Assembly: GCA_023229865.1 (NCBI GenBank)
Contig: JALNYL010000004.1
Location: forward strand, 17,773 to 81,772
Source of the DNA: Minisyncoccota bacterium
Lineage (GTDB): Bacteria > Patescibacteriota > Minisyncoccia > Phycocordibacterales > UBA1550
DNA length: 64,000 nucleotides
Direction of reading: 5' to 3'
Below the pieces are notes generated by a model. That model was not told the DNA's origin. It was given only the letters and a program-made list of their open reading frames with translations, and ran no database searches. Shown here one piece after another: positions 1 through 64,000 of the stretch; position 1 is the first letter of the stretch; every line of letters begins with the position of its first letter. The translations under genes were made by a program, and so were the position numbers.

Positions 1-449
1 TTCTGAGCGAGTTCCTGGTAGTACGGTTGGGCTTCATGGAGCTCGGTGATGTAACACGGAAAGTGGATGTAGGTAGTTCCTTTCAGTGTGAGCATGGCGT
101 TTAGCCCGACCTCTCGAGTTGCATCGGTTCGTATGTCGGTTCGATAAATGATAGCCTTGCCTTTTGCGGCGAGGGCCAACCCGTATTCGACACACGTGCC
201 ACTGTCAGCGTCGGGACCATCCACGCAACCCACGTAGAGGTAAGTGCTCTCCTCTGCTGATTTTCGGCAGTGTTCTTTGATTCTTTCGAGTGCGGTGCGG
301 GGGAATGCTTCGATAAATTTTTTTGCATCGCGCTGAGGCAAAACGACACGATACCCCAAGTCCTTGAGATATCTTTCGAGATACAAGTTGTGAAGTCTTT
401 CACCTGCCCCGAATAATGGTGCCGCTAAATACAAGATTGTGTCTTTCAT
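1..449 (-). CDS. Nucleoside 2-deoxyribosyltransferase-like protein (partial, continues past window start)
   Basis: Minus-strand frame missed by the ORF track because it runs off the window edge. ATG at 449 is preceded by AAGGAGAG 7 nt upstream. Translation MKDTILYLAAPLFGAGERLHNLYLERYLKDLGYRVVLPQRD...GCVDGPDADSGTCVEYGLALAAKGKAIIYRTD resembles the deoxyribosyltransferase / DUF4406 fold. Confidence 0.5.
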   Translation of the reverse strand, partial: MKDTILYLAAPLFGAGERLHNLYLERYLKDLGYRVVLPQRDAKKFIEAFPRTALERIKEHCRKSAEESTYLYVGCVDGPDADSGTCVEYGLALAAKGKAIIYRTDIRTDATREVGLNAMLTLKGTTYIHFPCYITELHEAQPYYQELAQ

Positions 450-582
450 TATGCTCTCCTTTGGTTGTTTAAGCCTGAATTAACAGGGGACATTGCTGGG
501 GTCATATTGCCTCACGGTGGGTGAAAAGTCAAACCTGATTCGGTGTGCTACAATACATTCAACATTCGATATTCTATTCACT

Positions 583-2253
583 ATGACCCAAGACGAAGCA
601 TTTGAAATACTAAAAACAGGACGCAATGTCTTTGTGACAGGGCCTGCAGGGAGTGGGAAGACGCACCTCGTCAATCGCTACATTGCGTATCTCCGCGAGC
701 ACAATATCGATATCGGCATTACTGCGTCGACAGGGATTGCGGCTACGCACATGGGCGGCGTGACTATTCACTCGTGGGCAGGGATTGGTGTGGCGGCGCA
801 TCTCTCGCCGTACGACCTCGAGGCGATGCTTGAGAAGGGGTATCTCCATAAGCGTTTTGAAAAAGTGAAAGTGCTCATCATTGATGAGGTGTCGATGCTT
901 CACCATTTTCGTCTTGATTTGGTAAACAATGTGCTTAAAACGATGAAGCACTCATCGAAACCGTTTGGTGGTGTGCAAGTTATCTTGGTGGGAGATTTTT
1001 TCCAACTTCCGCCTATTGCGCGCATGGGAGAGCCCGAGGCGCGCTTTGTGTATGCGAGTGATGCGTGGAGGGAGGCTGGATTTACTATTTGTTATTTGTC
1101 GGAACAGTATCGTCAACAGGACGATGCGGCTATTTCAATCTTGAACGAGATTCGCGCAGGGCAAGTTTCTCCGCAGGCTCGTGCGCATTTGAAATCGCGC
1201 CACAATGTGCGATCGCCAAAGTTTACTACCTCAACAAAACTTTTTACGCACAACGCTGATGTGGATTCTTTGAATGACGACGAGCTCGATCGCATTCCTG
1301 ATAGTGAGGTCACTCAATACGAAATGACAACGCGTGGTAATGAAAAAATCGCAGCAACGCTCAAAAAGTCTTGTCTTGCCCCAGAATTTCTCCGCTTGAA
1401 ACCAGGTGCGCGTGTGATGTGTGTGAAAAACAATTTTGAAGCAGGGTATGTGAACGGCACGCTCGGCGTCGTCGTTGAGTGTGGAGAGATGGATGACCCT
1501 GTGATTCAGACTGCAAATGGAAAGACGATAACCATTTCGCGTGCATCTTGGAAGATTGAAGAGGACGGCAAGGTGAAAGCGGAGATTCTTCAATACCCAC
1601 TTCGTCTTGCGTGGGCAATCACCGTGCACAAGAGTCAGGGGATGAGCCTTGATGCAGTCGAGGTTGATCTCTCGAAATCATTTGAGCCAGGGATGGGGTA
1701 CGTGGCGCTTTCTCGTGTGCGCACGCTTGAGGGGCTCACGATTTTAGGAATCAATGAAAATGCGCTTCAGGTGCATAGCGAGGTGCGGGAACTTGATGCG
1801 GATTTCCGCGAGCTTTCGCGTGAGGCGCGGGAGAGTATGAAAAAGATTGACCCCAAAGAGCTCAAGCGTGAGCAGGAGGAATTTCTCGCGCGTTCAAAGC
1901 CACCAGAAAAAGAAAAGAAGCTTCCCACTCACAAAGAGACTGAGCTCCTTATCGCCGAGAAAAAAAGTCTCGCAGAAATTGCAGAGGCACGTGGTATGAC
2001 CGTGGAGACTATTATTTCACATATTGAAAAACTTATAGAAGAAGAGTCTCGCACATCGATGGAGTATTTGAAATTTGAAATTTCTCGTCCGCATTTTTTG
2101 AAAATAGAGAAGGCGATTGAAGAACTTCAGAAAGAGGGGAAAGTACTCCTCCTCTCTCCAATAAAAAACAAAGTCGGCCCCAATGTGTCATTTCTTCATA
2201 TCCGTCTTGCGCGAGCGCTTTTAGGGCACACACCAAAAGGCGAAGGGAAATAA
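583..2253 (+). CDS. PIF1/RecD-family ATP-dependent DNA helicase with C-terminal HTH-like domain
   Basis: Walker A GPAGSGKTH and Walker B LIIDEVSM are present, with the QLPPI motif and a C-terminal helicase/HTH region (LAEIAEARGMTVETIISHIEKL). Start chosen at the internal ATG at 583 (MTQDEAFEIL). An extended -10 TGCTACAAT lies at about 548-556. Confidence 0.7.
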   Translation: MTQDEAFEILKTGRNVFVTGPAGSGKTHLVNRYIAYLREHNIDIGITASTGIAATHMGGVTIHSWAGIGVAAHLSPYDLEAMLEKGYLHKRFEKVKVLIIDEVSMLHHFRLDLVNNVLKTMKHSSKPFGGVQVILVGDFFQLPPIARMGEPEARFVYASDAWREAGFTICYLSEQYRQQDDAAISILNEIRAGQVSPQARAHLKSRHNVRSPKFTTSTKLFTHNADVDSLNDDELDRIPDSEVTQYEMTTRGNEKIAATLKKSCLAPEFLRLKPGARVMCVKNNFEAGYVNGTLGVVVECGEMDDPVIQTANGKTITISRASWKIEEDGKVKAEILQYPLRLAWAITVHKSQGMSLDAVEVDLSKSFEPGMGYVALSRVRTLEGLTILGINENALQVHSEVRELDADFRELSREARESMKKIDPKELKREQEEFLARSKPPEKEKKLPTHKETELLIAEKKSLAEIAEARGMTVETIISHIEKLIEEESRTSMEYLKFEISRPHFLKIEKAIEELQKEGKVLLLSPIKNKVGPNVSFLHIRLARALLGHTPKGEGK

Positions 2254-2305
2254 AATTGCTATTTGGGCGCAATTCTGGTAGGTTGTCGGAGGAAAGGAGG
2301 TCCAC

Positions 2306-2707
2306 ATGGCCTTACGTACGAAGTGTATTTTTGATCCAAAGGAAAAAGACGATGGTCTCCGCGTTTCGATAATGCGGAGCCATAACAATCCTGACGGAGT
2401 AACCCCAGACTCGAGAATCCAAAAAGATTTGTTTAATCGGCATCTCTCGAACCTTGCTCCATCCGAAGAGCTCCTCGGCCAGTTTCATCGCCGACGAGTA
2501 GCTTGGGAGGAGTTTGAAAAGCGATTTTCCTGGGAACTAGAACTTGGTGACAATCCCGTGACGTTGCGAGAAATAGCAAAAATATCGTTGCGCACCAATG
2601 TAACCATTTTGTCTGTTGAACGCGATTCCCGCTTTTCGCATCGACGTGTTGTGGCAGACAAGTGCCAGCAACTTGTTCCCGGTATTCTTGTTGAACACTA
2701 CATATAA
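2306..2707 (+). CDS. DUF488 (YeaO-like) family protein
   Basis: IFDPKEKDDGLRVSIMRSHNNPD...APSEELLGQFHRRRVAWEEFEKRF matches the YeaO/DUF488 pattern. A strong SD (AAAGGAGG) lies upstream. Confidence 0.55.
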   Translation: MALRTKCIFDPKEKDDGLRVSIMRSHNNPDGVTPDSRIQKDLFNRHLSNLAPSEELLGQFHRRRVAWEEFEKRFSWELELGDNPVTLREIAKISLRTNVTILSVERDSRFSHRRVVADKCQQLVPGILVEHYI

Positions 2708-2708
2708 C

Positions 2709-2748
2709 CAGCCCGCACCCGGACTTTACAGTCCGGGTGTTTTTGTTG
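2709..2748 (+). terminator. Rho-independent terminator hairpin
   Basis: CACCCGGACT-ttac-AGTCCGGGTG followed by a T-run. Confidence 0.5.
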
Positions 2749-2900
2749 TGTGCTGTATTTTGCCGTAATGTTTCTGGAGACGGTGCGTCATTAGTAATAG
2801 ACAGCCTACACAGACCCACCCTGACAGAATCCGCACAAGCGACTTCGTCAGGGCGAATCTGTTTTCGTTCATTCAAAGCACAAATTGAGAGGAGATTATT

Positions 2901-3590
2901 ATGCTCGCAACCATCACTGGAAGATTTTTAAAATTCCAGAGTGAGGTGTTGCCGCGTTTTGCAACCTCCTCTGTGAAGACACCTTCGCGTACCAACGCAG
3001 AGCAAGAGAAGGGAGTGTGCCTTGTGAAAGAAGAAGAGTTTGCTTCCATTGGCGCTTTCGTTAAGCGTTTGGTCCCGCATGCTTCGCATTTGTCACACAT
3101 TTTTGATTATTTGCCGAAGGTTTATCATGATCTTGCAACGGCAGAAATCGCAAAAGAAAACGGCGCAGTGTCTGATTCCGTCGGTGCGACCGACGGAGAA
3201 TACACACTCTCGGCTGACATAAGCACCAACTCCCTTTACGCACTCAACGAGGCTGATGTCTCGATTGTGGAGCTCGACGGCGAGGGGCGTGCTATGTTTT
3301 GCAAAAAGCTCGTGTATGCCGCGGAGCGCGTGGTGATCAGTTGTCACTCGTGCTACCATTTTGCGGACGTGCGATACTTGATGCACCTCGTGGACCACCT
3401 TGATGAAGTCCCGCGTATTATGAAAAACGGCAAAGGAAATATCTTTGCGGGAACCATAATCACGGTGGGGGATACTCACTATGTCCCCGTGGCTAAATTC
3501 TCAGATGGTACCTTCGAGGTCGAGTTGATCTCGTTCGACTCTAAACTTGAGAACGTAGCGCAATTTGTGATTATTGAAAGAAATCGTTAA
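2901..3590 (+). CDS. Hypothetical protein (tandem paralog A of the 3734 gene)
   Basis: SD GAGAGGAG upstream. C-terminal block DVRYLMHLVDHLDEVPRIMKNGKGNIFAGT is shared with the next gene (DVRHLMYLMDHLEEVPETLKSGKANVFAGT). Followed by hairpin terminator TGCGACA-gggcctaggccg-TGTCGCA plus T-run at 3591-3623. Confidence 0.5.
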   Translation: MLATITGRFLKFQSEVLPRFATSSVKTPSRTNAEQEKGVCLVKEEEFASIGAFVKRLVPHASHLSHIFDYLPKVYHDLATAEIAKENGAVSDSVGATDGEYTLSADISTNSLYALNEADVSIVELDGEGRAMFCKKLVYAAERVVISCHSCYHFADVRYLMHLVDHLDEVPRIMKNGKGNIFAGTIITVGDTHYVPVAKFSDGTFEVELISFDSKLENVAQFVIIERNR

Positions 3591-3733
3591 TGCGACAGGG
3601 CCTAGGCCGTGTCGCATTTTTTCTTTTTATCGAAGCGGGGTGAATCTTGACATATCTCATAATTGTGTGTTAGCATCCTGTTTAGATGAACCATATTGGT
3701 TCTTTCAAAAAACACGAAATGGAGGGTTTTTAA

Positions 3734-4489
3734 ATGAGCACACCTGAAGATACATCTGTTCTCGCTCCGCGTCCTCCGGGCTCGCGGATCAAAAATGCAT
3801 ACCCAATGATCGGGCCCGGTTCTCGGCAACCCAGCGAACCCGAACCCATCCTCGAAAAATCAGCCCCCTCTCCTTCGGGAAGGGAACAGCTGCGTGCAAT
3901 CAATAAGTATGTCGATTGCTTGATTCGTTTCTGTTATCACAACTGTCCGATCAAGATGCTTGCGGTGCCCATGTTGGTGCCGTCCCCGCTTGGCTGGTAC
4001 TCTCGCCTTGTCAGTGATATGGTTGAAGTAGAGCGAATGATGGGGAAGACACTCTCGGATTCAAAGGCTTTTGAATTGAAGCCCGAAGAAGAACACTGGG
4101 GTGGATATACCCTCACGGAAGGGTTGTTCAACACTCCCTTGAGTGATGTCATCTACTACCGTGTTTCAGTCGACGCTGTTTCCTGGAGAACGGGGGCGAA
4201 TTGTGTGGGGAAACTCATCAAGGTTGCCCGTGATTCGATAATGAAGAACAGTGTGAATCACTTCATCTCGGATGTCCGTCACTTGATGTATCTGATGGAT
4301 CACCTCGAAGAAGTCCCTGAAACTCTCAAGAGCGGAAAGGCAAACGTCTTCGCGGGTACGACGGTGATGATCGGCTCTACCCCTCATGTGATTGCTGCTA
4401 CGTGGAATGGAACGTCTTTTGACAACAAGTTCCTTCCGCTCTGGCAAAATCTCAAAGAAGACATCCAGATCGTGATGATTCGTAAGTAA
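3734..4489 (+). CDS. Hypothetical protein (tandem paralog B) with low-complexity N-terminus
   Basis: SD GGAGGG upstream. Shares its C-terminal domain with the 2901 gene. N-terminus is Pro/Ser rich. Confidence 0.5.
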   Translation: MSTPEDTSVLAPRPPGSRIKNAYPMIGPGSRQPSEPEPILEKSAPSPSGREQLRAINKYVDCLIRFCYHNCPIKMLAVPMLVPSPLGWYSRLVSDMVEVERMMGKTLSDSKAFELKPEEEHWGGYTLTEGLFNTPLSDVIYYRVSVDAVSWRTGANCVGKLIKVARDSIMKNSVNHFISDVRHLMYLMDHLEEVPETLKSGKANVFAGTTVMIGSTPHVIAATWNGTSFDNKFLPLWQNLKEDIQIVMIRK

Positions 4490-4549
4490 TACAAGCGCGA
4501 GCCCTCCTGGGGCCCGCGCTTTTTGTTTTGCGCGTGGTATTATATATGC

Positions 4550-6907
4550 ATGGCAAAGACACAATATGTTTGTCCGATGCATCCCGAAATCGTGCGTGAT
4601 GTCCCTGGGGTTTGCCCGTTGTGCGGGATGACGCTTGTGCCTATTCAAAATACTCAAACATACAAAATCAAAGGAATGCGTTGCGCGGGGTGCGCGGGGA
4701 CTATTGAAAAAACATTAAAGAAAACAGAAGGGGTGCACACAGCGGAGGCCAACTACGGCAATGAATCACTGCGTGTCTCTTTTGATCCTACTCAAACAAA
4801 CTTTGAAACATTTTCTCACCATCTTGAGCCACTCGGTTACACCCTTGCGGCAGAAGACCACTCTTTGCATACCGGGATCAATCAATCAAAACAAGAAAAA
4901 CTTTCTGAACTCGCACAGATGAAACGCACGCTCCTCGTCGCTCTTCCTCTTGCAACGTTGAGTATCGTCGCAATGGTTTGGGATATTGTTGTGGGGCTCA
5001 ATATCTTCCCTGAGATGCCATACGGAGTTCTCGGTGTTTTTGATAAAGCGCTCCCGCTTATCGCGACATACATACTTTTTGTGGTGGGGAAGCCATACCT
5101 CGTTGGTTTTTATCGTTTTGTTCGTCATGGCCACGCGACGATGGACACGCTTGTAGGGATGGGGACCTCGGTCGCTTATCTCTATAGTATCGTCGTTACA
5201 TTTTGGGGAGAATCATTACAGCGCTACATAGGAGCAAGTCATACTTATTATGATGTCACGATTATTGTGATTACGTTTGTCGCGCTCGGAAAATATCTCG
5301 AAGCCCGCTCGAAACTCCACATGGGAGACGCGATTGAAAAATTATTAAATCTCCAAGCAAAGACGGCACTCATAATTCGTGACGGGGTTGCGGCGGAAGT
5401 TTCTGTTTTTTTGGTTAAGCACGGAGACCTCGTTGCGGTAAAACCCGGCTCGCGCATCCCCGTAGATGGGGTCCTCACCGAGGGCTCCTCGTTTGTTGAT
5501 GAGTCGATGATCACGGGAGAATCGATGCCTGTCGAAAAAAGGGTTGGTGATCGCGTCGTGGCGGGGACCATAAACACAAGTGGCGCGTTTGTGTTTAGCG
5601 TTACCAAGGTTGGTGCCGAAACAGTTCTTGCTCACATTATTAAAATGGTTGAAAACGCGCAGGGGAGCCGAGCGCCGATTCAGTCTCTCGCCGACAAGAT
5701 TTCTGCAATCTTTGTTCCCTCAGTGCTTGTCGTCGCACTCCTTTCGCTCGCTGTCTGGGTTTTGTTTTTTGCGAACACGTTTGGTTTCTCTCGTGCGCTT
5801 TCGTATGGTCTGACTGCGTTTGTGGGAGTCCTTGTGATTTCTTGCCCATGCGCTCTTGGGCTCGCTACCCCTACCGCGATTATTGTGGGAGTGGGGAAGG
5901 GTGCTCGCGAGGGTATCCTTATAAAAGACGCAGCAACGCTTGAGAAACTTTATAATGTTGATACGGTTATCGTCGACAAGACGGGGACGATCACAAGAGG
6001 AAAGCCAGAATTTTTATCTCTCAAAAATTATTCAAATCAACGTGATGAGGATGTCCTCGCCATCCTCGCGACACTCGAGAGCAAATCCGAGCATCCTGTC
6101 GCGCACGCGATTTTGCAGCACGCAGCTTCGCAGGGGATTACTATTCTCCCTGTTGAGAATTTCGAAAGTAGTAGTGGGCAAGGGGTTCATGCGCGAGTTC
6201 TTGGTGAAGAATATTTTGCGGGCAACGTAGCGTTTGTCGCTGCTCTAGGAATTGCTTTTAACGAAAGTTCCCTAAAGGAAGAAACAGCAAAAGGAGCGAC
6301 CCCTGTTATTTTGTTTACCAAAAAAGAAGTCATTGCGGTAGCGTTTGTTGCTGATAGGGTTAAGGACGAAGCAAGTGCTGCGGTGGGGGACCTTCGCAAA
6401 AAAGGTATTCGCGTGATTATGGTTACGGGCGACGACATGGACACCGCGCACACAATTGCCCGCGAGGTTGGTATTGATGAATTCTTCGCCAATATTTCTC
6501 CTGAGGGGAAGCTTTCAAAAATCAAAGAGCTTCAAGATGAAGGTCGTGTCGTGGCGATGGCAGGGGATGGGATAAACGACGCGCCTGCTCTTGCTCAGGC
6601 TGATGTGGGTATTGCGATGAGTACGGGGACCGATGTCGCGATCGAGACCGCAGGCCTTACACTTCTCAATGGAGATATTTCGAAGCTCGTAAAAGCAGTG
6701 CGTCTTTCTCGCGCAACAATGCGTGTTATCAAACAAAATCTATTTTGGGCATTTATTTTTAATCTCATCGGGATTCCTCTCGCCGCGGGGTTGTTCTATC
6801 CGATTTTTGGATGGCTCCTCAGTCCTGTGTTTGCGGGGACGGCGATGGCGTTCTCGAGTGTCCTCGTGGTTACCAACTCCCTTCGCCTCAACGCAAAATC
6901 AATCTGA
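4550..6907 (+). CDS. copA: Copper-translocating P-type ATPase (P1B) with N-terminal CPxH/YHS-like and HMA metal-binding domains
   Basis: YVCPMHPE...CPLCGM, HMA GMRCAGC, the transmembrane CPC motif, DKTGT phosphorylation site and GDGIND hinge. Start taken at the ATG at 4550 ([13 protein letters not shown]). Confidence 0.9.
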
Positions 6908-6985
6908 GTTGCTGGTGATTACGGGATGTAGTACTCTGTGGTGAGTTAAGTCTTATTGTTCCTCACACTCTCTTAGGGAGGTCAT

Positions 6986-7195
6986 ATGGATGACAGACTG
7001 TGGATGGCCCTTTTGGGGATGCTGGTTTTCACGGTTTCTTTGTTTGTGTTTGTTGTTACACACTTTATCTTTGATCCACGACTGATTGTGCTTTCATACT
7101 TCTTGATTCCTATTGTGTGGGTTTCGGCATGCTGGTTCCTCTCATTCTTCCGGATACGCACCTCTTTTCTCAAGAACATTTTCCCATTGTTCTAA
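6986..7195 (+). CDS. Small two-TM membrane protein (hypothetical)
   Basis: Strong SD GGGAGG 6 nt upstream. Two hydrophobic helices. Followed by hairpin CCCCG...CGGGG plus T-run at about 7197-7233. Confidence 0.35.
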   Translation: MDDRLWMALLGMLVFTVSLFVFVVTHFIFDPRLIVLSYFLIPIVWVSACWFLSFFRIRTSFLKNIFPLF

Positions 7196-7310
7196 CCCCG
7201 TCATGAAATAGTGGCGGGGTTTGTTTTTGCCAGTTTTCCATTGCGGTTATTATTCGTTCCGTTGTATAATATACGTATTACTGGAAGTAGTTTTTAATAG
7301 ATAATTTTAT

Positions 7311-8597
7311 ATGAAAAAGCCCCACGTAGTTGTGCTCGGTGGAAACTTTGCAGGTATGGGTAGCGCCCAGAAGATTCGTGAGTATGCAGGAAATGCGGTA
7401 GATATTACCGTTATTGATCGCAAGGATTATTTGCTTTTCGTTCCCAATATTCCGAATGAAGTTCTCGAAAACAGAGACCCTCAGGACTCTTTGAAGATGG
7501 ACATCCCATCAACACTCAAGAGAGATGGAATCAATTTTATTCAAGCAGAAGTTACTGGACTTGATGTAGACAAAAAGACCGTGACGTATGTACCAGCAGA
7601 GCGTCCGGGTGCGGAGGCTCATTCAATGGCATACGACTATGTTGTCGTTGCTGTCGGATGTCGTCTTGCTTTCGACAAGATTCCTGGTTTCGCTGAGTAC
7701 GGTGATACGGTTGCGGATTTTTATCACGGCAATCGTTTGCGCGCAAAGCTCCACAATGGTGGCTACAAGGGTGGACCGATTGTTATCGGTTCAGCACTTT
7801 GGCATCAGGGAGATGGGGCGAAGGATGTAAAGCCTTACGGCACTGGAAGTATCCCTGCAGCCCTTGCTGCATGTGAAGGTCCAACCGTGGAAATGGCACT
7901 TTCAATGGCTACATGGCTCCAGAATCACAACATGGGGGATGCGAAGAAAATCACCATCACAACTCCCGCTGAAGTCATCGCAGAGGATGCGGGCGAGAAG
8001 GTTGTGGGGACGCTTCTTGGGGCCGCAGGAGCTATGGGCTTCAACTATGTAAACAATACCCGCGATATCGTACGTCTCACGGAGACTCACATTGAGTTTG
8101 AAGGAGGCCAGAAGATTGAAGCGGAGATTAAGGTTATTTTCCCAGACTGGGAAGCGTACAAGTTCCTTCAGGGTCTTCCTATTTCTGACAACAAGGGCTT
8201 TGTGATTACTGACCTCCTTATGCGTAACCCAAAGTACCCTGAGGTATTCGCAGCAGGAGACTGTGCAGCGGTGACCGTGCCAAAGCTTGGCTCAATCGGG
8301 CACGAAGAATGTGAAATCGTTGGACGCCAGATCGCAGCAGCGGTGGGTAAGATGACCCCCGAAAAGGCAAATACACCTCTCAATCCGGTAGTACTCTGTC
8401 TTGGTGATATGGGAAATTCAAAAGCATTCTACATTCGTTCAAACTCTTGGTTTGGAGGGCCAACACAGGAACTTCGTTTTGGTCGTAGAAACTTCTTCCT
8501 TAAGATGCGCTACCGCGATCTCTTCTTCTGGGGTAAGGGCAAGACTCCTTCATGGGGAAATAAATTTGCCACATGGCTCGCAGAAGTTCTTAAGTAA
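7311..8597 (+). CDS. FAD-dependent pyridine nucleotide-disulfide oxidoreductase (sulfide:quinone reductase / NDH-2-like)
   Basis: N-terminal Rossmann HVVVLGGNFAGMGSA and a second dinucleotide motif FAAGDCAAV. Extended -10 TGTATAAT at about 7263-7270. Confidence 0.6.
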   Translation: MKKPHVVVLGGNFAGMGSAQKIREYAGNAVDITVIDRKDYLLFVPNIPNEVLENRDPQDSLKMDIPSTLKRDGINFIQAEVTGLDVDKKTVTYVPAERPGAEAHSMAYDYVVVAVGCRLAFDKIPGFAEYGDTVADFYHGNRLRAKLHNGGYKGGPIVIGSALWHQGDGAKDVKPYGTGSIPAALAACEGPTVEMALSMATWLQNHNMGDAKKITITTPAEVIAEDAGEKVVGTLLGAAGAMGFNYVNNTRDIVRLTETHIEFEGGQKIEAEIKVIFPDWEAYKFLQGLPISDNKGFVITDLLMRNPKYPEVFAAGDCAAVTVPKLGSIGHEECEIVGRQIAAAVGKMTPEKANTPLNPVVLCLGDMGNSKAFYIRSNSWFGGPTQELRFGRRNFFLKMRYRDLFFWGKGKTPSWGNKFATWLAEVLK

Positions 8598-8611
8598 AGA
8601 AACTTCGATAT

Positions 8612-8657
8612 AAAACACACCGCCCGCGATTCAGCCGAATCGCGGGCGGTGTGTTTT
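8612..8657 (+). terminator. Bidirectional terminator hairpin with GATTCAGCCGAATC core
   Basis: AAAACACACCGCCCGCGATTCAGCCGAATCGCGGGCGGTGTGTTTT, a perfect palindrome flanked by A and T runs. Confidence 0.6.
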
Positions 8658-8743
8658 TGCTATTCCCTCGGGTGTATACTATAGGTAGTGAAATATAACA
8701 GCGTGCACAGGTGTAGTAGTTTGTGTAATCCTATAAATATACA

Positions 8744-10504
8744 ATGAATAATTTTTTACAAACGAAGGTTGATTGGGCTAGGGCACACAAGAAGACTGCG
8801 GCAGTTGCGAGCATCCTTGTTTTAGGTGGGGGATATTTTCTTTACGGGGCAGTCTTTTCTTCGACAAGCACCGAGACGCGCTATGTCCTTGGGGCAGTAA
8901 CCAAGGGAACTATCATCTCTTCTGTTTCTGCGAGTGGGCAGGTTTCTGCTTCAAATCAGCTCTCGATTCAGCCAAAAGTTTCAGGAGAAATTATCTCTAT
9001 CAATGTTCTCCCTAATCAAAAAGTAACAGCAGGAACCGTCATCGCGGTTCTCGACTCTACTACTGCACAAAAGAATGTACGCGACGCCGAGGTAAATCTC
9101 GAAAGCGCGCAGCTTTCTCTTGAAAAACTCAAGAAGCCGACTGACGCCCTCTCGCTCATTCAGGCAGAGAACGCACTCGCGCAAGCCGAAGTTACGCTTG
9201 AAAAATCATACGACGATGGTTTCAACTCGGTCTCAAATGCGTTCCTTGCGCTCCCTGATGTGATGACAGGACTTCAGGATATTCTTTATGGTCTGACGGT
9301 GAGTTCGTCTCGTTCGCAGGACAATATTTCTGCATACGCTGATATGGTGAGTTCGTACGATAGTAATGTGACGAGATTTAGTAATGATGCAGCAGCCAAG
9401 TACAAGACGGCACGTACCGCGTATGATGCGACCTATCTCAAATATCGCTCACTTACACGCACCGCAAGCAAACAAGACGTTGAAGATTTGATTCTTGAGA
9501 CGTACAACACGACGAAGGTTGTTGCTGATGCGGTAAAGAGCACCAACGATCTCCTTGGTTTCGTGGAAGACAAGCTCACGATTCAGAGTCGTACGATTCC
9601 TGCAATCCTCAGCACACACCAAAATCAAACATCGACCTACACCTCAAACACCAATTCGCATCTCCTCACGCTTCTCGCTATCAAAAACACTATTATCTCA
9701 GCGAAGTATTCAATCGCAGAGAAGACGCAATCCCTCGCCGACCTCAAAGCAGGGACAGACCCTCTCGATATTAAGTCAGCGGAGCTTACCCTCACGCAGC
9801 GCAAGAATACGCTCGCTGATGCAAAAGCAACTCTTGCGGACTATTACGTGCGTGCGCCGTTTGACGGAACAGTCGCTTCTCTCGGTGTGAAAAAATATGA
9901 TACCGCATCTTCGGGTACAGAAATCGCAACACTCCTTACGAGCCAGCGCGTTGCCGAGCTCTCTCTCAATGAAGTCGATGCAGCAAAAGTGAGCGTCGGG
10001 GCGAAGGCTACACTCACCTTTGATGCTATCGAAGACCTCACCCTCACAGGGCAGATTGCAGAAGTGGATACTATTGGAGCAGTGACGAGCGGGGTGGTGT
10101 CGTATTCAATCAAAATTGGTTTCGATAGTCAGGATGAGCGCGTGAAGCCAGGAATGACCGTAAACGCGTCTATCCAAACAGCAGTGAAACAAGACGTCCT
10201 CATGGTGCCATCAGGCGCAGTGAAAACTCAGAACGAAGTAAGCCGTGCGCAAGTATTTTCTCCAGCACTCGCGACAACAGGAGGAACACAAGGGGTTACT
10301 TCAGATACGCTTCCTGTGTCTGTTGAAGTGACCGTCGGTATTTCTGATGACACCAATGTAGAAATTTTGTCAGGACTCAAAGAAGGGGATCAGGTTGTGG
10401 TGCGAACTATTTCAGGGGCAACAGCCGCAAAAACAACCACAACAACCTCGAGGACAAACACACAGGGTGGGCCTAGTGTGGGAGGTGCACTTCGAGGATT
10501 CTAA
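8744..10504 (+). CDS. HlyD-family periplasmic adaptor subunit of tripartite efflux pump (MacA-like)
   Basis: N-terminal TM, long coiled-coil region and C-terminal beta-barrel-like region (VPSGAV). First gene of a three-gene operon ending with ABC ATPase and FtsX-like permease. Confidence 0.7.
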   Translation: MNNFLQTKVDWARAHKKTAAVASILVLGGGYFLYGAVFSSTSTETRYVLGAVTKGTIISSVSASGQVSASNQLSIQPKVSGEIISINVLPNQKVTAGTVIAVLDSTTAQKNVRDAEVNLESAQLSLEKLKKPTDALSLIQAENALAQAEVTLEKSYDDGFNSVSNAFLALPDVMTGLQDILYGLTVSSSRSQDNISAYADMVSSYDSNVTRFSNDAAAKYKTARTAYDATYLKYRSLTRTASKQDVEDLILETYNTTKVVADAVKSTNDLLGFVEDKLTIQSRTIPAILSTHQNQTSTYTSNTNSHLLTLLAIKNTIISAKYSIAEKTQSLADLKAGTDPLDIKSAELTLTQRKNTLADAKATLADYYVRAPFDGTVASLGVKKYDTASSGTEIATLLTSQRVAELSLNEVDAAKVSVGAKATLTFDAIEDLTLTGQIAEVDTIGAVTSGVVSYSIKIGFDSQDERVKPGMTVNASIQTAVKQDVLMVPSGAVKTQNEVSRAQVFSPALATTGGTQGVTSDTLPVSVEVTVGISDDTNVEILSGLKEGDQVVVRTISGATAAKTTTTTSRTNTQGGPSVGGALRGF

Positions 10505-10513
10505 ACATTCTCT

Positions 10514-11218
10514 ATGATTAAAGTTGATAACATAACAAAGACATACGGTTCAGGAGACATGGCGTTTCAAGCGCTCAAGGGTGCTTCGTTTACGATTAAA
10601 GAAGGTGAATTTGTGGCGATTATGGGACCCTCAGGATCAGGGAAGTCGACACTCATGCACATTCTTGGCTGTCTCGATACGCCCACAAGTGGTTCGTATT
10701 TTCTCGACGGCAAAGATGTTTCGACGCTCGATGATGAAAGTCTAGCGGATATTCGCAATGAAAAAATCGGTTTTGTATTTCAGGCATTCAACCTCCTTCC
10801 GCGCACGACCGTGCTTCGCAATGTGATGCTTCCGCTCGTGTATGCGGGTGTCCCCGAGGAAGAGCGTGAGAAGCGAGCGACGCAAGCGCTCTACGCTGCA
10901 GGCCTCACTGAGACGCACTTCACGCACAAGAGTAATGAAATCTCAGGCGGACAGGTGCAGCGCGTCGCCATCGCACGCGCCCTCGTAAATAATCCTTCCC
11001 TTATTCTCGCTGATGAGCCGACGGGAAACCTTGATACCAAGACGGGGGACATCGTCCTTGCTACATTCCAAAAACTCAACAAAGAACACGGCAGCACTAT
11101 TGTGCTCATTACGCACGAGCCCGACGTGGCTGCTTATGCGGAGCGTATCATTACCGTGCGCGACGGAGCTATCGTGTCTGATGTGAAAAACGCATCACAA
11201 AAAATTCACGCACTATAA
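10514..11218 (+). CDS. ABC transporter ATP-binding protein (MacB/LolD-type)
   Basis: Walker [13 protein letters not shown] signature [15 protein letters not shown] and Walker [12 protein letters not shown]. Confidence 0.85.
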
Positions 11219-11220
11219 TT

Positions 11221-12447
11221 ATGAAACTCAACGATATTTTTCACGAAACATACACCGCGCTCTCTGCAAACAAGGCGCGCTCGGGCCTCACGATACTCGG
11301 CATCGTGATTGGTATTTCGTCGGTGATCGCGATGGTGTCTATTGGGACCGGAGCGTCGGCAAGTATTTCTTCGCGTATTGAGTCTCTTGGTTCAAATCTT
11401 ATTCAAATCACGCCGGGGGCTCAGCGCACGCAAGGGTTTGGCGCAAGTGGTGGGCGTGGCAACGCGAAGACGCTGACAACCGCCGACGCGGAGGCGATTG
11501 CAAAAGAAGTTGCAAACGTAGCTGCTGTTGATGCGCAAGTATCAGGGAGATATCAGGTGACGGCAAAAGGCACCAATACCAACACGAGTGTTACGGGGGT
11601 TACCTCAGCGTATCTTTCGGTGCGCAATGTTGAAGTCGCGGAGGGGACGTTTATTACCGATGCTCAAAACAACAGCGCGGCAAAGGTCGCCGTGCTCGGG
11701 CCCACGACGCGCGACGATCTTTTTGGTGCTGACGCGACTGACGTAGTAGGGAAGAGCGTGCGTATCAAGGGGGTGGAGTTTAAAGTCGTTGGTATCACGG
11801 TTGCAAAGGGTGGCACGGGATTCCAAAATCAAGACGACATCATTTTCATCCCCGTAAAAAGCGCACAGCGATATTTCTCGGGAGACCAATACTTGAGCAC
11901 GATTGCGGTCCAGGCATCGACTCAAGAGGAAATGACACAAGTGCAAGAGGATATCACTACGCTTCTTTTGAGCAGGCATAAGATTAGCGATCCTGCACAA
12001 GCCGATTTCAGTGCGATGAATCAAAACGATATTCTTTCGACAGCCTCGAGTGTGACCTCGACACTGACGTATCTTCTCGCAGCAATCGGAAGTATCTCAC
12101 TTCTTGTGGGAGGTATCGGTATTATGAATATGATGCTCACGACGGTGACCGAGCGCACGCGGGAGATTGGACTTCGCAAAGCAATCGGTGCCAAGAAAAA
12201 AGATATCTCAACGCAATTTCTCGCTGAGGCGGTTGCGCTTACGGTGATTGGTGGCGTGATTGGTATTGCGCTCGGGTGGCTCATTGCATATGTGGTCAAT
12301 CTGACAGGACTCGTGACGACAAGTGTCTCACTTTCATCAGTAATCCTCGCGTTTGGTGTGTCGGCGGTCACGGGTATTGTGTTTGGATATTATCCTGCCC
12401 GCCGCGCTGCAAACTTGAATCCCATTGAAGCGATGCGCTATGAATAG
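11221..12447 (+). CDS. ABC transporter permease, FtsX/MacB-type with periplasmic domain
   Basis: N-terminal TM, periplasmic MacB_PCD-like region, C-terminal FtsX 4-TM bundle (GIGIMNMMLTTVTERTREIGLRKAIGA). Start is adjacent to the stop of the ATPase gene. Confidence 0.8.
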   Translation: MKLNDIFHETYTALSANKARSGLTILGIVIGISSVIAMVSIGTGASASISSRIESLGSNLIQITPGAQRTQGFGASGGRGNAKTLTTADAEAIAKEVANVAAVDAQVSGRYQVTAKGTNTNTSVTGVTSAYLSVRNVEVAEGTFITDAQNNSAAKVAVLGPTTRDDLFGADATDVVGKSVRIKGVEFKVVGITVAKGGTGFQNQDDIIFIPVKSAQRYFSGDQYLSTIAVQASTQEEMTQVQEDITTLLLSRHKISDPAQADFSAMNQNDILSTASSVTSTLTYLLAAIGSISLLVGGIGIMNMMLTTVTERTREIGLRKAIGAKKKDISTQFLAEAVALTVIGGVIGIALGWLIAYVVNLTGLVTTSVSLSSVILAFGVSAVTGIVFGYYPARRAANLNPIEAMRYE

Positions 12448-12514
12448 TGAAAGAAAAGAGTAACCCATTTGTAATATAAAGCGAGTAGCTCACAATTAAA
12501 TTATTTAAAATTTT

Positions 12515-12979
12515 ATGGAACAATTAAAAAACAAAAAGAATATTATCAATATCGCAATTCTCATTGCGGTCGCGCTCGGTTCGTTTTACTGTGGCACACT
12601 CTACACAGCAAAGAATAAATCATTCCCTCGTGGTGGTTTCCAGATGATGGACGGTCGCGGAGTACCTGGGGAAGCGGGGACTTATCGAGATGGTGTGTCT
12701 CGTAGCGGCGCTCGCGGCATGATGGGTGGAGTTGTCGCGGGAGAAGTTATTTCAAAAGATGCGACAAGCATCACGGTGAAAATGCAGGACGGCAGTACGA
12801 AAATCGTGCTCGTAAGTGGAAGCACACAAGTATCAAAGTCAGCTGCTGGAGCGATGGAAGATCTTACTCAGGGAGTAAGTGTCGTCGTTATTGGCTCGGC
12901 AAATACGGACGGGAGTGTGACGGCGCAGTCAGTACAGATTCGCCCACAAGGAGCAGGTCTTCCCGTAAAGCAGATTTAG
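12515..12979 (+). CDS. Hypothetical secreted/membrane-anchored Gly-rich protein
   Basis: N-terminal TM/signal, no SD. A TAAAAT box lies 6 nt upstream of the ATG (leaderless pattern). Followed by a terminator hairpin at about 13003-13030. Confidence 0.35.
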   Translation: MEQLKNKKNIINIAILIAVALGSFYCGTLYTAKNKSFPRGGFQMMDGRGVPGEAGTYRDGVSRSGARGMMGGVVAGEVISKDATSITVKMQDGSTKIVLVSGSTQVSKSAAGAMEDLTQGVSVVVIGSANTDGSVTAQSVQIRPQGAGLPVKQI

Positions 12980-13069
12980 TTACATAAATACATTCACAAG
13001 AGAAAAGCGGTCAGACTGGCCGTTTTTTTCTTTGAAATAAAAGATTCCCGCGTGTTGTATAATAGATAG

Positions 13070-13645
13070 ATGAACCGCGTGCAAAGTGAAAAAACCGACG
13101 AAGAGATTGTTCTGCTTGTTCAGCGTGGAGACACTGAGCAATTTGGTGAGCTTGTGGAGCGTTATGAAGAAAAGCTTTTGCGCTATGGTCGCAAGTTTCT
13201 CTCGCGTCGCGAAGACATTCAGGATATTGTGCAGGATATTTTTATCAGTACGTATCAGAATATTCAAAACTTCGACACCCTACAGCGATTCTCTCCGTGG
13301 ATTTATCGCATCGCGCACAATGCTTTTGTAAATCGATTGAAGAAGAATTCGTACAACCCGCTTATTCTCGTCGACTTTGACACGCTCGTCTCTCATCCTG
13401 TGTATGAAGACCCTGCGCCACTTGAGCGCGAACAAAAAGAGATGCGGGTGATGATCGACAGGGGGCTCGAGGAACTCGCGCCAAAGTATCGTGAAATCCT
13501 CATCTTGCATTATCTCGAAGATATGTCATACAAAGAAATATCAGATATTTTACAAATCCCAGGAGGGACCGTCGGTATACGTTTGAAGAGAGCAAAGGAG
13601 GCACTTAAAAAAGTTTACGAAACAATGAACCTACACCATGAATAA
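13070..13645 (+). CDS. ECF-family RNA polymerase sigma factor
   Basis: Sigma-70 region 2 (IFISTYQNIQNFD...WIYRIAHNAFVNRLKK) and region 4 (YREILILHYLEDMSYKEISDILQIPGGTVGIRLKRAKEALKK). Extended -10 TGTATAAT at 13056-13063 lies 6 nt before the ATG. Confidence 0.85.
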   Translation: MNRVQSEKTDEEIVLLVQRGDTEQFGELVERYEEKLLRYGRKFLSRREDIQDIVQDIFISTYQNIQNFDTLQRFSPWIYRIAHNAFVNRLKKNSYNPLILVDFDTLVSHPVYEDPAPLEREQKEMRVMIDRGLEELAPKYREILILHYLEDMSYKEISDILQIPGGTVGIRLKRAKEALKKVYETMNLHHE

Positions 13646-14369
13646 TCACGAACCAAAAAAGAATATTAAAGAAGCAATTCTTCGCAAGATAGAGACGCGT
13701 GAGCTTTCGATGCGTCCAAAGTTGTATTTTACGCTCAGGATTGTGTCGATTGCGGTGCTTGCCCTCGCCGTGCTCCTCATCTCTGTTTTTATTCTCAATT
13801 TTATTTTGTTCAGTATTCGTATCAATAGTCACGAAGCTTTACTTTCCTTTGGTCCTCGTGGGTGGAGTGCTTTCTTTCATTTCTTCCCCTGGGTACCGCT
13901 TCTTCTTGATGTTGTCCTTGTGGTTGCCCTCTCTCGTCTCTTGCGACATTTTCGTTTTGGGTACAAGACACCCGTTCTCTATTTACTCGGTGCGCTTATT
14001 GTCGCCACCTCGCTTGTCGGTATTACGGTAGAGCGTGGCACACATATCAACGAACGCCTCCTTCGTCAGTCAGACGAGCGTGGGTTGCCGCCACCATTTG
14101 GAGGAATGTATGGACATGCTCGTCGCAATCTCCCTCCGGGTGCTGGCGTATGTTTGTGTACCGTTCTTTCTATCGAGGGGAATACACTTAGTGTGCAAGA
14201 TACAAAAAGCACTACGACGCTCAAAGTGCTCATCCCTGAAAACAGTCGTCGTGCGACAACCACTGGTCTCGTCGTGGGAGAAACAATTTTCGTTGCCGGG
14301 GAAGTGAAGGATGGCGTGATGCAAGCTTTTGGGATTAAGAAAGCAGAGGAAGGGTTCCCGAGACCTTAA
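13638..14369 (+). CDS. Putative membrane anti-sigma factor (hypothetical, co-transcribed with ECF sigma)
   Basis: Overlaps the sigma gene stop by 8 nt. Multiple TM helices. Position is typical for a cognate anti-sigma factor. Confidence 0.5.
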   Translation: MNNHEPKKNIKEAILRKIETRELSMRPKLYFTLRIVSIAVLALAVLLISVFILNFILFSIRINSHEALLSFGPRGWSAFFHFFPWVPLLLDVVLVVALSRLLRHFRFGYKTPVLYLLGALIVATSLVGITVERGTHINERLLRQSDERGLPPPFGGMYGHARRNLPPGAGVCLCTVLSIEGNTLSVQDTKSTTTLKVLIPENSRRATTTGLVVGETIFVAGEVKDGVMQAFGIKKAEEGFPRP

Positions 14370-14380
14370 CTGGTGATAAT

Positions 14381-14427
14381 AAAAACACAGGGCCCGCGAT
14401 TCAGCCGAATCGCGGGCCCTGTGTTTT
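14381..14427 (+). terminator. Bidirectional terminator hairpin with GATTCAGCCGAATC core
   Basis: AAAAACACAGGGCCCGCGATTCAGCCGAATCGCGGGCCCTGTGTTTT. It serves the convergent genes at 13638-14369 and 14433-14924. Confidence 0.6.
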
Positions 14428-14432
14428 GCATG

Positions 14433-14924
14433 CTACATCAATTTCCCGAGGAGATAGTAAGTGAGTTCTGCTTGCACATTAGTGCGTAGGTGTTTGCGTA
14501 CCTCCGTAAATGCCGTTGTGCCATCACGCCCACATTCTTGGATAATCACCCCTTGCCCTCCTGGGTGCTGCACGATGTAAGGAGTGAGATCGTACACGTT
14601 CCCATCGATAATCACCCAGCAATTGCTCTTTGTCGCGTGCTTTGCGACTTCAGCCTTGGTGAGAGTAGGAGCTTTTGTTGCGGGGGTTGTTTCCTGTGGC
14701 TGAGGTGCTTCTTTTACGGTCGTTGTGGGGGCTACAGATGTAGTAGTCTCGGGTGAGGCTGTCGCCACTCTGTTTACAGGCGCACTGCGCATCTGCCCCT
14801 GCCCGCCTCCGTTTTTCGACACCGATACGCTTGGTGTGTTGCTGTCAAAAACCCCCATAAAATATGCGACGGCGACGGCGCTCGCGATAGCCAATAAAAA
14901 AGTCGCAATTGATGATTTGCTCAT
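14433..14924 (-). CDS. Membrane-anchored cytochrome b5-like heme-binding domain protein
   Basis: N-terminal TM and a Thr/Pro-rich linker. C-terminal Cyt-b5 fold with NCWVIIDGNVYDLTPYIVQHPGGQGVI...CGRDGT (HPGG heme motif). Confidence 0.65.
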   Translation of the reverse strand: MSKSSIATFLLAIASAVAVAYFMGVFDSNTPSVSVSKNGGGQGQMRSAPVNRVATASPETTTSVAPTTTVKEAPQPQETTPATKAPTLTKAEVAKHATKSNCWVIIDGNVYDLTPYIVQHPGGQGVIIQECGRDGTTAFTEVRKHLRTNVQAELTYYLLGKLM

Positions 14925-14984
14925 ATATCGGCATTATACAACATAGCCACCACTTTTCTTTCGTTTTTGCTATACTATTTGTAT

Positions 14985-15707
14985 ATGACATCTCCAGTAC
15001 CCGAGCACAAGCACAAAGAGCTCCACACCCACAAGACGGGCGTGCAGCTCAATTCCCTCCGTGCTGCTGTGCTTGGGGCAAATGACGGCATCGTTTCCAC
15101 AGCGTCTTTGGTTCTTGGAGTTGCGGGGGCTGCCGCCTCGTCGGATATTATTCTGATTACAGGAGTCGCAGGGCTTACTGCAGGTGCTCTCTCTATGGCA
15201 GTGGGGGAATATGTGTCGGTGAGTACTCAGCGCGACACTGAGAAGGCACTTCTTGAAAAAGAGCGTCACGAGCTTGAGACGACCCCCGATCACGAGCTCG
15301 GCGAACTCGTGTCTATTTATGAAAGAAAGGGGGTGTCACACGAAACCGCACAAAAGGTCGCCGAGGAGCTCACAGCTCACGATGCGTTTGCGGCGCATGT
15401 TGATGTGGAGCTCGGTATCAACCCCAACTCCCTCACAAACCCTTGGCACGCGGCGTATGCCTCTGCCGCGTCATTTACGGTGGGCTCGCTCATTCCGCTT
15501 TTTGCAATCATGCTCCCTTCGGAAGAAATGCGTGTTCCTGTTACGTTTGCATCAGTTCTTCTCGCGCTCATTATGACCGGAAGCCTTAGTGCCTACGCGG
15601 GTGGTTCATCTCAGCGTGTGGCGACGGTGCGTGTGGTGTTTGGCGGCCTTCTCGCGATGGCCATTACGTATGGGATAGGTACCCTTTTTGGCGTATCATC
15701 TGTGTAG
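14985..15707 (+). CDS. VIT1/CCC1-family iron/manganese transporter
   Basis: LGANDGIVSTASLVLGV motif and C-terminal TM helices. TATACT box at 14971-14976 sits just upstream of the ATG at 14985 (leaderless). Confidence 0.7.
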   Translation: MTSPVPEHKHKELHTHKTGVQLNSLRAAVLGANDGIVSTASLVLGVAGAAASSDIILITGVAGLTAGALSMAVGEYVSVSTQRDTEKALLEKERHELETTPDHELGELVSIYERKGVSHETAQKVAEELTAHDAFAAHVDVELGINPNSLTNPWHAAYASAASFTVGSLIPLFAIMLPSEEMRVPVTFASVLLALIMTGSLSAYAGGSSQRVATVRVVFGGLLAMAITYGIGTLFGVSSV

Positions 15708-15782
15708 GGGTTTACTTTTCTTACCCCCAGGAGTAGGCTAAACATCGGGTTTGAACATTAACTAATAGCAGGGAGGTGCGCT

Positions 15783-16112
15783 ATGTGTAATACGTCAAAG
15801 AATGCAGTGAGATTCCGCCTCATGGAAACAAAGCTTGAAATCGAAGCACTCCAAGAACGCTTCGAATCGCTCCGTCTTGAGCTCCAAAAAGAGTGCAAGC
15901 ACAAAGAGGTGATCGAAACCGAAGATCTCGGCGTCAGAAACACCTATTTGCCCCGAGTTTGCACCGGGTGTGGGCTCGAAGAACAGGTGTGGATTGACGA
16001 ACAGGGTCAAAGTTCTGGCTACAAGATTCTTGGCGGGGCAGAAGGCCGCATTATTCGCGTTGCCTTGAGTGTTGAGCTCTTGCACTACAAGGAATTGCGC
16101 CACATCGTTTGA
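15783..16112 (+). CDS. Small zinc-ribbon-like hypothetical protein (tandem paralog 1)
   Basis: SD GGGAGG. CKH...CTGC Cys pairs. Block VCTGCGLEEQVWIDEQGQSSGYKILGGAEGRII is shared with the next gene. Followed by terminator AAAAGCGGACGCTCCCGAGCTCCGCTTTTT. Confidence 0.4.
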   Translation: MCNTSKNAVRFRLMETKLEIEALQERFESLRLELQKECKHKEVIETEDLGVRNTYLPRVCTGCGLEEQVWIDEQGQSSGYKILGGAEGRIIRVALSVELLHYKELRHIV

Positions 16113-16247
16113 TTTTTCCCAAAAAGCGGACGCTCCCGAGCTCCGCTTTTTCTTTTTCTTTCAAAAAGGGGATATCCTTTACATTTTATGTTGTCAGGAG
16201 TAGTGTGAATCAGGGTCAGATCTATCAATCACTGAAGCGGAGGAATT

Positions 16248-16664
16248 ATGCCTAATACTCAGAAAGCCCGTACGAAACTCCTGGTTTTGAACATACGGCG
16301 CTCGATTGCTCAGATGCAAGCAAGAGAAAAGCATCTTTTTAACACTCTCCAGTTAATCTGCGGGCACCCGGTGGTGGCCGAACACGACCGTGGTGCCAAT
16401 AACTACTCCGTGCGGATTTGCACTGAGTGTACCCTGCGGGAGGAAGCGTGGGTTGACGAAGCGGGGATGAGCAGTGGCTTCGAAAAGCTTGTGGGTGCTG
16501 AAAACCGCACTATTAAGCAAGTTTCGATGGCCGAAATAGCGCAATACGAAACACTGCAAGACGACAATCAAAAGCCTGCTGCAGAAGATGGTGTTGCGGT
16601 AGTGATGAAGAAAACACTCCTCCTGGCTCAAGACCAGCTGGGTAACTACAAGAAGGATCGATAG
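16248..16664 (+). CDS. Small zinc-ribbon-like hypothetical protein (tandem paralog 2)
   Basis: SD GGAGGA. ICTECTLREEAWVDEAGMSSGFEKLVGAENRTI. An identical terminator sequence follows, as after paralog 1. Confidence 0.4.
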   Translation: MPNTQKARTKLLVLNIRRSIAQMQAREKHLFNTLQLICGHPVVAEHDRGANNYSVRICTECTLREEAWVDEAGMSSGFEKLVGAENRTIKQVSMAEIAQYETLQDDNQKPAAEDGVAVVMKKTLLLAQDQLGNYKKDR

Positions 16665-17040
16665 AAGTAAAAACATTAAAAGCGGACGCTCCCGAGCTCC
16701 GCTTTTTCTTTTTTTTCAAAAAATATACACTCCTCGACAGCCCCCTGTGGAAAACTTTTTACATAAAATTGTTTTGCGAGAAGAAAAATTTTGTTTGCCA
16801 AAATTTGCGCGCGGAAAACGCAGAATTTCAGCCCTCGTTTGCCAAATTTTTAGACATTCTTTTTTGTGCATGATGTAGTCATAAAATTATTCAAATTTAC
16901 TTCCGTTTAGTTTTTCCTCTGTGTTAAAATAGGGGAGTTAAAGCGCACTTCGGGCATAGTTTTTGTTTTCCATTAGGCAAAAAAGCTTGCATCCACCCGT
17001 AGGTGCCTTTTTTAATCATCATTAACAACTTATCCATCAT

Positions 17041-19878
17041 ATGAATCAGGTCCAAAAACGAAACGGTACTATCGTAGAGTTCTCTCCGGAGAAAATCACG
17101 ACTGCGATTAGTAAAGCTTTCAGCGCGTGCAACACCCCCATTACCGAGGAAAAGCTTTCTGAAATGACCGCAGCTGTTTTGATGGCCGTAAAAGATGGTG
17201 GATATGGACAGATTCCCTCTGTTGAGAAGATCCAGGACGTTGTTGAGCTCGTTATTATGAACGAGGGCTTCCACGAAGTCGCAAAAGCCTACATCATTTA
17301 TCGTTACGAACACGAGAAAATCCGTGAAAAGAAGCAGGAAGAGGTTATTGAGAAGATCGAAGACAAAAAACTCTCTATTACCAAGCGCTCCGGCAAGACC
17401 GAGCACTATTCTGAGAAGAAAATCGAGAAAACCCTCGCGCGTGTGACGAGTGGCTATGAGAAGGCTATTGATGTCGACTCTATTCTTACTCAGCTCAAGC
17501 TCAATGTGTACGAGGGTATCACTACGACCGAGATTACGCGCGCAATCATTCAGGTTATGCGCTCAATGATCGAGCTCGACCCTGCGTATTCCAAGGTTGC
17601 TGCACGTCTTCTCTTGCAAAAGCTCTACCGTGATGTCTTTGGAACCAACTTTGAGCCAAAGGACATCCTCTCCGCACACGCAAAGTCATTCCCCGAGAAC
17701 ATCAAGCGCGCCGTTGCTGATGGTCTCCTCGACGCACGCATGCTCGAGTTTGATCTCGACAACCTTGTAACAAAGTTTGAGCTCGAAAACGACGAACTCT
17801 TTGAATACATGGGACTCGAGATTCTCGCGTCACGCTATTTCCAAGAGGACCCAAAGACCAAGAAGCCCATCGAGACTCCTCAGATGTTTTGGATGCGTAT
17901 CGCTATGGGTACCGCACTCAACGAAAAGCCCGAGGACCGCACTCGCGTAGCACTCGAGTTCTATGAGGTGCTCTCTCGCTTCCTCTACACCCCAGGAGGC
18001 CGCACCCTCTTCCAAGCGGGGGCAAAGAAGGCTCAGCTTGCAAACTGCTTCCTCAACGTCGTTCCAGACTCTCTCGACGCTATCTTTAAGACATTTGGCG
18101 ATAATGCGCAGTATTTGAAGTGGTCAGGTGGTACGGGTACGAGCTGGACTCCACTCCGCGCTACGGGTGGCTTCATCAGTGGTACGGGCGTGGGGAGTCA
18201 GGGGGTTGTTCCTTTCCTCAAGATTGCCAACGATATCAACATTGCTATCAACCGTTCCGGCAAGCGCCGTGGGGCAGGTTGCGTGTATCTTGAGACATGG
18301 CACCTCGATATTGAGGATTTCCTCGAGCTCCGCAAGAACACCGGCGATGAGCGTCGTCGTACCCACGATGTGAATACCGCCAACTGGATTCCTGACCTCT
18401 TTATGAAGCGTGTTCGTGATGGCAAGGAGTGGACACTCTTTTCTCCTGACGAAACCCCAGATCTCCACGAGATTTACGGCGCAGCATTCGAAAAGCGCTA
18501 CGAGGAATACGAAAAGATGGCAGACGAGGGCAAAATCAAGCTCTTCAAGCGTCTCCCTGCGACCGACATCTGGAAGAAGATGATTTCGATGCTCTTTGAG
18601 ACAGGGCACCCTTGGATTACGTTCAAGGATCCTTGTAACGTGCGTTCACCTCAGGATCACGCAGGTGTTGTTCACAGCTCAAATCTCTGCACCGAGATCA
18701 CGCTCAATACCAACGCCAACGAGACCGCTGTATGTACGCTCGGCTCACTCAACTTCGCAAAGTTTGTAAAGGACGGCAAGTTTGACCACGAGCTCGTAGA
18801 GAGCGTGACTCGAAGCGCAGTCCGTATGCTCGACAACGTTATCGATGTGAACTTCTATCCTACGGAAGACGCCCGCCGTGGTAGCACCCTCCATCGCCCT
18901 GTCGGACTCGGTGTTCGTGGGTATCACGATGCACTTTACCTCCTCGGTATCGACTTTGACTCAGAAGAAGCAGTGAAGTTTGCGGACGAGAGTATGGAAG
19001 TCGTCGCATACTACACCATCCTCGCATCATCAGAGCTCGCCAAGGAGCGTGGCGTCTACTCGACCTACAAGGGTTCAAAGTGGGATCGCGGACTCCTTCC
19101 TCAAGACACCGTCGACCTCCTCGAAACAGAGCGTGGCGAGAAGATTGAAGTAGAGCGTGGTGGTGTACTCGACTGGACTCCTGTACGCGAGAGTATCAAG
19201 AAGCACGGCATGAGAAACAGCAACGTGATGGCCATTGCGCCGACCGCAAGTACGGCCAACCTCGCAGGATGTATTCCTTGCGTAGAGCCTATCTACAAAA
19301 ACATTTACGTAAAGTCCAACAAAGAAGGGGACTTCGTGGTGGTAAACAAGTATCTCGTTGAAGACTTGAAGCGCCTCGGGCTCTGGAGCCGTGATATGTT
19401 GAACAAAATCAAGTTCCACGACGGTAGCATCCAAAACATCGCCGAGCTTCCTCGCGATATTCGCAAGAAGTACAAGGAAGTGTTTGAGATTGATTCACGT
19501 TGGCTCATCGATGCCGCAGCACGCCGTGCAAAGTGGATCGACCAGTCACAGTCACTCAACATCTTCTTCCGTGGCACCTCAGGCAAAGAGCTTTCAGAGA
19601 TTTACTTCTACGCATGGAAGAAAGGCCTCAAGACGACCTACTACCTCCGCTCACTCGGTGCGTCACAAGTAGAGAAGTCCACCGTGTCCGTTTCAGAATT
19701 CGGCAACACACACAAGCGCGACTTCACGGTCAAGTCCGCAGATGCCGTAGTGTCTATCAAGGAAGAAATCAAAATTACTTCAGCCCCGTCGGAAGACCAA
19801 AAGAAAGCCGACGCCGAGTTTATGGCACGCGTCGCGAGAGGAGAGGAGGTTGGTATCTGTGAGTCGTGCCAGGGTTAA
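17041..19878 (+). CDS. nrdA: Ribonucleoside-diphosphate reductase alpha subunit (class I) with two N-terminal ATP-cone domains
   Basis: Two ATP-cone repeats (VQKRNGTIVEF; ITKRSGKTEHYSEKKIE). Active-site NLCTEI, catalytic Cys/Glu region and C-terminal CESC. GC-rich codon usage. Confidence 0.9.
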   Translation: MNQVQKRNGTIVEFSPEKITTAISKAFSACNTPITEEKLSEMTAAVLMAVKDGGYGQIPSVEKIQDVVELVIMNEGFHEVAKAYIIYRYEHEKIREKKQEEVIEKIEDKKLSITKRSGKTEHYSEKKIEKTLARVTSGYEKAIDVDSILTQLKLNVYEGITTTEITRAIIQVMRSMIELDPAYSKVAARLLLQKLYRDVFGTNFEPKDILSAHAKSFPENIKRAVADGLLDARMLEFDLDNLVTKFELENDELFEYMGLEILASRYFQEDPKTKKPIETPQMFWMRIAMGTALNEKPEDRTRVALEFYEVLSRFLYTPGGRTLFQAGAKKAQLANCFLNVVPDSLDAIFKTFGDNAQYLKWSGGTGTSWTPLRATGGFISGTGVGSQGVVPFLKIANDINIAINRSGKRRGAGCVYLETWHLDIEDFLELRKNTGDERRRTHDVNTANWIPDLFMKRVRDGKEWTLFSPDETPDLHEIYGAAFEKRYEEYEKMADEGKIKLFKRLPATDIWKKMISMLFETGHPWITFKDPCNVRSPQDHAGVVHSSNLCTEITLNTNANETAVCTLGSLNFAKFVKDGKFDHELVESVTRSAVRMLDNVIDVNFYPTEDARRGSTLHRPVGLGVRGYHDALYLLGIDFDSEEAVKFADESMEVVAYYTILASSELAKERGVYSTYKGSKWDRGLLPQDTVDLLETERGEKIEVERGGVLDWTPVRESIKKHGMRNSNVMAIAPTASTANLAGCIPCVEPIYKNIYVKSNKEGDFVVVNKYLVEDLKRLGLWSRDMLNKIKFHDGSIQNIAELPRDIRKKYKEVFEIDSRWLIDAAARRAKWIDQSQSLNIFFRGTSGKELSEIYFYAWKKGLKTTYYLRSLGASQVEKSTVSVSEFGNTHKRDFTVKSADAVVSIKEEIKITSAPSEDQKKADAEFMARVARGEEVGICESCQG

Positions 19879-19991
19879 ACGAAACGACACAAGGCCCGGC
19901 CTTAAGAAACTTGGGCCCAAGGCCGGGCCTTAGTGGCGCTGAGTTTAGTAAATAAATTTTTATAACCATTATCAATTAATCAATTAACAAC

Positions 19992-21026
19992 ATGCCCATC
20001 GCAAAAGGAGACAACCCCGTAAACATCAACAATCGCCGCGTCATCAACGGTAAAGACGCTGACGTTATTCAGCTCTACCCCATGAAGCACACCTTCGCGT
20101 GGGATGCCTACACGGTGGGCAACGCAAACCACTGGCTCCCTACGGAGATTGGTATGCAAAAGGACATCGAGCAGTGGCGCTCAAAAGACATCCTCACCGA
20201 GGATGAGCGCAAGGCATTTGAGACCGTACTCGGCTTCTTTACGACCGCAGACTCCATCGCAGCCAACAACGTTGCCCTCGGCTTCTACAAGCACATCACG
20301 TCTCCTGAGTGCCGTATGTACATCCTCCGTCAGGCATACGAAGAGGCTATTCACACCCACGCATACCAGTACATCGTGGAGAGTCTCGCGATGGACGAGA
20401 GCAAGATCTTCAACATGTACCGTCAGGTAGACGCCATCTACAACAAGGACAACTTCGTTCTCTCTTTCAACGAAGGCATCTTCGACGACAACTTCAAGAC
20501 CGGCACCTTCGAGAACGACCAGAAGTTCCTCGAGAACATCGTTATTTTCTCGCTCATTATGGAAGGCATCTTCTTCTACTCATCGTTCGCCGTTATGTTT
20601 GGCTTCCAGCGTCAGGGCAAGCTCACGGGCGCCGCAGAGCAGATCCAGTACATTATGCGTGACGAGTCACAGCACTTAAACTTCGGTATTAACCTCATCA
20701 ACACGATTAAAGAGGAACAGCCAGAGCTCTGGACCCCCGAGTTCCAAGAGAAGATGATTGGCCACATCAAGCGTGCCGTAGGACTCGAGTACACCTTTGC
20801 GACGACCGTGTTCCCAAGAGGTATCTTCGGTATGAACGCCGATGGTTTCAAGCAGTACATCGAGCACATCGCAGATAGAAGACTTGAGGCAGTAGGTTTG
20901 CCAGTACAGTATGGTGTCGAGAACCCATTCCCGTGGATGTCAGAGGCGATAGACTTGAGTAAGGAGAAGAATTTCTTTGAGACGAGGGTTACCGAATATA
21001 AGACTGGCGGCGCCCTCGAATGGTAG
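19992..21026 (+). CDS. nrdB: Ribonucleoside-diphosphate reductase beta subunit (class Ia)
   Basis: Di-iron ligand motifs EEAIHTHAY and MRDESQH. FFYSSFA at the tyrosyl radical site. Confidence 0.9.
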   Translation: MPIAKGDNPVNINNRRVINGKDADVIQLYPMKHTFAWDAYTVGNANHWLPTEIGMQKDIEQWRSKDILTEDERKAFETVLGFFTTADSIAANNVALGFYKHITSPECRMYILRQAYEEAIHTHAYQYIVESLAMDESKIFNMYRQVDAIYNKDNFVLSFNEGIFDDNFKTGTFENDQKFLENIVIFSLIMEGIFFYSSFAVMFGFQRQGKLTGAAEQIQYIMRDESQHLNFGINLINTIKEEQPELWTPEFQEKMIGHIKRAVGLEYTFATTVFPRGIFGMNADGFKQYIEHIADRRLEAVGLPVQYGVENPFPWMSEAIDLSKEKNFFETRVTEYKTGGALEW

Positions 21027-21177
21027 TCGCTCTGGTCTTTTTATCGGATTTCGGCGTTGCAACCTCCGCTTGCTCCCGCGCAGTACTAGATGTACAGCTT
21101 GGTCACAATGCTCGGTTGCGCCTTGAACTCCAATAAAAATCCTCAGAGCTTGTGTGTGTCGGCTTTAAATACATAAA

Positions 21178-21222
21178 CAACCCCCTGCTTTTCAAAAAAG
21201 TGGGGGTTGTTTGCACCCTTTT
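21178..21222 (+). terminator. Rho-independent terminator after nrdB
   Basis: AACAACCCCC-tgcttttcaaaaaagt-GGGGGTTGTT followed by a T-run. Confidence 0.55.
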
Positions 21223-21270
21223 TCCAGTGTAATTGAGTGCAATCTTATAGATAGTTGCTATAATGTGTCT

Positions 21271-22155
21271 ATGTCATTTTCCGTCACCAAGTTCCTTAAG
21301 GGAATAAAAGAAATAAATTTTAAATATTCATCATTTAGAAAAAATGCCAATGATCACTTGTTGATTAATGGAAATTCTGCGGATGTCCTAAAATCCTTTC
21401 CAAATGAATGTATAGATTTAATTTTTACAGACCCTCCATATAATGCTGATCTTGAGTACGGCTCTACTTATAAAGATAATTTATCTTGGGATGAATATTA
21501 TAAACAAGCAAAGAGCTGGTTCAAAGAGTATAATAGAATTTTGAGCAAGACTGGTTCTGTCTACATAATGAATTATCCAGAGGTTAATGCCCGCTTGCTC
21601 CCTTATCTCACTGACGAACTTGGCTTTAAATTGCAGCGCTGGATTACTTGGCATTACCCCACTAATATTGGGCACTCAAAGAAGAATTTCACAAGAAGTC
21701 AGAGATCTATTCTATTTTTAACAAAAACAAATAATTATACTTTTAATAGAGACAAAATTATTCAACCATATAAAAATGAGAATGTAGGTAAGATTAAAGA
21801 AAGAATTAAAAATGGCTCACGCGGGAGGGGTGCTTATGACATGCTCTCATTTCTTGATTTGCTTGAGATGAGGATTGCGGAAAAAAACTTCAACCCTCTC
21901 GATGTGCATGATGTTAATTTGCTTAAAAATATTTCAAAAGATAGATTGAATGGGAAGCATCCTTGTCAGCTCCCTTTTGAATTAATTAAGCGCTTTATAG
22001 AAGTCAGCTCTAACCCTGGGGATGTTGTTTTGGATCCATTTGCTGGTACTTTCAGTACTTCTTTTGTCGCGTCTGATTTAAAAAGAGCTTCTGTCGGTAT
22101 AGAAATTAATCCAAAATATGTTAGTCTTGGCGTTAAACGAATTAAAAATGGCTAA
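21271..22155 (+). CDS. Site-specific DNA methyltransferase, beta class (N6-adenine or N4-cytosine), DPPY motif
   Basis: Motif IV FTDPPYN lies N-terminal and motif I VLDPFAGTFSTS C-terminal (beta permutation). Extended -10 TGCTATAAT at 21256-21264 lies 6 nt before the ATG at 21271. Markedly AT-rich relative to flanking genes. Confidence 0.8.
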   Translation: MSFSVTKFLKGIKEINFKYSSFRKNANDHLLINGNSADVLKSFPNECIDLIFTDPPYNADLEYGSTYKDNLSWDEYYKQAKSWFKEYNRILSKTGSVYIMNYPEVNARLLPYLTDELGFKLQRWITWHYPTNIGHSKKNFTRSQRSILFLTKTNNYTFNRDKIIQPYKNENVGKIKERIKNGSRGRGAYDMLSFLDLLEMRIAEKNFNPLDVHDVNLLKNISKDRLNGKHPCQLPFELIKRFIEVSSNPGDVVLDPFAGTFSTSFVASDLKRASVGIEINPKYVSLGVKRIKNG

Positions 22156-23833
22156 GCAAACGGAACAACAAAAAAAAGAAAAACGACTCAGTAAGAATGT
22201 CTCAAGCACATTTAATAATGCGGGCTTTACTTGTGTGGGCAAAACTAAAGATATTGAAGTCATTGTTGACGGGCAAAAGTCGGATTTTGATAATATTTTT
22301 TATTACGAAAACAATATTATTTTTATAGAGGAGACAACAAATAGTACTTCAGAGCATGTTAGAAAAAAGTATGAATTTTATATGACATGCTGTAATAATA
22401 AAAATTTATTTTTAAATGAACTTAAAAGTAAATTTCCTGGAATTCGTAAGATTGTCACTCAGCACACTCCTTCTGAATTAAATTTTATATATGTTTATAC
22501 GTCATTAAATTCTGTTGATTGTAAATACCAAACAAGATACAAGGAAATATTTTTTTGGGACATAAAACAACTACTATATTTTTTGACCCTGTCTTCTATT
22601 ATTCAGAAAACATCAAAATATGAAATATTTACTGCCCTAGGGATACCTTTGGGGCAACAAATCAGTACCTCTACTTCTCGTGCGGGGTATGATGCAATGA
22701 TACTGCCACAAGTAGCCAGTGGTTTCCCAGATGGGTATCAAATATTCTCATTTTTTATTGATCCAGAAAATTTACTTCAGCAAGCATATGTCCTAAGAAA
22801 ATATGCCTGGTTAGACGCCGATCATTTATATCAAAGGATTTTAGTGAAAAATAAGATAAATGAAATGAGGGGGTACTTAGTTAACGAGAATAGAACATTT
22901 TTGAATAATATTATAGCCACTCTTCCAGATGACGTAAAAATAGATGATGACAAGGGTCACACCATAGCGGATGCAAGTAAATTGCGTGCTGGAGACAGAG
23001 TAAAAATACATATACCAGTTAACTCAAACAACATAGGAATTATTGATGGTCAGCATAGAATATTTGCTTATCACGAAGGTGATGATGTTCATGAGGCTAA
23101 GATATCTAAAATTAGATCAAAAAGACATCTTTTAATTACCGCAATATTATATCCGACGGGGATATCTCAAAAAGATAAGGAAGCCTTTGAGGCAAAGCTT
23201 TTTTTGGAAATAAATGACAAACAAACACCAATTAAGTCATCACTTAAACATGTAATATATACTGTAGTTGATCCATTTTCAGATATAGCTATTTCTAAAA
23301 GAATAGTACAGGAGCTATCAAAAAATGCTCCAATGAATGAAGTATTTGAAACAAATTATTTTGATAAAGGCAAACTTAGCACGACTTCAATCGTTAGTTA
23401 TGGAATAAAATATTTAGCAAAACTTGATGGTACAGACAGTCTTTTTTGTCTTTGGACAAACCCCAAAAAGGATGATTTAAAAAAGAGAAAGAGCCACAAG
23501 TTGCTGGATGCATATATTTCATTTAGTGCTACTCAGTTATCAATATTTTTGAGCGGTTTTAAGAGTGGTATTAATAAAGCAATGTGGACTCATGATCAAA
23601 AAATTAGCAAAGTTTTGACAGCGACTTCTATAAATGGGTTGATTCATTGCTTGAGATTACTTATACAAAATGGTAAGACAGGTGATTTTTTGTACTACAA
23701 TAAAAAGTTCAAGAATATAGAAAAAATAATTAATTTTTCGCCAGGGCAAAATGCAAAAGGAGAGGATTATTTCCCTTATAAATCTAGTCACTGGAAGGCC
23801 TTAGGAGAAGAAATCTACAATAAGTGCTTCTAA
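22148..23833 (+). CDS. DGQHR domain-containing protein (DndB/ParB-like nuclease superfamily) with extra N-terminal domain
   Basis: Literal DGQHR motif (NIGIIDGQHRIFAYH) embedded in a DndB-like region. Start ATG at 22148 overlaps the MTase stop (ATGGCTAA), indicating translational coupling. AT-rich, 561 aa. Confidence 0.7.
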   Translation: MAKQTEQQKKEKRLSKNVSSTFNNAGFTCVGKTKDIEVIVDGQKSDFDNIFYYENNIIFIEETTNSTSEHVRKKYEFYMTCCNNKNLFLNELKSKFPGIRKIVTQHTPSELNFIYVYTSLNSVDCKYQTRYKEIFFWDIKQLLYFLTLSSIIQKTSKYEIFTALGIPLGQQISTSTSRAGYDAMILPQVASGFPDGYQIFSFFIDPENLLQQAYVLRKYAWLDADHLYQRILVKNKINEMRGYLVNENRTFLNNIIATLPDDVKIDDDKGHTIADASKLRAGDRVKIHIPVNSNNIGIIDGQHRIFAYHEGDDVHEAKISKIRSKRHLLITAILYPTGISQKDKEAFEAKLFLEINDKQTPIKSSLKHVIYTVVDPFSDIAISKRIVQELSKNAPMNEVFETNYFDKGKLSTTSIVSYGIKYLAKLDGTDSLFCLWTNPKKDDLKKRKSHKLLDAYISFSATQLSIFLSGFKSGINKAMWTHDQKISKVLTATSINGLIHCLRLLIQNGKTGDFLYYNKKFKNIEKIINFSPGQNAKGEDYFPYKSSHWKALGEEIYNKCF

Positions 23834-23917
23834 AAGGAAATGGGGACAGCCACGGTTCAAAGAAAAAGGGACACCATTCTTTCGTAAATTGTGTGATGCA
23901 ATGTAACCCCAAAAATC

Positions 23918-23946
23918 CTGAATCAGCAGATTCACGTCTTGGACGA
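23918..23946 (+). repeat. 29-bp palindrome-containing repeat, copy 1 (CTGAATCAGCAGATTCACGTCTTGGACGA)
   Basis: Exact or near-exact copies at 25529-25557 and 49655-49683. Contains TGAATC-AGCA-GATTCA and CGTC-TTG-GACG inverted repeats. Confidence 0.7.
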
Positions 23947-24125
23947 AATCGTCGTTCTCTACCTCTCAACCATTCAACCCCTCAATCTTTTCATTCCAAC
24001 AATTATTTGCTATCGCAGATAATTGTTGGAATTGGTTTTGCCTACTTTTCGTTTTTGAAACAAGGGGGCGCACTGTCTGCAAAAGGAAAAACAGCTGCCC
24101 ACTTGGGACAGCTGTTCTGAGGCTT

Positions 24126-24365
24126 TTAAAGTTTATTCAAAGCAGAGACATTAGAATCAAGCTTCGAGGCGACCGCCAGTTGTAAAACTGCAACTTTGGC
24201 GGGAATATCCTTTGCCACCAATCGCATCTTTGCCCCCGAGTGTGCTTCGACTAATTGAAGCACGTTGTTGGGGTAAGCGCTTTCGCACTTGTGACACGCA
24301 GTATTTTGGGGGTTATCAATCACGTGCCCCCCACAACTTGGACAAGACAAACCTGCGATAATCAT
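24126..24365 (-). CDS. Small zinc-ribbon protein (CPSCGG...CHKC), hypothetical
   Basis: SD GGAGGA 6 nt upstream of the ATG at 24365. A hairpin terminator lies downstream at about 24085-24115. Confidence 0.4.
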   Translation of the reverse strand: MIIAGLSCPSCGGHVIDNPQNTACHKCESAYPNNVLQLVEAHSGAKMRLVAKDIPAKVAVLQLAVASKLDSNVSALNKL

Positions 24366-24506
24366 ATGGATTCCTCCGTTTGGTGATTGAGAACAAGTAT
24401 CCTAATTAGTAAACTACTCTTTTGGAGGAATGAAGTCAAATTATAGAAATAATCTACAGACAGGGGTATAATACTTGTATATCAGCGAGCAATAATTATT
24501 AATAAT

Positions 24507-25229
24507 ATGTTCAATCTTGAAAACAAGGCGGCGAGGACGATTGGGAGTGCGCTCATTTTGAGCGCGGCGGTGTTTGGTGCGTTTTACTACAATGCACAGT
24601 CAGTATCACAGAGCGACGTGCTCTCGGTGACAGGCTCAACCAAGGAGACGGTTGATGCGGATCAGGCAAAGCTCATTATCTCGCTTTTGCGCACAGTTTC
24701 TCAGGGCTCACTTTCTTCGGGCAACATCTCTATTGCGCGCGATCGTGGCATCGTGCGCGCCCTCCTCGCAAAGCATGAAGTTGCTGAGACTGAAATCAGT
24801 GAAGGCCCCGTATCTATGAATCAAATGTATTCAAACGACCAAGCGACAAATCCCCACTACGAACTCCGTCAAACAATCATTGTGCAATCAGCAGACATTC
24901 AAAAGGTTACCAATATCGCCAAGGTAGTACCCGACCTCACAGCGCAGGGCGCGATTGTTTCTGTGGGCTCTCTCGAATACTACTACTCGAAACTCCCCGA
25001 GAAGCGCGTGGCTCTTTTGTCTGGCGCTATTAAAGATGCTCAAGCTCGCGCTCAGATGATTGCCGAGAGTACGGGTCGCAAGGTGGGCAACATCCGCTCG
25101 GCATCAAGTGGGGTAGTACAGGTGCTTCCGATAAACTCTATCGAAGTCTCTGATTACGGCTCATACGACACCTCAAGTATTAAAAAGGACATCATGGTGA
25201 CGGTAAAAGCATCGTTTAGTTTGAAATAA
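24507..25229 (+). CDS. SIMPL/DUF541-family periplasmic protein (YggE-like)
   Basis: N-terminal TM/signal and a domain pattern resembling SIMPL (VLSVTGSTKETVDADQAKLIISL...). Confidence 0.5.
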   Translation: MFNLENKAARTIGSALILSAAVFGAFYYNAQSVSQSDVLSVTGSTKETVDADQAKLIISLLRTVSQGSLSSGNISIARDRGIVRALLAKHEVAETEISEGPVSMNQMYSNDQATNPHYELRQTIIVQSADIQKVTNIAKVVPDLTAQGAIVSVGSLEYYYSKLPEKRVALLSGAIKDAQARAQMIAESTGRKVGNIRSASSGVVQVLPINSIEVSDYGSYDTSSIKKDIMVTVKASFSLK

Positions 25230-25246
25230 TCACCAAAAACCAAAAT

Positions 25247-25295
25247 AACTAAAACAGCGCAATAGGAAGCGATAGCTTCCTATTGCGCTGTTTTA
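25247..25295 (+). terminator. Long perfect hairpin terminator
   Basis: AAAACAGCGCAATAGGAAGC-gata-GCTTCCTATTGCGCTGTTTT. Confidence 0.6.
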
Positions 25296-25372
25296 GTTTT
25301 CACTACTTTACTTTCTGCAAAGGAGTATAATGTTTACATATCAGCGTGCGGTAATTTATTTATTAACTACAC

Positions 25373-26161
25373 ATGTTTAATCTACAAGGAAGGGTTGCTT
25401 TAGTTACGGGTGGTCGTCGCGGGATGGGCAAGGCTCATGCTCTTGCGCTTGCGAAGCAGGGGGCAAAGGTTGTCATCACCGACATCAACGTCAATGAGTG
25501 TGAGCTTGTTGCGGACGAGATCCGTGCGGCTGAATCAGCAGATTCACGTCCTGGACGAGAACTAGATGTCTCATGTTTCAATATGGACGTGTCGAACAAA
25601 GTCGATGTGGATGCGGTGTTTGATCAGGTTGTTGAGAAGTACGGTCGTCTCGACATTCTCGTGAACAACGCAGGTATCTATGAGTCGCATCCATTCCTGG
25701 AGCTCACCGAAGAGCAGTGGGACCGCACCATCAGTATCAATTTGAAGGGAGAGTTCCTCGTCGCTCAACGTGCCGCAAAAGAGATGGCGAAGAATAAGTA
25801 CGGTCGCATCATCAATATCGCATCTATCGCAAGTGGCGGGGTGGGTGTTGGTATTGCAGGTGGTGCACACTACACCGCATCAAAGGGTGGCATCATCGCC
25901 CTCACGGAGACGATGGCTATCGAGCTCGCGCCTCTCGGTATTAATGTAAATGCTATTGGCCCCGGCGCTATCAATACTCCTATGGCAGATGCAACAAAAA
26001 TGCCAAAAGAATATATGGATGCAATCCTCGCAGGGGTCCCACTCAAGCGCATGGGTGAATCAAACGAAGTTGCGGCGGCAGTTGTCTTCCTCGCATCCGA
26101 AGAAGCAAGCTACGTGACGGGCGCAACGCTCTACGTCGATGGTGGCTGGCTCGCAGCGTAG
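25373..26161 (+). CDS. SDR-family oxidoreductase (FabG-like) carrying an in-frame copy of the 29-bp repeat
   Basis: TGGRRGMGKAHALALAKQGAKVVI (TGxxxGxG), NNAG and YTASKGG (YxxxK). Repeat copy 2 at 25529-25557 encodes AESADSRPGRE within the coenzyme-binding region. Confidence 0.85.
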   Translation: MFNLQGRVALVTGGRRGMGKAHALALAKQGAKVVITDINVNECELVADEIRAAESADSRPGRELDVSCFNMDVSNKVDVDAVFDQVVEKYGRLDILVNNAGIYESHPFLELTEEQWDRTISINLKGEFLVAQRAAKEMAKNKYGRIINIASIASGGVGVGIAGGAHYTASKGGIIALTETMAIELAPLGINVNAIGPGAINTPMADATKMPKEYMDAILAGVPLKRMGESNEVAAAVVFLASEEASYVTGATLYVDGGWLAA

Positions 26162-26305
26162 GCCACAAAAAACAAACAGGGCGCGACCAAAGGTCGCGCC
26201 CTGTTTTGTTTTTGTAGACAATCCCGTCAGGGTGTGATAGTTTTCTCTCTGGCGTCAAAAGTTTAAAGCTTTTGATTTTTAGTACGTTACATGGAGAAAG
26301 TATAT

Positions 26306-26806
26306 ATGGCAAAGGTAATTTCGTATTCTGTGAATGTTCCGACCCCCGCCTCGGCGCTTGAAAAGGCCATAATGATGATCGATCCCAGTATCGCGCATCG
26401 GGTGTGTGGCTTCCGAATCGTCAAAGGCTCACGTAATGACAAAAGTGGGATGACGGTGAGCTTCTTTATTGAGAAGCCTGAAGATCTCGAACTCATCTCA
26501 AAATCATGGGACTTTGATACGGTTTCTTTTGAAGGTCAGTATGTCTTGAACATATTCCTTCGCTTCAAATCAAATCACTTCTTGAATGAAGCTCCCGACA
26601 TCAATGGCTTTATGCTCGAATGGTCGGCGGCATTGACGAAGTGGGTAAGTGTCCAGAGCGTCAATGTTTACCAAGCGCTCCTGTTTCACCCCGTTCGGTC
26701 AGTGGAATGTCTCATCGACGAAGAGGGGGAAGTGAAGATGCGAGTAAAGCTCGCACTCAAGGAAAAGATTCATCCCACGCTGTGGAATCTCCAAATAGTG
26801 TCATAA
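26306..26806 (+). CDS. Hypothetical protein
   Basis: SD GGAGAAAG 7 nt before the ATG at 26306. Followed by hairpin GCAGCCAATTGG-ttttta-CCAATTGGCTGC. Confidence 0.35.
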   Translation: MAKVISYSVNVPTPASALEKAIMMIDPSIAHRVCGFRIVKGSRNDKSGMTVSFFIEKPEDLELISKSWDFDTVSFEGQYVLNIFLRFKSNHFLNEAPDINGFMLEWSAALTKWVSVQSVNVYQALLFHPVRSVECLIDEEGEVKMRVKLALKEKIHPTLWNLQIVS

Positions 26807-26915
26807 AAAGGCGCAGCCAATTGGTTTTTACCAATTGGCTGCTTTGTTTTTTCGTGCAACAATTTGGCGTTTTGGTCAAAATAATGTATGGTAGGGGAAC
26901 TAAATATCATTATAT

Positions 26916-28388
26916 ATGGCAAAAGGCGACGTAATAATCCGTTTCGAAGATGTCTCGTTTGAGTACGGGCACAACAAACCTATTCTTGAGGAGGTTTCTT
27001 TCCCTATTCGTCAGGGCTCAAAGCTCACCCTTATGGGCCAAAACGGCGCAGGGAAGTCATCACTCTTTGGGCTCATTATGGAGACCAACAAACCAACCGA
27101 TGGCGATATTCATATCGTGCGCGGTACTTCTGTGGCTATTTCTCGCCAGGTGATTCCTCGTGACCAGCTCGACCTCACGGTTCGTGAATTTTTTGAAAAG
27201 TGTTTCGCGAAGAAGATGTACGACATCGATCCAAAGATTGATGAAGTGCTTGAGGTGGTAAATTTGAAGGGACACGAAAAGCTCCACGACCGTATTGTGA
27301 AGTCATTTTCTGGTGGACAGCAAGCACGCCTCCTTCTCGCATCAGCACTCATTCAGGATCCCGACGTACTTCTTCTCGACGAACCAACCAACAACCTCGA
27401 CAAGGCAGGCATCGCGCACCTCACCAAGTTCCTTCAGGAATACAAAAAAACGGTCATCGTCATTTCTCACGATGCAGAATTCTTGAACCTGTTTACCGAA
27501 GGCGTGCTCTATCTCAATGTGTACACGCGCAAAGTTGAGCAGTATGTGGGCAACTATTTCGACGTGGTAAAGCAGATCACGGCGCAGATCGAAAAGGAGA
27601 ATATGAAGAACGCTCAGCTCGCAAAAGAGATTCAGGCCAATAAGGACAAGGCAAACTTCTTTGCAATGAAGGGAGGACAGATGCGTATGGTGGCAAAGCG
27701 TATGCGTGAGAAGGCAGAGGAAATGGAAGAGGCGAAAGTTGATATCCGCAAGGAAGACAAAACGATTCGTCCCTTCACTATCCCTGCACAACCAGAAATC
27801 ACGGGAGCCATCCTCGAGCTTTCTTCATACACTGTGCTCAAAAACCACAAGCCCGTAGAGTGTACAACCAAGATTTCTCTCAAGCGCAAGCACCACCTCC
27901 TCCTTCAGGGGCCAAACGGCATCGGCAAATCGACACTCCTTGAGTCTATTGCAGCAGGCAAGGTGAAGGATATGAAGATTGCTGAGGGTATTCGCGTAGG
28001 ATACTACCGTCAGGATTTTTCAACACTTGATTTCAATGACACCGTGTATCAGTCGCTCGCTCGCGCAGCGCAGGCCGTCGACGGCAGACTTGATGAGGAA
28101 CGTATGCGCGCAACCGCAGCAAGCTTCCTTATTACCAGTGATATTATCTATACCAAAATCGGCAGTCTTTCAGAAGGGCAGAAGGGTCTTGTGGCATTTG
28201 CTCAGCTCGTTCTCGAGAAACCAGGCCTCCTCATTCTCGACGAGCCGACCAACCACATCAACTTCCGTCATTTGCCCGTCATAGCAAAGGCGCTCGACCA
28301 ATACGAAGGCGCGATGATTCTCGTTTCTCACGTCCCCGAGTTTGTCCACCAGATTCGCATCGACGAGGTGCTCGATTTGGAGAAGTAG
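26916..28388 (+). CDS. ABC-F family ATPase (two tandem NBDs, no TMD), translation-associated
   Basis: Two Walker A motifs (GQNGAGKSS; GPNGIGKST), two signature motifs (FSGGQQARLLLA; LSEGQKGLVAFA) and two Walker B motifs. Confidence 0.8.
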   Translation: MAKGDVIIRFEDVSFEYGHNKPILEEVSFPIRQGSKLTLMGQNGAGKSSLFGLIMETNKPTDGDIHIVRGTSVAISRQVIPRDQLDLTVREFFEKCFAKKMYDIDPKIDEVLEVVNLKGHEKLHDRIVKSFSGGQQARLLLASALIQDPDVLLLDEPTNNLDKAGIAHLTKFLQEYKKTVIVISHDAEFLNLFTEGVLYLNVYTRKVEQYVGNYFDVVKQITAQIEKENMKNAQLAKEIQANKDKANFFAMKGGQMRMVAKRMREKAEEMEEAKVDIRKEDKTIRPFTIPAQPEITGAILELSSYTVLKNHKPVECTTKISLKRKHHLLLQGPNGIGKSTLLESIAAGKVKDMKIAEGIRVGYYRQDFSTLDFNDTVYQSLARAAQAVDGRLDEERMRATAASFLITSDIIYTKIGSLSEGQKGLVAFAQLVLEKPGLLILDEPTNHINFRHLPVIAKALDQYEGAMILVSHVPEFVHQIRIDEVLDLEK

Positions 28389-28402
28389 GGTATACTGTAG
28401 GG

Positions 28403-28714
28403 ATGGAAAACTTTGGATTTAAAATTATTGAGTCGGAGAAGTCACGCGATATGCGTCCCGAAATCGCAGAGATTGCGACACAACTTGAGGCCTCAGAGGA
28501 CAATTACTCAAACGCTCTCACTGACCTGGAGTCAGAGGACAAGGGTGTCCGTGAAGAAGCGATGATATATCTCGGTCGTCAGGAGGAATATTTAATAAAC
28601 GCTGCCGATACATTTGTACGCATCGGATTTGATACTCCCGAGGAGCGTGATACCGAGAGTGCTGTACGTGCTCGCCTCGGTATTATTTTGGAAAAACTTA
28701 GTACTCTCGAATAG
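28403..28714 (+). CDS. Acidic hypothetical protein
   Basis: TATACT box at 28391-28396 lies 6 nt before the ATG (leaderless pattern). Confidence 0.35.
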   Translation: MENFGFKIIESEKSRDMRPEIAEIATQLEASEDNYSNALTDLESEDKGVREEAMIYLGRQEEYLINAADTFVRIGFDTPEERDTESAVRARLGIILEKLSTLE

Positions 28715-28808
28715 CGATTACAATATTTTCACGAACAAAAACTCGCTGGTAATACCTGCGAGTTTTTGCTAGTCTCAAGGGAGATAATTCTTTATAGAGG
28801 AGAAGGTT

Positions 28809-29660
28809 ATGAATTCATTGTTTCCACTTACGCACGGTGAGTCGTTGCCCGAGGTATATCATCTCAGTTTCAATGGTACCCACTTTGAGGTCTTTGTGAG
28901 TCAGGCATATTGGGAAAAGTTTGTGAAGTTTGCCAGCGAAACGCAATTCCCCAAGAACATGGGACCGACATATGTTCCGCCGTCTATGATCAAGCCAACG
29001 TTTGGCTTCCATGGTTGCGCAGAAATAACGCAGACCTTTGACGGACTTACTTGCCTCAAGGTTCCTGCTCTCTTGGTCCCTAATGATGAGGAGAACCCCG
29101 CAAACAACATGCGCGCATTTGGAGAAACACTTTCGAGTATCTTCATTATTCTGAATCATTTGATTTACAATTCTTTTGAAGAAAAAGAGATCTGTAACTC
29201 AGGGGACCTTCCGCAGTTGTTTGCGCTCGAGACGTTCATAAGTCACGAAGCAAGATTTCATGGAGCGGGATTTTCATTTTCGATTTCACATCGAGCACTA
29301 AAATATCTCGAGGCTCTCGGTATACGTCATCTTCCTCGAGCGATTGAGTCTATGGAACATCATTTCTTTGCTCAGTCGCGTCGCGACGACGATGATGATG
29401 ATAATAATAATAACAGGCGATTATTCCGTGGTTCTATGGAATGTCGCTTGCGGGAGTATGGGACACTTCATATGCACACCGTAGGCAACTGTGCGTGTCT
29501 TGGTGTTATGCCACGGGACTTTGGTCGTGACGGCTGCGGACTTTCGACACACAATGTAGACACGATCTCTCAGCAGTTCAATCTGCTTGTGGGTATCTCT
29601 TACGTCTGGCAGATGGTGCGTGAAGGGATTCACACGGGAGAGCCACCAAGTCTTGATTGA
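28809..29660 (+). CDS. Hypothetical protein (tandem paralog 1) with poly-Asp/Asn tract
   Basis: SD GAGGAGAAGG. Conserved blocks EVYHLSFNGTHFEV, MGPTYVPPS and QQFNLLVGISYVWQMVREGI are shared with the next gene. Internal (GAT)n(AAT)n tract. A hairpin terminator follows. Confidence 0.5.
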   Translation: MNSLFPLTHGESLPEVYHLSFNGTHFEVFVSQAYWEKFVKFASETQFPKNMGPTYVPPSMIKPTFGFHGCAEITQTFDGLTCLKVPALLVPNDEENPANNMRAFGETLSSIFIILNHLIYNSFEEKEICNSGDLPQLFALETFISHEARFHGAGFSFSISHRALKYLEALGIRHLPRAIESMEHHFFAQSRRDDDDDDNNNNRRLFRGSMECRLREYGTLHMHTVGNCACLGVMPRDFGRDGCGLSTHNVDTISQQFNLLVGISYVWQMVREGIHTGEPPSLD

Positions 29661-29716
29661 GGTAATATTCAAACCGCGCGCGAGTAAGTCTCGCTCGCGG
29701 TTTTTGTTTTGGCAGC

Positions 29717-30613
29717 TTGTATTTTATAGAACTTTTAGGTAGTCTCAAAGAAGAACATTCTTTTAAGGAGGCTACTGTGGAACACAATCCAGTTATTGAA
29801 AGCTACAATTTGCCTGAGGTGTATCATCTTGGTTACAACGGCACGCACTTTGAGATTTGTCTGAATCCGACCTATTGGGATAAGTACATCAGACTTGCGG
29901 GAGCAGGGACTCCCTACGCAACAAAAATGGGACCGACATATATTCCACCGTCTATCTTTGGTGGAAAGTTTGGTTTCTATGGTTGTGCTACGGTGATCAA
30001 TACCCCTGAGGGTTTCTCGTGTATCCGGATTCCTGCACTCACTGAGAAGGGTGAACAAGACTTAAAGATGTCGCTCCATACATTTGGTGCGACGCTCTCA
30101 AGCGTTTTGTTTTGCTTGAATCATCTCCTTTATCTTGCACATGATGCGAAGGAGAAGGCGATGCCAGGGGAGAACTTCCAGTTGTTTGCAGTCAGGACTC
30201 ATGTGGGCCATAACCCAGCATTTCACAAGGTGAACCTTTCGCTCGCTACCTCTCTTTTGTCGATCGAGTTTCTCACCCGCTTTGGGAGCGAGTATTCGTT
30301 TTTGGATACGACAGAAGAAATGGAAGACCACTACATCACACAAGTAGCTCGTGACGGAGAAGTGGTGCGCTTGCTCCCCAGAGCAGTGGAGTGCCATTTC
30401 TACAACTATGGCGCACTCTTCTTCCGTACGATTGGTGGCGAGAGAGTCACCCTAGAAGTCCTCCCTGAGGATTTTAGTAACAAGATGCGTTGCCTCTCTG
30501 GTCGTAATGTTGAAACCGTCCTCCAGCAATTCAACCTCTTGGTCGGGGTGGCGTCCGTATGGCAGCTCGTCCGCGACGGTATTCGTTTAGGGGAATTGCC
30601 GACTTTTTCTTGA
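29717..30613 (+). CDS. Hypothetical protein (tandem paralog 2)
   Basis: SD AAGGAGG. EVYHLGYNGTHFEI, MGPTYIPPS and QQFNLLVGVASVWQLVRDGI. A near-identical style hairpin terminator follows. Confidence 0.5.
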   Translation: MYFIELLGSLKEEHSFKEATVEHNPVIESYNLPEVYHLGYNGTHFEICLNPTYWDKYIRLAGAGTPYATKMGPTYIPPSIFGGKFGFYGCATVINTPEGFSCIRIPALTEKGEQDLKMSLHTFGATLSSVLFCLNHLLYLAHDAKEKAMPGENFQLFAVRTHVGHNPAFHKVNLSLATSLLSIEFLTRFGSEYSFLDTTEEMEDHYITQVARDGEVVRLLPRAVECHFYNYGALFFRTIGGERVTLEVLPEDFSNKMRCLSGRNVETVLQQFNLLVGVASVWQLVRDGIRLGELPTFS

Positions 30614-30676
30614 ATCATTCAAACCGCGTGGCGCGTAATTCGCCCGCGGTTTTTTCTTTTGTGCTAAAATATTCCC

Positions 30677-31240
30677 ATGGATACATTTGCTCATGGACTC
30701 TGGGCGGGCGCGCTCGCAAAAGGTCTCAACAAAAGAGGGGAGAAACACCGTCGTCTCAATGTGTGGGCGACGGCGCTCTGGGGAGTCTTCCCTGATATTT
30801 TTGCATTCGGGCTACCGTTTATTTTTGTTGTGTGGAGTGTGGTATTTGGCGGTTCATCGTTTGCAGATTTTGGAGGACACCCTCCCGTCGCTGAGCCGAT
30901 GAGCGGAGACACGCTCGCGGTATTCCAGCTCTCAAATGCTTTTTATAATGTGAGCCACAGCCTCGTTGTTTTTGCGGTAGTGTTTTTTAGTGTCTGGGTG
31001 CACTTTAAAGAGTTTCGTCTCGAGCTTCTTGGGTGGTTTGTACATATTCTTATCGATATTCCTACCCACACATACGCTTTTTTCCCGACCCCTGTCTTTT
31101 GGCCGATTTTCGATTGGAAGTTTGATGGATTTTCTTGGGGTCAGCCGTGGTTTATGATTCTCAACTATACACTTCTTTTATTGGTGTACGGTGCGCTCAT
31201 TGCAAAGCGGGGGAAGGGAGAGTTTGACAAGAAAGCATAA
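30677..31240 (+). CDS. Integral membrane protein, possible metal-dependent hydrolase (DUF457/YdjM-like)
   Basis: Multiple TM helices. His-rich motifs (HGLWAG...HSLVVF...HILIDIPTH). Extended -10 TGCTAAAAT lies 6 nt upstream of the ATG. Confidence 0.4.
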   Translation: MDTFAHGLWAGALAKGLNKRGEKHRRLNVWATALWGVFPDIFAFGLPFIFVVWSVVFGGSSFADFGGHPPVAEPMSGDTLAVFQLSNAFYNVSHSLVVFAVVFFSVWVHFKEFRLELLGWFVHILIDIPTHTYAFFPTPVFWPIFDWKFDGFSWGQPWFMILNYTLLLLVYGALIAKRGKGEFDKKA

Positions 31241-31404
31241 ATAGTCTATAGTAGTAGCAACTTCATCTCATAGAGTTTTTGTCCAGGCACTACGCCTGAA
31301 AAGGGGTTGTCCTAAAAGCACATTCTTCGCATTACACAGAGGCTTCAGAGAATTAACGAAGAATTAATTATCGTCTGTAAAAACAGACTCTTTTAGAACA
31401 ATAT

Positions 31405-32898
31405 ATGGAACACAAAAAAACATTTTCACGTGGCGCAAGCTCTAGTGCGCGTCCACGTACAGGGGGTGCTTCGTCGCCTCGCTCGTATGGTAGTTCGCGT
31501 CCACGTACTGATGGCGCGTCTTCTTCTCGCTCGTATTCGAGCTCACGCCCAGCAAGCTCACGTACTTATGGGTCTCGCCCAGCTTCAAGCTCGTCAGCTC
31601 GTTCATACTCTGCACGACCTGCTTCAACTTCGTCGAGTTCAGCAGTTCGTCCTGCTTCAACTGCATCGACAACAACGCGCGTATACCCAGCAAAGCCACG
31701 TCCATTTTCAGCACGTCCACCACTTGGTCGCTCATTTAGCGCGTCACGTGGAGGCTCAAGCCGTGGAGGGGGAAAGCGTGGAGCTCGTAAGGGCCAGCAC
31801 ATCGATATTAATAAATTTATCAACAAGACCGTCATCACGGAGGAGGCTGTAGTGTACACACCAGAGCACCTCTTTAAGGATTTCGTTATTGACGAGCGCC
31901 TCAAGGCAAATATTCTCGGCAAGGGTTACAACGAGCCAACCCCTATTCAGGATCGTGTGATTGCGCATATTTTGCACGGACATGATGTGGTTGGTATCGC
32001 AAACACAGGTACTGGCAAGACTGCTGCGTTCCTCATTCCGCTTATCGACAAGGTTCTCAAGAATCCAAAAGAGAAGGTGATCGTACTTGCGCCAACACGT
32101 GAGCTCGCTCAGCAGATTGAAATGGAACTCAAGGGCTTCGTAAAAGGTTTCAAGATTTTCTCAGTATGTTGCGTGGGTGGAGCGCCTATCGGACGCCAGA
32201 TTTCTGATCTCCGTTACCAGCACAACTTTATTATTGGAACACCAGGCCGCGTAAAGGATTTGATTGAGCGCAAGCTTATCAACCTTGCAGACTTCAAGTC
32301 AGCAGTCCTCGACGAAGCAGACCGTATGCTCGATATGGGATTTATCCACGACATGCGTTACATGATGGACCTTATGCCAAAGGATCGTCACACACTTTTC
32401 TTCTCAGCAACACTTTCTCCAGAAATTGCTGCGCTCATCAAGGACTTCCTCAAGGAGCCTGTGATGGTATCCGTGAAGACTCAGGACACATCAAAGAATG
32501 TTGAGCAGGATGTTGTGAAGATTAAGGCAGGGGAGGATAAACTCGAAGTTCTTCATGACCTTTTGATCGACCCAGAGTTCAAGAAGGTTATTATCTTCGG
32601 ACGCACCAAGCACGGTGTAGAAAAGCTCGCCGTAGCTCTCAATAAGAAAGGATTCAAAGCTCAGTCAATTCACGGCGACAAAAACCAGGGACAGCGTCAG
32701 CGCGCGCTCGACACCTTCAAGAAGGGTCTCGCGCAGATCCTCGTGGCAACAGATGTTGCAGCACGTGGTCTCGATATCTCAGGCGTGTCACACGTAATCA
32801 ACTACGATATTCCAGAAACCTATGATGACTATGTACACCGTATCGGTCGTACTGGCCGCGCAGGGCAGAAGGGAAAGGCGCTTACCTTCATCGGGTAA
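31405..32898 (+). CDS. DEAD-box ATP-dependent RNA helicase with N-terminal Ser/Arg/Pro-rich low-complexity extension
   Basis: Q motif, Walker A ANTGTGKTAAF, DEAD box (VLDEADRMLDMGF), SAT, and HRIGRTGRAG motif VI. Confidence 0.9.
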   Translation: MEHKKTFSRGASSSARPRTGGASSPRSYGSSRPRTDGASSSRSYSSSRPASSRTYGSRPASSSSARSYSARPASTSSSSAVRPASTASTTTRVYPAKPRPFSARPPLGRSFSASRGGSSRGGGKRGARKGQHIDINKFINKTVITEEAVVYTPEHLFKDFVIDERLKANILGKGYNEPTPIQDRVIAHILHGHDVVGIANTGTGKTAAFLIPLIDKVLKNPKEKVIVLAPTRELAQQIEMELKGFVKGFKIFSVCCVGGAPIGRQISDLRYQHNFIIGTPGRVKDLIERKLINLADFKSAVLDEADRMLDMGFIHDMRYMMDLMPKDRHTLFFSATLSPEIAALIKDFLKEPVMVSVKTQDTSKNVEQDVVKIKAGEDKLEVLHDLLIDPEFKKVIIFGRTKHGVEKLAVALNKKGFKAQSIHGDKNQGQRQRALDTFKKGLAQILVATDVAARGLDISGVSHVINYDIPETYDDYVHRIGRTGRAGQKGKALTFIG

Positions 32899-32904
32899 AC
32901 TGCA

Positions 32905-32945
32905 AAAAACTCCCCACCATTCAGCCGAATGGTGGGGAGTTTTTA
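32905..32945 (+). terminator. Terminator hairpin with TTCAGCCGAA loop
   Basis: AAAAAACTCCCCACCATTCAGCCGAATGGTGGGGAGTTTTT. Confidence 0.6.
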
Positions 32946-33024
32946 TTTTGACATTACGCAGAGAACCATGCTAGGCTCTTAAGAGCAATTTGTTCTCAAA
33001 CAATATTAAAGGGAGGCGTGTATT

Positions 33025-33498
33025 ATGTTTATTACTGTTGGTGGTCTTGCTGGTGGGGTTGTTCATGTTGATCGTGCTGGCGATCTGATGTTCCCCGACT
33101 GGGAACATCGCATTATCCAGCCCAGTTTTGAATCATTTGGGCCGATCGCGTTTGTGCCAAAAAGTCTTGAAACTTGGTTCCATAAAAACCAAGAGTCGGG
33201 GGTCCCCATGATCGCTGAAGACTTGCTTCTGTATCTCGAGCAAAACAAGATGCGTGAGCGTTGCCTCGGCCTCTATGAAGCCCAGGCTATTCAAAAGAAG
33301 GGAATCAGGTTTTATCGGGAACACTTCGGCAGTGAAATCGTCCTGTGCTGGAAATGTGTTATCGCCCGCAGTGATGGTTTGCGGTACGTACCATTTCTTG
33401 CGGAAGCTACTGGTCGGGAAGAAGTGGTCCTTGGTTGGTTCCCCGTTGATTGCCGCCGGCATATTGACGCCCCAGTGTATCTTTTCCCCGCACAGTAA
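33025..33498 (+). CDS. Hypothetical protein
   Basis: Strong SD GGGAGG. A terminator at about 33520-33555 (AAAAGGCCCGC...GCGGGCCTTTTT). Confidence 0.4.
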   Translation: MFITVGGLAGGVVHVDRAGDLMFPDWEHRIIQPSFESFGPIAFVPKSLETWFHKNQESGVPMIAEDLLLYLEQNKMRERCLGLYEAQAIQKKGIRFYREHFGSEIVLCWKCVIARSDGLRYVPFLAEATGREEVVLGWFPVDCRRHIDAPVYLFPAQ

Positions 33499-33620
33499 TC
33501 GTTTTTCCCCTTGTTTAAAAAGGCCCGCCCACCAGCGGGCCTTTTTGTTGTTTGCTGGTAAATATATGCTAGTATTCTCTGTAAGAACGGCCATTTAGCC
33601 CCGTCTTCATTATTGTAGGC

Positions 33621-34148
33621 ATGAATCCAAATGCGGTTGAAAAAGAATTTCTTGGAGCATATGACCAGTTTGCCGATGCAATCTTTCGGCACTGTGTTTT
33701 CCGCGTATCAGACCGCGAGAAAGCAAAAGATCTAGCTCAGGGGACCTTTGTTCGCCTTTGGGATTATATGTCGCAGGGCAAAGAAATCGACAATATGCGC
33801 GCATTTCTTTATCGGATAGCCAACAACTTGATCATTGATGAATACCGAAAGAAGAAGGATGAGTCACTCGACAGAATGCGTGATGAAGAGGGATTTGATA
33901 TAGGATTTGAACCTCGTCACGACATTGAAGCAAAAGATGACTTCGCCCGCGCCCAGCTTCTCCTCGATGCTCTCCCGGATAAATATCGAGAAGCACTCGT
34001 GATGCGGCATATCGACGGACTTTCCGTAAAAGATATCGCACGCCTCACGCACGAGACAGAAAATGTAATCTCCGTACGCATACACCGCGCAATAGAGAAA
34101 CTAAAAACGCTTTCAGAAAAATCACACCAAAATGGAAAACATTATTAA
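33621..34148 (+). CDS. ECF-family RNA polymerase sigma factor (second copy)
   Basis: Region 2 (FLYRIANNLIIDEYRKKK) and region 4 (YREALVMRHIDGLSVKDIARLTHETENVISVRIHRAIEKLK). Confidence 0.8.
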   Translation: MNPNAVEKEFLGAYDQFADAIFRHCVFRVSDREKAKDLAQGTFVRLWDYMSQGKEIDNMRAFLYRIANNLIIDEYRKKKDESLDRMRDEEGFDIGFEPRHDIEAKDDFARAQLLLDALPDKYREALVMRHIDGLSVKDIARLTHETENVISVRIHRAIEKLKTLSEKSHQNGKHY

Positions 34149-35280
34149 ACAACTTAAGAAAGGGTCACAACACGCACGTCTTTCGTCTGCTGAAAAAACA
34201 GAAATGAGAAGTGCGCTTCTTCAGTATGCCAAGGCGCATCCCGTAGAGAGCTCAGTGCTTTCTTCTCGAGCGATTGTTTCTCCGTTTTCTCTCAGTAATT
34301 TTAGAAACAAAAAAACTATTTCCGGTTTGGTTATCGGAGGGCTTTTGATGAGTGGATCAGTTTCATTTGCAGCAGAAGGGGCTTTGCCTGGAGATATTCT
34401 TTATCCCGTGAAGGTAAGCGTAAACGAGGGGATTCGTAAGGCCGTTGCGGTAACCCCTGAGGCGAAGTCTGCGCTTGGTGTGAAGCTCGTAGAGCGTCGT
34501 CTTGTTGAGATTGAAAAGCTCGCTGCCCTCCCTGATACTCCTTCGGAAATTCACGAATTGGCTGCGCTCAATTTGGAGAAATATATGCATGATGCTGAAG
34601 AGCGTTTTGAAACGGTTGAGAACGACAATGATGGTGACGAAGATACGCACGTCATTACAGATTTGTCAGCAGTGCTTAGTACTCATGAGCAGATCCTCTC
34701 TGATCTCCAGGCAGATTTTGAAAAGAAAAATATTGAGGTACGTCGTCACAATGAAGACGCGTCGGAGCGTGATGAGAATATCGTTGCAACTTCGACCGTA
34801 TCTACGGCAGTTACTACAGCGCGCGAGGTAAAGAAAGAATCAGATCGTCATGAAGATTCTCCTAAGAAAACAGAAAAAGAAGAACATTCATTTGTGCCAG
34901 CCACAACAACCGTTGCAGTAGTAGCCACAACAACCGCAGCCGTCGTTCACTCAGAGCATATCAAAAAAGCTCTCGAGACTGTTCGTGAGTCTATAAAAGA
35001 CATTGAAGAAAAAAACGAAGAATACAAAAAGAAGAATAATACCACAGAATCAACTTCCAGAGATTCAAAAGAGGTTAAGGATAATACTTCACGAAGGGAA
35101 GAATCAGCCTCGACGGAATCGTCAACCGTGCGTATAAAAGTTTACAACAAAGACAAAGAGAGGGAGAAGCGTCAGGAGGAGGAAATTCGTTCAAGTCGAG
35201 AGACTCGAACGCCAAGCGTTTCGACCGTAGCTACAACGACAGCAACAACGACGGAGGTGGAGGAGCGTCACGATAACTAA
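34132..35280 (+). CDS. DUF5667-like membrane protein, putative anti-sigma factor partner of ECF sigma
   Basis: Overlaps the sigma gene by 17 nt. Single TM then GALPGDILYPVKV motif typical of DUF5667. Charged low-complexity C-terminus. Confidence 0.5.
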   Translation: MENIIKQLKKGSQHARLSSAEKTEMRSALLQYAKAHPVESSVLSSRAIVSPFSLSNFRNKKTISGLVIGGLLMSGSVSFAAEGALPGDILYPVKVSVNEGIRKAVAVTPEAKSALGVKLVERRLVEIEKLAALPDTPSEIHELAALNLEKYMHDAEERFETVENDNDGDEDTHVITDLSAVLSTHEQILSDLQADFEKKNIEVRRHNEDASERDENIVATSTVSTAVTTAREVKKESDRHEDSPKKTEKEEHSFVPATTTVAVVATTTAAVVHSEHIKKALETVRESIKDIEEKNEEYKKKNNTTESTSRDSKEVKDNTSRREESASTESSTVRIKVYNKDKEREKRQEEEIRSSRETRTPSVSTVATTTATTTEVEERHDN

Positions 35281-35283
35281 GTA

Positions 35284-35337
35284 AAACAGACACAGGGCCC
35301 GCGATTCGGCTGAATCGCGGGCCCTGTGTCTGTTTTT
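35284..35337 (+). terminator. Bidirectional terminator hairpin, inverted version of the GATTCAGCCGAATC family
   Basis: AAACAGACACAGGGCCCGCGATTCGGCTGAATCGCGGGCCCTGTGTCTGTTTTT. Confidence 0.6.
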
Positions 35338-35369
35338 AAAATCTTGAGAAGAATAGTACAATATACAAG

Positions 35370-36383
35370 ATGAAAAGATTTATCTACATTCTACTTCTCG
35401 TTCTCAGCCCGTTTTCTTTTGCTTGCGCGGCTGATGAGCCTATTAAAAACGCTGGCTTTGTTCCTGCGAATATTTGGTATTCAAAAGATCCGTTCTTTGC
35501 GGGGGAGACTATTCGCGTGTACACGATTATTTTCAATGGCAGTTCGTATGATCTCGAGGGGACGGTTGAATTCCTTGATAACGGAGTTCTTTTGGGTAAG
35601 ACAAACTTCTCACTTTCTGGCGGCGGGCGGGTGCGTGATTTGTGGGTAGACTGGAAGGCTACAAACGGGAAGCATGTGATGACGGCGCGTATCGTAAATG
35701 TTACTGCATCTCTTGCAGGTGGAGCAAAGCGCTCAATCGCACTCGATAATGCCGAGACGGGGAAGAGTGAACGCTTGGTAGATTTGGATACCGATGGCGA
35801 CGGTATCGGCAATACTGAAGACACCGACGATGACGGCGATACCGTGCTCGACGTTGATGAGCTCCGCAATAATACTGACCCACTCAAAAAAGATACCAAT
35901 GGTAATGGTGTTTCAGACGGGAAGGAACTTGAAATAGCTGCGCAGAAAAAAGCAGCACAAGAAAAGGTTGCAGCTGGTGCGACCACGAACGAAGAGCCTG
36001 CTGGAAGTATTTTGGGTACGATTAAAAAAGTAGAAGAAACTATCCCTGATCCGGTGAAGTCTGGCGTATCAACGGGCGCAAACGCCATCGAACGTTTCCG
36101 TATTGGAGAAGGATATCAAGCGCGTCTCGCAAAAGAAGAAAAAGCTCGCGAGATTGATGCGATGAAGGTCGCCGTGCGTGCGCCCGTGGTGGTGCAAAAA
36201 GATGGCACCGTTCTCGGCGCTTCTTCAAATGTCGCAGAAAAACCATTTGCGTATGTGATGCTCGGACTCTATGCACTCCTTCAATATTTCTTTGAGTGGC
36301 AGATTATTTTCTACAGCGTTCTCTTTTATATCACGTATCGTTTGTTGAAATATCTCGCTCGTCGTATCTGGAACAGGGATTAG
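35370..36383 (+). CDS. Secreted protein with thrombospondin type-3-like calcium-binding Asp repeats and C-terminal TM anchor
   Basis: Signal peptide MKRFIYILLLVLSPFSFACA. DTDGDGIGNTEDTDDDGDTVLDVDELRNNTDPLKKDTNGNGVSDGKE. C-terminal hydrophobic segment. TACAAT lies 7 nt before the ATG. Confidence 0.45.
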   Translation: MKRFIYILLLVLSPFSFACAADEPIKNAGFVPANIWYSKDPFFAGETIRVYTIIFNGSSYDLEGTVEFLDNGVLLGKTNFSLSGGGRVRDLWVDWKATNGKHVMTARIVNVTASLAGGAKRSIALDNAETGKSERLVDLDTDGDGIGNTEDTDDDGDTVLDVDELRNNTDPLKKDTNGNGVSDGKELEIAAQKKAAQEKVAAGATTNEEPAGSILGTIKKVEETIPDPVKSGVSTGANAIERFRIGEGYQARLAKEEKAREIDAMKVAVRAPVVVQKDGTVLGASSNVAEKPFAYVMLGLYALLQYFFEWQIIFYSVLFYITYRLLKYLARRIWNRD

Positions 36384-36399
36384 TTGTAGAATATAAAAA

Positions 36400-36437
36400 A
36401 GGGCGCATCGCGTAGCGATGCGCCCTTTTTTATTAGT
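36400..36437 (+). terminator. Bidirectional terminator between convergent genes
   Basis: AAAAAGGGCGCATCGC-gtag-CGATGCGCCCTTTTTT. Confidence 0.6.
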
Positions 36438-36447
36438 TGCCCCCAGA

Positions 36448-37542
36448 TTACTTCTTCTCTGTGTATGAAAGGGTCATCTTCTGATCCTTTGCATCAAAGA
36501 GGGTAATCGAGAATGAGTATGTGCGTCCGAGTTCAAGTTTCTTCTTGAGCTCTTCTTCGGTACCAAACTCTGAAACGTGTACGAGACCTGCGATCCCTTC
36601 TTCAAGAGATACGAGTGCACCGTAGTTGTTGAACTTGATAACGATACCGGTTACGGTGTCGCCCTTCTTGTAACGCTTCTCAGCATCCTTCCAAGGGTTC
36701 TCCTTGAGAGCCTTGAGTGAAAGAGAAATCTTTCCATCCTTGATCTCAATAACCTTTACGCGAACCTTTTCACCAAGTTTGAACATCTTACGTGGATCAT
36801 CTACGAGACCCCATCCGATTTCTGAGATGTGTACGAGTCCTTCGATACCATCCTCAAGCTTCACGAATACGCCGAAGTCTACGATACCTGAGATTGTACC
36901 ATCGAGTTCATCGCCGTTTGAGTACTTTCCAGAAATCTCGCGCTTCTCCTTTACTCCCTGCTCCTTCTCAGAGAAGATGAGTTTGCCTTCCTTTGGAGAT
37001 GCTCCAATGATGGTTACCGCGATACGCTTTCCAATGAGCTTCTTGAGTTCGCCAAGAATCTTATCCTTGTCGCCGTCATCGATACGTGGGTAGTGCTCGC
37101 TCTTGAGCTGTGACGCAGGAAGGAATCCCTGAATCCCTTGCCACTCGATGATGAGTCCACCCTTGTTTGCCTCCTTTACAGGAAGATCAAGAGTCTTCTT
37201 TGACTTAATAGCTTCTTCAGCTTCGCTCCAGATGATTGCCTGACGTGCCTCCTTGAGCGAGAGCTCAATGTAGCCGTCTTCGTTGTTGGTGTCGACTACC
37301 TTTGCAGTAATCGTGTCGCCAATATTGAGACGCTTGATGACGTCACGAGCGTTGATAAACTCACGTCCGTAGATAATACCCGTACCGATGGCACCGAGGT
37401 TTACGTACACACATGACTTTGCAACGCTGATAACAGGTCCCTCAACAAGTGAGTCATTCTCAGGCAATGGTTTTACATCAGCCATGAGTTTACCCATAAG
37501 TGACAATGGGGCCTCTACGATTTCTTCAATTTCTTTTTTCAT
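36448..37542 (-). CDS. rpsA: 30S ribosomal protein S1 (four S1 domains, short form)
   Basis: Repeated S1 OB-fold units (GxV...G.fV......GlvH.Se). Length 364 aa. Confidence 0.75.
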   Translation of the reverse strand: MKKEIEEIVEAPLSLMGKLMADVKPLPENDSLVEGPVISVAKSCVYVNLGAIGTGIIYGREFINARDVIKRLNIGDTITAKVVDTNNEDGYIELSLKEARQAIIWSEAEEAIKSKKTLDLPVKEANKGGLIIEWQGIQGFLPASQLKSEHYPRIDDGDKDKILGELKKLIGKRIAVTIIGASPKEGKLIFSEKEQGVKEKREISGKYSNGDELDGTISGIVDFGVFVKLEDGIEGLVHISEIGWGLVDDPRKMFKLGEKVRVKVIEIKDGKISLSLKALKENPWKDAEKRYKKGDTVTGIVIKFNNYGALVSLEEGIAGLVHVSEFGTEEELKKKLELGRTYSFSITLFDAKDQKMTLSYTEKK

Positions 37543-37740
37543 GTAACAAAAAATCCCATCAAACCTACATAATTGTAGTACAAGCGGGATGTGTGAACCT
37601 TGGTTTTCCCCCGAACGGTCGAGTCAGGATGGGGGAGGGTTAGCCTTGGAACTGCTTGTGATTAACCCGTACAATATACGGGAAATCAGGCAAAAAGTAA
37701 AGGGGGCGATTCAGCGAATCGCCCCCTTGGGGGTTGGTCG

Positions 37741-37827
37741 TTACGGGGTCGGCATTTTATCAGCCGATTTCCTTGTGGGGAGTTCGTCGTGGATTGGCCC
37801 GGGGTCATCCTCGTTGAGCGGGTACAT
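37741..37827 (-). CDS. Small ORF, 28 aa (MYPLNEDDPGPIHDELPTRKSADKMPTP), unknown function
   Basis: Excellent SD AAGGAGGT 5 nt upstream of the ATG. Followed on the minus strand by terminator hairpin GGGGGCGATTCGCTGAATCGCCCCC plus T-run (plus coords about 37697-37735). Confidence 0.4.
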   Translation of the reverse strand: MYPLNEDDPGPIHDELPTRKSADKMPTP

Positions 37828-37889
37828 ATTGAACCTCCTTGAAAATTAAAGGGCTCCGCGAGGAGCCCTTGGGTTGCGGCATTGGCCGG

Positions 37890-37940
37890 TTAGACGAAGT
37901 TGAGACCTTCGGGATTCCACGAGGGGTCGCGGGTTCTCAT
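37890..37940 (-). CDS. Small ORF, 16 aa (MRTRDPSWNPEGLNFV), unknown function
   Basis: SD AAAGGAGAA 6 nt upstream. Preceded on the minus strand by a candidate promoter (TTGCAA-16-TATGCT) and a leader of about 120 nt. Confidence 0.35.
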   Translation of the reverse strand: MRTRDPSWNPEGLNFV

Positions 37941-38059
37941 AGGCGTTCTCCTTTAAAGTACAGCTGGGTTAAGGGATTTTCTTAAAGTCACCTCACGGTG
38001 GTTTAAGGGTTCATCGGTAGACTGGATCACCATCCTTTCCCTGGGTTGAAACTAACTAA

Positions 38060-38087
38060 AGCATAGCAAAGGTAGTTAAATTTGCAA
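38060..38087 (-). promoter_or_regulatory. Candidate sigma-70 promoter (TTGCAA-16 nt-TATGCT) driving the small-ORF locus
   Basis: -35 at 38082-38087 and -10 at 38060-38065 on the minus strand. Confidence 0.35.
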
Positions 38088-38462
38088 GAACTTTACCGTA
38101 CTTGTTTCAGAAAGCCGCGCAATCTATATACATTTGCCTAGTCCACATCATGCGCCGCAATCGGACCGTATGCTTTGTAGCATCCTCGTGCTTGCGGTAG
38201 GCTGTGACTTCATCTCCGCTTGGGTCATGAATGACCCAATCCTTGTGACTGCAAGTTTCAGTGTGGCACCTGCAATAGTTCTGGCGAACATGGAACCTGC
38301 GCGGGGAGTCAGGGTCTGCTGGTAGTAATTCAAGGCTCATCTTGCTCTCCTCTTGTCTGTTAATGGTTGAATCCTTTTGCAGTCTAGCAAACTATGTTCT
38401 TACTGCAAGTTATTTTTGATAAAGAAAAACCTCGCAACATGCGCGAGGTTAAGGTAGGGGAA

Positions 38463-38525
38463 TGGAGTCCTGTACAAGAATCGAACTTATGACAGTGCTT
38501 TTCAGGGCACTTACGTTGCCACTCC
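38463..38525 (-). ncRNA. tRNA-like element (acceptor-like stem GGAGT/ACTCC, T-arm TTCGATT, encoded 3' CCA) lacking a canonical D-arm
   Basis: Minus strand GGAGTGGCAACGTAAGTGCCCTGAAAAGCACTGTCATAAGTTCGATTCTTGTACAGGACTCCA. Could not be folded as a standard tRNA by eye. Confidence 0.3.
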
Positions 38526-38629
38526 GTCAACAGGCCTTGATTCCTCCACTAGCTCTATTTTATCAAAGGGAAAGGAAAAGAAAAAGGGCCCCACGTCGTT
38601 GTGGGGCCCTGGGTTGCGGCCGGAGCCGA

Positions 38630-38680
38630 TCAGGTTGTGATCTTGATACTGTTGGTACCATCGCGGATGAAGTTCATCAT
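38630..38680 (-). CDS. Small ORF, 15-16 aa (M-MNFIRDGTNSIKITT), unknown function
   Basis: SD AAAGGAGGTGG immediately upstream. Followed by GC-rich terminator GGGGCCCCACAACGACGTGGGGCCC plus T-run (plus coords about 38586-38612). Confidence 0.35.
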   Translation of the reverse strand: MMNFIRDGTNSIKITT

Positions 38681-38758
38681 CCACCTCCTTTCTCTCTGTT
38701 GACCGGTGTGCGTCATTGTGACGCGGGGTTGATTGGCGTAGGGGCCGGCATGCTGGAG

Positions 38759-38890
38759 TTAACCGGCGCCCAGCACCATGGCCGCCAGGCCGCCGTGGGT
38801 GGTGGAATTGCCGCTGCAGCGCGTGATCAGATAGCTCTTGGTGTTGGCGCCGATCGTCGGGCCAGCAGTCGCGGGCATGGTCTTCTTCAT
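38759..38890 (-). CDS. Small protein, 43 aa (MKKTMPATAGPTIGANTKSYLITRCSGNSTTHGGLAAMVLGAG), unknown function
   Basis: Near-perfect SD TAAGGAGGT 7 nt upstream. GC-rich codons. Lies downstream of the consensus promoter at 39075-39102 and a leader of about 180 nt. The opposite-strand 182-aa ORF at 38462-39010 is probably an artefact. Confidence 0.45.
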   Translation of the reverse strand: MKKTMPATAGPTIGANTKSYLITRCSGNSTTHGGLAAMVLGAG

Positions 38891-39074
38891 GTGATACCTC
38901 CTTATGGAAAGAACAGCGTTGTCCTCCGGCAAAAGCGCGGAGGGATGGATGTCCTGGCGGGCGAATGGCGCGGCGACTTCCTCGTTAGAAACACTGGAAG
39001 CGGCCGATAAGCCCTTGCGGTCGTGGGCGAGTCAATCCCGCCACAGAGCCGTACGTGCCAACCAGAACAAAAGC

Positions 39075-39102
39075 AGTATAGCAGGTTATAAAAATTTGTC
39101 AA
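39075..39102 (-). promoter_or_regulatory. Near-consensus sigma-70 promoter (TTGACA-16 nt-TATACT) on minus strand
   Basis: -35 TTGACA at 39097-39102 and -10 TATACT at 39075-39080. Immediately flanked at 39103-39155 by a 12-bp-arm inverted repeat CCCGTTAGAGGT...ACCTCTAACGGG. Confidence 0.55.
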
Positions 39103-39292
39103 CCCCGTTAGAGGTGAATACTCGCTGCGCTTCACTCGCGACCTCTAACGGGGCTTGCCCCACAGTTTGGATTAGAACTTACGGTCGTTTACAACCTACT
39201 TCTAACGGGCCAGGCCCCGGCGATTCTGGAACCACGTGTCTTTATTGCGCCCAACGTTTCGCTCCTTTAAAAAATCTGCTACAATACCACCT

Positions 39293-39922
39293 ATGATTGT
39301 TACATATTACGGAAAGCAGTTTTTCAAGATTCAGCTCGGGGATCGCACGATTGCGTACAACCCTATTGGCAAGGATTCAAAAGAGAAAGGTTCACGCTTT
39401 GGCGCGGACATCGTCCTTTCCTCGCTTCGTCATGCAGACTTCAACGGCGCCGATCAGTGTGCGTACGGTGAGCGTCAGCCGTTCGTAATCTCTGGTCCCG
39501 GCGAATACGAAGTAGGAGGAATCTTTATTAAAGGTTTCGGTACTGACACCACATACGACAAGGATAAAAAGATCAACACAGTTTTTTCTGTAATGTTTGA
39601 AGGTATCAACCTCTGCTTCCTCGGCTCACTCGCGACCGCTGACTCACTCTCGCGCGAGGTAAAAGAAGGTCTCGGAGAAATCGACGTCCTCTTTGCCCCT
39701 ATTAGCGGGGGAGACGCACTCAATCCTGCCGACGCGCACAAACTCGCACTCGCGCTTGAGACAAAGATTGTTATTCCTATGGACTTTGAACACGCAAAGG
39801 GTTCACTCGAAACCTTTATTAAAGAAGCTGGGGCAAACGCAGAGACAATGGAGAAGTTCACATTTAAGAAGAAGGACCTCGAAGGGAAGGAGGGCGCCGT
39901 CGTTGTTCTTAAGGAGGCTTAA
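39293..39922 (+). CDS. MBL-fold metallo-hydrolase-like protein
   Basis: Beta-lactamase-fold pattern (GDRTIAYNPIG...ADIVLSSLRHADFNG...VLFAPISGGDALNPADA). TACAAT at 39277-39282 lies upstream of the ATG at 39293. Confidence 0.5.
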   Translation: MIVTYYGKQFFKIQLGDRTIAYNPIGKDSKEKGSRFGADIVLSSLRHADFNGADQCAYGERQPFVISGPGEYEVGGIFIKGFGTDTTYDKDKKINTVFSVMFEGINLCFLGSLATADSLSREVKEGLGEIDVLFAPISGGDALNPADAHKLALALETKIVIPMDFEHAKGSLETFIKEAGANAETMEKFTFKKKDLEGKEGAVVVLKEA

Positions 39923-39969
39923 TTTGTTCCCCGTTTCAGGGCTCTTGTGCGAAGATTTTACAACATCAC

Positions 39970-40332
39970 ATGCTTGAAAAAATACAAGAAAAGCCACACC
40001 ATATAAAGCAAGCCATCTCGCTTATTATCACGGTAATTATTTTTTCTGCGATTTTGTTTGTGTGGGTGTCTTCGCGCGATGCGCGTTCTCGTGAGCTCGA
40101 AGTACAGGCCAAGACTGTTTCTCCGACAGAGGGGGTAACCTCGATGTTTAGTGGGCTTGTCTCGGATTTCAAAAAGAAAATGGCAAACTCAGATTCTTTT
40201 GGTCAAAAGAATGACGCCAGCGCGACTTCGACCGATACTTTTGACCTTTCGGGAGTGGTAATCATTGATCCATCTGCGACGACAACTGCGAGTACGACAG
40301 CAACGACCACCACTGCGAGTACCCCCAAATAG
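39970..40332 (+). CDS. Small membrane-anchored protein with Thr-rich C-terminus (hypothetical)
   Basis: One TM helix. C-terminal TTTASTTATTTTAST low-complexity region. Confidence 0.3.
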   Translation: MLEKIQEKPHHIKQAISLIITVIIFSAILFVWVSSRDARSRELEVQAKTVSPTEGVTSMFSGLVSDFKKKMANSDSFGQKNDASATSTDTFDLSGVVIIDPSATTTASTTATTTTASTPK

Positions 40333-40499
40333 CCTTACATTACAAGCTCCAAAAGGGACCGTTCTTTTTGATCATTTATTTGCTTGATATTTTACTGATT
40401 ACATAGGATAATTAATAGGTAAGGGGCTTGCAATTTTTGCAGATATGTGCTATAGTTTAAGTGTTATAAACGAGAGTTTAATCTAAACCAATTATCAAT

Positions 40500-40817
40500 A
40501 TGTTCGAATCATTCCCACAACCAAATATGAATACTAACGAAAACAAAATTAGCCACAGCACACCTGAGCAGATGGCGGCGGCAGAAGCACTTCTCAAGGG
40601 TTCAACCCTTAGCCTCGAAGACGAAGCGTCATCAAAGGATGGAATTGCACATTTTGGAGGAGAGCTCAATACTCACCTTATGGCTGAAAAGAAAGCGTCA
40701 GCTCCTGGCCCAATGAAAACCAATCCATTTGATGAAATGGGGATCCATGTTGCTGATGACGCGCAGGTCAAGAAGGCAGAGGAAATGCTTAAAGACTCTG
40801 GTTTGACACTTCAGTAA
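40500..40817 (+). CDS. Hypothetical acidic protein
   Basis: Extended -10 TGCTATAGT at about 40449-40457. Terminator AACCCAACATTTT-atgc-AAAATGTTGGGTT at 40826-40866. Confidence 0.35.
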   Translation: MFESFPQPNMNTNENKISHSTPEQMAAAEALLKGSTLSLEDEASSKDGIAHFGGELNTHLMAEKKASAPGPMKTNPFDEMGIHVADDAQVKKAEEMLKDSGLTLQ

Positions 40818-40898
40818 AATCTCATTCGAAAAAACCCAACATTTTATGCAAAATGTTGGGTTTTTTCTTTTGTTAAAATATGATAGAATAGTGAAACT

Positions 40899-43367
40899 AT
40901 GGCTCGCAAAAAAGAAGAAGAGAAGGTCCCCGAGGAGGCTTCCGTCCCACGTGTGAACGTTGTTCCTCAAGACATTTCAAGTGAAATGCGTACGTGTTTC
41001 ATCGACTACGCGATGTCGGTTATTACTGACCGTGCGCTCCCTGATGTGCGTGATGGTTTGAAGCCAGTGCATCGTCGCATCCTCTACTCGATGTACGAGA
41101 AAGGTTTGACCTACAATGCAAAATTTCGTAAATCTGCGACAGTAGTCGGAGATGTGCTTGGTAGCTACCACCCACACGGCGACTCGTCAGTGTATGAAGC
41201 GATGGTAAAAATGGCGCAGGATTTCTCTTTCCGTTATCCGCTCGTTGTTGGTCAGGGTAACTTCGGTTCTATCGACGGCGACTCAGCTGCGGCATACCGT
41301 TACACCGAGGCTAAGATGTCTCGCGTGTCAGGAGAGCTCTTGAACGATATCGATCGCGATACTGTTGATTTTAAGCCAAACTACGATGGTACCAAGAAAG
41401 AACCAACCGTACTCCCTTCTTCTCTTCCCAACCTTCTCTTGAACGGTACGCTCGGTATTGCGGTGGGTATGGCAACCAACTTCCCTCCACACAACTTGGG
41501 GGAGCTCGTGGATGCAACCAACCATCTTATTGACGACCCAGATGCAACCTCCGATGACCTTACGAAATTTGTGAAAGGACCTGATTTTCCTCTTGGTGGC
41601 GTTGTCTTTGGGGAAAAAGATATTAAGCATGCTTATTCTTCTGGGCGTGGTGGTGTCGTCGTGCGCGGTGAAGCAGAAATCGTTGAAGAGAAAAACCTCA
41701 ATCAGATTATTATTACATCACTTCCGTTTCGCGTAAACAAGGCAAACCTCATTGTGAAGATTGCTGACCTTGTGCGCGAGAAGAAGCTCGAAGGGATTAA
41801 GGGGCTTCGTGATGAATCAACGAGAGACATCCGTGTGGTTATTGACCTCAAGAATGGCGCATATCCTCAGGTTGTTCTCAACTATCTCTACAAGCACACT
41901 GAGCTTGAATCAACCTTCCACTACAACATGGTGGCGCTTGTTGATGGTGTGCCTCAGACACTTTCGCTCAAGGGTGTGCTCTCAAATTTTATTGGCCACC
42001 GACAGACCGTGGTGCGTCGTCGTACTGAGTACGATCTCCGCAAAGCAGAAGAGCGCGAGCACATTTTGCTCGGGCTCAAGAAAGCGCTTGATCATATCGA
42101 TCGCGTGATTGCGGTTATTCGCGGATCAAAGGATACGGCGACCGCACACGCAAATTTGATGAAGGAGTTTAAGTTCTCTGAGCTCCAGGCGTCGGCAATT
42201 CTCGAAATGAAGCTTCAAAAGCTCGCAGGCCTTGAGCGTAAGAACGTTGAGCTCGAACTTAAAGAAAAGCAGGATTTCATTAAAGAATGCAAAGACCTTC
42301 TTGCAAGCCCAAAGAAAATTTTGGCTGTTGTAAAGAAAGAACTCACCGTGATGAAAGAGAAGTACGGTGATGAGCGTCGCACGCGCGTGGTCAAGCACGC
42401 TGCAGGCTCAATCTCTGTTGAGGATATGATCCCCGATGAGGAATCAATGCTCGTATTTACAAAGGGTGGCTATATCAAGCGTACAAACCCAGGTGAGTAC
42501 CGTCAGCAGAACCGTGGTGGTGTGGGTGTTGTTGATTTGGATACTAAAGAAGAAGACTTCATCACGCTCTTTACTTCTGCGACAACGCACAGCGACCTCC
42601 TCTTTTTCTCAGATAAGGGCAAGGCTTACCAGATCAAGATGTACGATATCCCTGAAGGTAAGCGCGCGACACGTGGGAAGTCGATTATGAACTTCATATC
42701 ACTTTCTTCTGAGGAGAAGGTTACTTCGATTCTTGCAATGCCAAAGTCGGTAAAAGACTCAAAGCTCTCACTCTTTATGGTGACGAAACAAGGCACCGTG
42801 AAAAAAGTTTCTGCGGACAGTTTCAAGGATGTGCGCAAGACGGGAATTATTTCTATCAAGCTCGAAGCAGGGGACGAGCTTATCTCCGCACTCTTTACTG
42901 AAAAGGGAGATGATATTATTTTGACGACCGCAAAGGGTCAGGCAATCCGCTTCAAAGAATCAGATGCTCGCGAGATGGGTCGTGCGGCTGGGGGAGTCCG
43001 TGGTATCAAGCTCGGCAAGGGTGACTTCGTTATTGGCGCGGATACTATTGCCAAGGACGCAGAGAAGCCAGAGCTCTTGGTAATGAGCGAAAATGGCTAC
43101 GGTAAGAAGACTGCCGTAAAGGAATACAAGGTCCAAAAGCGCGGTGGCTCAGGTATTAAGACCGCAAAGGTGACCGCAAAGATTGGTCAGCTTATGGTGG
43201 CAAAAGTGGTGACTCCTGCGTTTGCAGAACTTGTGGCCATCTCAAAGGCAAGTCAAGTGATCCGTATCACGATGACTGATGTCCCAACGCTTGGACGCGA
43301 TACACAGGGTGTGCGCATTATGAAGCTTCGTGAAGGGGACAGTATTGCATCGCTCAGCTGTTTGTAA
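40899..43367 (+). CDS. gyrA: DNA gyrase subunit A
   Basis: N-terminal [28 protein letters not shown] with the active-site Tyr region. C-terminal beta-pinwheel repeats with a GyrA-box-like QKRGGSG. Confidence 0.9.
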
Positions 43368-43463
43368 AACAGCTGAAGATTGAATTTCGAACAAAGGGCG
43401 CGATGGTGAAGCCATCGCGCCCTTTGTGTTGCATCTACGCGTATCACGCGGTACAATATCGAA

Positions 43464-44003
43464 ATGGAAGTATCTAATTTCACTGACCCCGTTCAAGTTA
43501 TTGGTGCACTTGGTGTGTACGAAGGAATGATTGTTGCTGATCTCGGCTGCGGTGTTGGTGCGTACACATTGCCCATCGCAGAAAAAGTGGGGGAGTCAGG
43601 ACGTGTCTACGCAGTTGAAGTGCAGAAGGATTTTCTTATTAATATCAAAACAGAGGCCGCAGCGCGCGGGCTCAAAAACATTGAGCTTCTCTGGGGGAAT
43701 ATCGAAAATCTCGGCGGAACAAAAATCAAAGACGATGGCGTGGATGCGGTAATCATTTCCAACGTCCTCTTTTTGGCTGAGGATAAGAAGGGGCTCCTCC
43801 GTGAAGCGCGCCGTATTTTGAAAACAGGAGGGAAGCTCCTCCTCATTGACTGGAGTGACTCGTTCAACAATCTTGGACCATCACCAGAAATGGTGGTGAC
43901 AAAGGATGAAGCGCGCGCTCTTTGTGAAGCAGAAGGATTTGTTCTTAAGGACGAAGTCCCTGCCGGAGAGCATCATTACGGATTTATTTTTTTAAAAGCA
44001 TAA
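43464..44003 (+). CDS. Class I SAM-dependent methyltransferase
   Basis: Motif I VADLGCGVGAYT. Motif post-I/II (VYAVEV; AVIISNVL). TACAAT lies 6 nt before the ATG. Preceded by the gyrA terminator at about 43385-43425. Confidence 0.7.
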   Translation: MEVSNFTDPVQVIGALGVYEGMIVADLGCGVGAYTLPIAEKVGESGRVYAVEVQKDFLINIKTEAAARGLKNIELLWGNIENLGGTKIKDDGVDAVIISNVLFLAEDKKGLLREARRILKTGGKLLLIDWSDSFNNLGPSPEMVVTKDEARALCEAEGFVLKDEVPAGEHHYGFIFLKA

Positions 44004-44013
44004 TTATCTTACT

Positions 44014-45333
44014 ATGGATAAATCACCAAAACCTTTTCAAATTGCTGTTACTGGATTTTTCGTAGTACTCTTCATCCTCGGTTTCTTGGGATTTTCGGGA
44101 AAGCTCCCTCTCCCTTCAAGTAGTAAGGAGGTGAGTTATGGAGAAGTGACGCTTTGGGGAAGTATCTCAAGAGAGTCAATGCAGTCTCTTCTTGCGAACA
44201 ATTTTCGTGATGAAAAAAGTGTAAGCATTAAATATGAACAGAAAAACGCGACGACATTTACGCGGGATTTTGTGGAAGCACTCGCAAGTGGCAAGGGGCC
44301 CGATCTTGTGATTTTGCCACAGGAGGAACTTTTGAAAAATCTCAACAAGCTCGCCGTCATCCCTTATCAGACTATTCTTGAGCGTGATTTTAAAAATACG
44401 TTTATCGCAGAAGGGGAGATGTTTTTGCGCCCTGAGGGGACTGTTGCGTTGCCGTTTATGGTTGATCCAATCGTAATGTATTGGAATCGTGACATCTTTA
44501 CCAACGCTCTTATCGCAAAGCCACCCGTACTCTGGTCAGAGTTCTATGATTTGGTACCAAAGATCACCGTCCGTGATCGAACGGGGAACATCACCAGAAG
44601 CCTCGTGCCTTTTGGTGAATATAGAAATGTTACCAATGCAAAAGAAATTCTTTCGGTACTCCTGATGCAGGCGGGGAGCCCGGTGGTTACGAGCAAGAAT
44701 GGCAACCTCACCGCAGCGCTCGTTATTCAAGGACCCCTCAACGTGGAAAATCCTGTAGTTACTGCAATGCGTTTCTATACAGAATTTTCAAAATCTGAAA
44801 AAGATTCATACTCTTGGAATCGTTCATTACCACAATCACGCTCAATGTTTGAAGCGGGAGATCTCGCGCTTTACTTTGGGTATGCGAGTGAATACCAGTC
44901 GATTAAGTTGAAAAATCCTCACCTTAATTTTGACGTGGCGATGATTCCTCAAGTAGGGAAGACAGCAAATAAACTTACGTTTGGACGCATGCATGGCATC
45001 GCAATCGTGGGCGCAAGTAAAAACCAAGGCGGTGCCCTCCGCGCCGCGATGCTTCTTTCGGGAAGCAGTGTGATCACAGGTATTAGTGGTATTACGGGGC
45101 TTCCTCCTGTTCGTCGTGACCTCATCGCGATTCCTCCTGTCGACGCGGCACAGTCTGTCTTTTACGATTCTGCGTTGATTTCTCGCGCATGGTATGACCC
45201 ATCTCCTATTGAGACCAATGCTATTTTTATGACGATGATTGATAGTGTAAACTCGGGACGAAGCAGTATGAATGAAGCACTCGCGGTTGCACACAGTAGC
45301 CTCGCGAAGTTGTTCCAGGATTATCAGCAGTAA
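44014..45333 (+). CDS. Extracellular solute-binding protein (ABC transporter SBP-like), N-terminal TM anchor
   Basis: N-terminal hydrophobic anchor. Overall SBP family 1-like pattern. Weak assignment. Confidence 0.45.
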   Translation: MDKSPKPFQIAVTGFFVVLFILGFLGFSGKLPLPSSSKEVSYGEVTLWGSISRESMQSLLANNFRDEKSVSIKYEQKNATTFTRDFVEALASGKGPDLVILPQEELLKNLNKLAVIPYQTILERDFKNTFIAEGEMFLRPEGTVALPFMVDPIVMYWNRDIFTNALIAKPPVLWSEFYDLVPKITVRDRTGNITRSLVPFGEYRNVTNAKEILSVLLMQAGSPVVTSKNGNLTAALVIQGPLNVENPVVTAMRFYTEFSKSEKDSYSWNRSLPQSRSMFEAGDLALYFGYASEYQSIKLKNPHLNFDVAMIPQVGKTANKLTFGRMHGIAIVGASKNQGGALRAAMLLSGSSVITGISGITGLPPVRRDLIAIPPVDAAQSVFYDSALISRAWYDPSPIETNAIFMTMIDSVNSGRSSMNEALAVAHSSLAKLFQDYQQ

Positions 45334-45344
45334 TATTAAAAATC

Positions 45345-45722
45345 ATGACTCAAAAAATCACCACTACCGCAATTGCAGCAGCTATTCTCTCTCTCCCTCT
45401 CTTGTCTGCTGCTCAAGTCGGAATCCCTTGCAATGGTCCTGATTGTACCTTCGACTCGCTTATCCAGCTAGTGAATAACATCATTAAGTTTCTTATGTTT
45501 GGCGTAGCCGTCCCTCTCGCTGCTATTGGCTTTATGTTTGTGGGGGCAAAAATGGTTTTGTCATCTAATAAAGAGTCGGCAAAGACAGAAGCGAAGGAAA
45601 GTTTTGGGAATATTGTGAAAGGTTTCCTTATTATGCTTGGGGCGTACGTTGTGGTAAAAACAATCGTCTACTCATTTATTACTGATGAACAGAAGACTTT
45701 TATGGGATTCCTGTTTCAATAA
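45345..45722 (+). CDS. Pilin-like small membrane protein (TrbC/VirB2-like architecture), paralog 1
   Basis: Signal peptide, then TM1, a short Lys/Glu loop and TM2 (FLMFGVAVPLAAIGFMFVGAKMVL...FLIMLGAYVVV). Confidence 0.4.
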   Translation: MTQKITTTAIAAAILSLPLLSAAQVGIPCNGPDCTFDSLIQLVNNIIKFLMFGVAVPLAAIGFMFVGAKMVLSSNKESAKTEAKESFGNIVKGFLIMLGAYVVVKTIVYSFITDEQKTFMGFLFQ

Positions 45723-45742
45723 TTAGGAAGATAATATACAAT

Positions 45743-46246
45743 ATGAATACTATGAAAAAGATACTTGGTGGACTCGTGGTTCTAGGGGTGTTTTTAGGAG
45801 GGACTTCTGTCGCATTGGCTGTTCTGCCTTGTGCCGCTGTCCCTAGCCAGTATAAAAATGTGTGGACAGACCTTCCTGCTAGTGCGCAGCAATCTTACTA
45901 CGACATCTATTGTTCTCCTGGCACCGGCTCTACGGGGGCATCCGGCTCTACTGGTTCGGGGGCTACCTTGTCCGCAAATACGAAGTTGCAAAATCCCATC
46001 AAGTATTCAACTTTTTCTGAGTTTGCTGCAGCAATAACCAAAACAGCTGTTCAGGTCCTCCTTCCATTCATCGTCCTTGCCTTCATCTACTCAGGCTTCC
46101 TCTTTGTGAAAGCACAGGGTAACGAAAAAGAGCTCGAAGAAGCAAAGCAGGCAATCTGGTACAGTCTCATTGGTGCCTTCATTCTCCTTGGGGCGTGGGG
46201 ATTTGCGCAGATTATTAGTCAGACGGTTTCAACAATTACCCAGTAA
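45743..46246 (+). CDS. Pilin-like small membrane protein, paralog 2 (with Gly/Ser/Thr-rich insert)
   Basis: Signal peptide and the same C-terminal two-TM core (VLLPFIVLAFIYSGFLFV...AIWYSLIGAFILLGAWGF). Confidence 0.4.
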   Translation: MNTMKKILGGLVVLGVFLGGTSVALAVLPCAAVPSQYKNVWTDLPASAQQSYYDIYCSPGTGSTGASGSTGSGATLSANTKLQNPIKYSTFSEFAAAITKTAVQVLLPFIVLAFIYSGFLFVKAQGNEKELEEAKQAIWYSLIGAFILLGAWGFAQIISQTVSTITQ

Positions 46247-46252
46247 TCTACT

Positions 46253-46537
46253 ATGGACTTCAAAGAATTTGTTAATTTTCTTGTTGGCACACTTATCAAG
46301 CCACTTTTCTCGCTCTTTTTGGGTGCTGCAGTAGTCTTCTTTTTGTGGAATATGATGGGGGTCATTCAGAAGAACGATCAACCAGAAGAGCTCGCAAAGA
46401 TGAAAGAAAAGGCTATTTGGGGGATTATCGCTATCGCGGTGATGGTCTCAATGTGGGGATTGGTCAACTTTTTTGCAGGGTCACTCAGGCTGACCAATAC
46501 TCCTCTTGACCTAGAGCGTTTCAACCAAACCTTGTAG
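46253..46537 (+). CDS. Pilin-like small membrane protein, paralog 3
   Basis: AAVVFFLWNMMGV...AIWGIIAIAVMVSMWGLVNFF. Confidence 0.4.
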   Translation: MDFKEFVNFLVGTLIKPLFSLFLGAAVVFFLWNMMGVIQKNDQPEELAKMKEKAIWGIIAIAVMVSMWGLVNFFAGSLRLTNTPLDLERFNQTL

Positions 46538-46620
46538 TTTTCTCGGGGGTTTCGTATAATTAACAGATACGATCAATTAGTATTCGTACATCATAATTAA
46601 CATTTAATAAATTAATAAAC

Positions 46621-46968
46621 ATGAAAAAAGTTATTGTATTGGGTGCCTTTTTTGCCCCATTTATCGCGAGTGCTCAGATTGCCCAGGGGGCAAGTACGGT
46701 TCCTGGTCTTATTGCGTTCTTGAAGGACGCGCTTAGCACCGCTACGGTCCTTATTCTTGCAGCTGCAGTTGTATACTTCCTTTGGAACGTATTCGGCTTC
46801 GTTATGGCAGCAGGGGACTCAGATAAGCGCGCAGAGAAGCAGAGCGGTATTATCTACGGCGTTATCGGTATCGCGGTGATGGTATCTATCTGGGGCCTCG
46901 TAAACTTCCTTACGTCTTCAGCAAAGCTCGACACAACAACACGTACAGCTCCATCACTTTCTCTCTAA
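46621..46968 (+). CDS. Pilin-like small membrane protein, paralog 4
   Basis: Signal peptide. AAAVVYFLWNVFGF...IIYGVIGIAVMVSIWGLVNFL. Confidence 0.4.
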   Translation: MKKVIVLGAFFAPFIASAQIAQGASTVPGLIAFLKDALSTATVLILAAAVVYFLWNVFGFVMAAGDSDKRAEKQSGIIYGVIGIAVMVSIWGLVNFLTSSAKLDTTTRTAPSLSL

Positions 46969-46994
46969 TCCACGTTTCTTAAACCAACACCATT

Positions 46995-47237
46995 ATGAAC
47001 ATTATGCAGAGAATCAATGAGGCTATTCTTCAACCAATAGTTTCACTCCTTATGGCAGCGGCCGTAGCATATTTCTTGTTTGGTGTTATGAAGTTTGTGA
47101 AGGATCAGGGGAGTGAAGAATCTCAAGTAGAAGGGAAGAAGCATATGATGTGGGGGATTATTGGTCTTTTTATTATGGTGAGCGTTTGGGGGATATTGAA
47201 CTTTATCAATTCCTTCGTTATGGGATTTTCTCAGTAA
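46995..47237 (+). CDS. Pilin-like small membrane protein, paralog 5
   Basis: MAAAVAYFLFGVMKF...MMWGIIGLFIMVSVWGILNFI. A hairpin terminator follows at about 47255-47300. Confidence 0.4.
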   Translation: MNIMQRINEAILQPIVSLLMAAAVAYFLFGVMKFVKDQGSEESQVEGKKHMMWGIIGLFIMVSVWGILNFINSFVMGFSQ

Positions 47238-47353
47238 AGCGCCCAAACAAAAGAGAAGCCCTGCGTATGAACTACGCGGGGCTTTTCTTTTTATGCACAA
47301 AAAGAAAAGCCCCACAGCATTGCGCTGCGGGACTTTGAGGGTTGAATTGCAAA

Positions 47354-48139
47354 TTAATACTGGAGCTTCACGGAGACTAACACCTCGGGGGCATACTTTG
47401 CTGCGACCCCCGCATGAAGCATTCCATTAAAATGTCCGATTTTCGTGCCACAGTCTTGGAACCACCCCTTTGATTGGTCGTTTTCCCAAAGAAACATCCT
47501 CCCGCCAGGGCAGTAAATATCAAACACGACTCCCGTTGGGATTGGGGGAAGCTCGACATACTCATCTGGTGGGCCATCAACAATGACGGACTCGTCGTCG
47601 GGGTTGCCGTTGTTATCCTCAGCGAGGGTGTAGACGTCGGGATCGAATTTCACCCAATGACTTTTCACCTCGTGAGTGACCTCCGTGCTTGCCGCCGGCG
47701 ATGAGCTGCCGAAGGCCTCCTTGAAGAAGGTGGGGTGATTTGCTGCTCTCACACTAGCCTTCATGTCTTTCCATGTTTGGTAGACAGGTTCGGGGAGGAT
47801 GAGACCAATGGTGGCTATTGCGAAATAGCCAACCACCATCACTTTTGTTATATCGGAGACCTTGCTTCCCGTGAACAAGAGCCAGAGCCCCATGATGTGC
47901 AGGGGGATAACGACGACGGCGCCAATCACGATAAACATGCTGGAATCGTCGGGGAGCAGGTAGGCGATGCAGATGGTCACAATAAACAGGATAATCATTG
48001 CCATCCAGTTCCTGCGAACCTTTTCTTCATCCTCCTTTTTTATTTCTTCAGGAGTTGATGTGGTGGGCTTTTGTTTCTCGTTAGTCTTGGAGGATGATTG
48101 AGGCACTCTCCCGTTCATTGCATCAACTTTGCGTTGCAT
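47354..48139 (-). CDS. Membrane protein (hypothetical), second gene of a minus-strand operon
   Basis: Three or four TM helices then a soluble C-terminal domain. Overlaps the upstream gene by 17 nt. Confidence 0.4.
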   Translation of the reverse strand: MQRKVDAMNGRVPQSSSKTNEKQKPTTSTPEEIKKEDEEKVRRNWMAMIILFIVTICIAYLLPDDSSMFIVIGAVVVIPLHIMGLWLLFTGSKVSDITKVMVVGYFAIATIGLILPEPVYQTWKDMKASVRAANHPTFFKEAFGSSSPAASTEVTHEVKSHWVKFDPDVYTLAEDNNGNPDDESVIVDGPPDEYVELPPIPTGVVFDIYCPGGRMFLWENDQSKGWFQDCGTKIGHFNGMLHAGVAAKYAPEVLVSVKLQY

Positions 48140-49160
48140 TTTTGTGCTCCTTATTGTGAGTTATGGCGAGAGGCAGTCTTTCTCCAAGGCTCAATACATC
48201 GCCTTTGAAGTTTGATACCGCCCCTGCGTCAATTTCGCGATGAAGAATTTCCATGCCGCCATCGTAGCCAGCAGCAGTTCTCAGCCGCGCATCAAGTGCT
48301 TTGGCTTGTGCTACCCCGAGTGTCTCAATGCCGCGTGCTTTTTGTACAGCCGCATCTGCTTCGAGTCTCGCGATTTCAACTGCCGTAGTGGCCGCTTTTT
48401 CTTCTTCGCTTGCGCCGACAAGTTCAAAACTTACGAAGTCAACCTTGTGAACAGCAACCCCGAAGGTATCGATCACTCCCAGCGTACTGCCAGAAGTTTT
48501 ATTCACCTTTTCGATGTCAGAAGAGAAAGAACTCCCTTCACCTTCTTTATCGAGTGCACGGAAGTCGTCGTATGTTCTGCCACGTGCAAAATCTGCAATG
48601 GCCCCCTTCACGGTTGCGTTGGCGTTATTAAGCCATTTCCCCTTGAAGATAAAGACAAGTTTGATTGGGTTCACGACTCGGTATGTGACATTGACGAGGA
48701 GATTGATTTTGAAGTTTCCCTTGAGATCAACCCCCTCAACAAGAATGGGGTAGGAAGACAAGAAATACAGCGAATTCACATACTCCGACTTGCGGACGAT
48801 ATCAAAACCTTCTTCGTCTTTCGACGAATCGCCTTTAGTCAACTTGTCCCAGTCAAAGTGCCACACATGGATTTCTTTGAGCGGATACAGCAAGCTCACG
48901 AGAAACACGCCGAGAATGCTGAAGGGGCGAGAAAAGTTACTGTTCTCTCCTTCGGCAATGAGGCCAGTTTTGTAATCGTAATGGTAACCCGTCCCCTTAA
49001 GGTTCGGGATTACTTTTTCACACGACTCGCCAGCCACCACAAACTTGATCTCCCCGGTGGGGACATAACAAGTTTGTTTTTCGTAACGTGCCCCGTAGAG
49101 GAGCCAGACACAGAAAGCAATTACTGCAACAACCAAAAGTCCAACAATAAATGTGAACAT
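48123..49160 (-). CDS. SPFH/Band-7-like membrane protein (hypothetical)
   Basis: N-terminal TM, central domain with a prohibitin/stomatin-like pattern and a coiled-coil C-terminus. SD AGGAGAA. Weak family call. Confidence 0.4.
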   Translation of the reverse strand: MFTFIVGLLVVAVIAFCVWLLYGARYEKQTCYVPTGEIKFVVAGESCEKVIPNLKGTGYHYDYKTGLIAEGENSNFSRPFSILGVFLVSLLYPLKEIHVWHFDWDKLTKGDSSKDEEGFDIVRKSEYVNSLYFLSSYPILVEGVDLKGNFKINLLVNVTYRVVNPIKLVFIFKGKWLNNANATVKGAIADFARGRTYDDFRALDKEGEGSSFSSDIEKVNKTSGSTLGVIDTFGVAVHKVDFVSFELVGASEEEKAATTAVEIARLEADAAVQKARGIETLGVAQAKALDARLRTAAGYDGGMEILHREIDAGAVSNFKGDVLSLGERLPLAITHNKEHKNATQS

Positions 49161-49218
49161 GTTCTTCTCCTAAGTGAGTTAATTTGCAATTATCAATGAA
49201 CCGATAATCTCTGACAAC

Positions 49219-49246
49219 ATTATACACTTTTTGTCAAAAAAGTCAA
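49219..49246 (-). promoter_or_regulatory. Strong sigma-70 promoter (TTGACT-16 nt-TGTATAAT) for the minus-strand operon 49160-47354
   Basis: -35 at 49241-49246 and extended -10 at 49219-49226 on the minus strand. Confidence 0.6.
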
Positions 49247-49293
49247 GGTCTGCGGGTGGCAGGAAAGGCTTGGGAAATAAGACAAATTACGAG

Positions 49294-49375
49294 TGAGCAT
49301 GGGGAGACTTGAACTCCCAATCCTTACAGAATGCGCTTCTGAGACGCACGCGTATACCAATTCCGCCACATGCTC
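49294..49375 (-). tRNA. tRNA-Leu (anticodon CAG)
   Basis: Acceptor GAGCATG/CATGCTC, anticodon loop CTCAGAA, long variable arm, T-arm GGGAGTTCAAGTCTCCC. No CCA encoded. Confidence 0.75.
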
Positions 49376-49384
49376 ATTTCAGTT

Positions 49385-49425
49385 TAATTGTGCCGAGGAG
49401 AGGACTTGAACCTCCATGGGTCGCC
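49385..49425 (-). pseudogene. Partial tRNA-Leu 3' half (variable arm + T-arm + acceptor 3' strand) without a matching 5' half
   Basis: Minus-strand CGGGGCGACCCATGGAGGTTCAAGTCCTCTCCTCGGCA is nearly identical to the 3' half of tRNA-Leu(TAG). No D-arm or anticodon arm could be found. Confidence 0.45.
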
Positions 49426-49545
49426 CCGCCTTTTCTTAATGCCTGTTTCGTGTTCGCTCAACAACGGTATTTGCGCATTAGCGCACCAGATTTAAATCAA
49501 AACAGTTTGATTTAAATTCACTCGGCAAGCATATCGTGTACAAAG

Positions 49546-49627
49546 TGCTGGGAAGAGGACTTGAACCTCCATGGGTCACCCCGCTTGCTCCTAAGGCAAG
49601 TGCGTCTACCAATTTCGCCATCCCAGC
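49546..49627 (-). tRNA. tRNA-Leu (anticodon TAG)
   Basis: Acceptor GCTGGGA/TCCCAGC, anticodon loop CTTAGGA, long variable arm, T-arm GGAGGTTCAAGTCCTCT. Confidence 0.75.
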
Positions 49628-49654
49628 ACTCTATGCACGATGCGTCTACAATTT

Positions 49655-49683
49655 CTGAATCAGCAGATTCACGTCTTGGACGA
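49655..49683 (+). repeat. 29-bp repeat, copy 3, just upstream of the tRNA cluster
   Basis: CTGAATCAGCAGATTCACGTCTTGGACGA, identical to copy 1. Confidence 0.7.
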
Positions 49684-49930
49684 CCTCGGCATACAACACA
49701 TAAGGTACACTAAAATTGAAGAAAAGGCGAGGGGGGTTCACAGGATTCGCCTCTCCTTTCAGTCGAGACTAATCTTGTGTGGTCACGAGTTACTAAGTCT
49801 GCTCAGATGATTACATCCTGTGCGGACTAAGTACTCTCGACCCCGGCTCGCCATTTTGTCTGCTGACAAAATATGGCTGCGCCTTGCACAAACGGAAAAC
49901 CTGCCGCAGGGCAGGTTTTCTTATCGTTTG

Positions 49931-50003
49931 TGCACCCAGTAGGATTCGAACCTACGACCGTCTCGTTAAGAGCGAGCTGCTCTACCAACTGAGCTATGGA
50001 TGC
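49931..50003 (-). tRNA. tRNA-Lys (anticodon CTT)
   Basis: Acceptor GCATCCA/TGGGTGC (one G-U pair), D-arm GCTCAGTTGGTAGAGC, anticodon loop CTCTTAA, T-arm GTAGGTTCGAATCCTAC. Confidence 0.8.
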
Positions 50004-50272
50004 ATCTATTCTTCATCAGTAACTTTTGAGATAAACCCTCTGGGCCTACCAAAACAGTTATGGATGCATGTACGAGATATTATACACAAATAATAGAAAA
50101 TGTGAAGTGGGGGAGGCGGGATGGGACTCGCCTCTCCTTGCAGTCGAGACCATCCATTTTAATAGTCGCGTTGCTCCTTTAAAATGGTGGGCCTTCGGTT
50201 CGGGTCCCATCTACTGGATACACAATAGCAAAAAAAAGACAGGGAAGGGACCCTGTCTTTTTTTTGCTATTG

Positions 50273-50353
50273 TGTCCGGGATGGGACTCGAACCCATAAG
50301 CCTTGCGGCGGGAAATTTTAAGTCTCCTGTGTATACCATTCCACCACCCGGAC
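50273..50353 (-). tRNA. tRNA-Leu (anticodon TAA)
   Basis: Acceptor GTCCGGG/CCCGGAC, anticodon loop CTTAAAA, long variable arm, T-arm ATGGGTTCGAGTCCCAT. Confidence 0.8.
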
Positions 50354-50533
50354 ATGTTTATTTGTATTTTATTCCTGACGTTGGGTTTGTTCCGGCTTGC
50401 GATTCTGATTTTTGTACCTCAAAAATCATGTCGTAAGATTTCGAGCAACTAAGTTGCGAGAAATTTACGACCCGACGCAAGTGAAGCAGTTCACTTGCTC
50501 CCACGCCAAGAAAATCCTGGCGGATTTTCTTTG

Positions 50534-50605
50534 AGGCGTGGGCGAGAATCGAACTCGCGTATAGAGGTTTTGCAAACGACTGCCTTACCACTTGGCTACC
50601 ACGCC
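50534..50605 (-). tRNA. tRNA-Cys (anticodon GCA), imperfect anticodon stem
   Basis: Acceptor GGCGTGG/CCACGCC, discriminator U73 (a Cys identity element), anticodon loop TTGCAAA, T-arm GCGAGTTCGATTCTCGC. The anticodon stem has two mismatches. Confidence 0.6.
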
Positions 50606-50795
50606 TTTATTTATTATTTTAACCCCTTTGAAACTTCCTTGTAACACTTTTGACACAAGTGAAACTTCCTAACCATATCCTTTTTGTTTGGTGGACTCAA
50701 TAAGATTCCACCAAAGTCTTTGAGCTCATCTTTGCATTTATCACACTTTGGTTTAATGGCCATATTTTGTGTTTAACTCAATGCACCTGCCTATC

Positions 50796-51122
50796 TTATC
50801 CTTGTTGTCCCAACTCGTCAATTCTTTGGCGATTGCGCTCACCTTCATCAATCTTCACTTCGAGCACGGGAAGGTTCTTTAAGTGTGCGTGAGTCTTGAT
50901 GTATTCACGGAGTTCAGTGCGCTTGCGCTTTGCGAAATCAAGAGCTTTCTCTTGCTCGCTCGTAGGGAAGCAGGTGAAGTAAATGGTCCCGCGCTTGAAG
51001 TCAGGGGAGATCGTTGCGTCGGTGATGGTGATAAGGGAATTTTTCCCAGCTTCACGCGTAAAAAACTCAGCTGCAATAGAGCGGAGGAATGAACGCATTT
51101 TATCTTGTCGGGGGGTGGTCAT
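50796..51122 (-). CDS. rbfA: Ribosome-binding factor A
   Basis: RbfA-like sequence and size. Lies immediately downstream of infB, as in the canonical operon. Confidence 0.75.
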   Translation of the reverse strand: MTTPRQDKMRSFLRSIAAEFFTREAGKNSLITITDATISPDFKRGTIYFTCFPTSEQEKALDFAKRKRTELREYIKTHAHLKNLPVLEVKIDEGERNRQRIDELGQQG

Positions 51123-51139
51123 GGGGTAGTTGTTAGTTG

Positions 51140-52663
51140 TTATTTCTCACTCATTACAAATGCTTCGAGCACGTCTCCGCCAGCGATCTCCATTTTTGAT
51201 TCAACCATCATGCCGAATTCATTCCCTTCATCAACTTTCTTTGCTGCAATCTTTTGTGACTGAAGTCCTTCAATCTTGCCACGGCCAATCTCAACCTCGC
51301 GACGCATGATTTTTACCTGAGCGCCTACTTCGATAGTTCCGGTGAGGACTTTTCCTCCCACAACTTGCTTGTGTTTCGTCGCGCTGAATGTCTTGAGAAT
51401 CTTTGCTGTGCCTACAATGTCCTCGCCCATAGTCTTTGGGGTGCGACGATCGAGTTCCTCATTGAGCCATTCTGAAAGTTTGTAAATGATATCGAAAGTT
51501 TTGATCGTGATACCAAAACGCTCTGCGATGTCTTGTGCGCCACGCTCAACCTTGGTGTGGAAGCCGAGGATAATAGCACTGTCTGAGCCCGAGGCGAGCT
51601 TTGCGTCGTTTTCACCAATAGTTCCAACGCCCTTTGCGATGATTTTGATAGCGATACGCTCGCGCTCGATTTTGCCGAGTTCCTTCTCGAGTGCCTCAAG
51701 GGTTCCTGCTACGTCTGATTTCAAAACGATAGGTACAATGAGTGCATTGTCAGCGAGGGGGATAGTGCGAATGATTTTTGCAGCAGGATTCTTTGCGCGT
51801 GCCTCACGGATCTCGAGCTGTACCTTCTCGGCATCTTTCTTGTTTTCGTATGCACGGAATGTGGTGCCCACTGCGGGAAGTGAATCAAAGCCGGTGATCT
51901 GAATAGGGGACGAGAACGTCGCCTCAGAAACTTGCTTGCCGAGGAAATTCTCAATAGCGCGTACTGGTGACATGCTCTCTTCTGCGAGAATAAACATCCC
52001 TTTCTTGAGGGTGCCGTTGGTAATGATGAGCGTTGCTGAGGTGCCGCGCTTTGTGTCGATGTGTGACTCAACCACGATACCTTCTGCGGGGAGGGAAGTG
52101 TCGCCTTCGAGATTTTCCATCTCTGCGACGAGAAGCATCATATCGAGAAGCTCAGGAATACCAGTTCCAATTTTTGCAGAAATAGGTACAAAGGGCACAT
52201 CGCCACCGAAACCTTCGAGGTAGATCTCGTTCTCGGCGAGATTCTGCTTGGTGCGCTCGATGTTTGCGTTGGGCTTGTCGATTTTGTTGATAGCAACAAT
52301 GTAAGGGACGCCTGCTTCTTTGATGGCGCGGAGTGCCTCTTTAGTTTGTTCCTTTACGCCGTCTTCTGCAGACACGACGAGAATAGCAATGTCAGCCACA
52401 CCTGCTCCACGTGCACGCATCTTTGAAAACGCTTCGTGTCCTGGGGTGTCGAGGAAGGTGATACGCTCTGCGGTGCTCGTCTCCCGTGTCTTGTGATCAA
52501 CTTCGTACGCAGAAAGGTGCTGTGTGATACCACCTGCTTCGCCTGCAACAACGTTTGATTTGCGGATATAGTCAAGAAGGCTCGACTTGCCGTGGTCGAT
52601 GTGCCCCATGATAACGACGATGGGTGGACGGGGGATGATTTTTGGTTGAGCCTTTTTGGTCAT
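51140..52663 (-). CDS. infB: Translation initiation factor IF-2 (short form lacking the N-terminal extension)
   Basis: GTPase G1 [17 protein letters not shown]3 DTPGHEAF and G4 NKIDK. C-terminal domains. Confidence 0.9.
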
Positions 52664-52681
52664 AGTATAAAAATAATTAGA

Positions 52682-53143
52682 TTAACGCGTTGCTTGCTTT
52701 ACGACCTTCTGTTCCTCTTCTGTCATTTCAAATTCCGAAGTGAAATTTTTGATAGGCTTTGCGAATACACTCATACGATCCCGCGCGTAAAGACTTGAGA
52801 CGACCGTGCCATCGCCTTCTTCAGAGAGGAGAGCGATTGCGAAGCTTTGGTTGCCCCCTTCACCAGTGCCTTTAAACGCATTGAAGCGAATAGTCTCAAC
52901 ACCCTGGATACTGCGCTTGATACGCTTTTCTGCATCAGTGAGATAGGTAGTGGTGTCGTTTTGGAACTTTTCGAGTGAGCGGATATCTTCAGTAAGAGCG
53001 ACAATAGTGTCTTCGAGGCTACGAGCATCTTTGCCAGCTACGAGCTTCTTCATGCGGCGTTCCAAGATAAAAACCCATACCGCGAGAAGGAGTGTGGTTA
53101 CAAGGAGAACAATAGTGAGAATTTGGGTGGGGCTCAAGGTCAT
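52682..53143 (-). CDS. Membrane-anchored hypothetical protein (DUF4446-like)
   Basis: N-terminal TM, coiled region and C-terminal FNAFKGTGEGGNQSFAIALL block. Confidence 0.35.
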   Translation of the reverse strand: MTLSPTQILTIVLLVTTLLLAVWVFILERRMKKLVAGKDARSLEDTIVALTEDIRSLEKFQNDTTTYLTDAEKRIKRSIQGVETIRFNAFKGTGEGGNQSFAIALLSEEGDGTVVSSLYARDRMSVFAKPIKNFTSEFEMTEEEQKVVKQATR

Positions 53144-53213
53144 ATTGGTTGAAACAGTACCATATTTTCAGGGATTTTGCAAAAGTGGTAAGGGCGGGCT
53201 ATGATTAATACAC

Positions 53214-54401
53214 ATGAAGAGAATTTACTTAGATAACGCGGCGGCGACGCCTGTGAGTGCTCTGGCGCAAAAGGCGGTTGCGGAAACTTCAAAAAAGTTT
53301 TTTGGGAATCCAAGTGCGATACACAAGGAGGGGAAGGAAGCACGCACCTCCTTGGAGTCGGCGCGCGCCATGGTCGCGGAGGCACTCGCTGCGCGTCCTG
53401 ATGAAATCATTTTTACCAGTGGAGCAACAGAGGCCAACAATATGGCGTTTATGGGTGTCGTGCAATCAGCGGGGATCCGTGGACTCGCACGGCCTCACAT
53501 TGTTATCTCTGCTATTGAGCATCCTTCTGTGCTTGAGACCGTGAGAGCTCTTGAGCGATATGGTATGCGTGTTGACTATTTGCCTGTCGATAGTCGAGGG
53601 CTCATCGATACGAAGGAGCTTCGCAAACTCATTACTCCTGAGACCGTGCTCGTATCGGTCATGTATGCCAACAATGAGATTGGCACAATAGAGCCTATTA
53701 CTGATATTGCACGTGAAGTTCGTCACGCACGCAAGATGAATAGTAGTGCATATCCATATTTTCATACCGATGCATCACAGGCGGCAAATTATCTCGATAT
53801 GAATGTGCTTCGTCTTGGTGTGGACCTCATGACCATCTCTTCGGGTAAGACGTATGGTCCTCGTGGTGTCGGCGCGCTCTTTGTGAAGCGCGGTGTCGAG
53901 ATGAGTCCACTCATGTATGGTGGGGAGCACGAGGCGGGTCGTCGTCCAGGGACTGAGTCGGTTGCGCTCGCGACTGGTTTTGCAACTGCGCTCGCGGAGG
54001 CGCGTAAGATGAGCGTGAAAGAGTCAAAGCGTGTGGCGAAACTCCGTGATGCACTTGCGGCGAAGGTTTTGAAGAAAATTTCAGGCTCATCAGTGAATGG
54101 TGATTTGGCACGTAGTCTTCCTAATATTTTGAATATTTCCTTTGAAGGTGTGGAGAGTGAAGCGCTCGTGCTCTACTTGGATGCCGCGGGGATTGCGGTG
54201 TCGGGGAAGAGCGCTTGTAAGAGTTCCAGTGAAGGACCGTCACATGTTATACTTGCGATAGATAAGGCTGGTAATGGTGAGGCAGGCGCAATTCGTTTTT
54301 CGCTCGGTCGCGAGACAAAAAGTGAAGATGTGACCCGTGTGGCAAATGAAGTGATTCGTTTAGTTCCGCTTCTTCGAACGATGCAAGAAAATAGTAATTA
54401 A
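53214..54401 (+). CDS. Cysteine desulfurase (class V aminotransferase, NifS/IscS-like)
   Basis: PLP-lysine region TISSGKTYGPRGVGALFV. The active-site Cys loop is near the C-terminus (SGKSACKSSSEGPSHV). Confidence 0.8.
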   Translation: MKRIYLDNAAATPVSALAQKAVAETSKKFFGNPSAIHKEGKEARTSLESARAMVAEALAARPDEIIFTSGATEANNMAFMGVVQSAGIRGLARPHIVISAIEHPSVLETVRALERYGMRVDYLPVDSRGLIDTKELRKLITPETVLVSVMYANNEIGTIEPITDIAREVRHARKMNSSAYPYFHTDASQAANYLDMNVLRLGVDLMTISSGKTYGPRGVGALFVKRGVEMSPLMYGGEHEAGRRPGTESVALATGFATALAEARKMSVKESKRVAKLRDALAAKVLKKISGSSVNGDLARSLPNILNISFEGVESEALVLYLDAAGIAVSGKSACKSSSEGPSHVILAIDKAGNGEAGAIRFSLGRETKSEDVTRVANEVIRLVPLLRTMQENSN

Positions 54402-54413
54402 TTTTAAATATTT

Positions 54414-54986
54414 ATGTACGAAGCAAAAAATTTTGAACGACTCTTGGGGACCGAAGGATTTTCTGATGTGCTTTTGCGCAATCATTTTACGCTCTATGAG
54501 GGATATGTTTCGAATACCAATAAAGTAAGTGAGCTTTTAAAAACAGCAGAGACGGGGACACCTCTCTATAACGAAGTGAAGCGCCGCTTTGGTTGGGAAT
54601 GGAACGGTATGCGCCTTCATGAACTTTATTTTGGGAACATGATTAAGGGTGGAACTCCTCTCGAAACAAAAACCGCTCTTGCAAAAAAGATTGTTGAAGA
54701 TTTTGGATCGTTTGAAGCTTGGGAAAAAGATTTTCGTGCGACCGGGGCAATGCGTGGTATCGGCTGGGCCGTGCTTGCGCGCGACGGTGAGTCGGGGCGC
54801 CTCTTTAATGTATGGGTCAACGAGCATGATGGCGGGAATCTCGCAGGTGCAACAATCCTCCTTGTGATGGATGTGTTTGAGCATGCGTTTGCGCTCGACT
54901 ATGGTATTAAGCGCGCAGACTACATTAATGCCTTTTGGGCAGCTATTGATTGGGTAGTTGTTTCTCATAGATTTGCAGGGAAGTAA
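54414..54986 (+). CDS. Fe/Mn superoxide dismutase family protein
   Basis: C-terminal DVFEHAFALDYG (the D-x-[WF]-E-H-A-[YF] metal-ligand motif). N-terminal NHFTLYEGYVSN helix region. Confidence 0.6.
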   Translation: MYEAKNFERLLGTEGFSDVLLRNHFTLYEGYVSNTNKVSELLKTAETGTPLYNEVKRRFGWEWNGMRLHELYFGNMIKGGTPLETKTALAKKIVEDFGSFEAWEKDFRATGAMRGIGWAVLARDGESGRLFNVWVNEHDGGNLAGATILLVMDVFEHAFALDYGIKRADYINAFWAAIDWVVVSHRFAGK

Positions 54987-55010
54987 ACTCTAAGGTACTA
55001 TTGAGAATAT

Positions 55011-55844
55011 ATGGAGCACCTCACCAAAGCACAAATCGTTCTCCTCACACTCTTTGTTAGTTTTGTGTCGTCTATGGCGACGGGTATTGTCGTGGTTACT
55101 CTTATGGAACAGGCTTCAGCGCCGGTAAGTCAGACGATTACCAATGTGGTTGAGCGTACCATCGAAAAGATTACACCGACGATTATTGAAAAGCCGGGCA
55201 AGCAAGTCATTATAAAAGATGAAGATCTCGTTGTGTCTGCTATTGATCGCAATATTAAAAGTGTCGTTGCGTTTAGAATTGCGAGTGAAGGAGGAGACTC
55301 TCTTGTGTCTGGGGTAGGAACTATTGTTTCTCCTGAAGGGCTTGTTGTTACTGATAGAGGTAACTTTGGGGCAGGGGCGCTTACCACAACGATTGATGGC
55401 GTCCAGTATGTTCTCGAGGTTCTCTCAAATGAAAAGGGAAACACGCTTGGCATCGGGAAGCTCACTCCTGTTTCGGCGACATCAACACCAAAATTTGCTA
55501 CGGCAACATTGGGAAGCTCTGTTAATTTGCGCCTCGGGCAGACCGCGGTGGTTATCGGTGGTCGTGATGGGAAAACTATCACTACAGGACTTATTAATAA
55601 TCTTGAGACAAAGACCATCGTAGACGAGGCGACAAAAGCAGAAACGAAAGTCTTGGAGAATATCGGAGTTTCGTCTCGTTTTGCAGGCTCTTCAAATGGT
55701 GCTCCTATTATTACCCTCAGTGGTGATATTGTTGGATTTTTGAGCATCGATGAAATCATTGGTACTCAGAAGGGGGCACTCGTTACTGAAGCAAAAAGAC
55801 TTATCGAAGAAGTAAGCAAGATAGTTCCTGCTAAAAAACTCTAA
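55011..55844 (+). CDS. Trypsin-like serine peptidase domain protein (S1C/HtrA-like, membrane-anchored; catalytic competence uncertain)
   Basis: N-terminal TM. GSSNGAPII resembles the GNSGGPL oxyanion/Ser motif. GVGTIVSPEGLVVTD resembles the HtrA N-terminal strand. Confidence 0.5.
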   Translation: MEHLTKAQIVLLTLFVSFVSSMATGIVVVTLMEQASAPVSQTITNVVERTIEKITPTIIEKPGKQVIIKDEDLVVSAIDRNIKSVVAFRIASEGGDSLVSGVGTIVSPEGLVVTDRGNFGAGALTTTIDGVQYVLEVLSNEKGNTLGIGKLTPVSATSTPKFATATLGSSVNLRLGQTAVVIGGRDGKTITTGLINNLETKTIVDEATKAETKVLENIGVSSRFAGSSNGAPIITLSGDIVGFLSIDEIIGTQKGALVTEAKRLIEEVSKIVPAKKL

Positions 55845-55940
55845 GATTTAAGCCTGCTTTGCGTCCTCGGGTCTATTGTTTGACAACATAGAACCACTAT
55901 TGTACATTGTCCCTGATTTTAGTATTTTAAAACAAACATT

Positions 55941-58628
55941 ATGCCCCCATTCAATAACTTCACAACCAAAGCACGCGATATTATTCGCCGCGCACATGAG
56001 CTTGCGGTGGAGCGTGGGCAGAACCACGTCAGCCCGATGCATCTTCTGACGTCTCTGATGCTTGACGATGAGAGTATTGTCGTTTCTATTCTTGAGCGTC
56101 TTGACGTCGACACAATGCAGCTCGCGGAGGATCTCCTCTCACTTATTGAGCCTACTACTACGCAAAATGTTGCGGCAGCTTCGTACCAACTCTATCTTAC
56201 TCCTGAACTCGGGCAGGTACTCGGCGAGGTTGCGCCACGCCTGGCGGCAGAAATGAAAGATGAGCAGATTTCTTGTGAGCATCTTTTCCTTGCGCTCTTT
56301 GATGTGGAAGGGCAGGCGCGTGAGTTCCTTGTTCGTCATGGCGTTGAGCGTGAAAATGTAATGCGCATTCTTGATGAATTTCGTACACAAAATATTACCG
56401 ATAGTACGCCAACAAAAAAACTTAAGTCAGTTTATAAGTACACGCGCAATCTCACCGCACTCGCGGCTCAGGACAAACTTGACCCTGTGATTGGCCGTGA
56501 CAATGAAGTGGGTCGCATCATTCAGATTCTTTCGCGTCGTACCAAGAACAATCCTATTCTTATAGGAGAAGCGGGAGTGGGGAAGACTGCGGTTGTTGAA
56601 GGCCTTGCTATTCGTATGGCGAAGGGCGACGTCCCTGAGTCTCTCAAAAACAAGGAACTCGTTTCTCTTGATCTCGGTTCTCTTATTGCGGGGACAAAGT
56701 ATCGCGGCGAGTTTGAGGATCGTTTGAAGAAGATTATGAAGGAAATTGAGCGTTCAGAGGGGAAGATCATTCTCTTTATTGATGAGATCCACACGATTGT
56801 GGGGGCGGGGGCAGCGGAAGGTTCAATGGACGCTTCAAATATGTTGAAGCCTGCGCTTGCGCGTGGGGAACTCCGCGCTATCGGAGCTACAACGCTTCGT
56901 GAATATCAGAAGCATATCGAGAAGGACCCTGCGCTTACGCGTCGTTTCCAGCCCGTACATGTCAACGAGCCATCAATCGAAGATGCAATCGCAATTCTTC
57001 GTGGCCTCAAGGAGAAATATGAACTTTTCCACGGTGTGCATATCACTGATGACGCTATTATGGCGGCAGTAAATCTCTCGAGTCGCTATATTACTGACCG
57101 TTTTCTGCCCGACAAAGCAGTAGACCTCATTGATGAGGCTGCATCGTCTCTCCGTATTTCACTCGAAAACAAACCGCCTGTTCTTGAAGATGCGCATCGT
57201 CGTATTATGCGTCTTGAGATTGAAAAAGAAGCGCTCAAGAAAGAAGCAACCCTTGGCGGAGAAGAAGGGAAGAACGCAAAAGCCCGCACAAAAAAGATTG
57301 ATAAAGAAATAGGCGACCTCCGCGAGAAGACACGCGAGATTGAACTCAAGTGGAAAAACGAGAAGGAGCTCGTGGTGGAGATTCGCGCTATTAAAAAAGA
57401 TATGGAAACTGCACGCCTCGAAGCAGAAACCGCAGAGATGAAGGCAGACCTCGCGCTTGCTGCGGAGATTCGCTATGGACGTATCCCCGCGTTTGAAAAG
57501 GATCTCGCGACAAAGATGGCGCGCCTCAAGAAGCTCCAGTCGTCACGTCGTATTTTGAAAGAGGAGGTGGTGGAGCATGATATTGCAGAAGTTGTTGCTC
57601 GTTGGACAGGGATCCCAGTGACAAAGATGCTTGAGGAAGAAGCAGGAAAGCTTGCGCATATAGAAGATGAACTCGAGAAGCGTGTAGTCGGGCAGCGTGA
57701 TGCTATCCAGAAGGTCTCTGATGCTATTAAACGCTCACGAGCGGGCATCGCGGACCCAAATCGCCCTATCGGCTCATTCCTCTTCTTGGGGCCGACAGGC
57801 GTCGGTAAGACTGAGCTTTCAAAGGCACTCGCGGAGTTTATGTTCAATGATGACAAAGCGCTTATCCGCGTAGATATGTCGGAGTATATGGAGAAGCATG
57901 CAGTGTCGAAGCTCATTGGTTCGCCTCCTGGATATGTCGGACACGAAGAAAGTGGCAACCTTACGGAAACGGTGCGTCATCGTCCATACTCAGTGCTCCT
58001 CTTTGATGAAGTTGAAAAAGCTCACCCAGAGGTTTTCAACATCCTTTTGCAGGTTCTTGATAATGGACAACTCACTGACTCAAAGGGGCGTGTGGTGAAC
58101 TTCAAAAATACGGTAATTATTTTGACGTCGAACATTGGCTCAGAACATATCGACAAGATGCAGGCCATTGGCTTTGGGACGCACTCGAGCGACAAGGCAG
58201 ATTATGCTGACGCAAAAGATCGCGTGATGGATTCGCTCAAGAATTTCTTCCGTCCTGAATTTTTGAATCGTCTTGATGAAATAATTCTCTTTGATATTTT
58301 GTCACCGGAAGTTATCCAGAATATCGTCGGTCTCCAGGTGGACATTGTGAAGAAGCGTCTTGCTGAAAAAGAAATTACGCTTAATGTCGCTCCTGACGTC
58401 CTCTCATATCTTGCAGAGAAGGGATATGATACGCACTACGGCGCACGCCCGCTCAAGCGTTTGATTCAGAATAAGATTCTTACGCCGATCGCATCACTTA
58501 TGATTTCTTCGGGGGTACTCAAGGGTGGTCGCGTCCTTGTCTCGACAGAAAAGGGGGAAGTGGCTATCCGTGTGGAGAAAAAAGCGGTTACTTCAAAGTC
58601 TCGCGCTCGTACAAAAGCGGCTGCGTAA
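55941..58628 (+). CDS. clpB: ATP-dependent chaperone ClpB (two AAA+ modules with long middle coiled-coil)
   Basis: Clp_N repeats. NBD1 Walker [10 protein letters not shown]. Long M-domain. NBD2 Walker [10 protein letters not shown]. Sensor and Arg finger (GARPLKR). Confidence 0.9.

Positions 58629-64000: not shown

Follow-up and report, generated by a model that had tools for sequence, protein, structure and literature searches.

Nucleotide switches of the DGQHR and DUF262 kinds have so far, to our knowledge, been tied to exotic DNA modifications (phosphorothioate, 7-deazaguanine and glucosyl-hmC). In SspE and GmrSD/BrxU (DUF262 ParB-fold NTPase plus DUF1524 HNH), a ParB/sulfiredoxin-fold domain with a nucleotide-binding D-G-x-Q/H-R motif shares one polypeptide with a nuclease and with a helical domain in middle or C-terminal position, and these proteins serve modification-aware restriction. 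SspE has partner modification genes, whereas GmrSD enzymes have no partner and target modified DNA. DpdB, which contains a DGQ(H/Q)R ParB-fold domain, is a DNA-stimulated ATPase working with an adjacently encoded DNA-modifying enzyme; it lacks a nuclease domain, and its role lies in modification rather than restriction. DndB has a DGQHR domain, and its ParB-like core is succeeded by a C-terminal helical part. In Type III restriction-modification (R-M) systems, the beta-class amino-methylase is joined by a large partner that uses NTP and bears a PD-(D/E)xK nuclease. NTP serves there as the switch to one-dimensional diffusion along DNA, conceptually akin to what the ParB-fold CTP/ATP clamps do. 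The motifs homologous to DGQHR in DpdB, SspE, and DndB-like proteins bind or hydrolyse NTP (PMC10164549; bioRxiv 10.1101/2025.10.10.680097; PMC12065111).

The locus described here is a pair of open reading frames in a window of 64,000 nucleotides (the whole stretch of DNA that was analysed), and most likely represents an undescribed form of R-M defence. The pair and all of its sites given below are on the plus strand. A beta-class N6A/N4C DNA methyltransferase (MTase; 21271-22155, 294 aa) is followed by a three-domain DGQHR protein (22148-23833, 561 aa), which was assigned as the putative restriction or effector component from profile matches and an AF2 model. The DGQHR gene start overlaps the MTase stop codon at ATGGCTAA (22148-22155), the translational coupling already noted in the preliminary description, and the start at 22148 was backed by alignment with the homolog P0002 (MAKSPEQ...). 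The GC content of the pair was 0.325, compared with 0.511 in nrdAB and 0.498 in the downstream SIMPL/SDR genes, and was the lowest among the long ORFs of the window, in agreement with the AT-rich character first ascribed to it.

Horizontal acquisition of this islet, proposed earlier, was supported by comparison with a sister contig (L083). The ABC-F gene and nrdAB were 87-93% identical in nucleotides between the two, the identity ended exactly at the nrdB stop codon (21026), and the NrdB proteins were identical. At the same nrdB|SIMPL junction, the sister contig carries an MzaB-like HATPase_c_3 protein and two small ORFs (GC 0.365). Since a contig with an identical NrdB holds other low-GC cargo here, the variable low-GC segment from the nrdB stop codon to the SIMPL-family gene (21027-24506) is a swappable cargo hotspot. 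Att-like direct repeats, tRNA, or integrase flanking the islet were looked for and none were found. The pair was rare on plasmids (3/72,556) and phages (1/50,697); in Akkermansia phage Chantilly it is placed between the integrase and the repressor, in the prophage lysogeny module. The neighbours at some loci were Menshen NsnA, Septu PtuA, DRT, Type II/III R-M, or IS110 genes, and at many loci the surroundings consisted of housekeeping genes (Pfam on neighbours).

The family comprises roughly 170 clusters. The pair recurred in 80/80 related loci of widely differing, unrelated hosts, which belong to CPR bacteria, Bacteroidota, Proteobacteria, Planctomycetota, Firmicutes, and three archaeal lineages. 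In 73 of the 80 loci, the gene directly upstream of the DGQHR gene and in the same orientation encodes a PF01555 MTase; the MTase gene is immediately downstream in three loci and divergent in one. The gene order was conserved, with reading frames overlapping or near-abutting. An intact DGQHR gene was never far from an MTase (largest distance 4.6 kb, L028). Broken DGQHR genes stood beside an intact MTase in two loci, by a nonsense mutation in L069 and a frameshift in L075, a pattern of gene loss like that of R-M systems. When flanking ORFs of the 80 loci were clustered all against all, no third conserved gene was found, and every other gene was present in 7 loci or fewer. No dnd or dpd family occurred twice among the 149 flanking proteins searched with Pfam, and PADLOC gave no dnd or dpd match among the ten flanking proteins of the window. 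The pair is thus a module that travels together across bacteria and archaea, and the 80 loci lie outside dnd and dpd clusters. The preliminary description had proposed a check of whether the pair travels together and had seen no dnd or dpd genes nearby in the window; confinement of homologous pairs to full dnd or dpd clusters, which it had named as refuting, was not observed.

The MTase matched Pfam PF01555 (N6_N4_Mtase) with 170.5 bits (cut-off 26.7, E 6.7e-50), and in PADLOC it was matched by MTase_II (E 1.1e-54) far better than by MTase_III (1e-15). Its nearest solved relative was M.MboIIA (1g60, E 7.8e-29). Motif IV, the m6A-type catalytic motif DPPY (residues 54-57, 21430-21441), stands ahead of the AdoMet loop of motif I, VLDPFAGTFSTS (residues 253-264, 22027-22062), which is the beta-class order and upholds the original class assignment. 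The AdoMet loop reads F-A-G-T-F, with Phe in place of the second Gly of the canonical FxGxG. This reading is kept in all six members of the window clade (the window, L001, L002, L003, L006, and L013) at 48-67% identity, which suggests that the variant is functional in that clade. Across the family, most partner methylases carry SPPY (m4C-type), among them those of Salegentibacter salinarum and Alistipes timonensis, and the DPPY of the window represents a minority. The SPPY and DPPY classes share only 24% identity, while the DGQHR protein stays ~40% identical. A methylome motif for a family host was also looked for, and none of six hosts was present in the supplements of Blow et al. 2016.

The AF2 model of the 561-aa protein (pLDDT 89.8, pTM 0.84) consists of three parts. 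The preliminary description had pointed to extra N-terminal residues that could form a second nuclease-like module. Such a region does exist, with ~165-195 residues preceding the DGQHR domain, and its predicted structure is a PD-(D/E)xK (restriction-endonuclease-like) domain at residues ~25-165 (22220-22642). The domain matched the restriction-endonuclease-like alpha/beta core of the FokI/BspD6I structural class. The putative active site (22283-22369) comprises D46-F-D48 (22283-22291), E61-E62-T63 (22328-22336), and H70-V-R-K73-K74 (22355-22369). In 119 homologs, conservation was 97% for D48, 99% for E61, 97% for D/E62, 96% for T63, 100% for H70, and 87% for K73. In the model, D48 is at a strand start and E61-T63 on the next strand of the hairpin, which are the canonical positions. 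The position of the canonical (D/E)xK lysine is taken by T63; for catalysis, K73 or H70 on the following helix would have to stand in, or the domain may only bind DNA. On the predicted fold, this N-terminal domain is the likely catalytic nuclease of the protein.

The DGQHR domain covers residues 198-453 (22739-23506) and matched NCBIfam TIGR03187 with 78.6 bits (cut-off 58.85) and Pfam DndB with 35.0 (cut-off 29.1). The literal DGQHR motif (residues 300-304, 23045-23059), equivalent to the phosphate-binding P-motif, and the related motifs YQR (residues 228-230) and FLEIN (352-356; FxxxN) were 99-100% conserved in the 119 homologs. In structure comparison, the core matched ParB-N, PadC, KorB, and sulfiredoxin folds. 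The literal motif and the DGQHR/ParB fold, both part of the earlier reading of this region as ParB-nuclease-like, are therefore genuine, but the nuclease role was not retained: the region is better read, by analogy, as an NTP-binding switch. Given the motif conservation and the biochemistry of DpdB, SspE, and DndB-like proteins, the domain may bind and hydrolyse NTP.

Within the ParB-fold domain there is a hypervariable insert (residues 260-295, 22925-23032), with a mean identity of 0.27 compared with 0.55-0.59 in the flanking core. Of all segments it was also the one most strongly correlated with the identity of the partner MTase (rho 0.52, compared with 0.29-0.42 for the others), a weak hint that it could be a specificity or MTase-contact element. 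The C-terminal helical domain (residues 401-561, 23348-23830) was assigned from the predicted structure, and no structural match was found for it. The family profile had no match among all PDB sequences even at E<=1, and Foldseek E-values against the PDB were weak (0.025 or higher). Neither Pfam nor structure comparison turned up an HTH or another DNA-binding domain of a dedicated regulator.

Compared with the systems outlined above, the 561-aa protein shares the single-polypeptide plan of SspE and GmrSD/BrxU, but its nuclease is an N-terminal PD-(D/E)xK domain and theirs a C-terminal HNH, and its partner is a simple methylase in place of the phosphorothioation machine of SspE. No Pfam match to DUF262 or DUF1524 was obtained, which sets it apart from GmrSD/SspE, and its pairing with an MTase is also unlike GmrSD enzymes. 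It resembles DndB in its DGQHR domain and in the helical C-terminal part behind a ParB-like core, whereas DndB is without the ~170-residue N-terminal nuclease domain. Assignment as a true DndB was rejected (TIGR04172 39.3 bits, cut-off 450; no dndCDE(A) in the window or the 80 loci), as was assignment as a true DpdB (NF041060 37.3 bits, cut-off 300; no dpdA/TGT-like neighbour). The two-gene methylase-plus-nuclease operon, the FokI/BspD6I-class cleavage domain, and the proximity of the methylase to Type IIS M.MboIIA are reminiscent of Type II/IIS R-M systems. However, the effector varies far less between partner-methylase classes than Type II endonucleases normally do, and we know of no Type II endonuclease that contains a ParB/DGQHR NTP-binding domain. 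The pairing of a beta-class methylase with a large, putatively NTP-using partner that carries a PD-(D/E)xK domain recalls Type III systems. These differ in that the 561-aa protein lacks a helicase/SF2 motor and the methylase is Type II-like in PADLOC. In PADLOC-DB v2.0.0 there was no full-length match to the effector, only weak partial matches to DpdB (E 1.5e-9, residues 196-310) and DndB (E 5e-4), and no PHROG family was matched. Searches of the literature and of profile databases yielded neither a curated family nor a PADLOC model or a paper on a methylase + DGQHR-nuclease pair, and a 2025 R-M review does not mention one.

With a confidence slightly above even, the pair is interpreted as a self-contained, horizontally mobile two-gene R-M-like defence module with an NTP-gated nuclease. 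The analysis shows the predicted folds and the motifs, the strict linkage of the two genes, their horizontal mobility, and the lack of further conserved partners; nuclease activity, NTP dependence, methylation sensing, and a defence phenotype are inferred. Host DNA would be marked by the upstream beta-class amino-methyltransferase; judged from the catalytic motifs, the mark is probably m6A in the window (DPPY) and probably m4C in most relatives (SPPY). The translationally coupled 561-aa partner would be the restriction component, in which the FokI/BspD6I-like PD-(D/E)xK domain would cut or nick DNA, and the ParB/sulfiredoxin-fold DGQHR domain would bind and hydrolyse NTP as the switch licensing cleavage. 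The presence of the mark may be read through contacts that the variable insert and the C-terminal helical domain make with DNA or the methylase, and incoming DNA lacking the mark would be cleaved. With the methylase gene first and translation overlapping, protection would be established ahead of restriction.

Several observations weigh against an R-M interpretation. Among them are the threonine in place of the (D/E)xK lysine, the weak Foldseek E-values, the rarity of the family on plasmids and phages, and the housekeeping surroundings of many loci. The effector remains ~40% identical while its partner switches MTase class, which is difficult to square with a classical Type II endonuclease of defined sequence specificity and requires either that the target is recognised by way of the methylase or that a small, adaptable element reads it. 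In addition, the two characterised DGQHR proteins, DndB and DpdB, act in modification, not restriction (PMC4507180, PMC10164549). More tentatively, and at a probability well short of even, the pair could be a new mechanistic R-M type, in which a ParB-fold NTP switch, possibly a ParB-CTP-like DNA-entrapping clamp, replaces the Type I/III helicase motor and gates the FokI-like nuclease. The effector would then read no fixed sequence and work with interchangeable m4C/m6A methylases, target choice being made via the methylase or a small swappable insert. Such a type would explain the ~40% effector identity across bacteria and archaea despite the change of methylase class.

The tolerance of a single conserved effector to swaps between m4C-type and m6A-type methylases would be explained by licensing as in SspE, a version of the defence interpretation that follows a different logic and is considered unlikely. 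In that case, host methyl marks sensed by the DGQHR domain would stimulate the NTPase and yield a mobile nickase damaging unmarked phage DNA, the methylase being an activating cofactor and not only an antidote. SspE, the closest characterised nuclease-bearing ParB-fold NTPase, acts in this manner with its partner modification genes, as outlined in PMC10164549, PMC12065111, and PMC12707154. A rather unlikely alternative places the DGQHR protein on the side of modification, where it would control the methylase as an ATP-modulated repressor of the DndB kind or support it as an ATPase that modification depends on, as with DpdB. The pair would then be an epigenetic or orphan methylation unit without restriction. 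DndB and DpdB are the nearest named DGQHR families; the dnd operon is repressed by DndB (PMC4507180), and modification of DNA by DpdA requires the DpdB ATPase (PMC10164549). The absence of the ExK lysine and the location of many loci outside obvious defence islands are also in line with an accessory role of this kind. Nevertheless, a fused PD-(D/E)xK domain with near-invariant acidic residues would be useless to a repressor or loader, beta-class methylases act alone, and no HTH or similar regulator domain that binds DNA was identified. The patchy horizontal distribution, low GC, and prophage lysogeny-module site are typical of defence cargo.

Strict co-inheritance, the position of the pair as hotspot cargo, and its decayed copies, in which only the DGQHR gene was lost and never the MTase alone, would all suit a cassette that is primarily selfish, where the nuclease kills methylase-losing cells and stabilises the carrier element, with phage defence being incidental. 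This is regarded as improbable, as the pair is very rare on plasmids and the islet is without flanking repeats, integrase, or tRNA; mechanistically, addiction also does not differ from the R-M interpretation. That an orphan methylase and an unrelated DGQHR gene lie side by side by chance has practically no probability left: this was refuted by the pair being neighbours in 77/80 independent loci of both prokaryotic domains, in conserved order and with overlapping or near-abutting frames.

Should the pair prove to be a functional restriction system, methylation-based immunity would gain a structurally new effector, a PD-(D/E)xK nuclease under a ParB/sulfiredoxin-fold nucleotide switch. Switches of the DGQHR and DUF262 kinds would thereby be linked to ordinary m6A/m4C methylation, and the pair would offer a compact two-gene model for a ParB-type NTP switch coupling DNA-mark sensing to cleavage. 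Since the hosts include tiny-genome CPR bacteria, gut Bacteroidota, rhizobia, methanogen-related archaea, and one temperate Akkermansia phage, the family may be a real gene-transfer barrier in hard-to-transform taxa. An effector tolerating methylase swaps could also yield programmable or methylation-reading nucleases.

The islet is bordered by two terminator-like hairpins on the plus strand, one 3' of nrdB (21182-21206; 11-bp stem with a T-rich tail, inverted repeat I8) and one downstream of the pair (23993-24032; 18 bp, inverted repeat I4 and terminator scan). An MTase start at TTG 21211 was rejected, because it would overlap the nrdB terminator hairpin and the lengths of the homologs match ATG 21271. 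An extended -10 box, TGCTATAAT (21256-21264), is followed after 6 nt by the MTase ATG, and may function as a leaderless promoter, as the preliminary description had suggested from the same layout. The box is missing from the list of the simple sigma-70 scan because it has no -35 match. The arrangement is common in the window, where several other genes lack a Shine-Dalgarno and show a TATAAT-like box at a distance of 5-8 nt upstream of the ATG.

The low-GC islet at 21271-23833 consists of two genes, both on the plus strand. The first (21271-22155, +) encodes a beta-class DNA amino-methyltransferase of 294 aa, matching Pfam N6_N4_Mtase (E = 6.7e-50) and PADLOC MTase_II (E = 1.1e-54). The second (22148-23833, +) encodes a DGQHR protein of 561 aa, matching NCBIfam TIGR03187 (78.6 bits, cut-off 58.85, residues 198-453) and Pfam DndB (35.0 bits, cut-off 29.1). 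Its start sits within ATGGCTAA, the same stretch that contains the stop of the first gene, and the DGQHR motif is at residues 300-304. The GC content of the pair was 0.325, compared with 0.511 in the upstream nrdAB and 0.498 in the downstream SIMPL/SDR genes. The preliminary description of the islet (a gene pair with overlap, DGQHR motif and low GC) is therefore accurate. A protein identical to the 561-aa protein is on deposit from a Candidatus Pacebacteria MAG.

Among solved structures, the methylase is closest to M.MboIIA, an adenine methylase of Type IIS. Motif IV, DPPY (nt 21430-21441), precedes motif I, VLDPFAGTFSTS (nt 22027-22062). In the latter, the usual DPFxGxG(T/S) is replaced by DPFAGTF, with phenylalanine for the second glycine. 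This form is kept throughout the DPPY clade (window and loci L001, L002, L003, L006, and L013), which includes CPR bacteria and archaea, and such conservation at 48-67% identity argues that the change is tolerated. An extended -10 sequence, TGCTATAAT, lies 6 nt ahead of the ATG, and a leaderless promoter is plausible for this gene. TATAAT-like boxes were located 5-8 nt ahead of the ATG at several window genes (starts inspected include 8744, 11221, 13070, 35370, 40899, and 43464), and Shine-Dalgarno-like sequences in just 3 of the 28 genes inspected, a pattern suggestive of widespread leaderless mRNAs in the genome.

The AlphaFold2 model of the DGQHR protein, built on a 26-sequence alignment, was confident (pLDDT 89.8, pTM 0.84). 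A putative PD-(D/E)xK nuclease domain maps to residues ~25-165, and Foldseek agreed on its class, with weak E-values. Across 119 homologs, this domain conserves D48 (97%), E61 (99%), D/E62 (97%), T63 (96%), H70 (100%), and K73 (87%); the YQR, DGQHR, and FxxxN motifs hardly vary at all. In the model, D48 begins one hairpin strand and E61-x-T63 is on the following strand, i.e., at the canonical D...(D/E)xK positions with Thr substituting for Lys. The fold class and the conserved acidic residues thus support, as a predicted domain, the earlier guess of a second nuclease-like module at the N-terminus. No PDB sequence was detectable with the family profile.

Full-length relatives of the DGQHR protein (~540-600 aa, 36-73% identity) occur in bacteria (CPR, Bacteroidota, Proteobacteria, Planctomycetota, Gemmatimonadota, Acidobacteriota, and Fusobacteria) and archaea (Methanosarcinales, Methanoperedens, Thermoplasmatota, and Methanobacteriota). 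When 1.84 billion cluster representatives were scanned exhaustively with HMMER, only 173 clusters reached E<=1e-30, which marks the family as rare. The position of the PF01555 methylase relative to the DGQHR gene was recorded in 80 fetched genomic loci: directly upstream on the same strand in 73, directly downstream in three, and upstream but divergent in one. At single loci, the two were parted by two inserted genes (L057), the methylase was 4.6 kb off in a neighbouring SNF2/NOV_C island (L028), or it lay next to a DGQHR gene with a frameshift (L075). Methylase and DGQHR gene form a conserved module and travel together in relatives, a point the preliminary description had raised. When all flanking ORFs were clustered, no third gene was common to more than seven loci. 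Pfam annotation of 149 flanking proteins gave a mixed picture, part housekeeping (LepA, UvrB, IDH) and part mobile or defence-related (IS110 transposases, DpnI, GmrSD_N, further methylases). None of the dnd or dpd families recurred, in line with the lack of such genes already noted near the pair in the window. PADLOC identified Menshen NsnA, Septu PtuA, DRT, and Type II and III R-M components among the same proteins, at individual loci.

The pair is horizontally mobile. The family is all but missing from plasmids (3 of 72,556) and phages (1 of 50,697). The single phage, Chantilly, a temperate phage of Akkermansia, has the pair between integrase and repressor. As this interval is the usual place of defence cargo in prophages, the case is telling. 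In the second metagenomic contig L083 (ENA ERZ27247363 k141_808410), NrdB is identical to that of the window and DNA identity is 87-93% over nrdA, nrdB, and the downstream ABC-F gene, breaking off precisely at the nrdB stop codon; the SIMPL proteins are 79% identical. Between nrdB and SIMPL, L083 carries other low-GC cargo (L083:7036-10030, GC 0.365), and window 21027-24506 is thus a hotspot for exchangeable accessory cargo in close relatives. The L083 cargo encodes a HATPase_c_3 protein of 502 aa similar to MzaB, a defence protein (PADLOC E 2e-28), along with two small ORFs of 230 and 104 aa; the shorter looks, judging by its sequence, like a membrane protein. The MzaB-like protein makes the junction look like a hotspot for defence cargo in this CPR lineage. 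Terminator-like hairpins are placed on either side of the islet (21182-21206 and 23993-24032); no att-like repeats, tRNA, or integrase were found flanking it.

Motif IV and size were surveyed in 72 paired methylases. SPPY, the signature usual for N4-cytosine enzymes, was present in 61, DPPY in six (including the window clade), DPPF in three, and neither form in two. Short methylases (~290-330 aa) share 24% identity with long ones (~420-430 aa), which carry a C-terminal extension that lacks annotation. Identity among the DGQHR proteins is 40% across the two groups and 42-47% inside each. On the DGQHR tree the classes are interleaved; the methylase has thus been swapped repeatedly, with the effector retained. 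The most variable effector part is an insert in the ParB-fold domain (residues 260-295), with a mean identity of 0.27. It also tracks methylase similarity most closely (rho 0.52 vs 0.29-0.42 for other segments). Since variable segments offer a wider dynamic range, this is a weak hint that the insert may be tied to the partner methylase.

Chance adjacency of the two genes is excluded: the methylase is coupled tightly and near-universally to one protein, predicted to join a nuclease fold of restriction type, its acidic residues conserved, to a nucleotide-binding domain of the ParB/Srx fold. Decay strikes the effector gene and never the methylase alone. The DGQHR gene is broken beside an intact methylase at two loci (L069, nonsense at the codon of invariant E348; L075, frameshift), and the reverse was not seen in the fetched loci. 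SspE needs the homologous DGQ(H/Q)R motif for its NTPase activity, and DpdB has an ATPase activity stimulated by DNA (PMC10164549). Binding of both ATP and GTP is described for a DndB-like protein (bioRxiv 10.1101/2025.10.10.680097), and DUF262 domains recognise modified DNA and, by hydrolysing NTP, switch on the nucleases fused to them (PMC12065111). From the coupling to a sole partner, the domain fusion, mobility, effector-only decay, and this literature, we lean towards a restriction-modification-like system, in which the methylase would mark self DNA and the partner, an NTP-gated nuclease, would attack DNA without the mark.

A modification-side role without restriction, like that of DndB or DpdB, has precedent and would fit the missing ExK lysine, but the conserved nuclease domain and the cargo-like biology make it unlikely. 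It is rather improbable that methyl marks activate the effector, as in SspE, instead of merely protecting, and a mainly selfish addiction cassette is very improbable. The pair belongs to the PF01555 methylases and the broad DGQHR domain family. DndB proper and DpdB proper were rejected (equivalog scores 39 vs 450 and 37 vs 300, respectively; dnd and dpd genes not present), as were GmrSD and SspE, with no DUF262/DUF1524 match in the DGQHR protein, which differs from them in nuclease fold and domain order. It matches no PADLOC v2 full-length model, PHROG, or specific NCBIfam family, and RefSeq labels it merely "DGQHR domain-containing protein". No description of the pair was found in a 2025 R-M review or the full-text literature searched, which is short of all journals and REBASE, so earlier notice is possible. 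On the favoured reading, the effector architecture would be new within methylation-based restriction-modification. Though its role in restriction is unproven, the pair should clearly interest specialists in defence and R-M.

Several loci had further features. In Sabulibacter ruber (L028:11766-17041), the sole locus without an adjoining methylase, an Endonuclease_NS gene (non-specific) is upstream, and an opposite-strand block of five genes (NOV_C-domain protein, SNF2 helicase, two unannotated proteins, and PF01555 methylase) is downstream; the block is probably a separate defence island, and its methylase may serve the DGQHR protein. A two-gene unit (~549-aa HATPase_c_3 protein and ~291-300-aa protein without Pfam match) abuts the module in four Bacteroidota loci (L022:7780-10297, L052:6064-8592, L057:7367-9925, and L074:~7657-8532), in L057 inserted between methylase and DGQHR gene; this unit may travel along as a system of its own or serve as an optional accessory. 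The homolog of a Candidatus Gracilibacteria MAG (L065:10001-11677) contains nine in-frame TGA codons, one at invariant Gly297 just ahead of DGQHR. Gracilibacteria recode TGA as Gly (genetic code 25), so the gene is probably intact. The RGI layer of PLSDB annotates the homolog on Phyllobacterium zundukense plasmid NZ_CP017943.1 (L082:4869-6695) as lmrP, an MFS efflux pump counted among antibiotic-resistance genes; this is evidently a false positive.

Within the variable segment of the window, a zinc-ribbon-like ORF (CPSCGG...CHKC, 79 aa, 24126-24365, -) is missing from the sister contig and not kept beside the pair at other loci. It has no PADLOC match, only a marginal PHROG match, and is among the few window genes with a clear GGAGG ribosome-binding site. 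The sole other markedly low-GC ORF of the window (58663-59097, +, 144 aa, GC 0.36) ends 5 nt ahead of the tRNA-Tyr gene at 59102-59185 and may be another small acquired gene.

What the first reader, a model, noticed from the sequence alone, without database searches (positions are those of the whole stretch)
23918..49683. 29-bp repeat CTGAATCAGCAGATTCACGTC(T/C)TGGACGA present three times, once in-frame inside an SDR oxidoreductase gene
Copies lie at 23918-23946 (intergenic, after the DGQHR gene), 25529-25557 (inside the SDR gene, encoding AESADSRPGRE in the region normally occupied by a short loop) and 49655-49683 (upstream of the tRNA cluster). The element holds two small palindromes (TGAATC-agca-GATTCA and CGTC-ttg-GACG). 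A 16-bp dyad of this kind is typical of a dimeric regulator operator. Survival of an intact copy inside a coding frame suggests a small mobile or recombination-associated sequence (REP/MITE-like) or a recently spread binding site.
Basis: seen in the sequence. Interest (0 to 1): 0.55.

Follow-up and report, generated by a model that had tools for sequence, protein, structure and literature searches.

The report
Tiny 27-base mobile hairpin insertion element
The three repeats are copies of a very small (about 27-30 base) two-hairpin DNA element that has repeatedly inserted itself into genomes of one group of ultra-small (CPR/Patescibacteria) bacteria, including in-frame into essential genes, where it is translated as a nine-residue loop; it is not a regulator binding site.

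Summary
In detail: three + strand copies, with none expected by chance.

- **Host and spread:** the window comes from a Yonathbacteria-like CPR bacterium. The same 27-mer occurs at about 40 unrelated sites in other Paceibacteria-type MAGs and metagenomes. It was not found in viral, phage or plasmid collections.
- **Structure:** diverged relatives keep two adjacent hairpins through compensatory changes (97.9% of cells paired; 6 of 10 pairs changed on both sides).
- **Insertion:** the SDR copy is a true 27-nt insertion, absent from the 120 best homologues. Other in-frame copies sit in IF-2, ArgRS (two sites), S5, S9, L10, GatA and a COX3-like gene. All use stop-free frames, mostly the one reading ESADSR(L/P)GR.
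- **Recency:** unbiased homologue samples show patchy, recent insertions. Four IF-2 lineages carry it at the same codon, in both orientations, and each one's nearest relative lacks it.
- **Junctions:** there is no target duplication, and a few target bases are often replaced.

Best reading: a non-autonomous ultra-small mobile element, moved in trans by an unidentified enzyme that recognises its structure. The operator idea is not supported. Closest analogues are the Nostoc 21-27-nt dispersed repeats, REP/RAYT elements and Rickettsia RPEs, but it fails the REP and MITE membership tests.

The parts
23918..23946 (+). Copy 1 (T variant, tail A). Intergenic: 3' of the DndB/DGQHR-like gene, at the right edge of a low-GC island, upstream of a terminator-like hairpin.
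   Evidence: CM hit 49 bits
25530..25558 (+). Copy 2 (C variant, tail A). In-frame insertion in the SDR gene, translated as ESADSRPGR. The adjacent GAACTA replaces the GGTGGC (Gly-Gly) found in orthologues.
   Evidence: CM hit 46.7 bits; loop between helix 40-55 and strand 66-70 in the AF2 model
49655..49683 (+). Copy 3 (T variant, tail A). In the spacer between tRNA-Lys(CTT) and tRNA-Leu(TAG), antisense to the tRNA genes.
25531..25546 (+). Hairpin 1 of copy 2: TGAATC-AGCA-GATTCA (6-bp stem, 4-nt loop).
25547..25557 (+). Hairpin 2 of copy 2: CGTC-CTG-GACG (4-bp stem, 3-nt loop). The T/C polymorphism is the first loop base.
25373..26161 (+). Host gene of copy 2: short-chain dehydrogenase/reductase, 262 aa here against 253 aa in 97 of the 120 best homologues.
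51806..51808 (-). Empty target in this genome: the Arg codon (ATC CGT GAG) of infB (51140-52663, minus strand). In four other lineages this codon is replaced by the element, in either orientation.
49781..49849 (-). Structured repeat next to the tRNAs. Its homologue in L008/L039 carries the 27-mer in the apical region; here the apex holds a different 25-nt sequence, so this is the unoccupied carrier.

Best explanation
The 29-mer is a copy of a non-autonomous, ultra-small mobile DNA element confined to a clade of CPR bacteria (Yonathbacteria / Paceibacteria-type).

Anatomy. The unit is a 27-nt core, TGAATCAGCAGATTCACGTC(Y)TGGACG, usually preceded by a pyrimidine. It is followed by a loosely conserved 1-3-nt tail: CAR in most copies, A in all three window copies. 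It folds into two directly abutting hairpins.

Shown here:
- It arrives as an insertion with a net gain of 27 nt.
- It makes no target-site duplication and has no terminal inverted repeats.
- It goes in either orientation.
- It often replaces 2-6 target bases.
- It lands in coding and non-coding DNA.
- It has hit the same IF-2 codon independently in several lineages.

Inferred: copies inside genes survive only in the four stop-free frames. They mostly use the frame giving the hydrophilic peptide ESADSR(L/P)GR, in surface loops or disordered extensions, and the Leu-to-Pro (T-to-C) form is favoured in genes.

Inferred mechanism: a trans-acting enzyme recognises the two hairpins on single-stranded nucleic acid, which is why stems co-vary in diverged family members, and copies or moves the unit to new sites with a weak 5' ...(T)C preference. 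An HUH/Y1 (IS200/RAYT-like) single-strand transposase is the leading candidate class. This step is not shown, and some junction features fit it poorly.

In the window, the three copies share the rare A tail. This suggests multiplication within this genome.
For: - **Not chance:** 0 matches expected in shuffles.
- **Self-contained unit:** 56 exact 27-mers at about 40 unique sites have unrelated flanks. They come from about 13 species-representative MAGs plus metagenomes, all of the CPR Paceibacteria type.
- **Insertion shown at DNA level:**
  - The SDR gene compared with three orthologues gives +27 nt.
  - S5 in L012 compared with L056 gives a clean +27 nt.
  - In IF-2, three filled/empty pairs show 30 nt in and 3 nt out.
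  - In ArgRS, two different sites are reciprocally empty.
- **Recent and repeated:** in unbiased samples of 120 homologues each:
  - S5 has 3 perfect copies, 1 copy with two mutations, 1 diverged reverse-orientation copy and 115 empty.
  - IF-2 has 4 carriers at the same codon, 3 antisense and 1 sense. Each carrier's nearest relative (86-96% identity) is empty.
- **Structure under selection:** 19 distinct family members keep .((((((....))))))((((...)))). with 97.9% of cells paired. 6 of 10 pairs change on both sides, and 0 of 500 shuffles reach the observed covariation score. Slid controls give 16.5-53.7% paired.
- **Translated, not spliced:** all in-gene copies use stop-free frames.
- **C variant:** found at 7 unique sites, all inside genes or long ORFs. 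The T variant is at about 10 coding and 22 non-coding sites (my count).
- **Nesting:** copies sit nested in other repeats and in terminator loops. A flanking stem of at least 6 bp surrounds 4 of 22 non-coding sites against 5% of random positions, p = 0.025.
- **Candidate enzyme class is present in these lineages:** a Y1_Tnp gene scoring 31.2 bits (cut-off 23) lies 2.1 kb from a copy in L013. A partial homologue lies at the edge of L045.
Against: - No mobilising enzyme is identified. The window has no Y1, integrase, transposase or RT gene among the ORFs scanned.
- The Y1 gene in L013 is flanked by its own, different hairpin repeat, ACCGAGGTTAAACCTCGGT.
- Copy number is very low for a selfish repeat: 1-4 exact copies per species-representative MAG.
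- Orientation relative to GC skew is only weakly biased, 27:14. IS200/IS605-type elements usually show a strong bias.
- Replacement of 2-6 target bases, and use of both orientations at one site, are not typical of HUH transposition. They fit capture at a double-strand break better.
- Exact identity across genera was partly guaranteed by searching with the exact 27-mer (ascertainment).
- No transposition intermediate or within-population polymorphism was examined.
Confidence: 0.7

Rival explanations
1. Break-repair filler. The 27-30-bp unit is an abundant short DNA (or cDNA) by-product that end-joining captures at double-strand breaks. Target choice would then reflect where a site-specific nuclease cuts, rather than a transposase acting on the element.
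For: At the IF-2 site the element sits in both orientations at the identical position, with 3 target nt lost each time. Loss at SDR is 0-6 nt and at S5 is 0 nt. The 3' boundary is fuzzy (C/A then purine-rich). There is no TSD and there are no TIRs.
Against: This does not explain why diverged family members keep both hairpins through compensatory changes. It also leaves open what produces the fragment. No nuclease or source locus was seen. Whether these CPR genomes have end-joining was not tested.
Confidence: 0.12
2. Host-serving cis-acting DNA site, such as a centromere-like, terminus or fork-polarity site, or a DNA-uptake sequence. Selection or uptake-biased recombination would keep it identical.
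For: Copy number is low and identity is exact across genera. All three window copies are co-oriented on the G-rich strand. CPR bacteria are thought to depend on DNA uptake (general knowledge, not tested here).
Against: - Sites are present or absent between relatives of 86-96% protein identity and are not positionally conserved.
- Decayed copies exist.
- Orientation against GC skew is only 27:14.
- Density is far below that of known uptake sequences.
- A 27-bp site cannot arise by point mutation, so an insertion mechanism is needed in any case.
Confidence: 0.08
3. Operator for a dimeric transcription factor.
For: The element contains a 16-bp imperfect dyad, TGAATC-N4-GATTCA.
Against: Locations include the interior of IF-2, ArgRS, S5, S9, L10, GatA and SDR genes on either strand, terminator loops and tRNA spacers. 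No conserved promoter placement was seen. Family members change the half-site sequence while keeping intrastrand pairing. Close relatives lack the site.
Confidence: 0.03
4. Functional RNA motif: a protein-binding or processing double hairpin acting in transcripts, which would explain its frequency in translation genes.
For: Stems co-vary. 8 of 11 host genes identified by Pfam are translation-related. Most in-gene copies are in the sense orientation.
Against: Antisense copies occur in IF-2 (three lineages) and in COX3. Copy 3 is antisense to the tRNA genes. There is no Rfam match. Presence or absence among close relatives argues against a required regulatory role.
Confidence: 0.05
5. Chance similarity or an assembly or adapter artefact.
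For: None beyond the fact that most of the data are MAG or metagenome assemblies.
Against: 0 matches expected by chance. The element is restricted to one bacterial clade across independent studies. It sits in frame within otherwise collinear genes. Variants carry compensatory substitutions.
Confidence: 0.01

Closest known systems
[quoted passage not shown] 2008, Genome Res 18:1484). The paper is not held. It is cited, and details are from memory.
   Same: - The size class (21-27 nt) is well below that of MITEs.
- There is evidence of mobility from filled and empty sites.
- Copies are nested inside other repeats and hairpins.
- There is no encoded protein, and the mobilising enzyme is unknown.
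   Different: The phylum differs (CPR against cyanobacteria). No sequence relation is known, and none could be tested because the paper is not held. Copy number here is much lower. Here there are many in-frame insertions in essential genes and one recurrent, codon-precise target.
REP / REPIN elements mobilised by RAYT (Y1 HUH) transposases (PMC3116915; PMC3733652)
   Same: These are short structured palindromic repeats without a coding capacity. Their stems co-vary, and they are presumed to be recognised as single-stranded DNA. Y1_Tnp genes occur in at least two carrier genomes.
   Different: - There is no 5' GTAG or CGTC head. CGTC here lies 3' of hairpin 1 and forms the stem of hairpin 2.
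- There are two different hairpins instead of one.
- There is no doublet (REPIN) organisation.
- Copies number in the units, not the hundreds.
- About 40% of sites are inside genes.
- The one nearby Y1 gene is flanked by a different repeat.
Rickettsia palindromic elements (RPE), 'selfish DNA in protein-coding genes' (Ogata et al. 2000, from memory; RPE-4 and RPE-6 mentioned in PMC3733652)
   Same: Palindromic repeats are inserted in frame in essential genes of a reduced-genome, host-dependent bacterium. They are translated and tolerated in surface regions.
   Different: RPEs are roughly 100-150 bp, against 27-30 nt here. The lineage and sequence are unrelated. A recurrent same-codon insertion in both orientations is, to my knowledge, not described for RPEs.
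IS200/IS605 family and its miniature derivatives (PATEs); single-strand 'peel and paste' transposition (PMC6006769 for the HUH superfamily)
   Same: There is no target duplication and there are no terminal inverted repeats. Hairpins act as recognition elements, and insertion occurs next to a short sequence.
   Different: Those elements keep a strict 4-5-nt target at the left end, do not delete target bases and show strong strand bias relative to replication. Here the 5' flank is only C/T (often TC), 2-6 nt are often replaced, and the skew bias is weak.
DNA uptake sequences (Neisseria DUS, Pasteurellaceae USS)
   Same: They are identical across related species, occur in genes in tolerated frames and in terminator hairpins, and can be kept uniform by a molecular drive.
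   Different: DUS/USS cores are about 9-12 bp and occur roughly once per kb. This element is 27 bp, occurs a few times per genome and arrives as an insertion.

Membership tests
REP / REPIN (RAYT-associated) | Conserved unpaired GTAG or CGTC tetranucleotide at the 5' head of a single stem-loop (Di Nocera 2013) | tested here: not met
   CGTC is present, but 3' of hairpin 1 and base-paired as the 5' arm of hairpin 2. The reverse strand has GACG before the hairpin.
REP / REPIN (RAYT-associated) | High copy number (tens to hundreds per genome), predominantly extragenic, often as inverted doublets | tested here: not met
   There are 1-4 exact copies per species-representative MAG and 3 in this 64-kb window. 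About 17 of 40 unique sites lie inside genes or long ORFs. No inverted doublets were seen. Whole genomes could not be read.
REP / REPIN (RAYT-associated) | Cognate RAYT gene flanked by the same repeats | tested here: not met
   tblastn finds no Y1 gene in the window. The Y1_Tnp gene of L013 is flanked by a different hairpin repeat. The rest of each genome was not searchable.
MITE (miniature inverted-repeat transposable element) | Terminal inverted repeats and a target-site duplication | tested here: not met
   The ends TGAATC... and ...GGACG are not inverted repeats. Five filled/empty comparisons show no duplication, and several show loss of 2-6 target nt.
IS200/IS605-type single-strand elements (miniature derivatives) | No TSD, subterminal hairpins, fixed 4-5-nt target abutting one end, strand bias with replication | tested here: inconclusive
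   The absence of a TSD and the presence of hairpins are met. The target is only Y, often TC. Skew bias is 27:14. Loss of target bases is atypical.
Nostoc-type small dispersed repeats (SDR) | 21-27-nt dispersed repeat, mobile, nested within other repeats or hairpins, no known transposase | tested here: met
   Size, filled/empty sites and nesting are shown. Sequence relatedness to SDR4-6 is not testable because the paper and sequences are not held. This is therefore a likeness of kind, not homology.
Rickettsia palindromic elements (RPE) | Palindromic repeat inserted in frame in protein-coding genes; about 100-150 bp | tested here: inconclusive
   In-frame insertion in essential genes is met. 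The size criterion is not met (27-30 nt).
Transcription-factor operator | Dyad-symmetric duplex site at conserved positions in promoters of regulated genes | tested here: not met
   Sites lie inside genes, in terminator loops and in tRNA spacers. They are absent in close relatives. Half-sites vary while intrastrand pairing is kept.
CRISPR repeat | Regularly spaced array of repeats separated by unique spacers | tested here: not met
   Window copies are 1.6 kb and 24 kb apart. There are no arrays in any of the loci. The only tandem pair (L008/L039) is a 963-bp segmental duplication.
DNA uptake sequence | Short (about 9-12-bp core) motif at roughly one per kb, over-represented genome-wide | tested here: not met
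   The core is 27 bp. There are 3 copies per 64 kb here and 1-4 per MAG elsewhere.

The most novel reading that the evidence does not exclude
The element is written into DNA by a dedicated, still unknown insertion system that recognises both the double hairpin and specific targets. Evidence for this is the same IF-2 codon being replaced in four lineages in both orientations. That would make it a new kind of ultra-small mobile element and enzyme pair in minimal CPR genomes, rather than a passive rider on known HUH transposases or on break repair.
Probability: 0.2. Interest if true: 0.85.

Novelty: new variant of a known kind. Interest (0 to 1): 0.66.

Why it matters
Mobile elements this small are almost undocumented. 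The Nostoc 21-27-nt repeats are the only close precedent I know of, and their mechanism has never been solved.

This family offers several things that precedent does not:
- The host genomes are about 1 Mb, so candidate enzymes are few.
- The family has clear structural constraints: two co-varying hairpins.
- Filled and empty sites can be resolved to the base.
- One target is hit repeatedly in both orientations.

Together these make the mechanism directly testable.

The finding also shows that essential translation proteins of CPR bacteria (IF-2, ArgRS, S5, S9, L10, GatA) acquire nine-residue loops from selfish DNA. This bears on how protein insertions arise in reduced genomes, and on annotation and phylogenetics of these lineages.

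Tried and rejected
- **Integrated-island att sites** (copies 1 and 3 are identical and 25.7 kb apart). Rejected: the flanks do not extend the repeat, the interval holds housekeeping genes (gyrA, S1, DEAD helicase and others), no integrase was seen, and the same 27-mer occurs singly in many genomes.
- **Known RNA family.** Nothing at Rfam gathering or E-value thresholds.
- **Phage or plasmid origin.** 0 hits in IMG/VR with exact and degenerate patterns, and 0 in INPHARED phages and PLSDB plasmids.
- **CGTC-tagged REP membership.** The orientation of the tag does not fit.
- **Ancient conserved insertion under nucleotide-level selection.** I first inferred this from S5 and IF-2 sites with diverged flanks. 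I withdrew it after unbiased homologue samples showed patchy carriers with empty nearest relatives and decayed copies. The exact-match search had biased the sample.
- **Strong replication-strand bias.** Only 27:14.
- **Insertion generally into hairpin loops.** A loose MFE test did not differ from random positions. A stricter test gave a modest enrichment, 4 of 22 against 5%.
- **Adjacent HUH transposase.** None in the window or in most loci. The L013 Y1 gene has its own repeats.
- **The 9-nt insert TTGAACCAA at the IF-2 site in L064 as a deletion scar of the element.** Only 6 of 9 bases match, so this is left open.
- **Elhai et al. 2008.** The paper could not be read.
- **Empty orthologous sites for window copies 1 and 3.** None could be obtained.

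Full report
**1. The observation**

The pattern CTGAATCAGCAGATTCACGTCYTGGACGA occurs three times in the window, all on the + strand.

| Copy | Coordinates | Variant |
|---|---|---|
| 1 | 23918-23946 | T |
| 3 | 49655-49683 | T |

100 dinucleotide-preserving shuffles gave no match, and no further copy appears at up to 3 mismatches. The repeat does not extend into the flanks. As single-stranded DNA either strand folds into two abutting hairpins, TGAATC-AGCA-GATTCA and CGTC-YTG-GACG, at -6.3 kcal/mol with z about -3.7 to -4.1.

**2. Setting**

The window is bacterial. It has sigma-70-like promoters and intrinsic terminators, and its proteins are closest to Candidatus Yonathbacteria and other Paceibacteria (CPR/Patescibacteria).

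- Copy 1 lies 85 nt after a DndB/DGQHR-like gene. That gene and an N6/N4 methylase form a low-GC island of 33-35% GC against about 47% elsewhere. A terminator-like hairpin follows the copy.
- Copy 2 is inside an SDR gene.
- Copy 3 is in the spacer between tRNA-Lys and tRNA-Leu(TAG), antisense to the tRNAs.

The genes scanned between 17 and 63 kb are housekeeping: RNR, DEAD helicase, S1, gyrA, IF-2, ClpB, MiaA and others. I found no transposase, integrase or reverse transcriptase.

**3. The SDR copy is an insertion**

Of the 120 best homologues, 97 are 253 aa long and none contains the segment. The loop has 6 residues in 91 of them and 15 in the window protein. DNA of the three closest orthologues (L052, L053, L054) lacks exactly 27 nt. 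The adjacent Gly-Gly codons (GGTGGC) read GAACTA in the window. An AlphaFold model is good in this N-terminal part and poor in the C-terminal part. It puts the insert in the loop between helix 40-55 and strand 66-70.

**4. The 27-mer elsewhere**

An exact scan with TGAATCAGCAGATTCACGTCNTGGACG gave these results.

| Collection | Result |
|---|---|
| One genome per species | 20 loci in about 13 MAGs, all CPR of the Paceibacteria type |
| JGI/ENA metagenomes | 31 loci |
| IMG/VR (exact and degenerate patterns) | none |
| INPHARED phages | none |
| PLSDB plasmids | none |

After removing redundant loci there are about 40 unique sites with unrelated flanks. The base before the core is always a pyrimidine: C in 45 and T in 11 of the 56 instances. 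The base after it is mostly C (42 of 56) and is followed by purine-rich positions. All three window copies have A at that position.

**5. A family with a conserved structure**

A mismatch scan of the fetched DNA found diverged relatives, well above the shuffled background. Nineteen distinct members keep the two-hairpin structure.

- 97.9% of cells are paired.
- 6 of 10 pairs change on both sides (for example UA to CG, CG to UA, and CGUC/GACG to CGGC/GCCG or GGGC/GCCC).
- No shuffle out of 500 reaches the observed covariation score.
- Pairing drops to 16.5-53.7% when partners are slid by 1-3 columns.

The members were picked by mismatch count, which does not favour compensatory pairs. A covariance model built from them finds no extra copy in the window. 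Some intergenic regions (L012 around 6050-6360, L036 around 6620-7130) hold clusters of partial and complete, often decayed, members in both orientations.

**6. Where it lands**

About 17 of the 40 unique sites lie in genes or long ORFs. Pfam identifies the following hosts, in addition to the SDR in the window.

| Host gene | Loci |
|---|---|
| Arginyl-tRNA synthetase, two different sites, reciprocally empty | L009, L014 |
| IF-2 | L011/L022, L021, L040 |
| GatA-type amidase | L051 |
| Ribosomal protein L10 | L024 |
| Ribosomal protein S5 | L012, L017, L027 |
| Ribosomal protein S9 | L032 |
| COX3-like protein | L019 |

Only the four stop-free frames are used.

- Sense ESADSR(L/P)GR is by far the most common.
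- Sense LNQQIHVLD occurs once.
- Antisense RP(R/G)RESADS occurs in three loci, plus one more seen at protein level.
- Antisense VQDVNLLIQ occurs once, in an unconfirmed ORF.

The copies are therefore translated, not removed.

The C variant turns Leu into Pro in the common frame. It occurs at 7 unique sites, all in genes or long ORFs, whereas T occurs at about 10 coding and 22 non-coding sites (my count; hypergeometric p about 0.001). This fits protein-level selection on the inserted peptide.

Non-coding copies are often nested.

- Some sit in the apex of terminator-like hairpins (L041, L043).
- Some sit in a roughly 90-nt carrier repeat, of which one copy without the element exists (L044).
- Some sit in the internal loop of the 'GTCTTTGCGAG...GAAGCAATCC' repeats, for which empty copies are seen in L015 and L049.
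- One sits in the apex of a structured repeat whose homologue in the window (49781-49849, minus strand) is unoccupied.

A flanking perfect stem of at least 6 bp encloses 4 of 22 non-coding sites, against 5% of random positions (p = 0.025). A looser test showed no difference from random.

**7. Age and recurrence**

At first the S5 and IF-2 sites looked like old insertions whose core had been kept while the flanks diverged. That was an artefact of searching with the exact 27-mer. Unbiased samples tell a different story.

Among the 120 best S5 homologues:
- 3 carry the perfect peptide.
- 1 carries a copy with two substitutions (L058).
- 1 carries a diverged member in reverse orientation at another position (P0147/L057).
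- 115 are empty, including the closest relatives of the carriers.
- L012 against L056 is a clean +27 nt.

Among the 120 best IF-2 homologues:
- 4 carry the element, all at the same alignment column.
- 3 are antisense and 1 is sense.
- Each carrier's nearest relative (86-96% identity) is empty.

At the DNA level, a 30-nt block replaces the same Arg or Cys codon in all three pairs examined. The block is the core plus CA(G), or C plus the core plus CA. The window's own infB (51140-52663, minus strand) has the empty site, ATC CGT GAG, at 51806-51808.

Repeated independent hits on one codon in both orientations imply target preference at the DNA level, on top of selection for tolerated positions.

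**8. Mechanism: what is shown and what is inferred**

Shown:
- A fixed unit of about 27-30 nt.
- Insertion without target duplication or terminal inverted repeats.
- Either orientation.
- Frequent replacement of 2-6 target bases.
- A weak 5' pyrimidine (often TC) preference and one strong hot spot.
- Structural covariation within the family.
- Decay of older copies.
- Restriction to one CPR clade.

Inferred: a trans-acting protein recognises the double hairpin on single-stranded nucleic acid and copies or moves the unit.

HUH/Y1 transposases (IS200/IS605 TnpA, RAYT) are the known enzymes for hairpin elements without duplications. One such gene (PF01797, 31.2 bits against a cut-off of 23) lies 2.1 kb from a copy in L013, and a partial homologue lies at the edge of L045. 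However, that gene is flanked by its own different hairpin repeat. None is in the window. GC-skew orientation is only 27:14. Loss of target bases is also not what peel-and-paste transposition does.

Capture of a short DNA at a nuclease-made break would explain the junctions and the two orientations, but not the covariation.

I put about 0.7 on 'trans-mobilised ultra-small mobile element'. Of that, perhaps a third goes specifically to an HUH-type enzyme.

**9. Comparison with known systems**

It behaves most like the 21-27-nt small dispersed repeats of Nostoc (Elhai et al. 2008). I know that work only from citations and from memory, because the paper is not held. It also resembles Rickettsia palindromic elements, which insert in frame into essential genes of a reduced genome.

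It fails the defining features of several families:
- REP/REPIN: no 5' GTAG or CGTC head, no doublets, low copy number, no cognate RAYT (and above).
- MITEs: no inverted ends, no duplication.
- CRISPR repeats: no arrays.
- Uptake sequences: wrong length and density.
- Operators.

Two literature searches found no report of such an element in CPR bacteria.

**10. Verdict**

It is a new variant of a rare kind of very small mobile repeat. Its targets are unusual (essential translation genes, with one recurrent codon), and its hosts have minimal genomes in which the responsible enzyme should be findable.

Main limits:
- MAG and metagenome data only.
- No whole-genome census.
- No enzyme identified.
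- No read-level evidence of ongoing movement.
- No empty sites recovered for window copies 1 and 3.

Noticed in passing
window 21100-23900: A low-GC island (33-35% GC against about 47%) holds an N6/N4 DNA methylase (21211-22155) and a DndB/DGQHR-like gene (22118-23833). It sits between the ribonucleotide reductase small subunit and copy 1 and is probably an acquired defence or modification module. The relative L053 has different genes upstream of SIMPL.
   Followed up: partly
window 49390-49442 (minus strand): A 53-nt fragment is 83% identical to the 3' half of tRNA-Leu(TAG) (49545-49597) and lies between two intact tRNA-Leu genes. It looks like a remnant of an integration or duplication event in the tRNA cluster.
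   Followed up: no
window 49725-49849 and about 50110-50190 (minus strand): A repeated structured sequence lies upstream of tRNA genes ('gtctcgactg[ac]aaggagaggcga[ag]tcc...' plus the GAGCCGGGGTCG...TTAGTAACTCG hairpin). It has no Rfam match. Its homologue in L008/L039 carries the 27-mer in its apex.
   Followed up: partly
window 8607-8654, 14377-14424, 32897-32944, 35282-35329: Four bidirectional terminator-like hairpins have different, compensating stems but the same apex, ATTCAGCCGAAT. The motif is not found in any of the other about 420 kb of fetched CPR loci. It may be a second, genome-specific small loop element or terminator family.
   Followed up: partly
L060 3160-3185 (SDR orthologue P0084): A different 21-nt hairpin insert, GCCCG-CCTGCC-GGCGA-GGCAGG (peptide ARLPARQ), sits in the same SDR loop that holds copy 2 in the window. 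That loop tolerates, or attracts, small hairpin insertions in more than one lineage.
   Followed up: partly
L013 5268-6190: A Y1_Tnp (IS200/RAYT-like) gene is flanked on both sides by an about 70-nt direct repeat ending in the hairpin ACCGAGGTTAAACCTCGGT. A further inverted copy lies inside the gene region. This looks like a separate REP/RAYT-like system in a carrier genome.
   Followed up: partly
L001, L003, L007, L013, L015, L020, L049; window 61047-61091 and 61216-61260: A widespread nested-hairpin repeat, 'GTC(T/A)TTGCGAG ... GAAGCAATCC ... GGATTGCTTC ... CTCGCAA(A/T)GAC', serves as a frequent landing place for the 27-mer. The window has a possibly related pair of repeats (D12, 'GTCATTGCGAGG...') after tRNA-Trp.
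   Followed up: partly
window 38466-38536 (minus strand): Rfam calls a tRNA (35.3 bits, gathering score 29) that ARAGORN does not report. It overlaps the start of ORF 38462-39010, which has no Pfam hit.
   Followed up: no
L064 (IF-2 of P0262), codons after ...GAA CAC: A 9-nt insert, TTGAACCAA (peptide LNQ), lies at the same IF-2 hot spot with the Arg codon retained. It matches 6 of 9 bases of the start of the element. It could be a deletion remnant or could be unrelated.
   Followed up: partly
window 46414-47203: Three tandem small ORFs share a conserved C-terminal segment (repeat D2). The neighbouring ORF 45743-46246 matches T4SS pilin (PF18895). This is a paralogous pilin-like gene cluster.
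   Followed up: no

Follow-up and report, generated by a model that had tools for sequence, protein, structure and literature searches.

Organization of the locus

The DNA studied here is a 64,000-nt stretch (the window) of a bacterial chromosome, as judged from matches to ribosomal protein S1, GyrA and DUF5667; its S1 protein is 97% identical to the S1 proteins of Paceibacterota/Yonathbacteria MAGs. Directly upstream of rpsA on the minus strand lies a small-ORF locus that we term type A. The promoter, leader, two short ORFs, hairpin and terminator listed for it in a preliminary description are all read in the sequence, and are itemized in Table 1. The comparative set comprises seven distinct leaders, with only three close orthologs; L083 is a syntenic metagenome ortholog of the locus.

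Table 1. Elements of the type A locus, with positions in the window
Element	Sequence	Position	Strand	Remarks
Type A locus (small-ORF cassette)		37697-38090	minus	directly upstream of rpsA
-35-like hexamer	TTGCAA	38082..38087	minus	read in sequence; 16-nt spacer to -10
Extended -10	TGcTATGCT	38060..38068	minus	hexamer TATGCT 38060-38065, preceded by TG
16S-complementary block	GGGAAAGGAUGGUGAUCC	38024..38041	minus	pairs with canonical 16S 3' tail GGAUCACCUCCUUUCU, one bulged U; part complementary to tail, GGUGAUCC/GAAAGG
Leader hairpin	CUUAAAccaCC-GUGA-GGugacUUUAAG	37981..38007	minus	GNRA-type loop; RNAalifold consensus of seven leaders
ORF1 SD	AAAGGAGAA	37946..37954	minus	-9.1 kcal/mol duplex with 16S tail
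ORF1	MRTRDPSWNPEGLNFV	37890..37940	minus	16 codons
Spacer	CCGGCCAAUGCCGCAACCC (also read as CCGGCCAATGCCGCAACCC)	37871..37889	minus	95% identical to L083
Inter-ORF terminator-like hairpin	AAGGGCUCC-UCGC-GGAGCCCUU, then UAAUUUUC	37849..37870	minus	9 bp
ORF2 SD	AAGGAGGT	37833..37840	minus	-12.6 kcal/mol duplex with 16S tail
ORF2	MYPLNEDDPGPIHDELPTRKSADKMPTP	37741..37827	minus	28 codons; acidic, hydrophilic
Final intrinsic terminator	AAGGGGGCGAUUC-GCU-GAAUCGCCCCCUU, then UACUUUUUG	37700..37728	minus	13-bp perfect stem

The promoter and the leader RNA

The core of the promoter is the extended -10 element, which is invariant as TGCTAyrCT in six homologous leaders. The -35-like hexamer is present in L083 and is the weaker part of the promoter, since it has no counterpart in L002, L005 and L006. 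Only 8 of the 12 consensus positions are matched overall, so the promoter is not listed in a consensus promoter scan. Transcription is predicted to start near 38053, ~7 nt downstream of the -10, giving a leader of ~113 nt before the ATG of ORF1 at 37940.

Close to the 5' end the leader contains a block complementary to all 16 nt of the 3' tail of 16S rRNA, where the tail is the canonical one and assumed, no rRNA being present in the window or in the homologous loci examined. The block begins 19 nt past the conserved -10 and ends 83 nt before the start of ORF1, placing it 15-35 nt from the 5' end as predicted from the promoter. The calculated duplex (-26.7 kcal/mol) is the best in the 64-kb window on either strand; the next site reaches -21.1, against a background with a mean of -5.2 (sd 2.9, n = 127,956 positions). 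Pairing of -26.6 to -26.7 kcal/mol is kept in five homologs, including L083, L001, L003 and L002, with the block again at leader positions 15-35; the bulged base varies (U, A or C, or no bulge at all), as does the 5' half. Two members of the family have a weak block or none (L006, -14.9; L005b, -6.1). The predicted mean unpaired probability of the block is 0.40-0.44, i.e. its accessibility is only moderate.

The block probably does not itself direct the initiation of translation. Inspection of the sequences reveals no conserved start codon 4-12 nt behind it: there is an AUG at +10 in the window, none in L083 or L001, and a UUG at +6 in L002 and L003. An upstream ORF driven by the block was rejected on these grounds.

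Between the block and ORF1 the leader forms a hairpin that is the consensus fold of the seven leaders. Covariance analysis of the homologues, as proposed in the preliminary description, finds changes on both sides that keep the pair in 4 of its 10 base pairs; between the window and L083, a U-A pair becomes C-G and an A-U pair becomes G-U. A covariance model of the leader recovers leaders of these cassettes only. The 5' part of the leader is 95% identical to that of L083, while neighbouring four-fold degenerate sites differ at 59%. The conservation also spans the 15 nt upstream of the block, together with ORF1 and the spacer, and this wider conservation is unexplained by a plain STAB-SD model. 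Taken by itself, the leader is a conserved RNA element. A search of Rfam with 37697-38090 gives nothing at the gathering threshold nor at E up to 10; over the whole window only tRNA reach threshold, and the homologous loci are likewise without a family for the cassette. Long-range pairing of the 5' end of the leader with the 3' end of ORF1 was considered and finds no support; the segments are invariant but the pairing is weak and not significant.

ORF1, the spacer and the inter-ORF hairpin

ORF1 is preceded by an SD sequence whose GGAG is invariant in all seven leaders. Its counterpart is MKKHDPSWNPQGLNFV in L083, where it starts with GTG, and MKNQMKGITYCKPRGINKI in L001. In the window and both relatives the SD, the start (ATG or GTG), the frame and the position of the stop are kept, and the same TAA before CCGGCC ends the ORF. 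Most of the nucleotides of ORF1 differ in L001, yet the SD, the frame and the exact position of the stop stay. The frame has thus been maintained, and ORF1 is probably protein-coding. The comparison with L083 alone does not prove its translation, as the conservation is mostly at the level of the nucleotides: 6 of 6 four-fold sites are unchanged, whereas 59% are changed in the neighbouring MBL-fold (metallo-beta-lactamase-fold) gene, so that ORF1 appears to be under additional constraint as RNA. The first four N-terminal codons are not conserved.

The spacer places 19 nt between the stop of ORF1 and the following hairpin; it contains a CAACCC motif found also in the locus at 38.6-39.1 kb (type B, discussed below), and a possible mini-hairpin CGGC-N4-GCCG. 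The inter-ORF hairpin has a predicted energy of -16.7 kcal/mol and a tail TAATTTTC, and is listed by a terminator scan. Its stem is invariant in L083 and L001, while the loop is variable.

ORF2 and the final terminator

By its pattern of substitution ORF2 is protein-coding. Over codons 1-11, the last six codons and the stop there are 13 synonymous and 0 non-synonymous differences from L083, and the only large indel is of 36 nt, in frame; ORF2 of L083 has 40 codons. Taking the conserved blocks of ORF1 and ORF2 together, the differences from L083 fall 1/1/14 by codon position, and a WPDGDGI module differs between L083 and L001 at synonymous sites only. The SD of ORF2 is conserved in L083 and L001, and the ortholog in L083 was called as a gene by JGI (P0001). 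The suggestion in the preliminary description that these are small proteins is thereby supported. Alignment with related genomes had been proposed there as the place where conservation of the frames might prove absent; the reading frames are conserved in relatives, and so the alignment does not refute it.

The ORF2 peptide has a pI of 4.5 and a GRAVY of -1.28, and lacks Trp. Word-indexed and exhaustive HMMER searches of 1.8-5.8 billion proteins found the L083 ortholog alone.

The final terminator and its counterpart in L083 share 86% identity. The terminator's U-tail and the -35 of the rpsA promoter (TTTACT) overlap.

The peptides of the cassettes

The type A peptides are acidic and fast-evolving (pI 4.1-5.8, GRAVY -1.0 to -1.3). 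Ten cassette peptides match nothing in Pfam or NCBIfam at E up to 10. The peptides contain no signal peptide or hydrophobic segment. The 77-aa ORF belongs to no known protein family, and a wider search found no homolog. There is no exact-sequence record of the S1 protein or of the type B peptide of the window, and exact look-ups of its homologs return only loci identical to L006 and L021.

A type I toxin-antitoxin system was considered. The peptides, at the GRAVY values above and with no hydrophobic stretch, are unlike its toxins, and there is no conserved candidate for the gene of an antisense RNA: the sole promoter-like site on the plus strand (37646-37675) loses its -10 in L083, where TACAAT becomes TTCAAT. 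An 86-aa ORF antisense to the locus on the plus strand (37589-37849) was rejected, as stops interrupt its frame in L083.

Genomic setting

The locus is part of a variable island: the number of small cassettes in the interval from the MBL-fold gene to rpsA ranges from 0 to 4 among relatives, and types A and B are found independently of each other. The flanking genes (the MBL-fold gene, a 120-aa ORF and GyrA on one side, S1 and a 337-aa ORF on the other) are the same in relatives with and without cassettes, and rpsA keeps its own promoter and leader in those that lack a cassette. In one relative (L015) the island is made up of promoter-RNA-terminator units with no obvious ORFs. The type A locus is a genuine and self-contained cassette of genes, carried by a CPR/Yonathbacteria-like bacterium that is ultra-small and uncultivated. 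A phage origin was rejected: there is no DNA match among 50,697 phage records and the leader pattern is absent from IMG/VR.

No further copies of the A leader or the B promoter occur elsewhere in the window. A pattern scan of metagenomes gave five matches, three of which are chance matches within coding DNA, and the family of cassettes has to date turned up in no more than a handful of genomes, all of them Yonathbacteria-like. A genome-wide scan for additional SD-led micro-ORFs was too noisy for use.

The translation signals of the cassettes are set apart from those of the rest of the window, where most genes lack an SD. Taken as a group the long ORFs show none (mean -4.3, compared with -4.6 in random sequence), and in 14 of 46 a -10 hexamer precedes the start codon by 5-10 nt. 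All the cassette ORFs have an SD, with values of -9.1 to -17.3.

DISCUSSION

A probable small-protein operon with a proposed ribosome-docking leader

The reading that we favour, with a probability of about 0.55, is that the locus is an autonomous, strongly signalled bicistronic operon for small proteins, whose STAB-SD-like leader would dock the 30S subunit or stabilize the mRNA, and that it is one type A cassette in the variable island between the conserved MBL-fold gene and rpsA. The extended -10 promoter would generate a transcript of ~350 nt. Its first ~35 nt would present a single-stranded block able to pair with the whole of the 16S 3' tail, followed by the GNRA-capped hairpin. A 30S subunit may dock on the block without initiating, as at the STAB-SD of Bacillus thuringiensis cry3A, where it could keep RNase J, a 5'-3' exonuclease, from attacking the 5' end and so stabilize the mRNA, while keeping ribosomes near the two strong SD sites downstream. 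SD-dependent initiation at these would lead to translation of ORF1 (16 aa) and ORF2 (28 aa). The inter-ORF hairpin probably stops part of the transcripts, so that the ORF1 message would exceed that of ORF2, and the final terminator would insulate rpsA.

The first parallel is the STAB-SD of cry3A (Agaisse & Lereclus 1996; Mathy et al. 2007), as summarized in PMC4113751. Like it, the block described here is SD-like, complementary to the 3' end of 16S rRNA and without a conserved start codon behind it. If the 5' end lies where the promoter predicts it, the two would also agree in standing near the beginning of the mRNA, with the genuine start codon some 85-125 nt further on, and in preceding a highly expressed gene. 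At least 90% of CPR genomes keep rnj, the gene of RNase J (PMC12641178); no RNase J gene was found among the large ORFs of the window. There are differences. The complementarity is 15-16 nt with one bulge, compared with ~9 nt in that summary of cry3A; the block forms part of a longer conserved 5' sequence, with a conserved GNRA hairpin behind it; and the host is a mostly SD-less CPR bacterium in which the downstream genes are ORFs of 16-28 aa. The second parallel is the hbs mRNA of Bacillus subtilis, where a strong SD protects from RNase J1 (PMC5737220). The proposal in both cases is that a ribosome bound at a very strong SD prevents 5'-3' decay, but the SD of hbs is a genuine initiation site whereas the block is separate from both of the genuine SDs here. 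The cassette can be regarded as a lineage-restricted variant of known small-gene and mRNA-stabilizer designs.

A possible regulatory or dual-function small RNA

A different explanation is that the leader, ORF1, the spacer and the hairpin, which make up the first ~205 nt, serve mainly as a regulatory or dual-function small RNA that might pair with other RNAs or titrate the 30S subunit or 16S tail. In that case ORF1 would be of secondary importance or incidental, and ORF2 would be a small gene of its own, reached by read-through transcription. Small RNAs of the dual-function type that contain a tiny ORF include SR1/SR1P, RNAIII/hld and SgrS/SgrT. The present RNA is like them in being ~200 nt long, in ending with a terminator hairpin, in carrying an SD and start codon, and in the constraint on its nucleotides across and beyond the tiny ORF. 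The ~205-nt segment is 82-95% identical to L083, compared with 59% difference at the neighbouring four-fold sites, and the complete lack of change at those of ORF1 contrasts with the 13 synonymous changes in 17 conserved codons of ORF2. The segment closes with a terminator-like hairpin and a U-rich tail, CAACCCARGG is repeated at the 5' end and before hairpins, and the units of the L015 island show that a promoter-RNA-terminator arrangement occurs in this place. The difference is that no target, base-pairing region or chaperone is known here, and that a second, clearly protein-coding ORF follows on the same transcript. Moreover, the window yielded neither a target nor a complementary partner, and no Rfam family matches; ORF1 keeps a strong SD, start, frame and exact stop even in the diverged L001; and in family members with a single ORF the leader directly precedes the conserved peptide ORF. 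On balance we think it unlikely that the RNA is the principal product.

Function of the peptides

What the products of the small-protein operon might do is a separate question, and one idea is compatible with the operon reading: the peptides might be matured into secreted signals or into modified peptides of a pheromone- or RiPP-like kind, which would make the island a fast-evolving locus for communication or host interaction. Small hypervariable genes of this kind include the precursors of ComX and streptide. The cassette peptides share with these their shortness, hydrophilicity and richness in Trp, Asp and Gly; they are acidic and W/G/D/P-rich with conserved ends and variable middles, and vary between close relatives by indels, copy number and presence or absence. 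Several members of the family end in GWED or GWDG (GW[ED][DG]), which we take to resemble the Trp pheromones of the ComX type. Against this, the ORF2 of the window has no Trp, and there is no signal peptide, hydrophobic segment or match to a precursor family in Pfam or NCBIfam even at E = 10, and no database homolog other than the L083 ortholog. Neither a ComQ-like nor a radical-SAM partner is adjacent, and no maturation, export, modifying or sensor gene co-occurs with the cassettes in their flanks. A signalling role is accordingly rather improbable.

A broader and speculative view, which we regard as doubtful, is that the clade keeps a hypervariable island of tiny peptides on a separate SD-dependent regime in an otherwise largely leaderless and SD-less genome. 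At the 5' end of the mRNA a 16-nt 'super-SD' pad would make use of the anti-SD tail, idle in other respects, to catch 30S subunits; it would stabilize the message against RNase J and feed the micro-ORFs, and the fast-evolving acidic Trp/Asp/Gly peptides would mediate interaction with a host or competitors.

Hardly any small proteins have been annotated in uncultivated CPR bacteria, and ORF2 is a computationally well-supported example that comes with its expression signals. The leader suggests that 30S subunits may dock at an SD-like site without initiating in Patescibacteria too, a mechanism described until now in Bacillus, and here in an exaggerated form and in a genome that hardly uses the SD. 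If confirmed, this would provide, for organisms that are not yet able to be cultured on their own, a handle on how reduced cells pick a few messages for high expression, on the use of the anti-SD tail where most genes are SD-less or leaderless, and on a hypervariable peptide island that may matter for an episymbiotic lifestyle. The general importance is limited by the narrowness of the family, confined as it is to a handful of genomes.

Transcription attenuation

ORF1 might alternatively be a regulatory leader peptide that controls the inter-ORF terminator, and hence expression of ORF2 or rpsA, as the preliminary description had envisaged with a pair of peptide-leader attenuators. Attenuators of the trpL and tnaC types have a tiny ORF and then a terminator hairpin upstream of another ORF. 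This layout is found here, the ORF1 stop keeps its distance from the hairpin in three genomes, and the 3' part of ORF1 can pair with the 5' end of the leader or with the 5' arm of the hairpin, which is formed by the CAACCC-GGG segment. Yet ORF1 contains no codon runs and no known arrest motif, and since its stop lies 19 nt before the hairpin, a ribosome terminating there would not reach it. The alternative pairings are weak (-9 to -17 kcal/mol, compared with -16.7 to -17.4 for the hairpin), give marginal p values of 0.04-0.13 against shuffled sequences, and show no covariation. Regulatory codons, a supported antiterminator and a downstream biosynthetic operon are all lacking; the 'regulated' gene would be a 28-aa ORF followed by a strong terminator, and control of rpsA is countered by the promoter and leader that this gene keeps for itself in relatives without the cassette. 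Transcription attenuation therefore has no support, and we consider it very unlikely.

Relationship to the locus at 38.6-39.1 kb

The type A and type B loci were initially thought to be diverged duplicates on the strength of their inter-ORF segments. They have the same layout of promoter, long leader, two SD-bearing ORFs and terminator, and in both the motif GCCGCAACCC(A)AGGG follows a 16-codon ORF, standing in front of a hairpin. The resemblance is real but short: in a nucleotide alignment of the whole loci the best local match is 19 nt, GCCGCAACCC(A)AGGGC(T/C)CC, with a score reached by 8 of 300 dinucleotide shuffles. CCGCAACCCARGGSC occurs exactly twice in the window (0.32 expected), and CAACCCARGG three times, always within the A or B cassettes (0.18 expected; none of 100 shuffles reaches three). 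With different promoters (TTGACAAAT...CTGCTATACT against TGCTATGCT), a 16S-complementary block that is absent from type B leaders, distinct families of peptides (MKK..A.AGP...GLAG and basic in B, acidic in A) and independent occurrence in relatives, it is extremely improbable that the two are copies of one repeated element. The proposal of a repeated regulatory RNA is accordingly not supported for A and B as wholes, although the A leader by itself is a conserved RNA. The B promoter was rejected as a cassette-specific signal, since in four IMG/VR contigs genes of other kinds are driven by its consensus.

The final terminator had also been assigned to a (C)GAATC family, of which it is a loose member only, because nothing but the top of its stem, CGATTC...GAATCG, is shared with the GATTCAGCCGAATC palindromes. 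The latter, at 8628, 14398 and 35303, are near-identical repeats of ~40 nt.

Organization of the type A locus

The type A locus is a lineage-restricted small-protein operon of narrow distribution, real and coherent, and all the elements listed for it in the preliminary description are found in the sequence (Table). It lies on the minus strand directly 5′ of rpsA, the gene for ribosomal protein S1. Reading along that strand from the metallo-β-lactamase-fold (MBL-fold) gene, the order is the type B cassette, a weak tRNA-like gene, a 77-aa ORF, the type A cassette and rpsA. The window is bacterial chromosome and not phage; its gene products include ribosomal protein S1, GyrA, a DEAD-box helicase, IF-2, ClpB, ribonucleotide reductase and a DUF5667 protein, its S1 is 97% identical to that of Candidatus Paceibacterota/Yonathbacteria MAGs, and phage records have no DNA similarity to it.

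Table. Features of the interval between the MBL-fold gene and rpsA, with repeated motifs of the window. L001, L015 and L083 are loci from related genomes or contigs.
Feature	Position	Strand	Remarks
rpsA	36448-37542	minus	
rpsA 5′ UTR (~150 nt) and promoter TTTACT-17-TATATT	37543-37700	minus	75-88% identity in at least 15 relatives
Type A final terminator, 13-bp stem	37728-37700	minus	terminator scan
AAGGAGGT and ORF2, 28 codons	37827-37741	minus	sequence reading
Inter-ORF hairpin, 9 bp, U-rich tail	37870-37849	minus	sequence and terminator scan
Spacer CCGGCCAATGCCGCAACCC		minus	between ORF1 and hairpin
AAAGGAGAA and ORF1, 16 codons	37940-37890	minus	sequence reading
Type A leader, ~113 nt		minus	sequence reading
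Type A promoter TTGCAA, 16 nt, TGcTATGCT	38087-38060	minus	sequence reading
77-aa ORF, Cys/His-rich	38107-38340	minus	own SD and promoter-like site; L083 ~495-735 (-)
Terminator of tRNA-like gene	38428-38450		own terminator
tRNA-like gene	38466-38536	minus	between type A and B cassettes; conserved in L001 (2959-3031) and L083 (837-907)
Type B cassette	38575-39105	minus	strong promoter TTGACA-16-TGcTATACT; ~180-nt GC-rich leader
Palindrome 5′ of type B promoter	39103-39153	minus	L001 1960-2020; L015 3200-3262
MBL-fold gene	39293-39922	plus	divergent; start of the minus-strand reading order
CAACCCARGG	37867-37876, 38039-38048, 38607-38616	minus	same sense
~40-nt palindromes ACACAGGGCCCGCGATTCAGCCGAATCGCGGGCCCTGTGT	8610-8660, 14380-14430, 35285-35335		three near-identical copies

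The resemblance between the two cassettes is real but short: the nucleotide alignment of the loci extends over 19 nt, with a score reached by 8 of 300 shuffles, and the earlier proposal that type A is a diverged duplicate of locus B is therefore rejected. The motif CAACCCARGG has three copies in the 64 kb (0.18 expected), all within the two cassettes, located at the 5′ end of the type A leader and immediately 5′ of terminator-type hairpins in both. In L003, a related type A locus, both copies read CAACCAC(A)GGG. A search of the window for a complementary partner to the motif found none. The final terminator had been placed in a sequence family; it has the top of its stem in common with the three ~40-nt GATTCAGCCGAATC palindromes, and nothing more.

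Relatives and the variable island

Scanning for S1 relatives yielded 80 loci together with their flanks. The rpsA 5′ UTR is kept in many of these; BLAST matches of the type A locus among them were confined to L001 and L003. The MBL-to-rpsA interval is a variable island in the closest 20 loci: it measures 200-2,070 nt and contains 0-4 cassettes, which fall into two types. Type A has an extended -10 promoter (TGCTAyrCT), a characteristic leader, one or two small acidic ORFs with strong SD sequences and a terminator, and occurs in the window, L001, L002, L003, L005 (twice), L006/L010 and L009 (cut). Type B has the promoter TTGACAAAT..CTGCTATACT and a 25-45-aa peptide, MKK..A.AGP...GLAG, in 10 loci. 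Scanning metagenomes with the leader pattern gave a new, fully syntenic ortholog, L083, on a 784-kb contig, and L085, a copy of L003; the remaining three were chance matches.

Coding evidence

Taken as the neutral yardstick, the adjacent MBL-fold gene differs between the window and L083 at 56 of 95 four-fold sites, a high value. Codons 1-11 of ORF2 (MYPLNEDDPGP) contain eight synonymous and no non-synonymous differences from L083, and the final six codons and stop (DKMPTP*) five and none; read in either other frame, each difference alters a residue. Over the conserved blocks of ORF1 and ORF2 together the differences fall 1/1/14 by codon position. The single large indel in ORF2 is of 36 nt and in frame, VPAWPDGDGIKG being absent from the window. 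The module WPDGDGI..DK.P is also present in ORF2 of L001, with only synonymous differences within the motif, and the L083 ortholog was predicted by the JGI gene caller (P0001). From the synonymous-only pattern and the in-frame indel, ORF2 is very probably (about 0.9) a protein-coding gene under purifying selection, and the small-protein reading of the preliminary description is borne out for this ORF.

In the window, L083 and L001, ORF1 keeps its SD, start codon (ATG in the window, GTG in L083), frame and exact stop position before CCGGCC; the part of L001 ORF1 in common with the window is the C-terminal P.G[LI]N.[VI] only. Its last 12 codons are near-identical to L083 at the nucleotide level, with six of six four-fold sites unchanged, and the spacer and inter-ORF hairpin are 91-95% identical. 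Since frame and SD are kept but the nucleotides hardly change, ORF1 is probably translated, and its RNA itself is evidently also constrained. Because of this nucleotide-level constraint some weight, though not much, is left to a dual-function or regulatory RNA in the first ~205 nt. Leader-peptide attenuation by ORF1, another earlier suggestion, is very improbable, as ORF1 lacks regulatory codons, its stop is 19 nt away from the hairpin, alternative pairings are weak and without covariation, and rpsA is autonomous.

Coding is supported by other members of the family: the final codons of L002 (..EGWED) and L003 (..EAWED) differ mainly synonymously, and the reading frame is kept in L006 and L009. 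The cassette peptides, acidic and hydrophilic, lack any hydrophobic segment. They match no family in Pfam or NCBIfam, and ORF2 has no relatives except the L083 ortholog in 5.8 billion clustered and 1.84 billion representative proteins. A role as pheromone or RiPP precursors is compatible with a small-protein operon, the sole positive evidence being peptide composition and hypervariability; against it, no family matches or partner genes were found. An antisense 86-aa ORF was rejected as a gene, being broken in L083.

The leader RNA

No Rfam family matches the type A locus. Seven leaders align, with little or no variation in the extended -10, in UAGUUUCAACC (at the predicted 5′ end), in GGAAAGG-N-AGGUGAUCCAGUC, in a hairpin and in CUGUACUUUUUAGGAG before the start codon. 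The RNAalifold prediction is a single hairpin with a GNRA-type loop, the 5′ part staying unpaired; four of the ten pairs in the hairpin have double changes that preserve pairing. Searched over 708 kb of related DNA, a covariance model of the aligned leaders matched these cassettes only.

Apart from one bulged base, the GGAAAGG..GGUGAUCC block reads as the reverse complement of the canonical 16S rRNA 3′ tail GGAUCACCUCCUUUCU; all duplex energies assume that the lineage's own tail is canonical. Its duplex with the tail (-26.7 kcal/mol) is more stable than that of any other site on either strand of the window (mean -5.2, sd 2.9); second comes the SD of a locus B ORF (-21.1 kcal/mol). L083, L001, L003 and L002 retain a site of -26.6 to -26.7 kcal/mol at 15-35 nt from the predicted 5′ end, even though the bulged base varies (U, A, C or none) and the 5′ half of the block differs in L002. 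Such constancy amid sequence change is expected if selection maintains pairing with an invariant partner. Pairing is weaker in L005a (-22.1) and L006 (-14.9), and L005b and the type B leaders have no block. No start codon behind the block is conserved across the leaders, and its predicted accessibility is moderate (0.40-0.44).

Translational setting and a possible mechanism

The ordinary genes of this genome hardly use SD sequences. The mean SD-region duplex energy of 46 long ORFs is -4.3, compared with -4.6 for random sequence; the values for the four cassette ORFs and the 77-aa ORF, all with an SD, lie between -9.1 and -17.3. A -10-like (TATAAT-like) hexamer ends 5-10 nt before the start codon in 14 of the 46 (2.3% at random positions; 0/46 in a shifted control), which suggests that many mRNAs are leaderless. 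The genome thus appears SD-poor and rich in leaderless genes.

The nearest documented device to the type A leader is the STAB-SD of Bacillus thuringiensis cry3A. This SD-like sequence lies close to the 5′ end, ~125 nt ahead of the start codon, and initiates no translation; through the 16S 3′ end it binds the 30S subunit, and it blocks RNase J1 (PMC4113751). A further related case is hbs (PMC5737220), and CPR genomes reportedly retain the core ribonucleases RNase J, RNase III and PNPase (PMC12641178). From the cry3A precedent and RNase J retention we propose, tentatively, that a 30S subunit docks at the block and stabilizes the RNA. The docked subunit would shield the 5′ end and raise the local supply of ribosomes for both SD-led micro-ORFs. 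The inter-ORF hairpin (-16.7 kcal/mol) may act as a leaky terminator, and the final terminator would insulate rpsA; its tail and the -35 of the rpsA promoter overlap. The type A leader would then carry the STAB-SD idea to a new, exaggerated form, and would do so in an unusual translational setting. Docking does not explain the conserved first 15 nt, ORF1 or the spacer.

Other elements of the island

Conservation of the rpsA 5′ UTR and promoter far exceeds neutral expectation. Rfam has no family for the UTR, and no SD precedes the ATG; possibly it serves as an autoregulatory leader for S1.

The 77-aa ORF is conserved in L083 only, with no family or database homolog, and no terminator separates it from the type A promoter. 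The tRNA-like gene scores 35-46 bits against Rfam tRNA and is not called by ARAGORN; its anticodon loop CCUGAAAA has 8 nt, with GAA as a possible anticodon, and there is a G2:A71 mismatch.

The type B cassette of the window encodes a 43-aa peptide MKKTMPATAGPTIGANTKSYLITRCSGNSTTHGGLAAMVLGAG and a 16-aa ORF MMNFIRDGTNSIKITT. The peptide family (A.AGP...GLAG), from 10 related loci, has seven database matches, all ‘hypothetical’ and all from Yonathbacteria/Paceibacterota. A long perfect palindrome, differing in sequence by genome, lies directly 5′ of each type B promoter. The promoter consensus TTGACAAATCCT....ATCTGCTATAAT also stands before unrelated sequences in four IMG/VR viral-classified contigs (L091-L094), in L091 before a tRNA-like gene, and is therefore a generic strong promoter and not a cassette marker. 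In the same island of L015 (2990-3800) three units each comprise a strong promoter, a ~200-nt GC-rich RNA and a terminator; they lack an obvious SD-led ORF, match nothing in Rfam and may be unknown small RNAs. A and T runs border the three ~40-nt palindromes, which lie at gene ends and look like a repeated bidirectional terminator or REP-like element.

What the first reader, a model, noticed from the sequence alone, without database searches (positions are those of the whole stretch)
38596..39160. GC-rich minus-strand locus: consensus promoter, structured leader of about 180 nt, then 43-aa and 15-aa ORFs with perfect Shine-Dalgarno sites
Between rpsA and the MBL hydrolase gene lies a stretch of about 65% GC in a roughly 50% GC genome. 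On the minus strand it carries a TTGACA-16-TATACT promoter at 39075-39102. A GC-rich leader with long-range complementary segments follows (UGGCGGG...CCCGCCA; CGCUUCC...GGAAGUCG). Next comes a 43-aa ORF (MKKTMPATAGPTIGANTKSYLITRCSGNSTTHGGLAAMVLGAG) with TAAGGAGGT, then a 15-aa ORF with AAAGGAGGTGG and a GC-rich terminator. SDs this strong on the same strand argue for real small genes. They may be a riboswitch- or attenuator-controlled small protein, a RiPP-like precursor (a GG motif precedes a hydrophobic C-terminal segment), or a toxin-like peptide. The plus-strand 182-aa ORF over the same DNA looks like antisense noise.
Basis: seen in the sequence. Interest (0 to 1): 0.7.

Follow-up and report, generated by a model that had tools for sequence, protein, structure and literature searches.

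The report
Conserved small-peptide gene cassette in Yonathbacteria
The GC-rich stretch is a real, strongly signalled gene for a 43-residue peptide of a new family found only in a narrow group of ultra-small (CPR) bacteria; the peptide's job is unknown, and no riboswitch or peptide-modifying enzymes are involved.

Summary

The organism is a Candidatus Yonathbacteria-like member of the Paceibacteria (CPR). The spacer between the divergent rpsA and MBL genes is a variable island of small-gene cassettes.

About 18 distinct relatives carry the same cassette at the same spot. Each has a conserved promoter, a strong SD, an ORF of 16-46 aa, a 3'UTR element in several members, and a terminator.

The peptides share an N-terminal motif, A-x-A-[G/D/S]-P, which reads ATAGP in the window. 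Synonymous codon variation at that motif shows it is kept at the amino-acid level. The ORF shows three-base periodicity (GC3 0.86) and its indels are multiples of three. It is therefore a real coding gene.

The rest of the peptide evolves almost neutrally. No fold is predicted, and neither Pfam nor NCBIfam matches.

The long leader occurs only in the window's subgroup. Its interior is not conserved, but a helix that locks the 5' end is kept. I read that as an mRNA stabiliser, not a riboswitch.

No RiPP maturase lies nearby. The peptide's function is unknown. A SecM-like (RAGP) nascent-peptide role remains a minority possibility.

Directly downstream lies a conserved tRNA-Cys-derived gene with an 8-nt anticodon loop.

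The parts
39103..39153 (-). Perfect 13-bp inverted repeat (CCCCGTTAGAGGT ... ACCTCTAACGGGG, 25-nt loop) abutting the -35 hexamer. A third copy lies at 39198-39209.
   Evidence: 3 copies against 0.13 expected. The segment is 80-87% identical in L081. Relatives carry unrelated long palindromes at the same place. Its role is unknown.
39075..39102 (-). Sigma-70-type promoter TTGACA-16-TATACT with a TG extension. The predicted transcription start is near 39068.
   Evidence: 11 of 12 matches. The motif CTTGACAAAT..TCTGCTATAMT is conserved at the same position next to the MBL gene in many relatives.
38891..39069 (-). 5'UTR of about 178 nt. Closing helix P1 pairs 39069-39061 with 38958-38950. Inner hairpins lie at 39042-39025 and 39005-38972, and a further hairpin at 38943-38923. 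A GUUCU repeat sits at 38916-38906.
   Evidence: P1 appears in the independent minimum-energy folds of all five long leaders, with compensatory changes. The interior is poorly conserved. Rfam gives no hit.
38896..38904 (-). Shine-Dalgarno sequence TAAGGAGGT of ORF1.
38759..38890 (-). ORF1, 43 aa: MKKTMPATAGPTIGANTKSYLITRCSGNSTTHGGLAAMVLGAG. The family motif A-T-A-G-P is encoded at 38872-38858.
   Evidence: Homologous ORFs occur at the syntenic site in about 18 distinct relatives. Synonymous codon variation is seen at the motif. GC1/2/3 is 0.48/0.61/0.86. Indels against L081 are 3 and 18 nt.
38710..38724 (-). 3'UTR hairpin GCGTCA-CAA-TGACGC inside a conserved element (AATGACGCACACCGG, resembling AACTGACRCACAGCGC in relatives).
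   Evidence: The surrounding 30-nt window (38741-38713) is 90% identical to L081. The element recurs in L006, L008, L012, L021 and L087.
38630..38692 (-). ORF2 (MMNFIRDGTNSIKITT, 38680-38630) with an 11-nt SD, GAAAGGAGGUG. The start codons lie in an 8-bp hairpin at 38684-38663.
   Evidence: This is the best-conserved part of the unit against L081 (93%), but it is found only in the window and L081. L001a and L084 carry unrelated mini-ORFs here.
38576..38610 (-). Intrinsic terminator: AGGGCCCCAC-aacgac-GTGGGGCCCT followed by TTTTTCTTTT.
   Evidence: A clear stem-plus-T-run terminator closes the unit in the family members examined.
38463..38536 (-). Adjacent separate gene: a tRNA-Cys-derived tRNA-like RNA with an 8-nt anticodon loop (CCUGAAAA), discriminator U73 and an encoded CCA end.
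   Evidence: Rfam tRNA model, 35.3 bits. ARAGORN does not call it. It is conserved in L081 and L001 with 4 compensatory pairs. The syntenic homologue in L085 is tRNA-Cys(GCA).

Best explanation
The locus is a self-contained expression cassette for a small peptide. It is one of several such cassettes in the variable spacer between the divergent rpsA and MBL-hydrolase genes of Candidatus Yonathbacteria-like CPR bacteria.

Shown:
- A near-consensus promoter, a consensus SD, a 43-aa ORF and an intrinsic terminator form one unit.
- The same unit occurs at the same genomic spot in about 18 distinct relatives, and as a tandem pair in one of them.
- The peptides form a lineage-restricted family. Its members share an N-terminal motif, A-x-A-[G/D/S]-P, at residues 3-11.
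- Synonymous codon variation at the motif shows that it is kept at the amino-acid level. The remainder is rich in Gly, Ala and Thr, varies in length and evolves fast.

Inferred:
- The 178-nt leader is not a ligand sensor. Its one conserved feature is a helix that pairs the first nucleotides of the transcript with a segment about 110 nt downstream.
- Together with the very strong SD, that helix most likely protects the mRNA from 5'-end-dependent decay. The Bacillus aprE and hbs leaders work this way. The result would be high peptide output.
- The peptide most likely acts in trans as a short, unstructured, rapidly diversifying effector.
- Its conserved N-terminal motif would be the handle for recognition or processing, and the tail the variable part.

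The partner or target of the peptide is not known.
For: - Features and their statistics.
- Orthologous units in L081 and L001 (two tandem copies in L001).
- Family at the syntenic site. Of 12,268 SD-led small ORFs, 39 carry the motif, and 28 of those 39 have a TTGACA 67-240 nt upstream; those 28 mark the cassette at this spacer.
- Codon table at the motif: Pro uses all 4 codons, Arg uses CGC/CGA/AGA, and Ala, Thr and Gly also vary synonymously.
- GC3 is 0.86 in frame against 0.48 and 0.61 at the other two codon positions. Host genes have GC3 of 0.52.
- dN/dS is 0.37-0.40 in two subfamily pairs and about 0.9-1.1 in the window's subgroup.
- Family restricted to this clade.
- No known family matches.
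- The 5' end is paired in all four long-leader transcripts tested (probability unpaired 0.01-0.20).
- 5' stem-loops and ribosome binding as mRNA stabilisers: reference list of PMC3997798 (Hambraeus 2002; Agaisse & Lereclus 1996) and the abstract of PMC5737220.
Against: - There is no expression or proteomic data.
- The peptide has no predicted fold (pLDDT 54.5), no export signal and no partner gene.
- In the window's subgroup the peptide body evolves nearly neutrally. That would also fit a role for translation itself rather than for the product.
- The segments best conserved against L081 are non-coding or belong to ORF2. RNA-level functions therefore coexist with the coding one.
- The stabiliser role of the leader rests on analogy only. 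The ribonuclease repertoire of this organism was not examined.
Confidence: 0.6

Rival explanations
1. ORF1 is a cis-acting nascent-peptide element. The ribosome pauses at the early A-[R/T]-A-G-P codons, as it does at the RAGP core of SecM. The paused ribosome then stabilises the mRNA or remodels it, for example by exposing the sequestered ORF2 start. The peptide product itself would not matter.
For: - The only strongly conserved part of the peptide is a short motif. It reads ARAGP or ARASP in L004, L007/L093, L101, L103 and L107.
- RAGP is the SecM arrest core. uORFs that cluster with SecM also carry LAGP, RADP and RASP, so the third position varies G/D/S there as it does here.
- ORF length and tail vary freely, and dN/dS is about 1 in the window's subgroup.
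- RAGP, RAPP and RGPP are absent from 1078 long ORFs of these genomes (0 observed against 4.1, 2.1 and 2.2 expected).
- The ORF2 SD and start codons lie in a conserved hairpin.
Against: - The Arg is reported as irreplaceable in SecM, ApdA and ApdP. The window peptide and most family members have Thr, Gln or His there.
- The motif sits 3-11 residues from the start, not at the C-terminal end of a tunnel-filling peptide.
- No regulated gene follows. Most members are monocistronic and end in a terminator.
- The motif lies about 190 nt upstream of the ORF2 SD.
- A middle motif ([FY]L-x-N-S-I) and Gly-rich ends are conserved within subfamilies. That points to selection on the product.
Confidence: 0.17
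2. ORF1 is a precursor of a modified or exported peptide (a RiPP, bacteriocin or pheromone). The first 9-10 residues would be a leader cut after A-x-A or before Pro. The modifying and export genes would lie elsewhere in the genome.
For: The layout is a conserved N-terminus followed by a hypervariable tail. One relative has a tandem duplication, distribution is patchy, and the neighbouring cassettes also encode short Trp/Asp/Gly-rich peptides.
Against: - No radical-SAM, YcaO, LanB/C/M, lasso or C39-peptidase transporter gene was found among the 20 larger ORFs scanned between about 26.3 and 49.2 kb.
- The rpsA-MBL neighbours are the same whether or not the cassette is present.
- The putative leader is only 2-11 residues long.
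- Cys is rare, and the acceptor-residue spacing expected of lasso peptides is not kept (read directly from the peptides).
- There is no Sec-type hydrophobic region.
Confidence: 0.1
3. The transcript is mainly a structured non-coding or dual-function RNA. The ORFs would be secondary.
For: - The whole transcript folds with z = -4.5.
- GC is raised in every family member (0.54-0.66 against 0.43-0.49 for the host loci).
- The 3'UTR hairpin and the ORF2 start region are the best-conserved parts against L081.
- A 3'UTR element recurs across the family.
Against: - Conservation at the amino-acid level and three-base periodicity are clear.
- A start codon with an SD is kept in every member.
- Rfam gives no match.
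- Leader and 3'UTR lengths vary widely.
Confidence: 0.08
4. The leader is a riboswitch or attenuator that controls expression of the small protein.
For: The leader is long and GC-rich and forms a multi-stem junction. A GUUCU segment is repeated just upstream of the SD and could compete for the 3' strand of P1.
Against: - No Rfam family matches, even at E<=10.
- No conserved junction nucleotides exist. The interior is 0-40% identical to L081.
- Most family members lack the long leader.
- The SD is not consistently sequestered.
- There is no terminator inside the leader.
Confidence: 0.04

Closest known systems
RAGP/RAPP-type ribosome arrest peptides (SecM, ApdA/ApdP, B. subtilis YwcI)
   Same: A short conserved x-A-[G/D/S]-P core, which reads exactly RAGP in several family members. 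The rest of the peptide is variable. Such sequences are rare in proteomes.
   Different: In the known cases the essential Arg is present, whereas the window and most members have Thr, Gln or His. The known motif lies at the C-terminal end of a longer peptide and upstream of a regulated gene such as sec, yidC or sacT. Here the motif is N-terminal and the unit ends in a terminator.
Stabilising 5' leaders of highly expressed Gram-positive mRNAs (aprE 5' stem-loop, hbs structured 5'UTR with a strong SD, cryIIIA STAB-SD)
   Same: A helix involves the very 5' end of the transcript, and the SD is near-perfect. The neighbouring cassette even carries an SD-like sequence, GGAAAGGAUGGUGAUCC, about 90 nt upstream of its ORF, as STAB-SD does.
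   Different: There is no sequence homology. The decay enzymes of CPR bacteria were not examined, and mRNA stability was not measured.
Small-peptide operons such as B. subtilis yrzI/spyTA (several tiny ORFs on one stable mRNA)
   Same: Two tiny SD-led ORFs lie on one short, structured, terminator-bounded transcript (abstract of PMC12067863).
   Different: No sequence similarity and no evidence of toxicity. ORF2 is present in only two genomes.
Peptide pheromone and class II bacteriocin precursor genes
   Same: The N-terminus is conserved and the remainder hypervariable. Copies can be tandem, and distribution among close relatives is patchy.
   Different: There is no double-glycine or Sec leader, and no linked exporter, peptidase or receptor.

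Membership tests
Bona fide protein-coding small ORF | Start codon and SD conserved at the homologous position in orthologues | tested here: met
   About 18 distinct units all carry an SD-like purine-rich motif and a start codon, ATG in all but one, at the same place.
Bona fide protein-coding small ORF | Selection at the amino-acid level: synonymous variation at conserved residues, codon periodicity, indels in multiples of three | tested here: met
   Codon table at the motif. GC3 of 0.86 against 0.48 and 0.61 at positions 1 and 2. Indels of 3 and 18 nt against L081. dN/dS of 0.37-0.40 in two subfamily pairs but about 1 in the window's subgroup.
Bona fide protein-coding small ORF | Peptide or ribosome occupancy detected | not testable with these tools
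   No Ribo-seq or proteomic data are available.
Riboswitch (any Rfam class) | Match to an aptamer covariance model | tested here: not met
   The only hits are the terminator hairpin and the neighbouring tRNA.
Riboswitch (any Rfam class) | Conserved core nucleotides across orthologous leaders | tested here: not met
   The interior is 0-40% identical to L081. Most family members lack the long leader.
RAGP/RAPP arrest peptides | Core R-A-[G/P]-P with an essential Arg | tested here: not met
   The window has T-A-G-P. Arg is present in only 5 distinct members: RAGP in four and RASP in one. The requirement for Arg is from PMC12992588.
RAGP/RAPP arrest peptides | Motif near the C-terminus, upstream of a regulated gene whose SD is structurally masked | tested here: not met
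   The motif lies at residues 3-11. The unit ends in a terminator. The ORF2 hairpin is about 190 nt away and occurs in only two genomes.
RAGP/RAPP arrest peptides | Ribosome stalling with Gly in the P site and Pro in the A site | not testable with these tools
   This needs toeprinting or in vitro translation.
RiPP precursor | Maturase or leader-peptidase genes in the neighbourhood | tested here: not met
   Pfam scan of 20 larger ORFs between about 26.3 and 49.2 kb.
RiPP precursor | Conserved leader followed by a hypervariable core | tested here: inconclusive
   The pattern is present, but the 'leader' is only 2-11 residues long.
Type I toxin | Transmembrane-length hydrophobic helix and an overlapping antisense RNA | tested here: not met
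   The longest hydrophobic run is about 10 residues. No plus-strand promoter-like site lies within 38576-39102.
Amino-acid attenuation leader peptide | Run of regulatory codons, alternative terminator and antiterminator, and a downstream biosynthetic operon | tested here: not met
   No operon follows. The next gene, a tRNA, has its own -10-like element.
Canonical elongator tRNA (the neighbouring gene 38463-38536) | Cloverleaf with a 7-nt anticodon loop | tested here: not met
   The cloverleaf is supported: 92% of cells pair and 4 pairs show compensatory change. The loop, however, is 8 nt (CCUGAAAA) in all three genomes, and ARAGORN does not call the gene.

The most novel reading that the evidence does not exclude
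The A-x-A-G-P small ORFs could be stand-alone, N-terminally acting ribosome-pausing elements. That would be a SecM-like RAGP core used without a downstream gene, tuning the fate of their own mRNA. In the window's subgroup they might also work together with the adjacent conserved tRNA-Cys-derived tRNA. Its 8-nt anticodon loop (CCUGAAAA) could read UUC or UUCA, as found in ORF2 (AAC-UUC-AUC), making the pair a small recoding or mistranslation module.
Probability: 0.07. Interest if true: 0.8.

Novelty: new member of a known kind. Interest (0 to 1): 0.42.

Why it matters
CPR bacteria have tiny genomes, so a gene with a near-consensus promoter and SD that is kept at one spot across many species is probably doing something useful. 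Yet gene callers miss this family or give it the wrong start, and it has no name.

The locus gives a concrete, testable example of lineage-specific small-protein genes in uncultivated bacteria. It also shows that the rpsA-MBL spacer is a hotspot where such cassettes accumulate.

Some members carry the otherwise avoided RAGP sequence at their N-terminus. That makes the family a cheap test case for whether such cores can act outside the classical arrest-peptide context.

The neighbouring tRNA with the 8-nt anticodon loop is a separate lead for work on unusual decoding.

Tried and rejected
- Rfam at gathering and at E<=10 gave nothing for the leader or the transcript.
- tmRNA and permuted tmRNA: ARAGORN found none.
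- blastn against plasmid and phage collections gave only chance matches of 28-45 nt.
- Exact look-ups of rpsA, MBL and the 43-aa ORF in the assembly index found nothing on record.
- A single-peptide search found only the query itself. Profile searches added only close family members. The exhaustive HMM search added only two long repetitive proteins, judged to be chance.
- Pfam and NCBIfam gave no hits on the peptides.
- AlphaFold gave no confident fold.
- Plus-strand ORFs were rejected as not conserved and without domains.
- Lasso-peptide logic (Thr at -2, Gly at 1, Asp or Glu at 7-9) was checked by eye on the peptides and is not consistent.
- A Sec signal peptide was rejected: A-x-A is present but there is no hydrophobic region.
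- An exact 16S-tail complement (AAAGGAGGTGATCC) is not present as such. Only near-matches with a one-base insertion occur.
- +1 frameshifting at UUCA in ORF2 cannot be distinguished from the zero frame with two nearly identical sequences.
- Literature searches found no description of small-protein families in the Candidate Phyla Radiation or of tRNAs with 8-nt anticodon loops in Patescibacteria.

Full report
OBSERVATION

- TTGACA-16-TATACT lies at 39102..39075. It matches 11 of 12 positions, has a TG extension, and is the only such site in the 2.2 kb scanned.
- A leader of about 178 nt follows.
- TAAGGAGGT is followed, 5 nt on, by the ATG of a 43-aa ORF (38890..38759).
- GAAAGGAGGTGG precedes ATGATG and a 16-aa ORF (38680..38630).
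- A 10-bp GC-rich terminator with a T-run lies at 38610..38576.
- GC is 0.62-0.64 over 38600-38900, against 0.471 for the whole window.
- The leader folds with z = -2.2 and the whole 501-nt transcript with z = -4.5.
- AAGGAGGT-N3-8-ATG occurs only six times in 64 kb (0.06 expected). Three of those sites lie in 37825-38903.

WHOSE GENOME, AND WHAT IS THE CONTEXT

The rpsA product is 97% identical to proteins of Candidatus Yonathbacteria / Paceibacterota MAGs. The MBL hydrolase (Pfam Lactamase_B_3) has close relatives in groundwater metagenomes.

In about 100 fetched loci rpsA and the MBL gene are divergent neighbours. The spacer between them ranges from 134 to 3194 nt and is 1751 nt in the window. 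The spacer is therefore a variable island between two housekeeping genes.

THE UNIT IS CONSERVED

blastn and nhmmer find the whole unit in L081 (a 784-kb metagenome contig) and in L001, where it is tandemly duplicated. Part of it is found in L002.

I read the spacers of 18 close relatives. I then scanned all loci for SD-led small ORFs of 12-60 aa.
- Of 12,268 such ORFs, 39 carry [AS]-x-A-[GDS]-P within the first 17 residues.
- 28 of those 39 have a TTGACA 67-240 nt upstream. Those 28 mark the cassette in the rpsA-MBL spacer, next to the MBL gene and facing rpsA.

About 18 distinct peptides result. Examples:
- MKIMPATAGPT...
- MKYATAGP...
- MYARAGPTVAFLQVISDIASGIGAGG
- MKKPFANATADPANATNFLDNSISAYMAAIGARPDI

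Every unit examined ends in an intrinsic terminator. Several share a 3'UTR element (AACTGACRCACAGCGC, which resembles AATGACGCACACCGG in the window).

CODING OR RNA?

At the motif:
- Pro uses all four codons.
- Arg uses CGC, CGA and AGA.
- Thr uses ACT, ACC and ACA.
- Gly uses GGT and GGC.
- Ala uses four codons.

This is conservation at the amino-acid level. Further points agree:
- ORF1 has GC1/2/3 of 0.48/0.61/0.86. Host genes have GC3 of 0.52.
- Indels against L081 are 3 and 18 nt.
- The plus-strand 182-aa ORF is broken up in L081 and has no domain.

ORF1 is therefore a real gene.

Constraint on the peptide is uneven. dN/dS is 0.37-0.40 in two subfamily pairs. It is 0.86-1.07 among the window, L081 and L001a. 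In the window's subgroup little beyond the N-terminal motif and the C-terminal GLAA-x-ALG is held.

AlphaFold predicts no fold (pLDDT 54.5). Pfam and NCBIfam give nothing. Profile searches of 5.8 billion proteins and an exhaustive HMM scan of 1.84 billion representatives recover only this clade's 'hypothetical proteins', often with wrongly called starts.

THE LEADER

Rfam gives nothing.

Against L081 the interior of the leader is 0-40% identical. The promoter and upstream palindrome are 80-87% identical, the 3'UTR hairpin 90% and the ORF2 start region 93%.

Only four genomes have long leaders of 144-178 nt: the window, L081, L001 (both of its copies) and L002. The other family members tested have 43-93 nt.

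What the five long leaders share is a closing helix. It pairs the first nucleotides of the transcript (GUUCUGG) with CCAGRAC about 110 nt downstream.
- It appears in each independent minimum-energy fold.
- It carries compensatory changes: GUUCAG/CUGAAC in L002 and GUUCCUGAGU/ACUCAGGGAC in L001b.
- The 5' end is paired with probability 0.80-0.99 in the four long-leader transcripts tested.

I infer a 5'-end-protecting, mRNA-stabilising leader. Its effect would be reinforced by ribosome binding at a near-perfect SD, as described for aprE, hbs and STAB-SD. This is analogy only and has not been tested.

A ligand-sensing riboswitch is unlikely.

ORF2

ORF2 has an 11-nt SD, and its start codons lie in an 8-bp hairpin. 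It is nearly identical in L081 but absent elsewhere. L001a and L084 carry unrelated mini-ORFs at that position. Whether ORF2 is translated or serves as an RNA element cannot be decided from two near-identical sequences.

WHAT THE PEPTIDE DOES

The neighbours are a DEAD-box helicase, an ECF sigma factor with a DUF5667 protein, gyrA, a methyltransferase, a solute-binding protein and T4SS pilins. None is a RiPP maturase or a C39-peptidase exporter.

There is no transmembrane-length hydrophobic segment and no antisense promoter.

My best reading is a strongly expressed, trans-acting, unstructured and rapidly diversifying small peptide. Its N-terminal motif would be the handle for recognition or processing.

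The main rival is a cis-acting nascent-peptide pause.
- For it: five distinct members read ARAGP or ARASP. RAGP is the SecM core, and SecM-like uORFs show the same G/D/S variation. RAGP, RAPP and RGPP are absent from 1078 long ORFs of these genomes.
- Against it: Arg is reported as irreplaceable, and the window has Thr. The motif is N-terminal. No regulated gene follows.

COMPARISON AND NOVELTY

The locus is a new, unnamed, clade-restricted small-protein family inside an array of similar cassettes. As a kind of thing, an SD-led small ORF with a structured UTR, it is known. It fails the membership tests for riboswitch, arrest peptide, RiPP precursor, type I toxin and attenuator.

SIDE FINDING: A tRNA WITH AN 8-NT ANTICODON LOOP

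Immediately downstream (38463-38536) lies a tRNA-like gene.
- It has U73 and an encoded CCA end.
- Its anticodon loop is the 8-nt CCUGAAAA, invariant in the three genomes that carry it.
- Three genomes show four compensatory pairs, two of them in the anticodon stem.
- The syntenic gene in L085 is an ordinary tRNA-Cys(GCA).
- The window has another tRNA-Cys at 50533-50605.

This may be the most unusual object in the region, but it is a separate gene.

VERDICT

The locus is a real small-peptide gene of unknown function and of moderate interest.

Noticed in passing
window 38463-38536 (-); L081 9291-9364 (-); L001 8958-9033 (+): A tRNA-Cys-derived tRNA-like gene with an invariant 8-nt anticodon loop (CCUGAAAA), a possible GAA anticodon, U73 and an encoded CCA end. 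It has its own -10-like TAAAAT (38562-38557) and terminator (38450-38428). Three genomes show four compensatory base pairs. ARAGORN misses it. The syntenic gene in L085 is a normal tRNA-Cys(GCA), and the window has a second, canonical tRNA-Cys at 50533-50605.
   Followed up: partly
window 38087-37849 (-): A second small-gene cassette. Its promoter is TTGCAA-16-TATGCT (38087-38060). Its leader is 90-97% identical to L081 and contains GGAAAGGAUGGUGAUCC (38040-38024). That sequence is a near-complement of the 16S rRNA 3' tail and lies about 90 nt upstream of the ORF, as STAB-SD does. The small ORF is MRTRDPSWNPEGLNFV (37940-37890) and the terminator lies at 37870-37849. The same leader precedes ...GWED/GWDG peptides in many relatives, including some that lack the first cassette.
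   Followed up: partly
window 37827-37700 (-): A third cassette: an AAGGAGGT SD, the 28-aa ORF MYPLNEDDPGPIHDELPTRKSADKMPTP (37827-37741) and a 13-bp terminator (37728-37700). Relatives encode peptides with a W-P-D-G-D-G motif.
   Followed up: no
window 38340-38107 (-): A 77-aa Cys/His-rich ORF (..CRCHTETCSHKDW..) with an SD. It is conserved in L081 (..CNCHPETCCCNYW..) and has no Pfam or NCBIfam family.
   Followed up: no
window 37550-37700 (-): The region just upstream of rpsA (GTTAATCACAAGC ... CTAACCCTCCCCC ... CCCGCTTGT) is 70-88% identical in more than 30 loci, while the rest of the spacer is not. It is a candidate rpsA leader or S1 autoregulatory element. Rfam gives no hit.
   Followed up: partly
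window 39255-39295 (+): The MBL-hydrolase gene looks leaderless. The extended -10 element TGCTACAAT ends 7 nt before its ATG (39293), and there is no SD. This segment is nearly identical in L001 and L081.
   Followed up: no
L001 7960-8020; L002 9090-9140; L008 9440-9490; L101, L103, L015, L092, L102 (spacers shown): Long perfect palindromes (stems of 15-25 bp) of mutually unrelated sequence lie just upstream of the cassette promoter and of the rpsA promoter in different genomes. In L001 and L081 one arm repeats the MBL-proximal sequence GGAGCGAAACG. They may mark cassette boundaries or act as insulators.
   Followed up: no
L081 20219-20306 (+): ARAGORN reports a 'tRNA-???' with a 2-nt anticodon (gc), lying next to tRNA-Leu(cag) and just upstream of a convergent tRNA-Leu(tag).
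   Followed up: no
window 45345-46968 (+): Three consecutive small genes match TrbC/VirB2 and T4SS pilin families.
   Followed up: no
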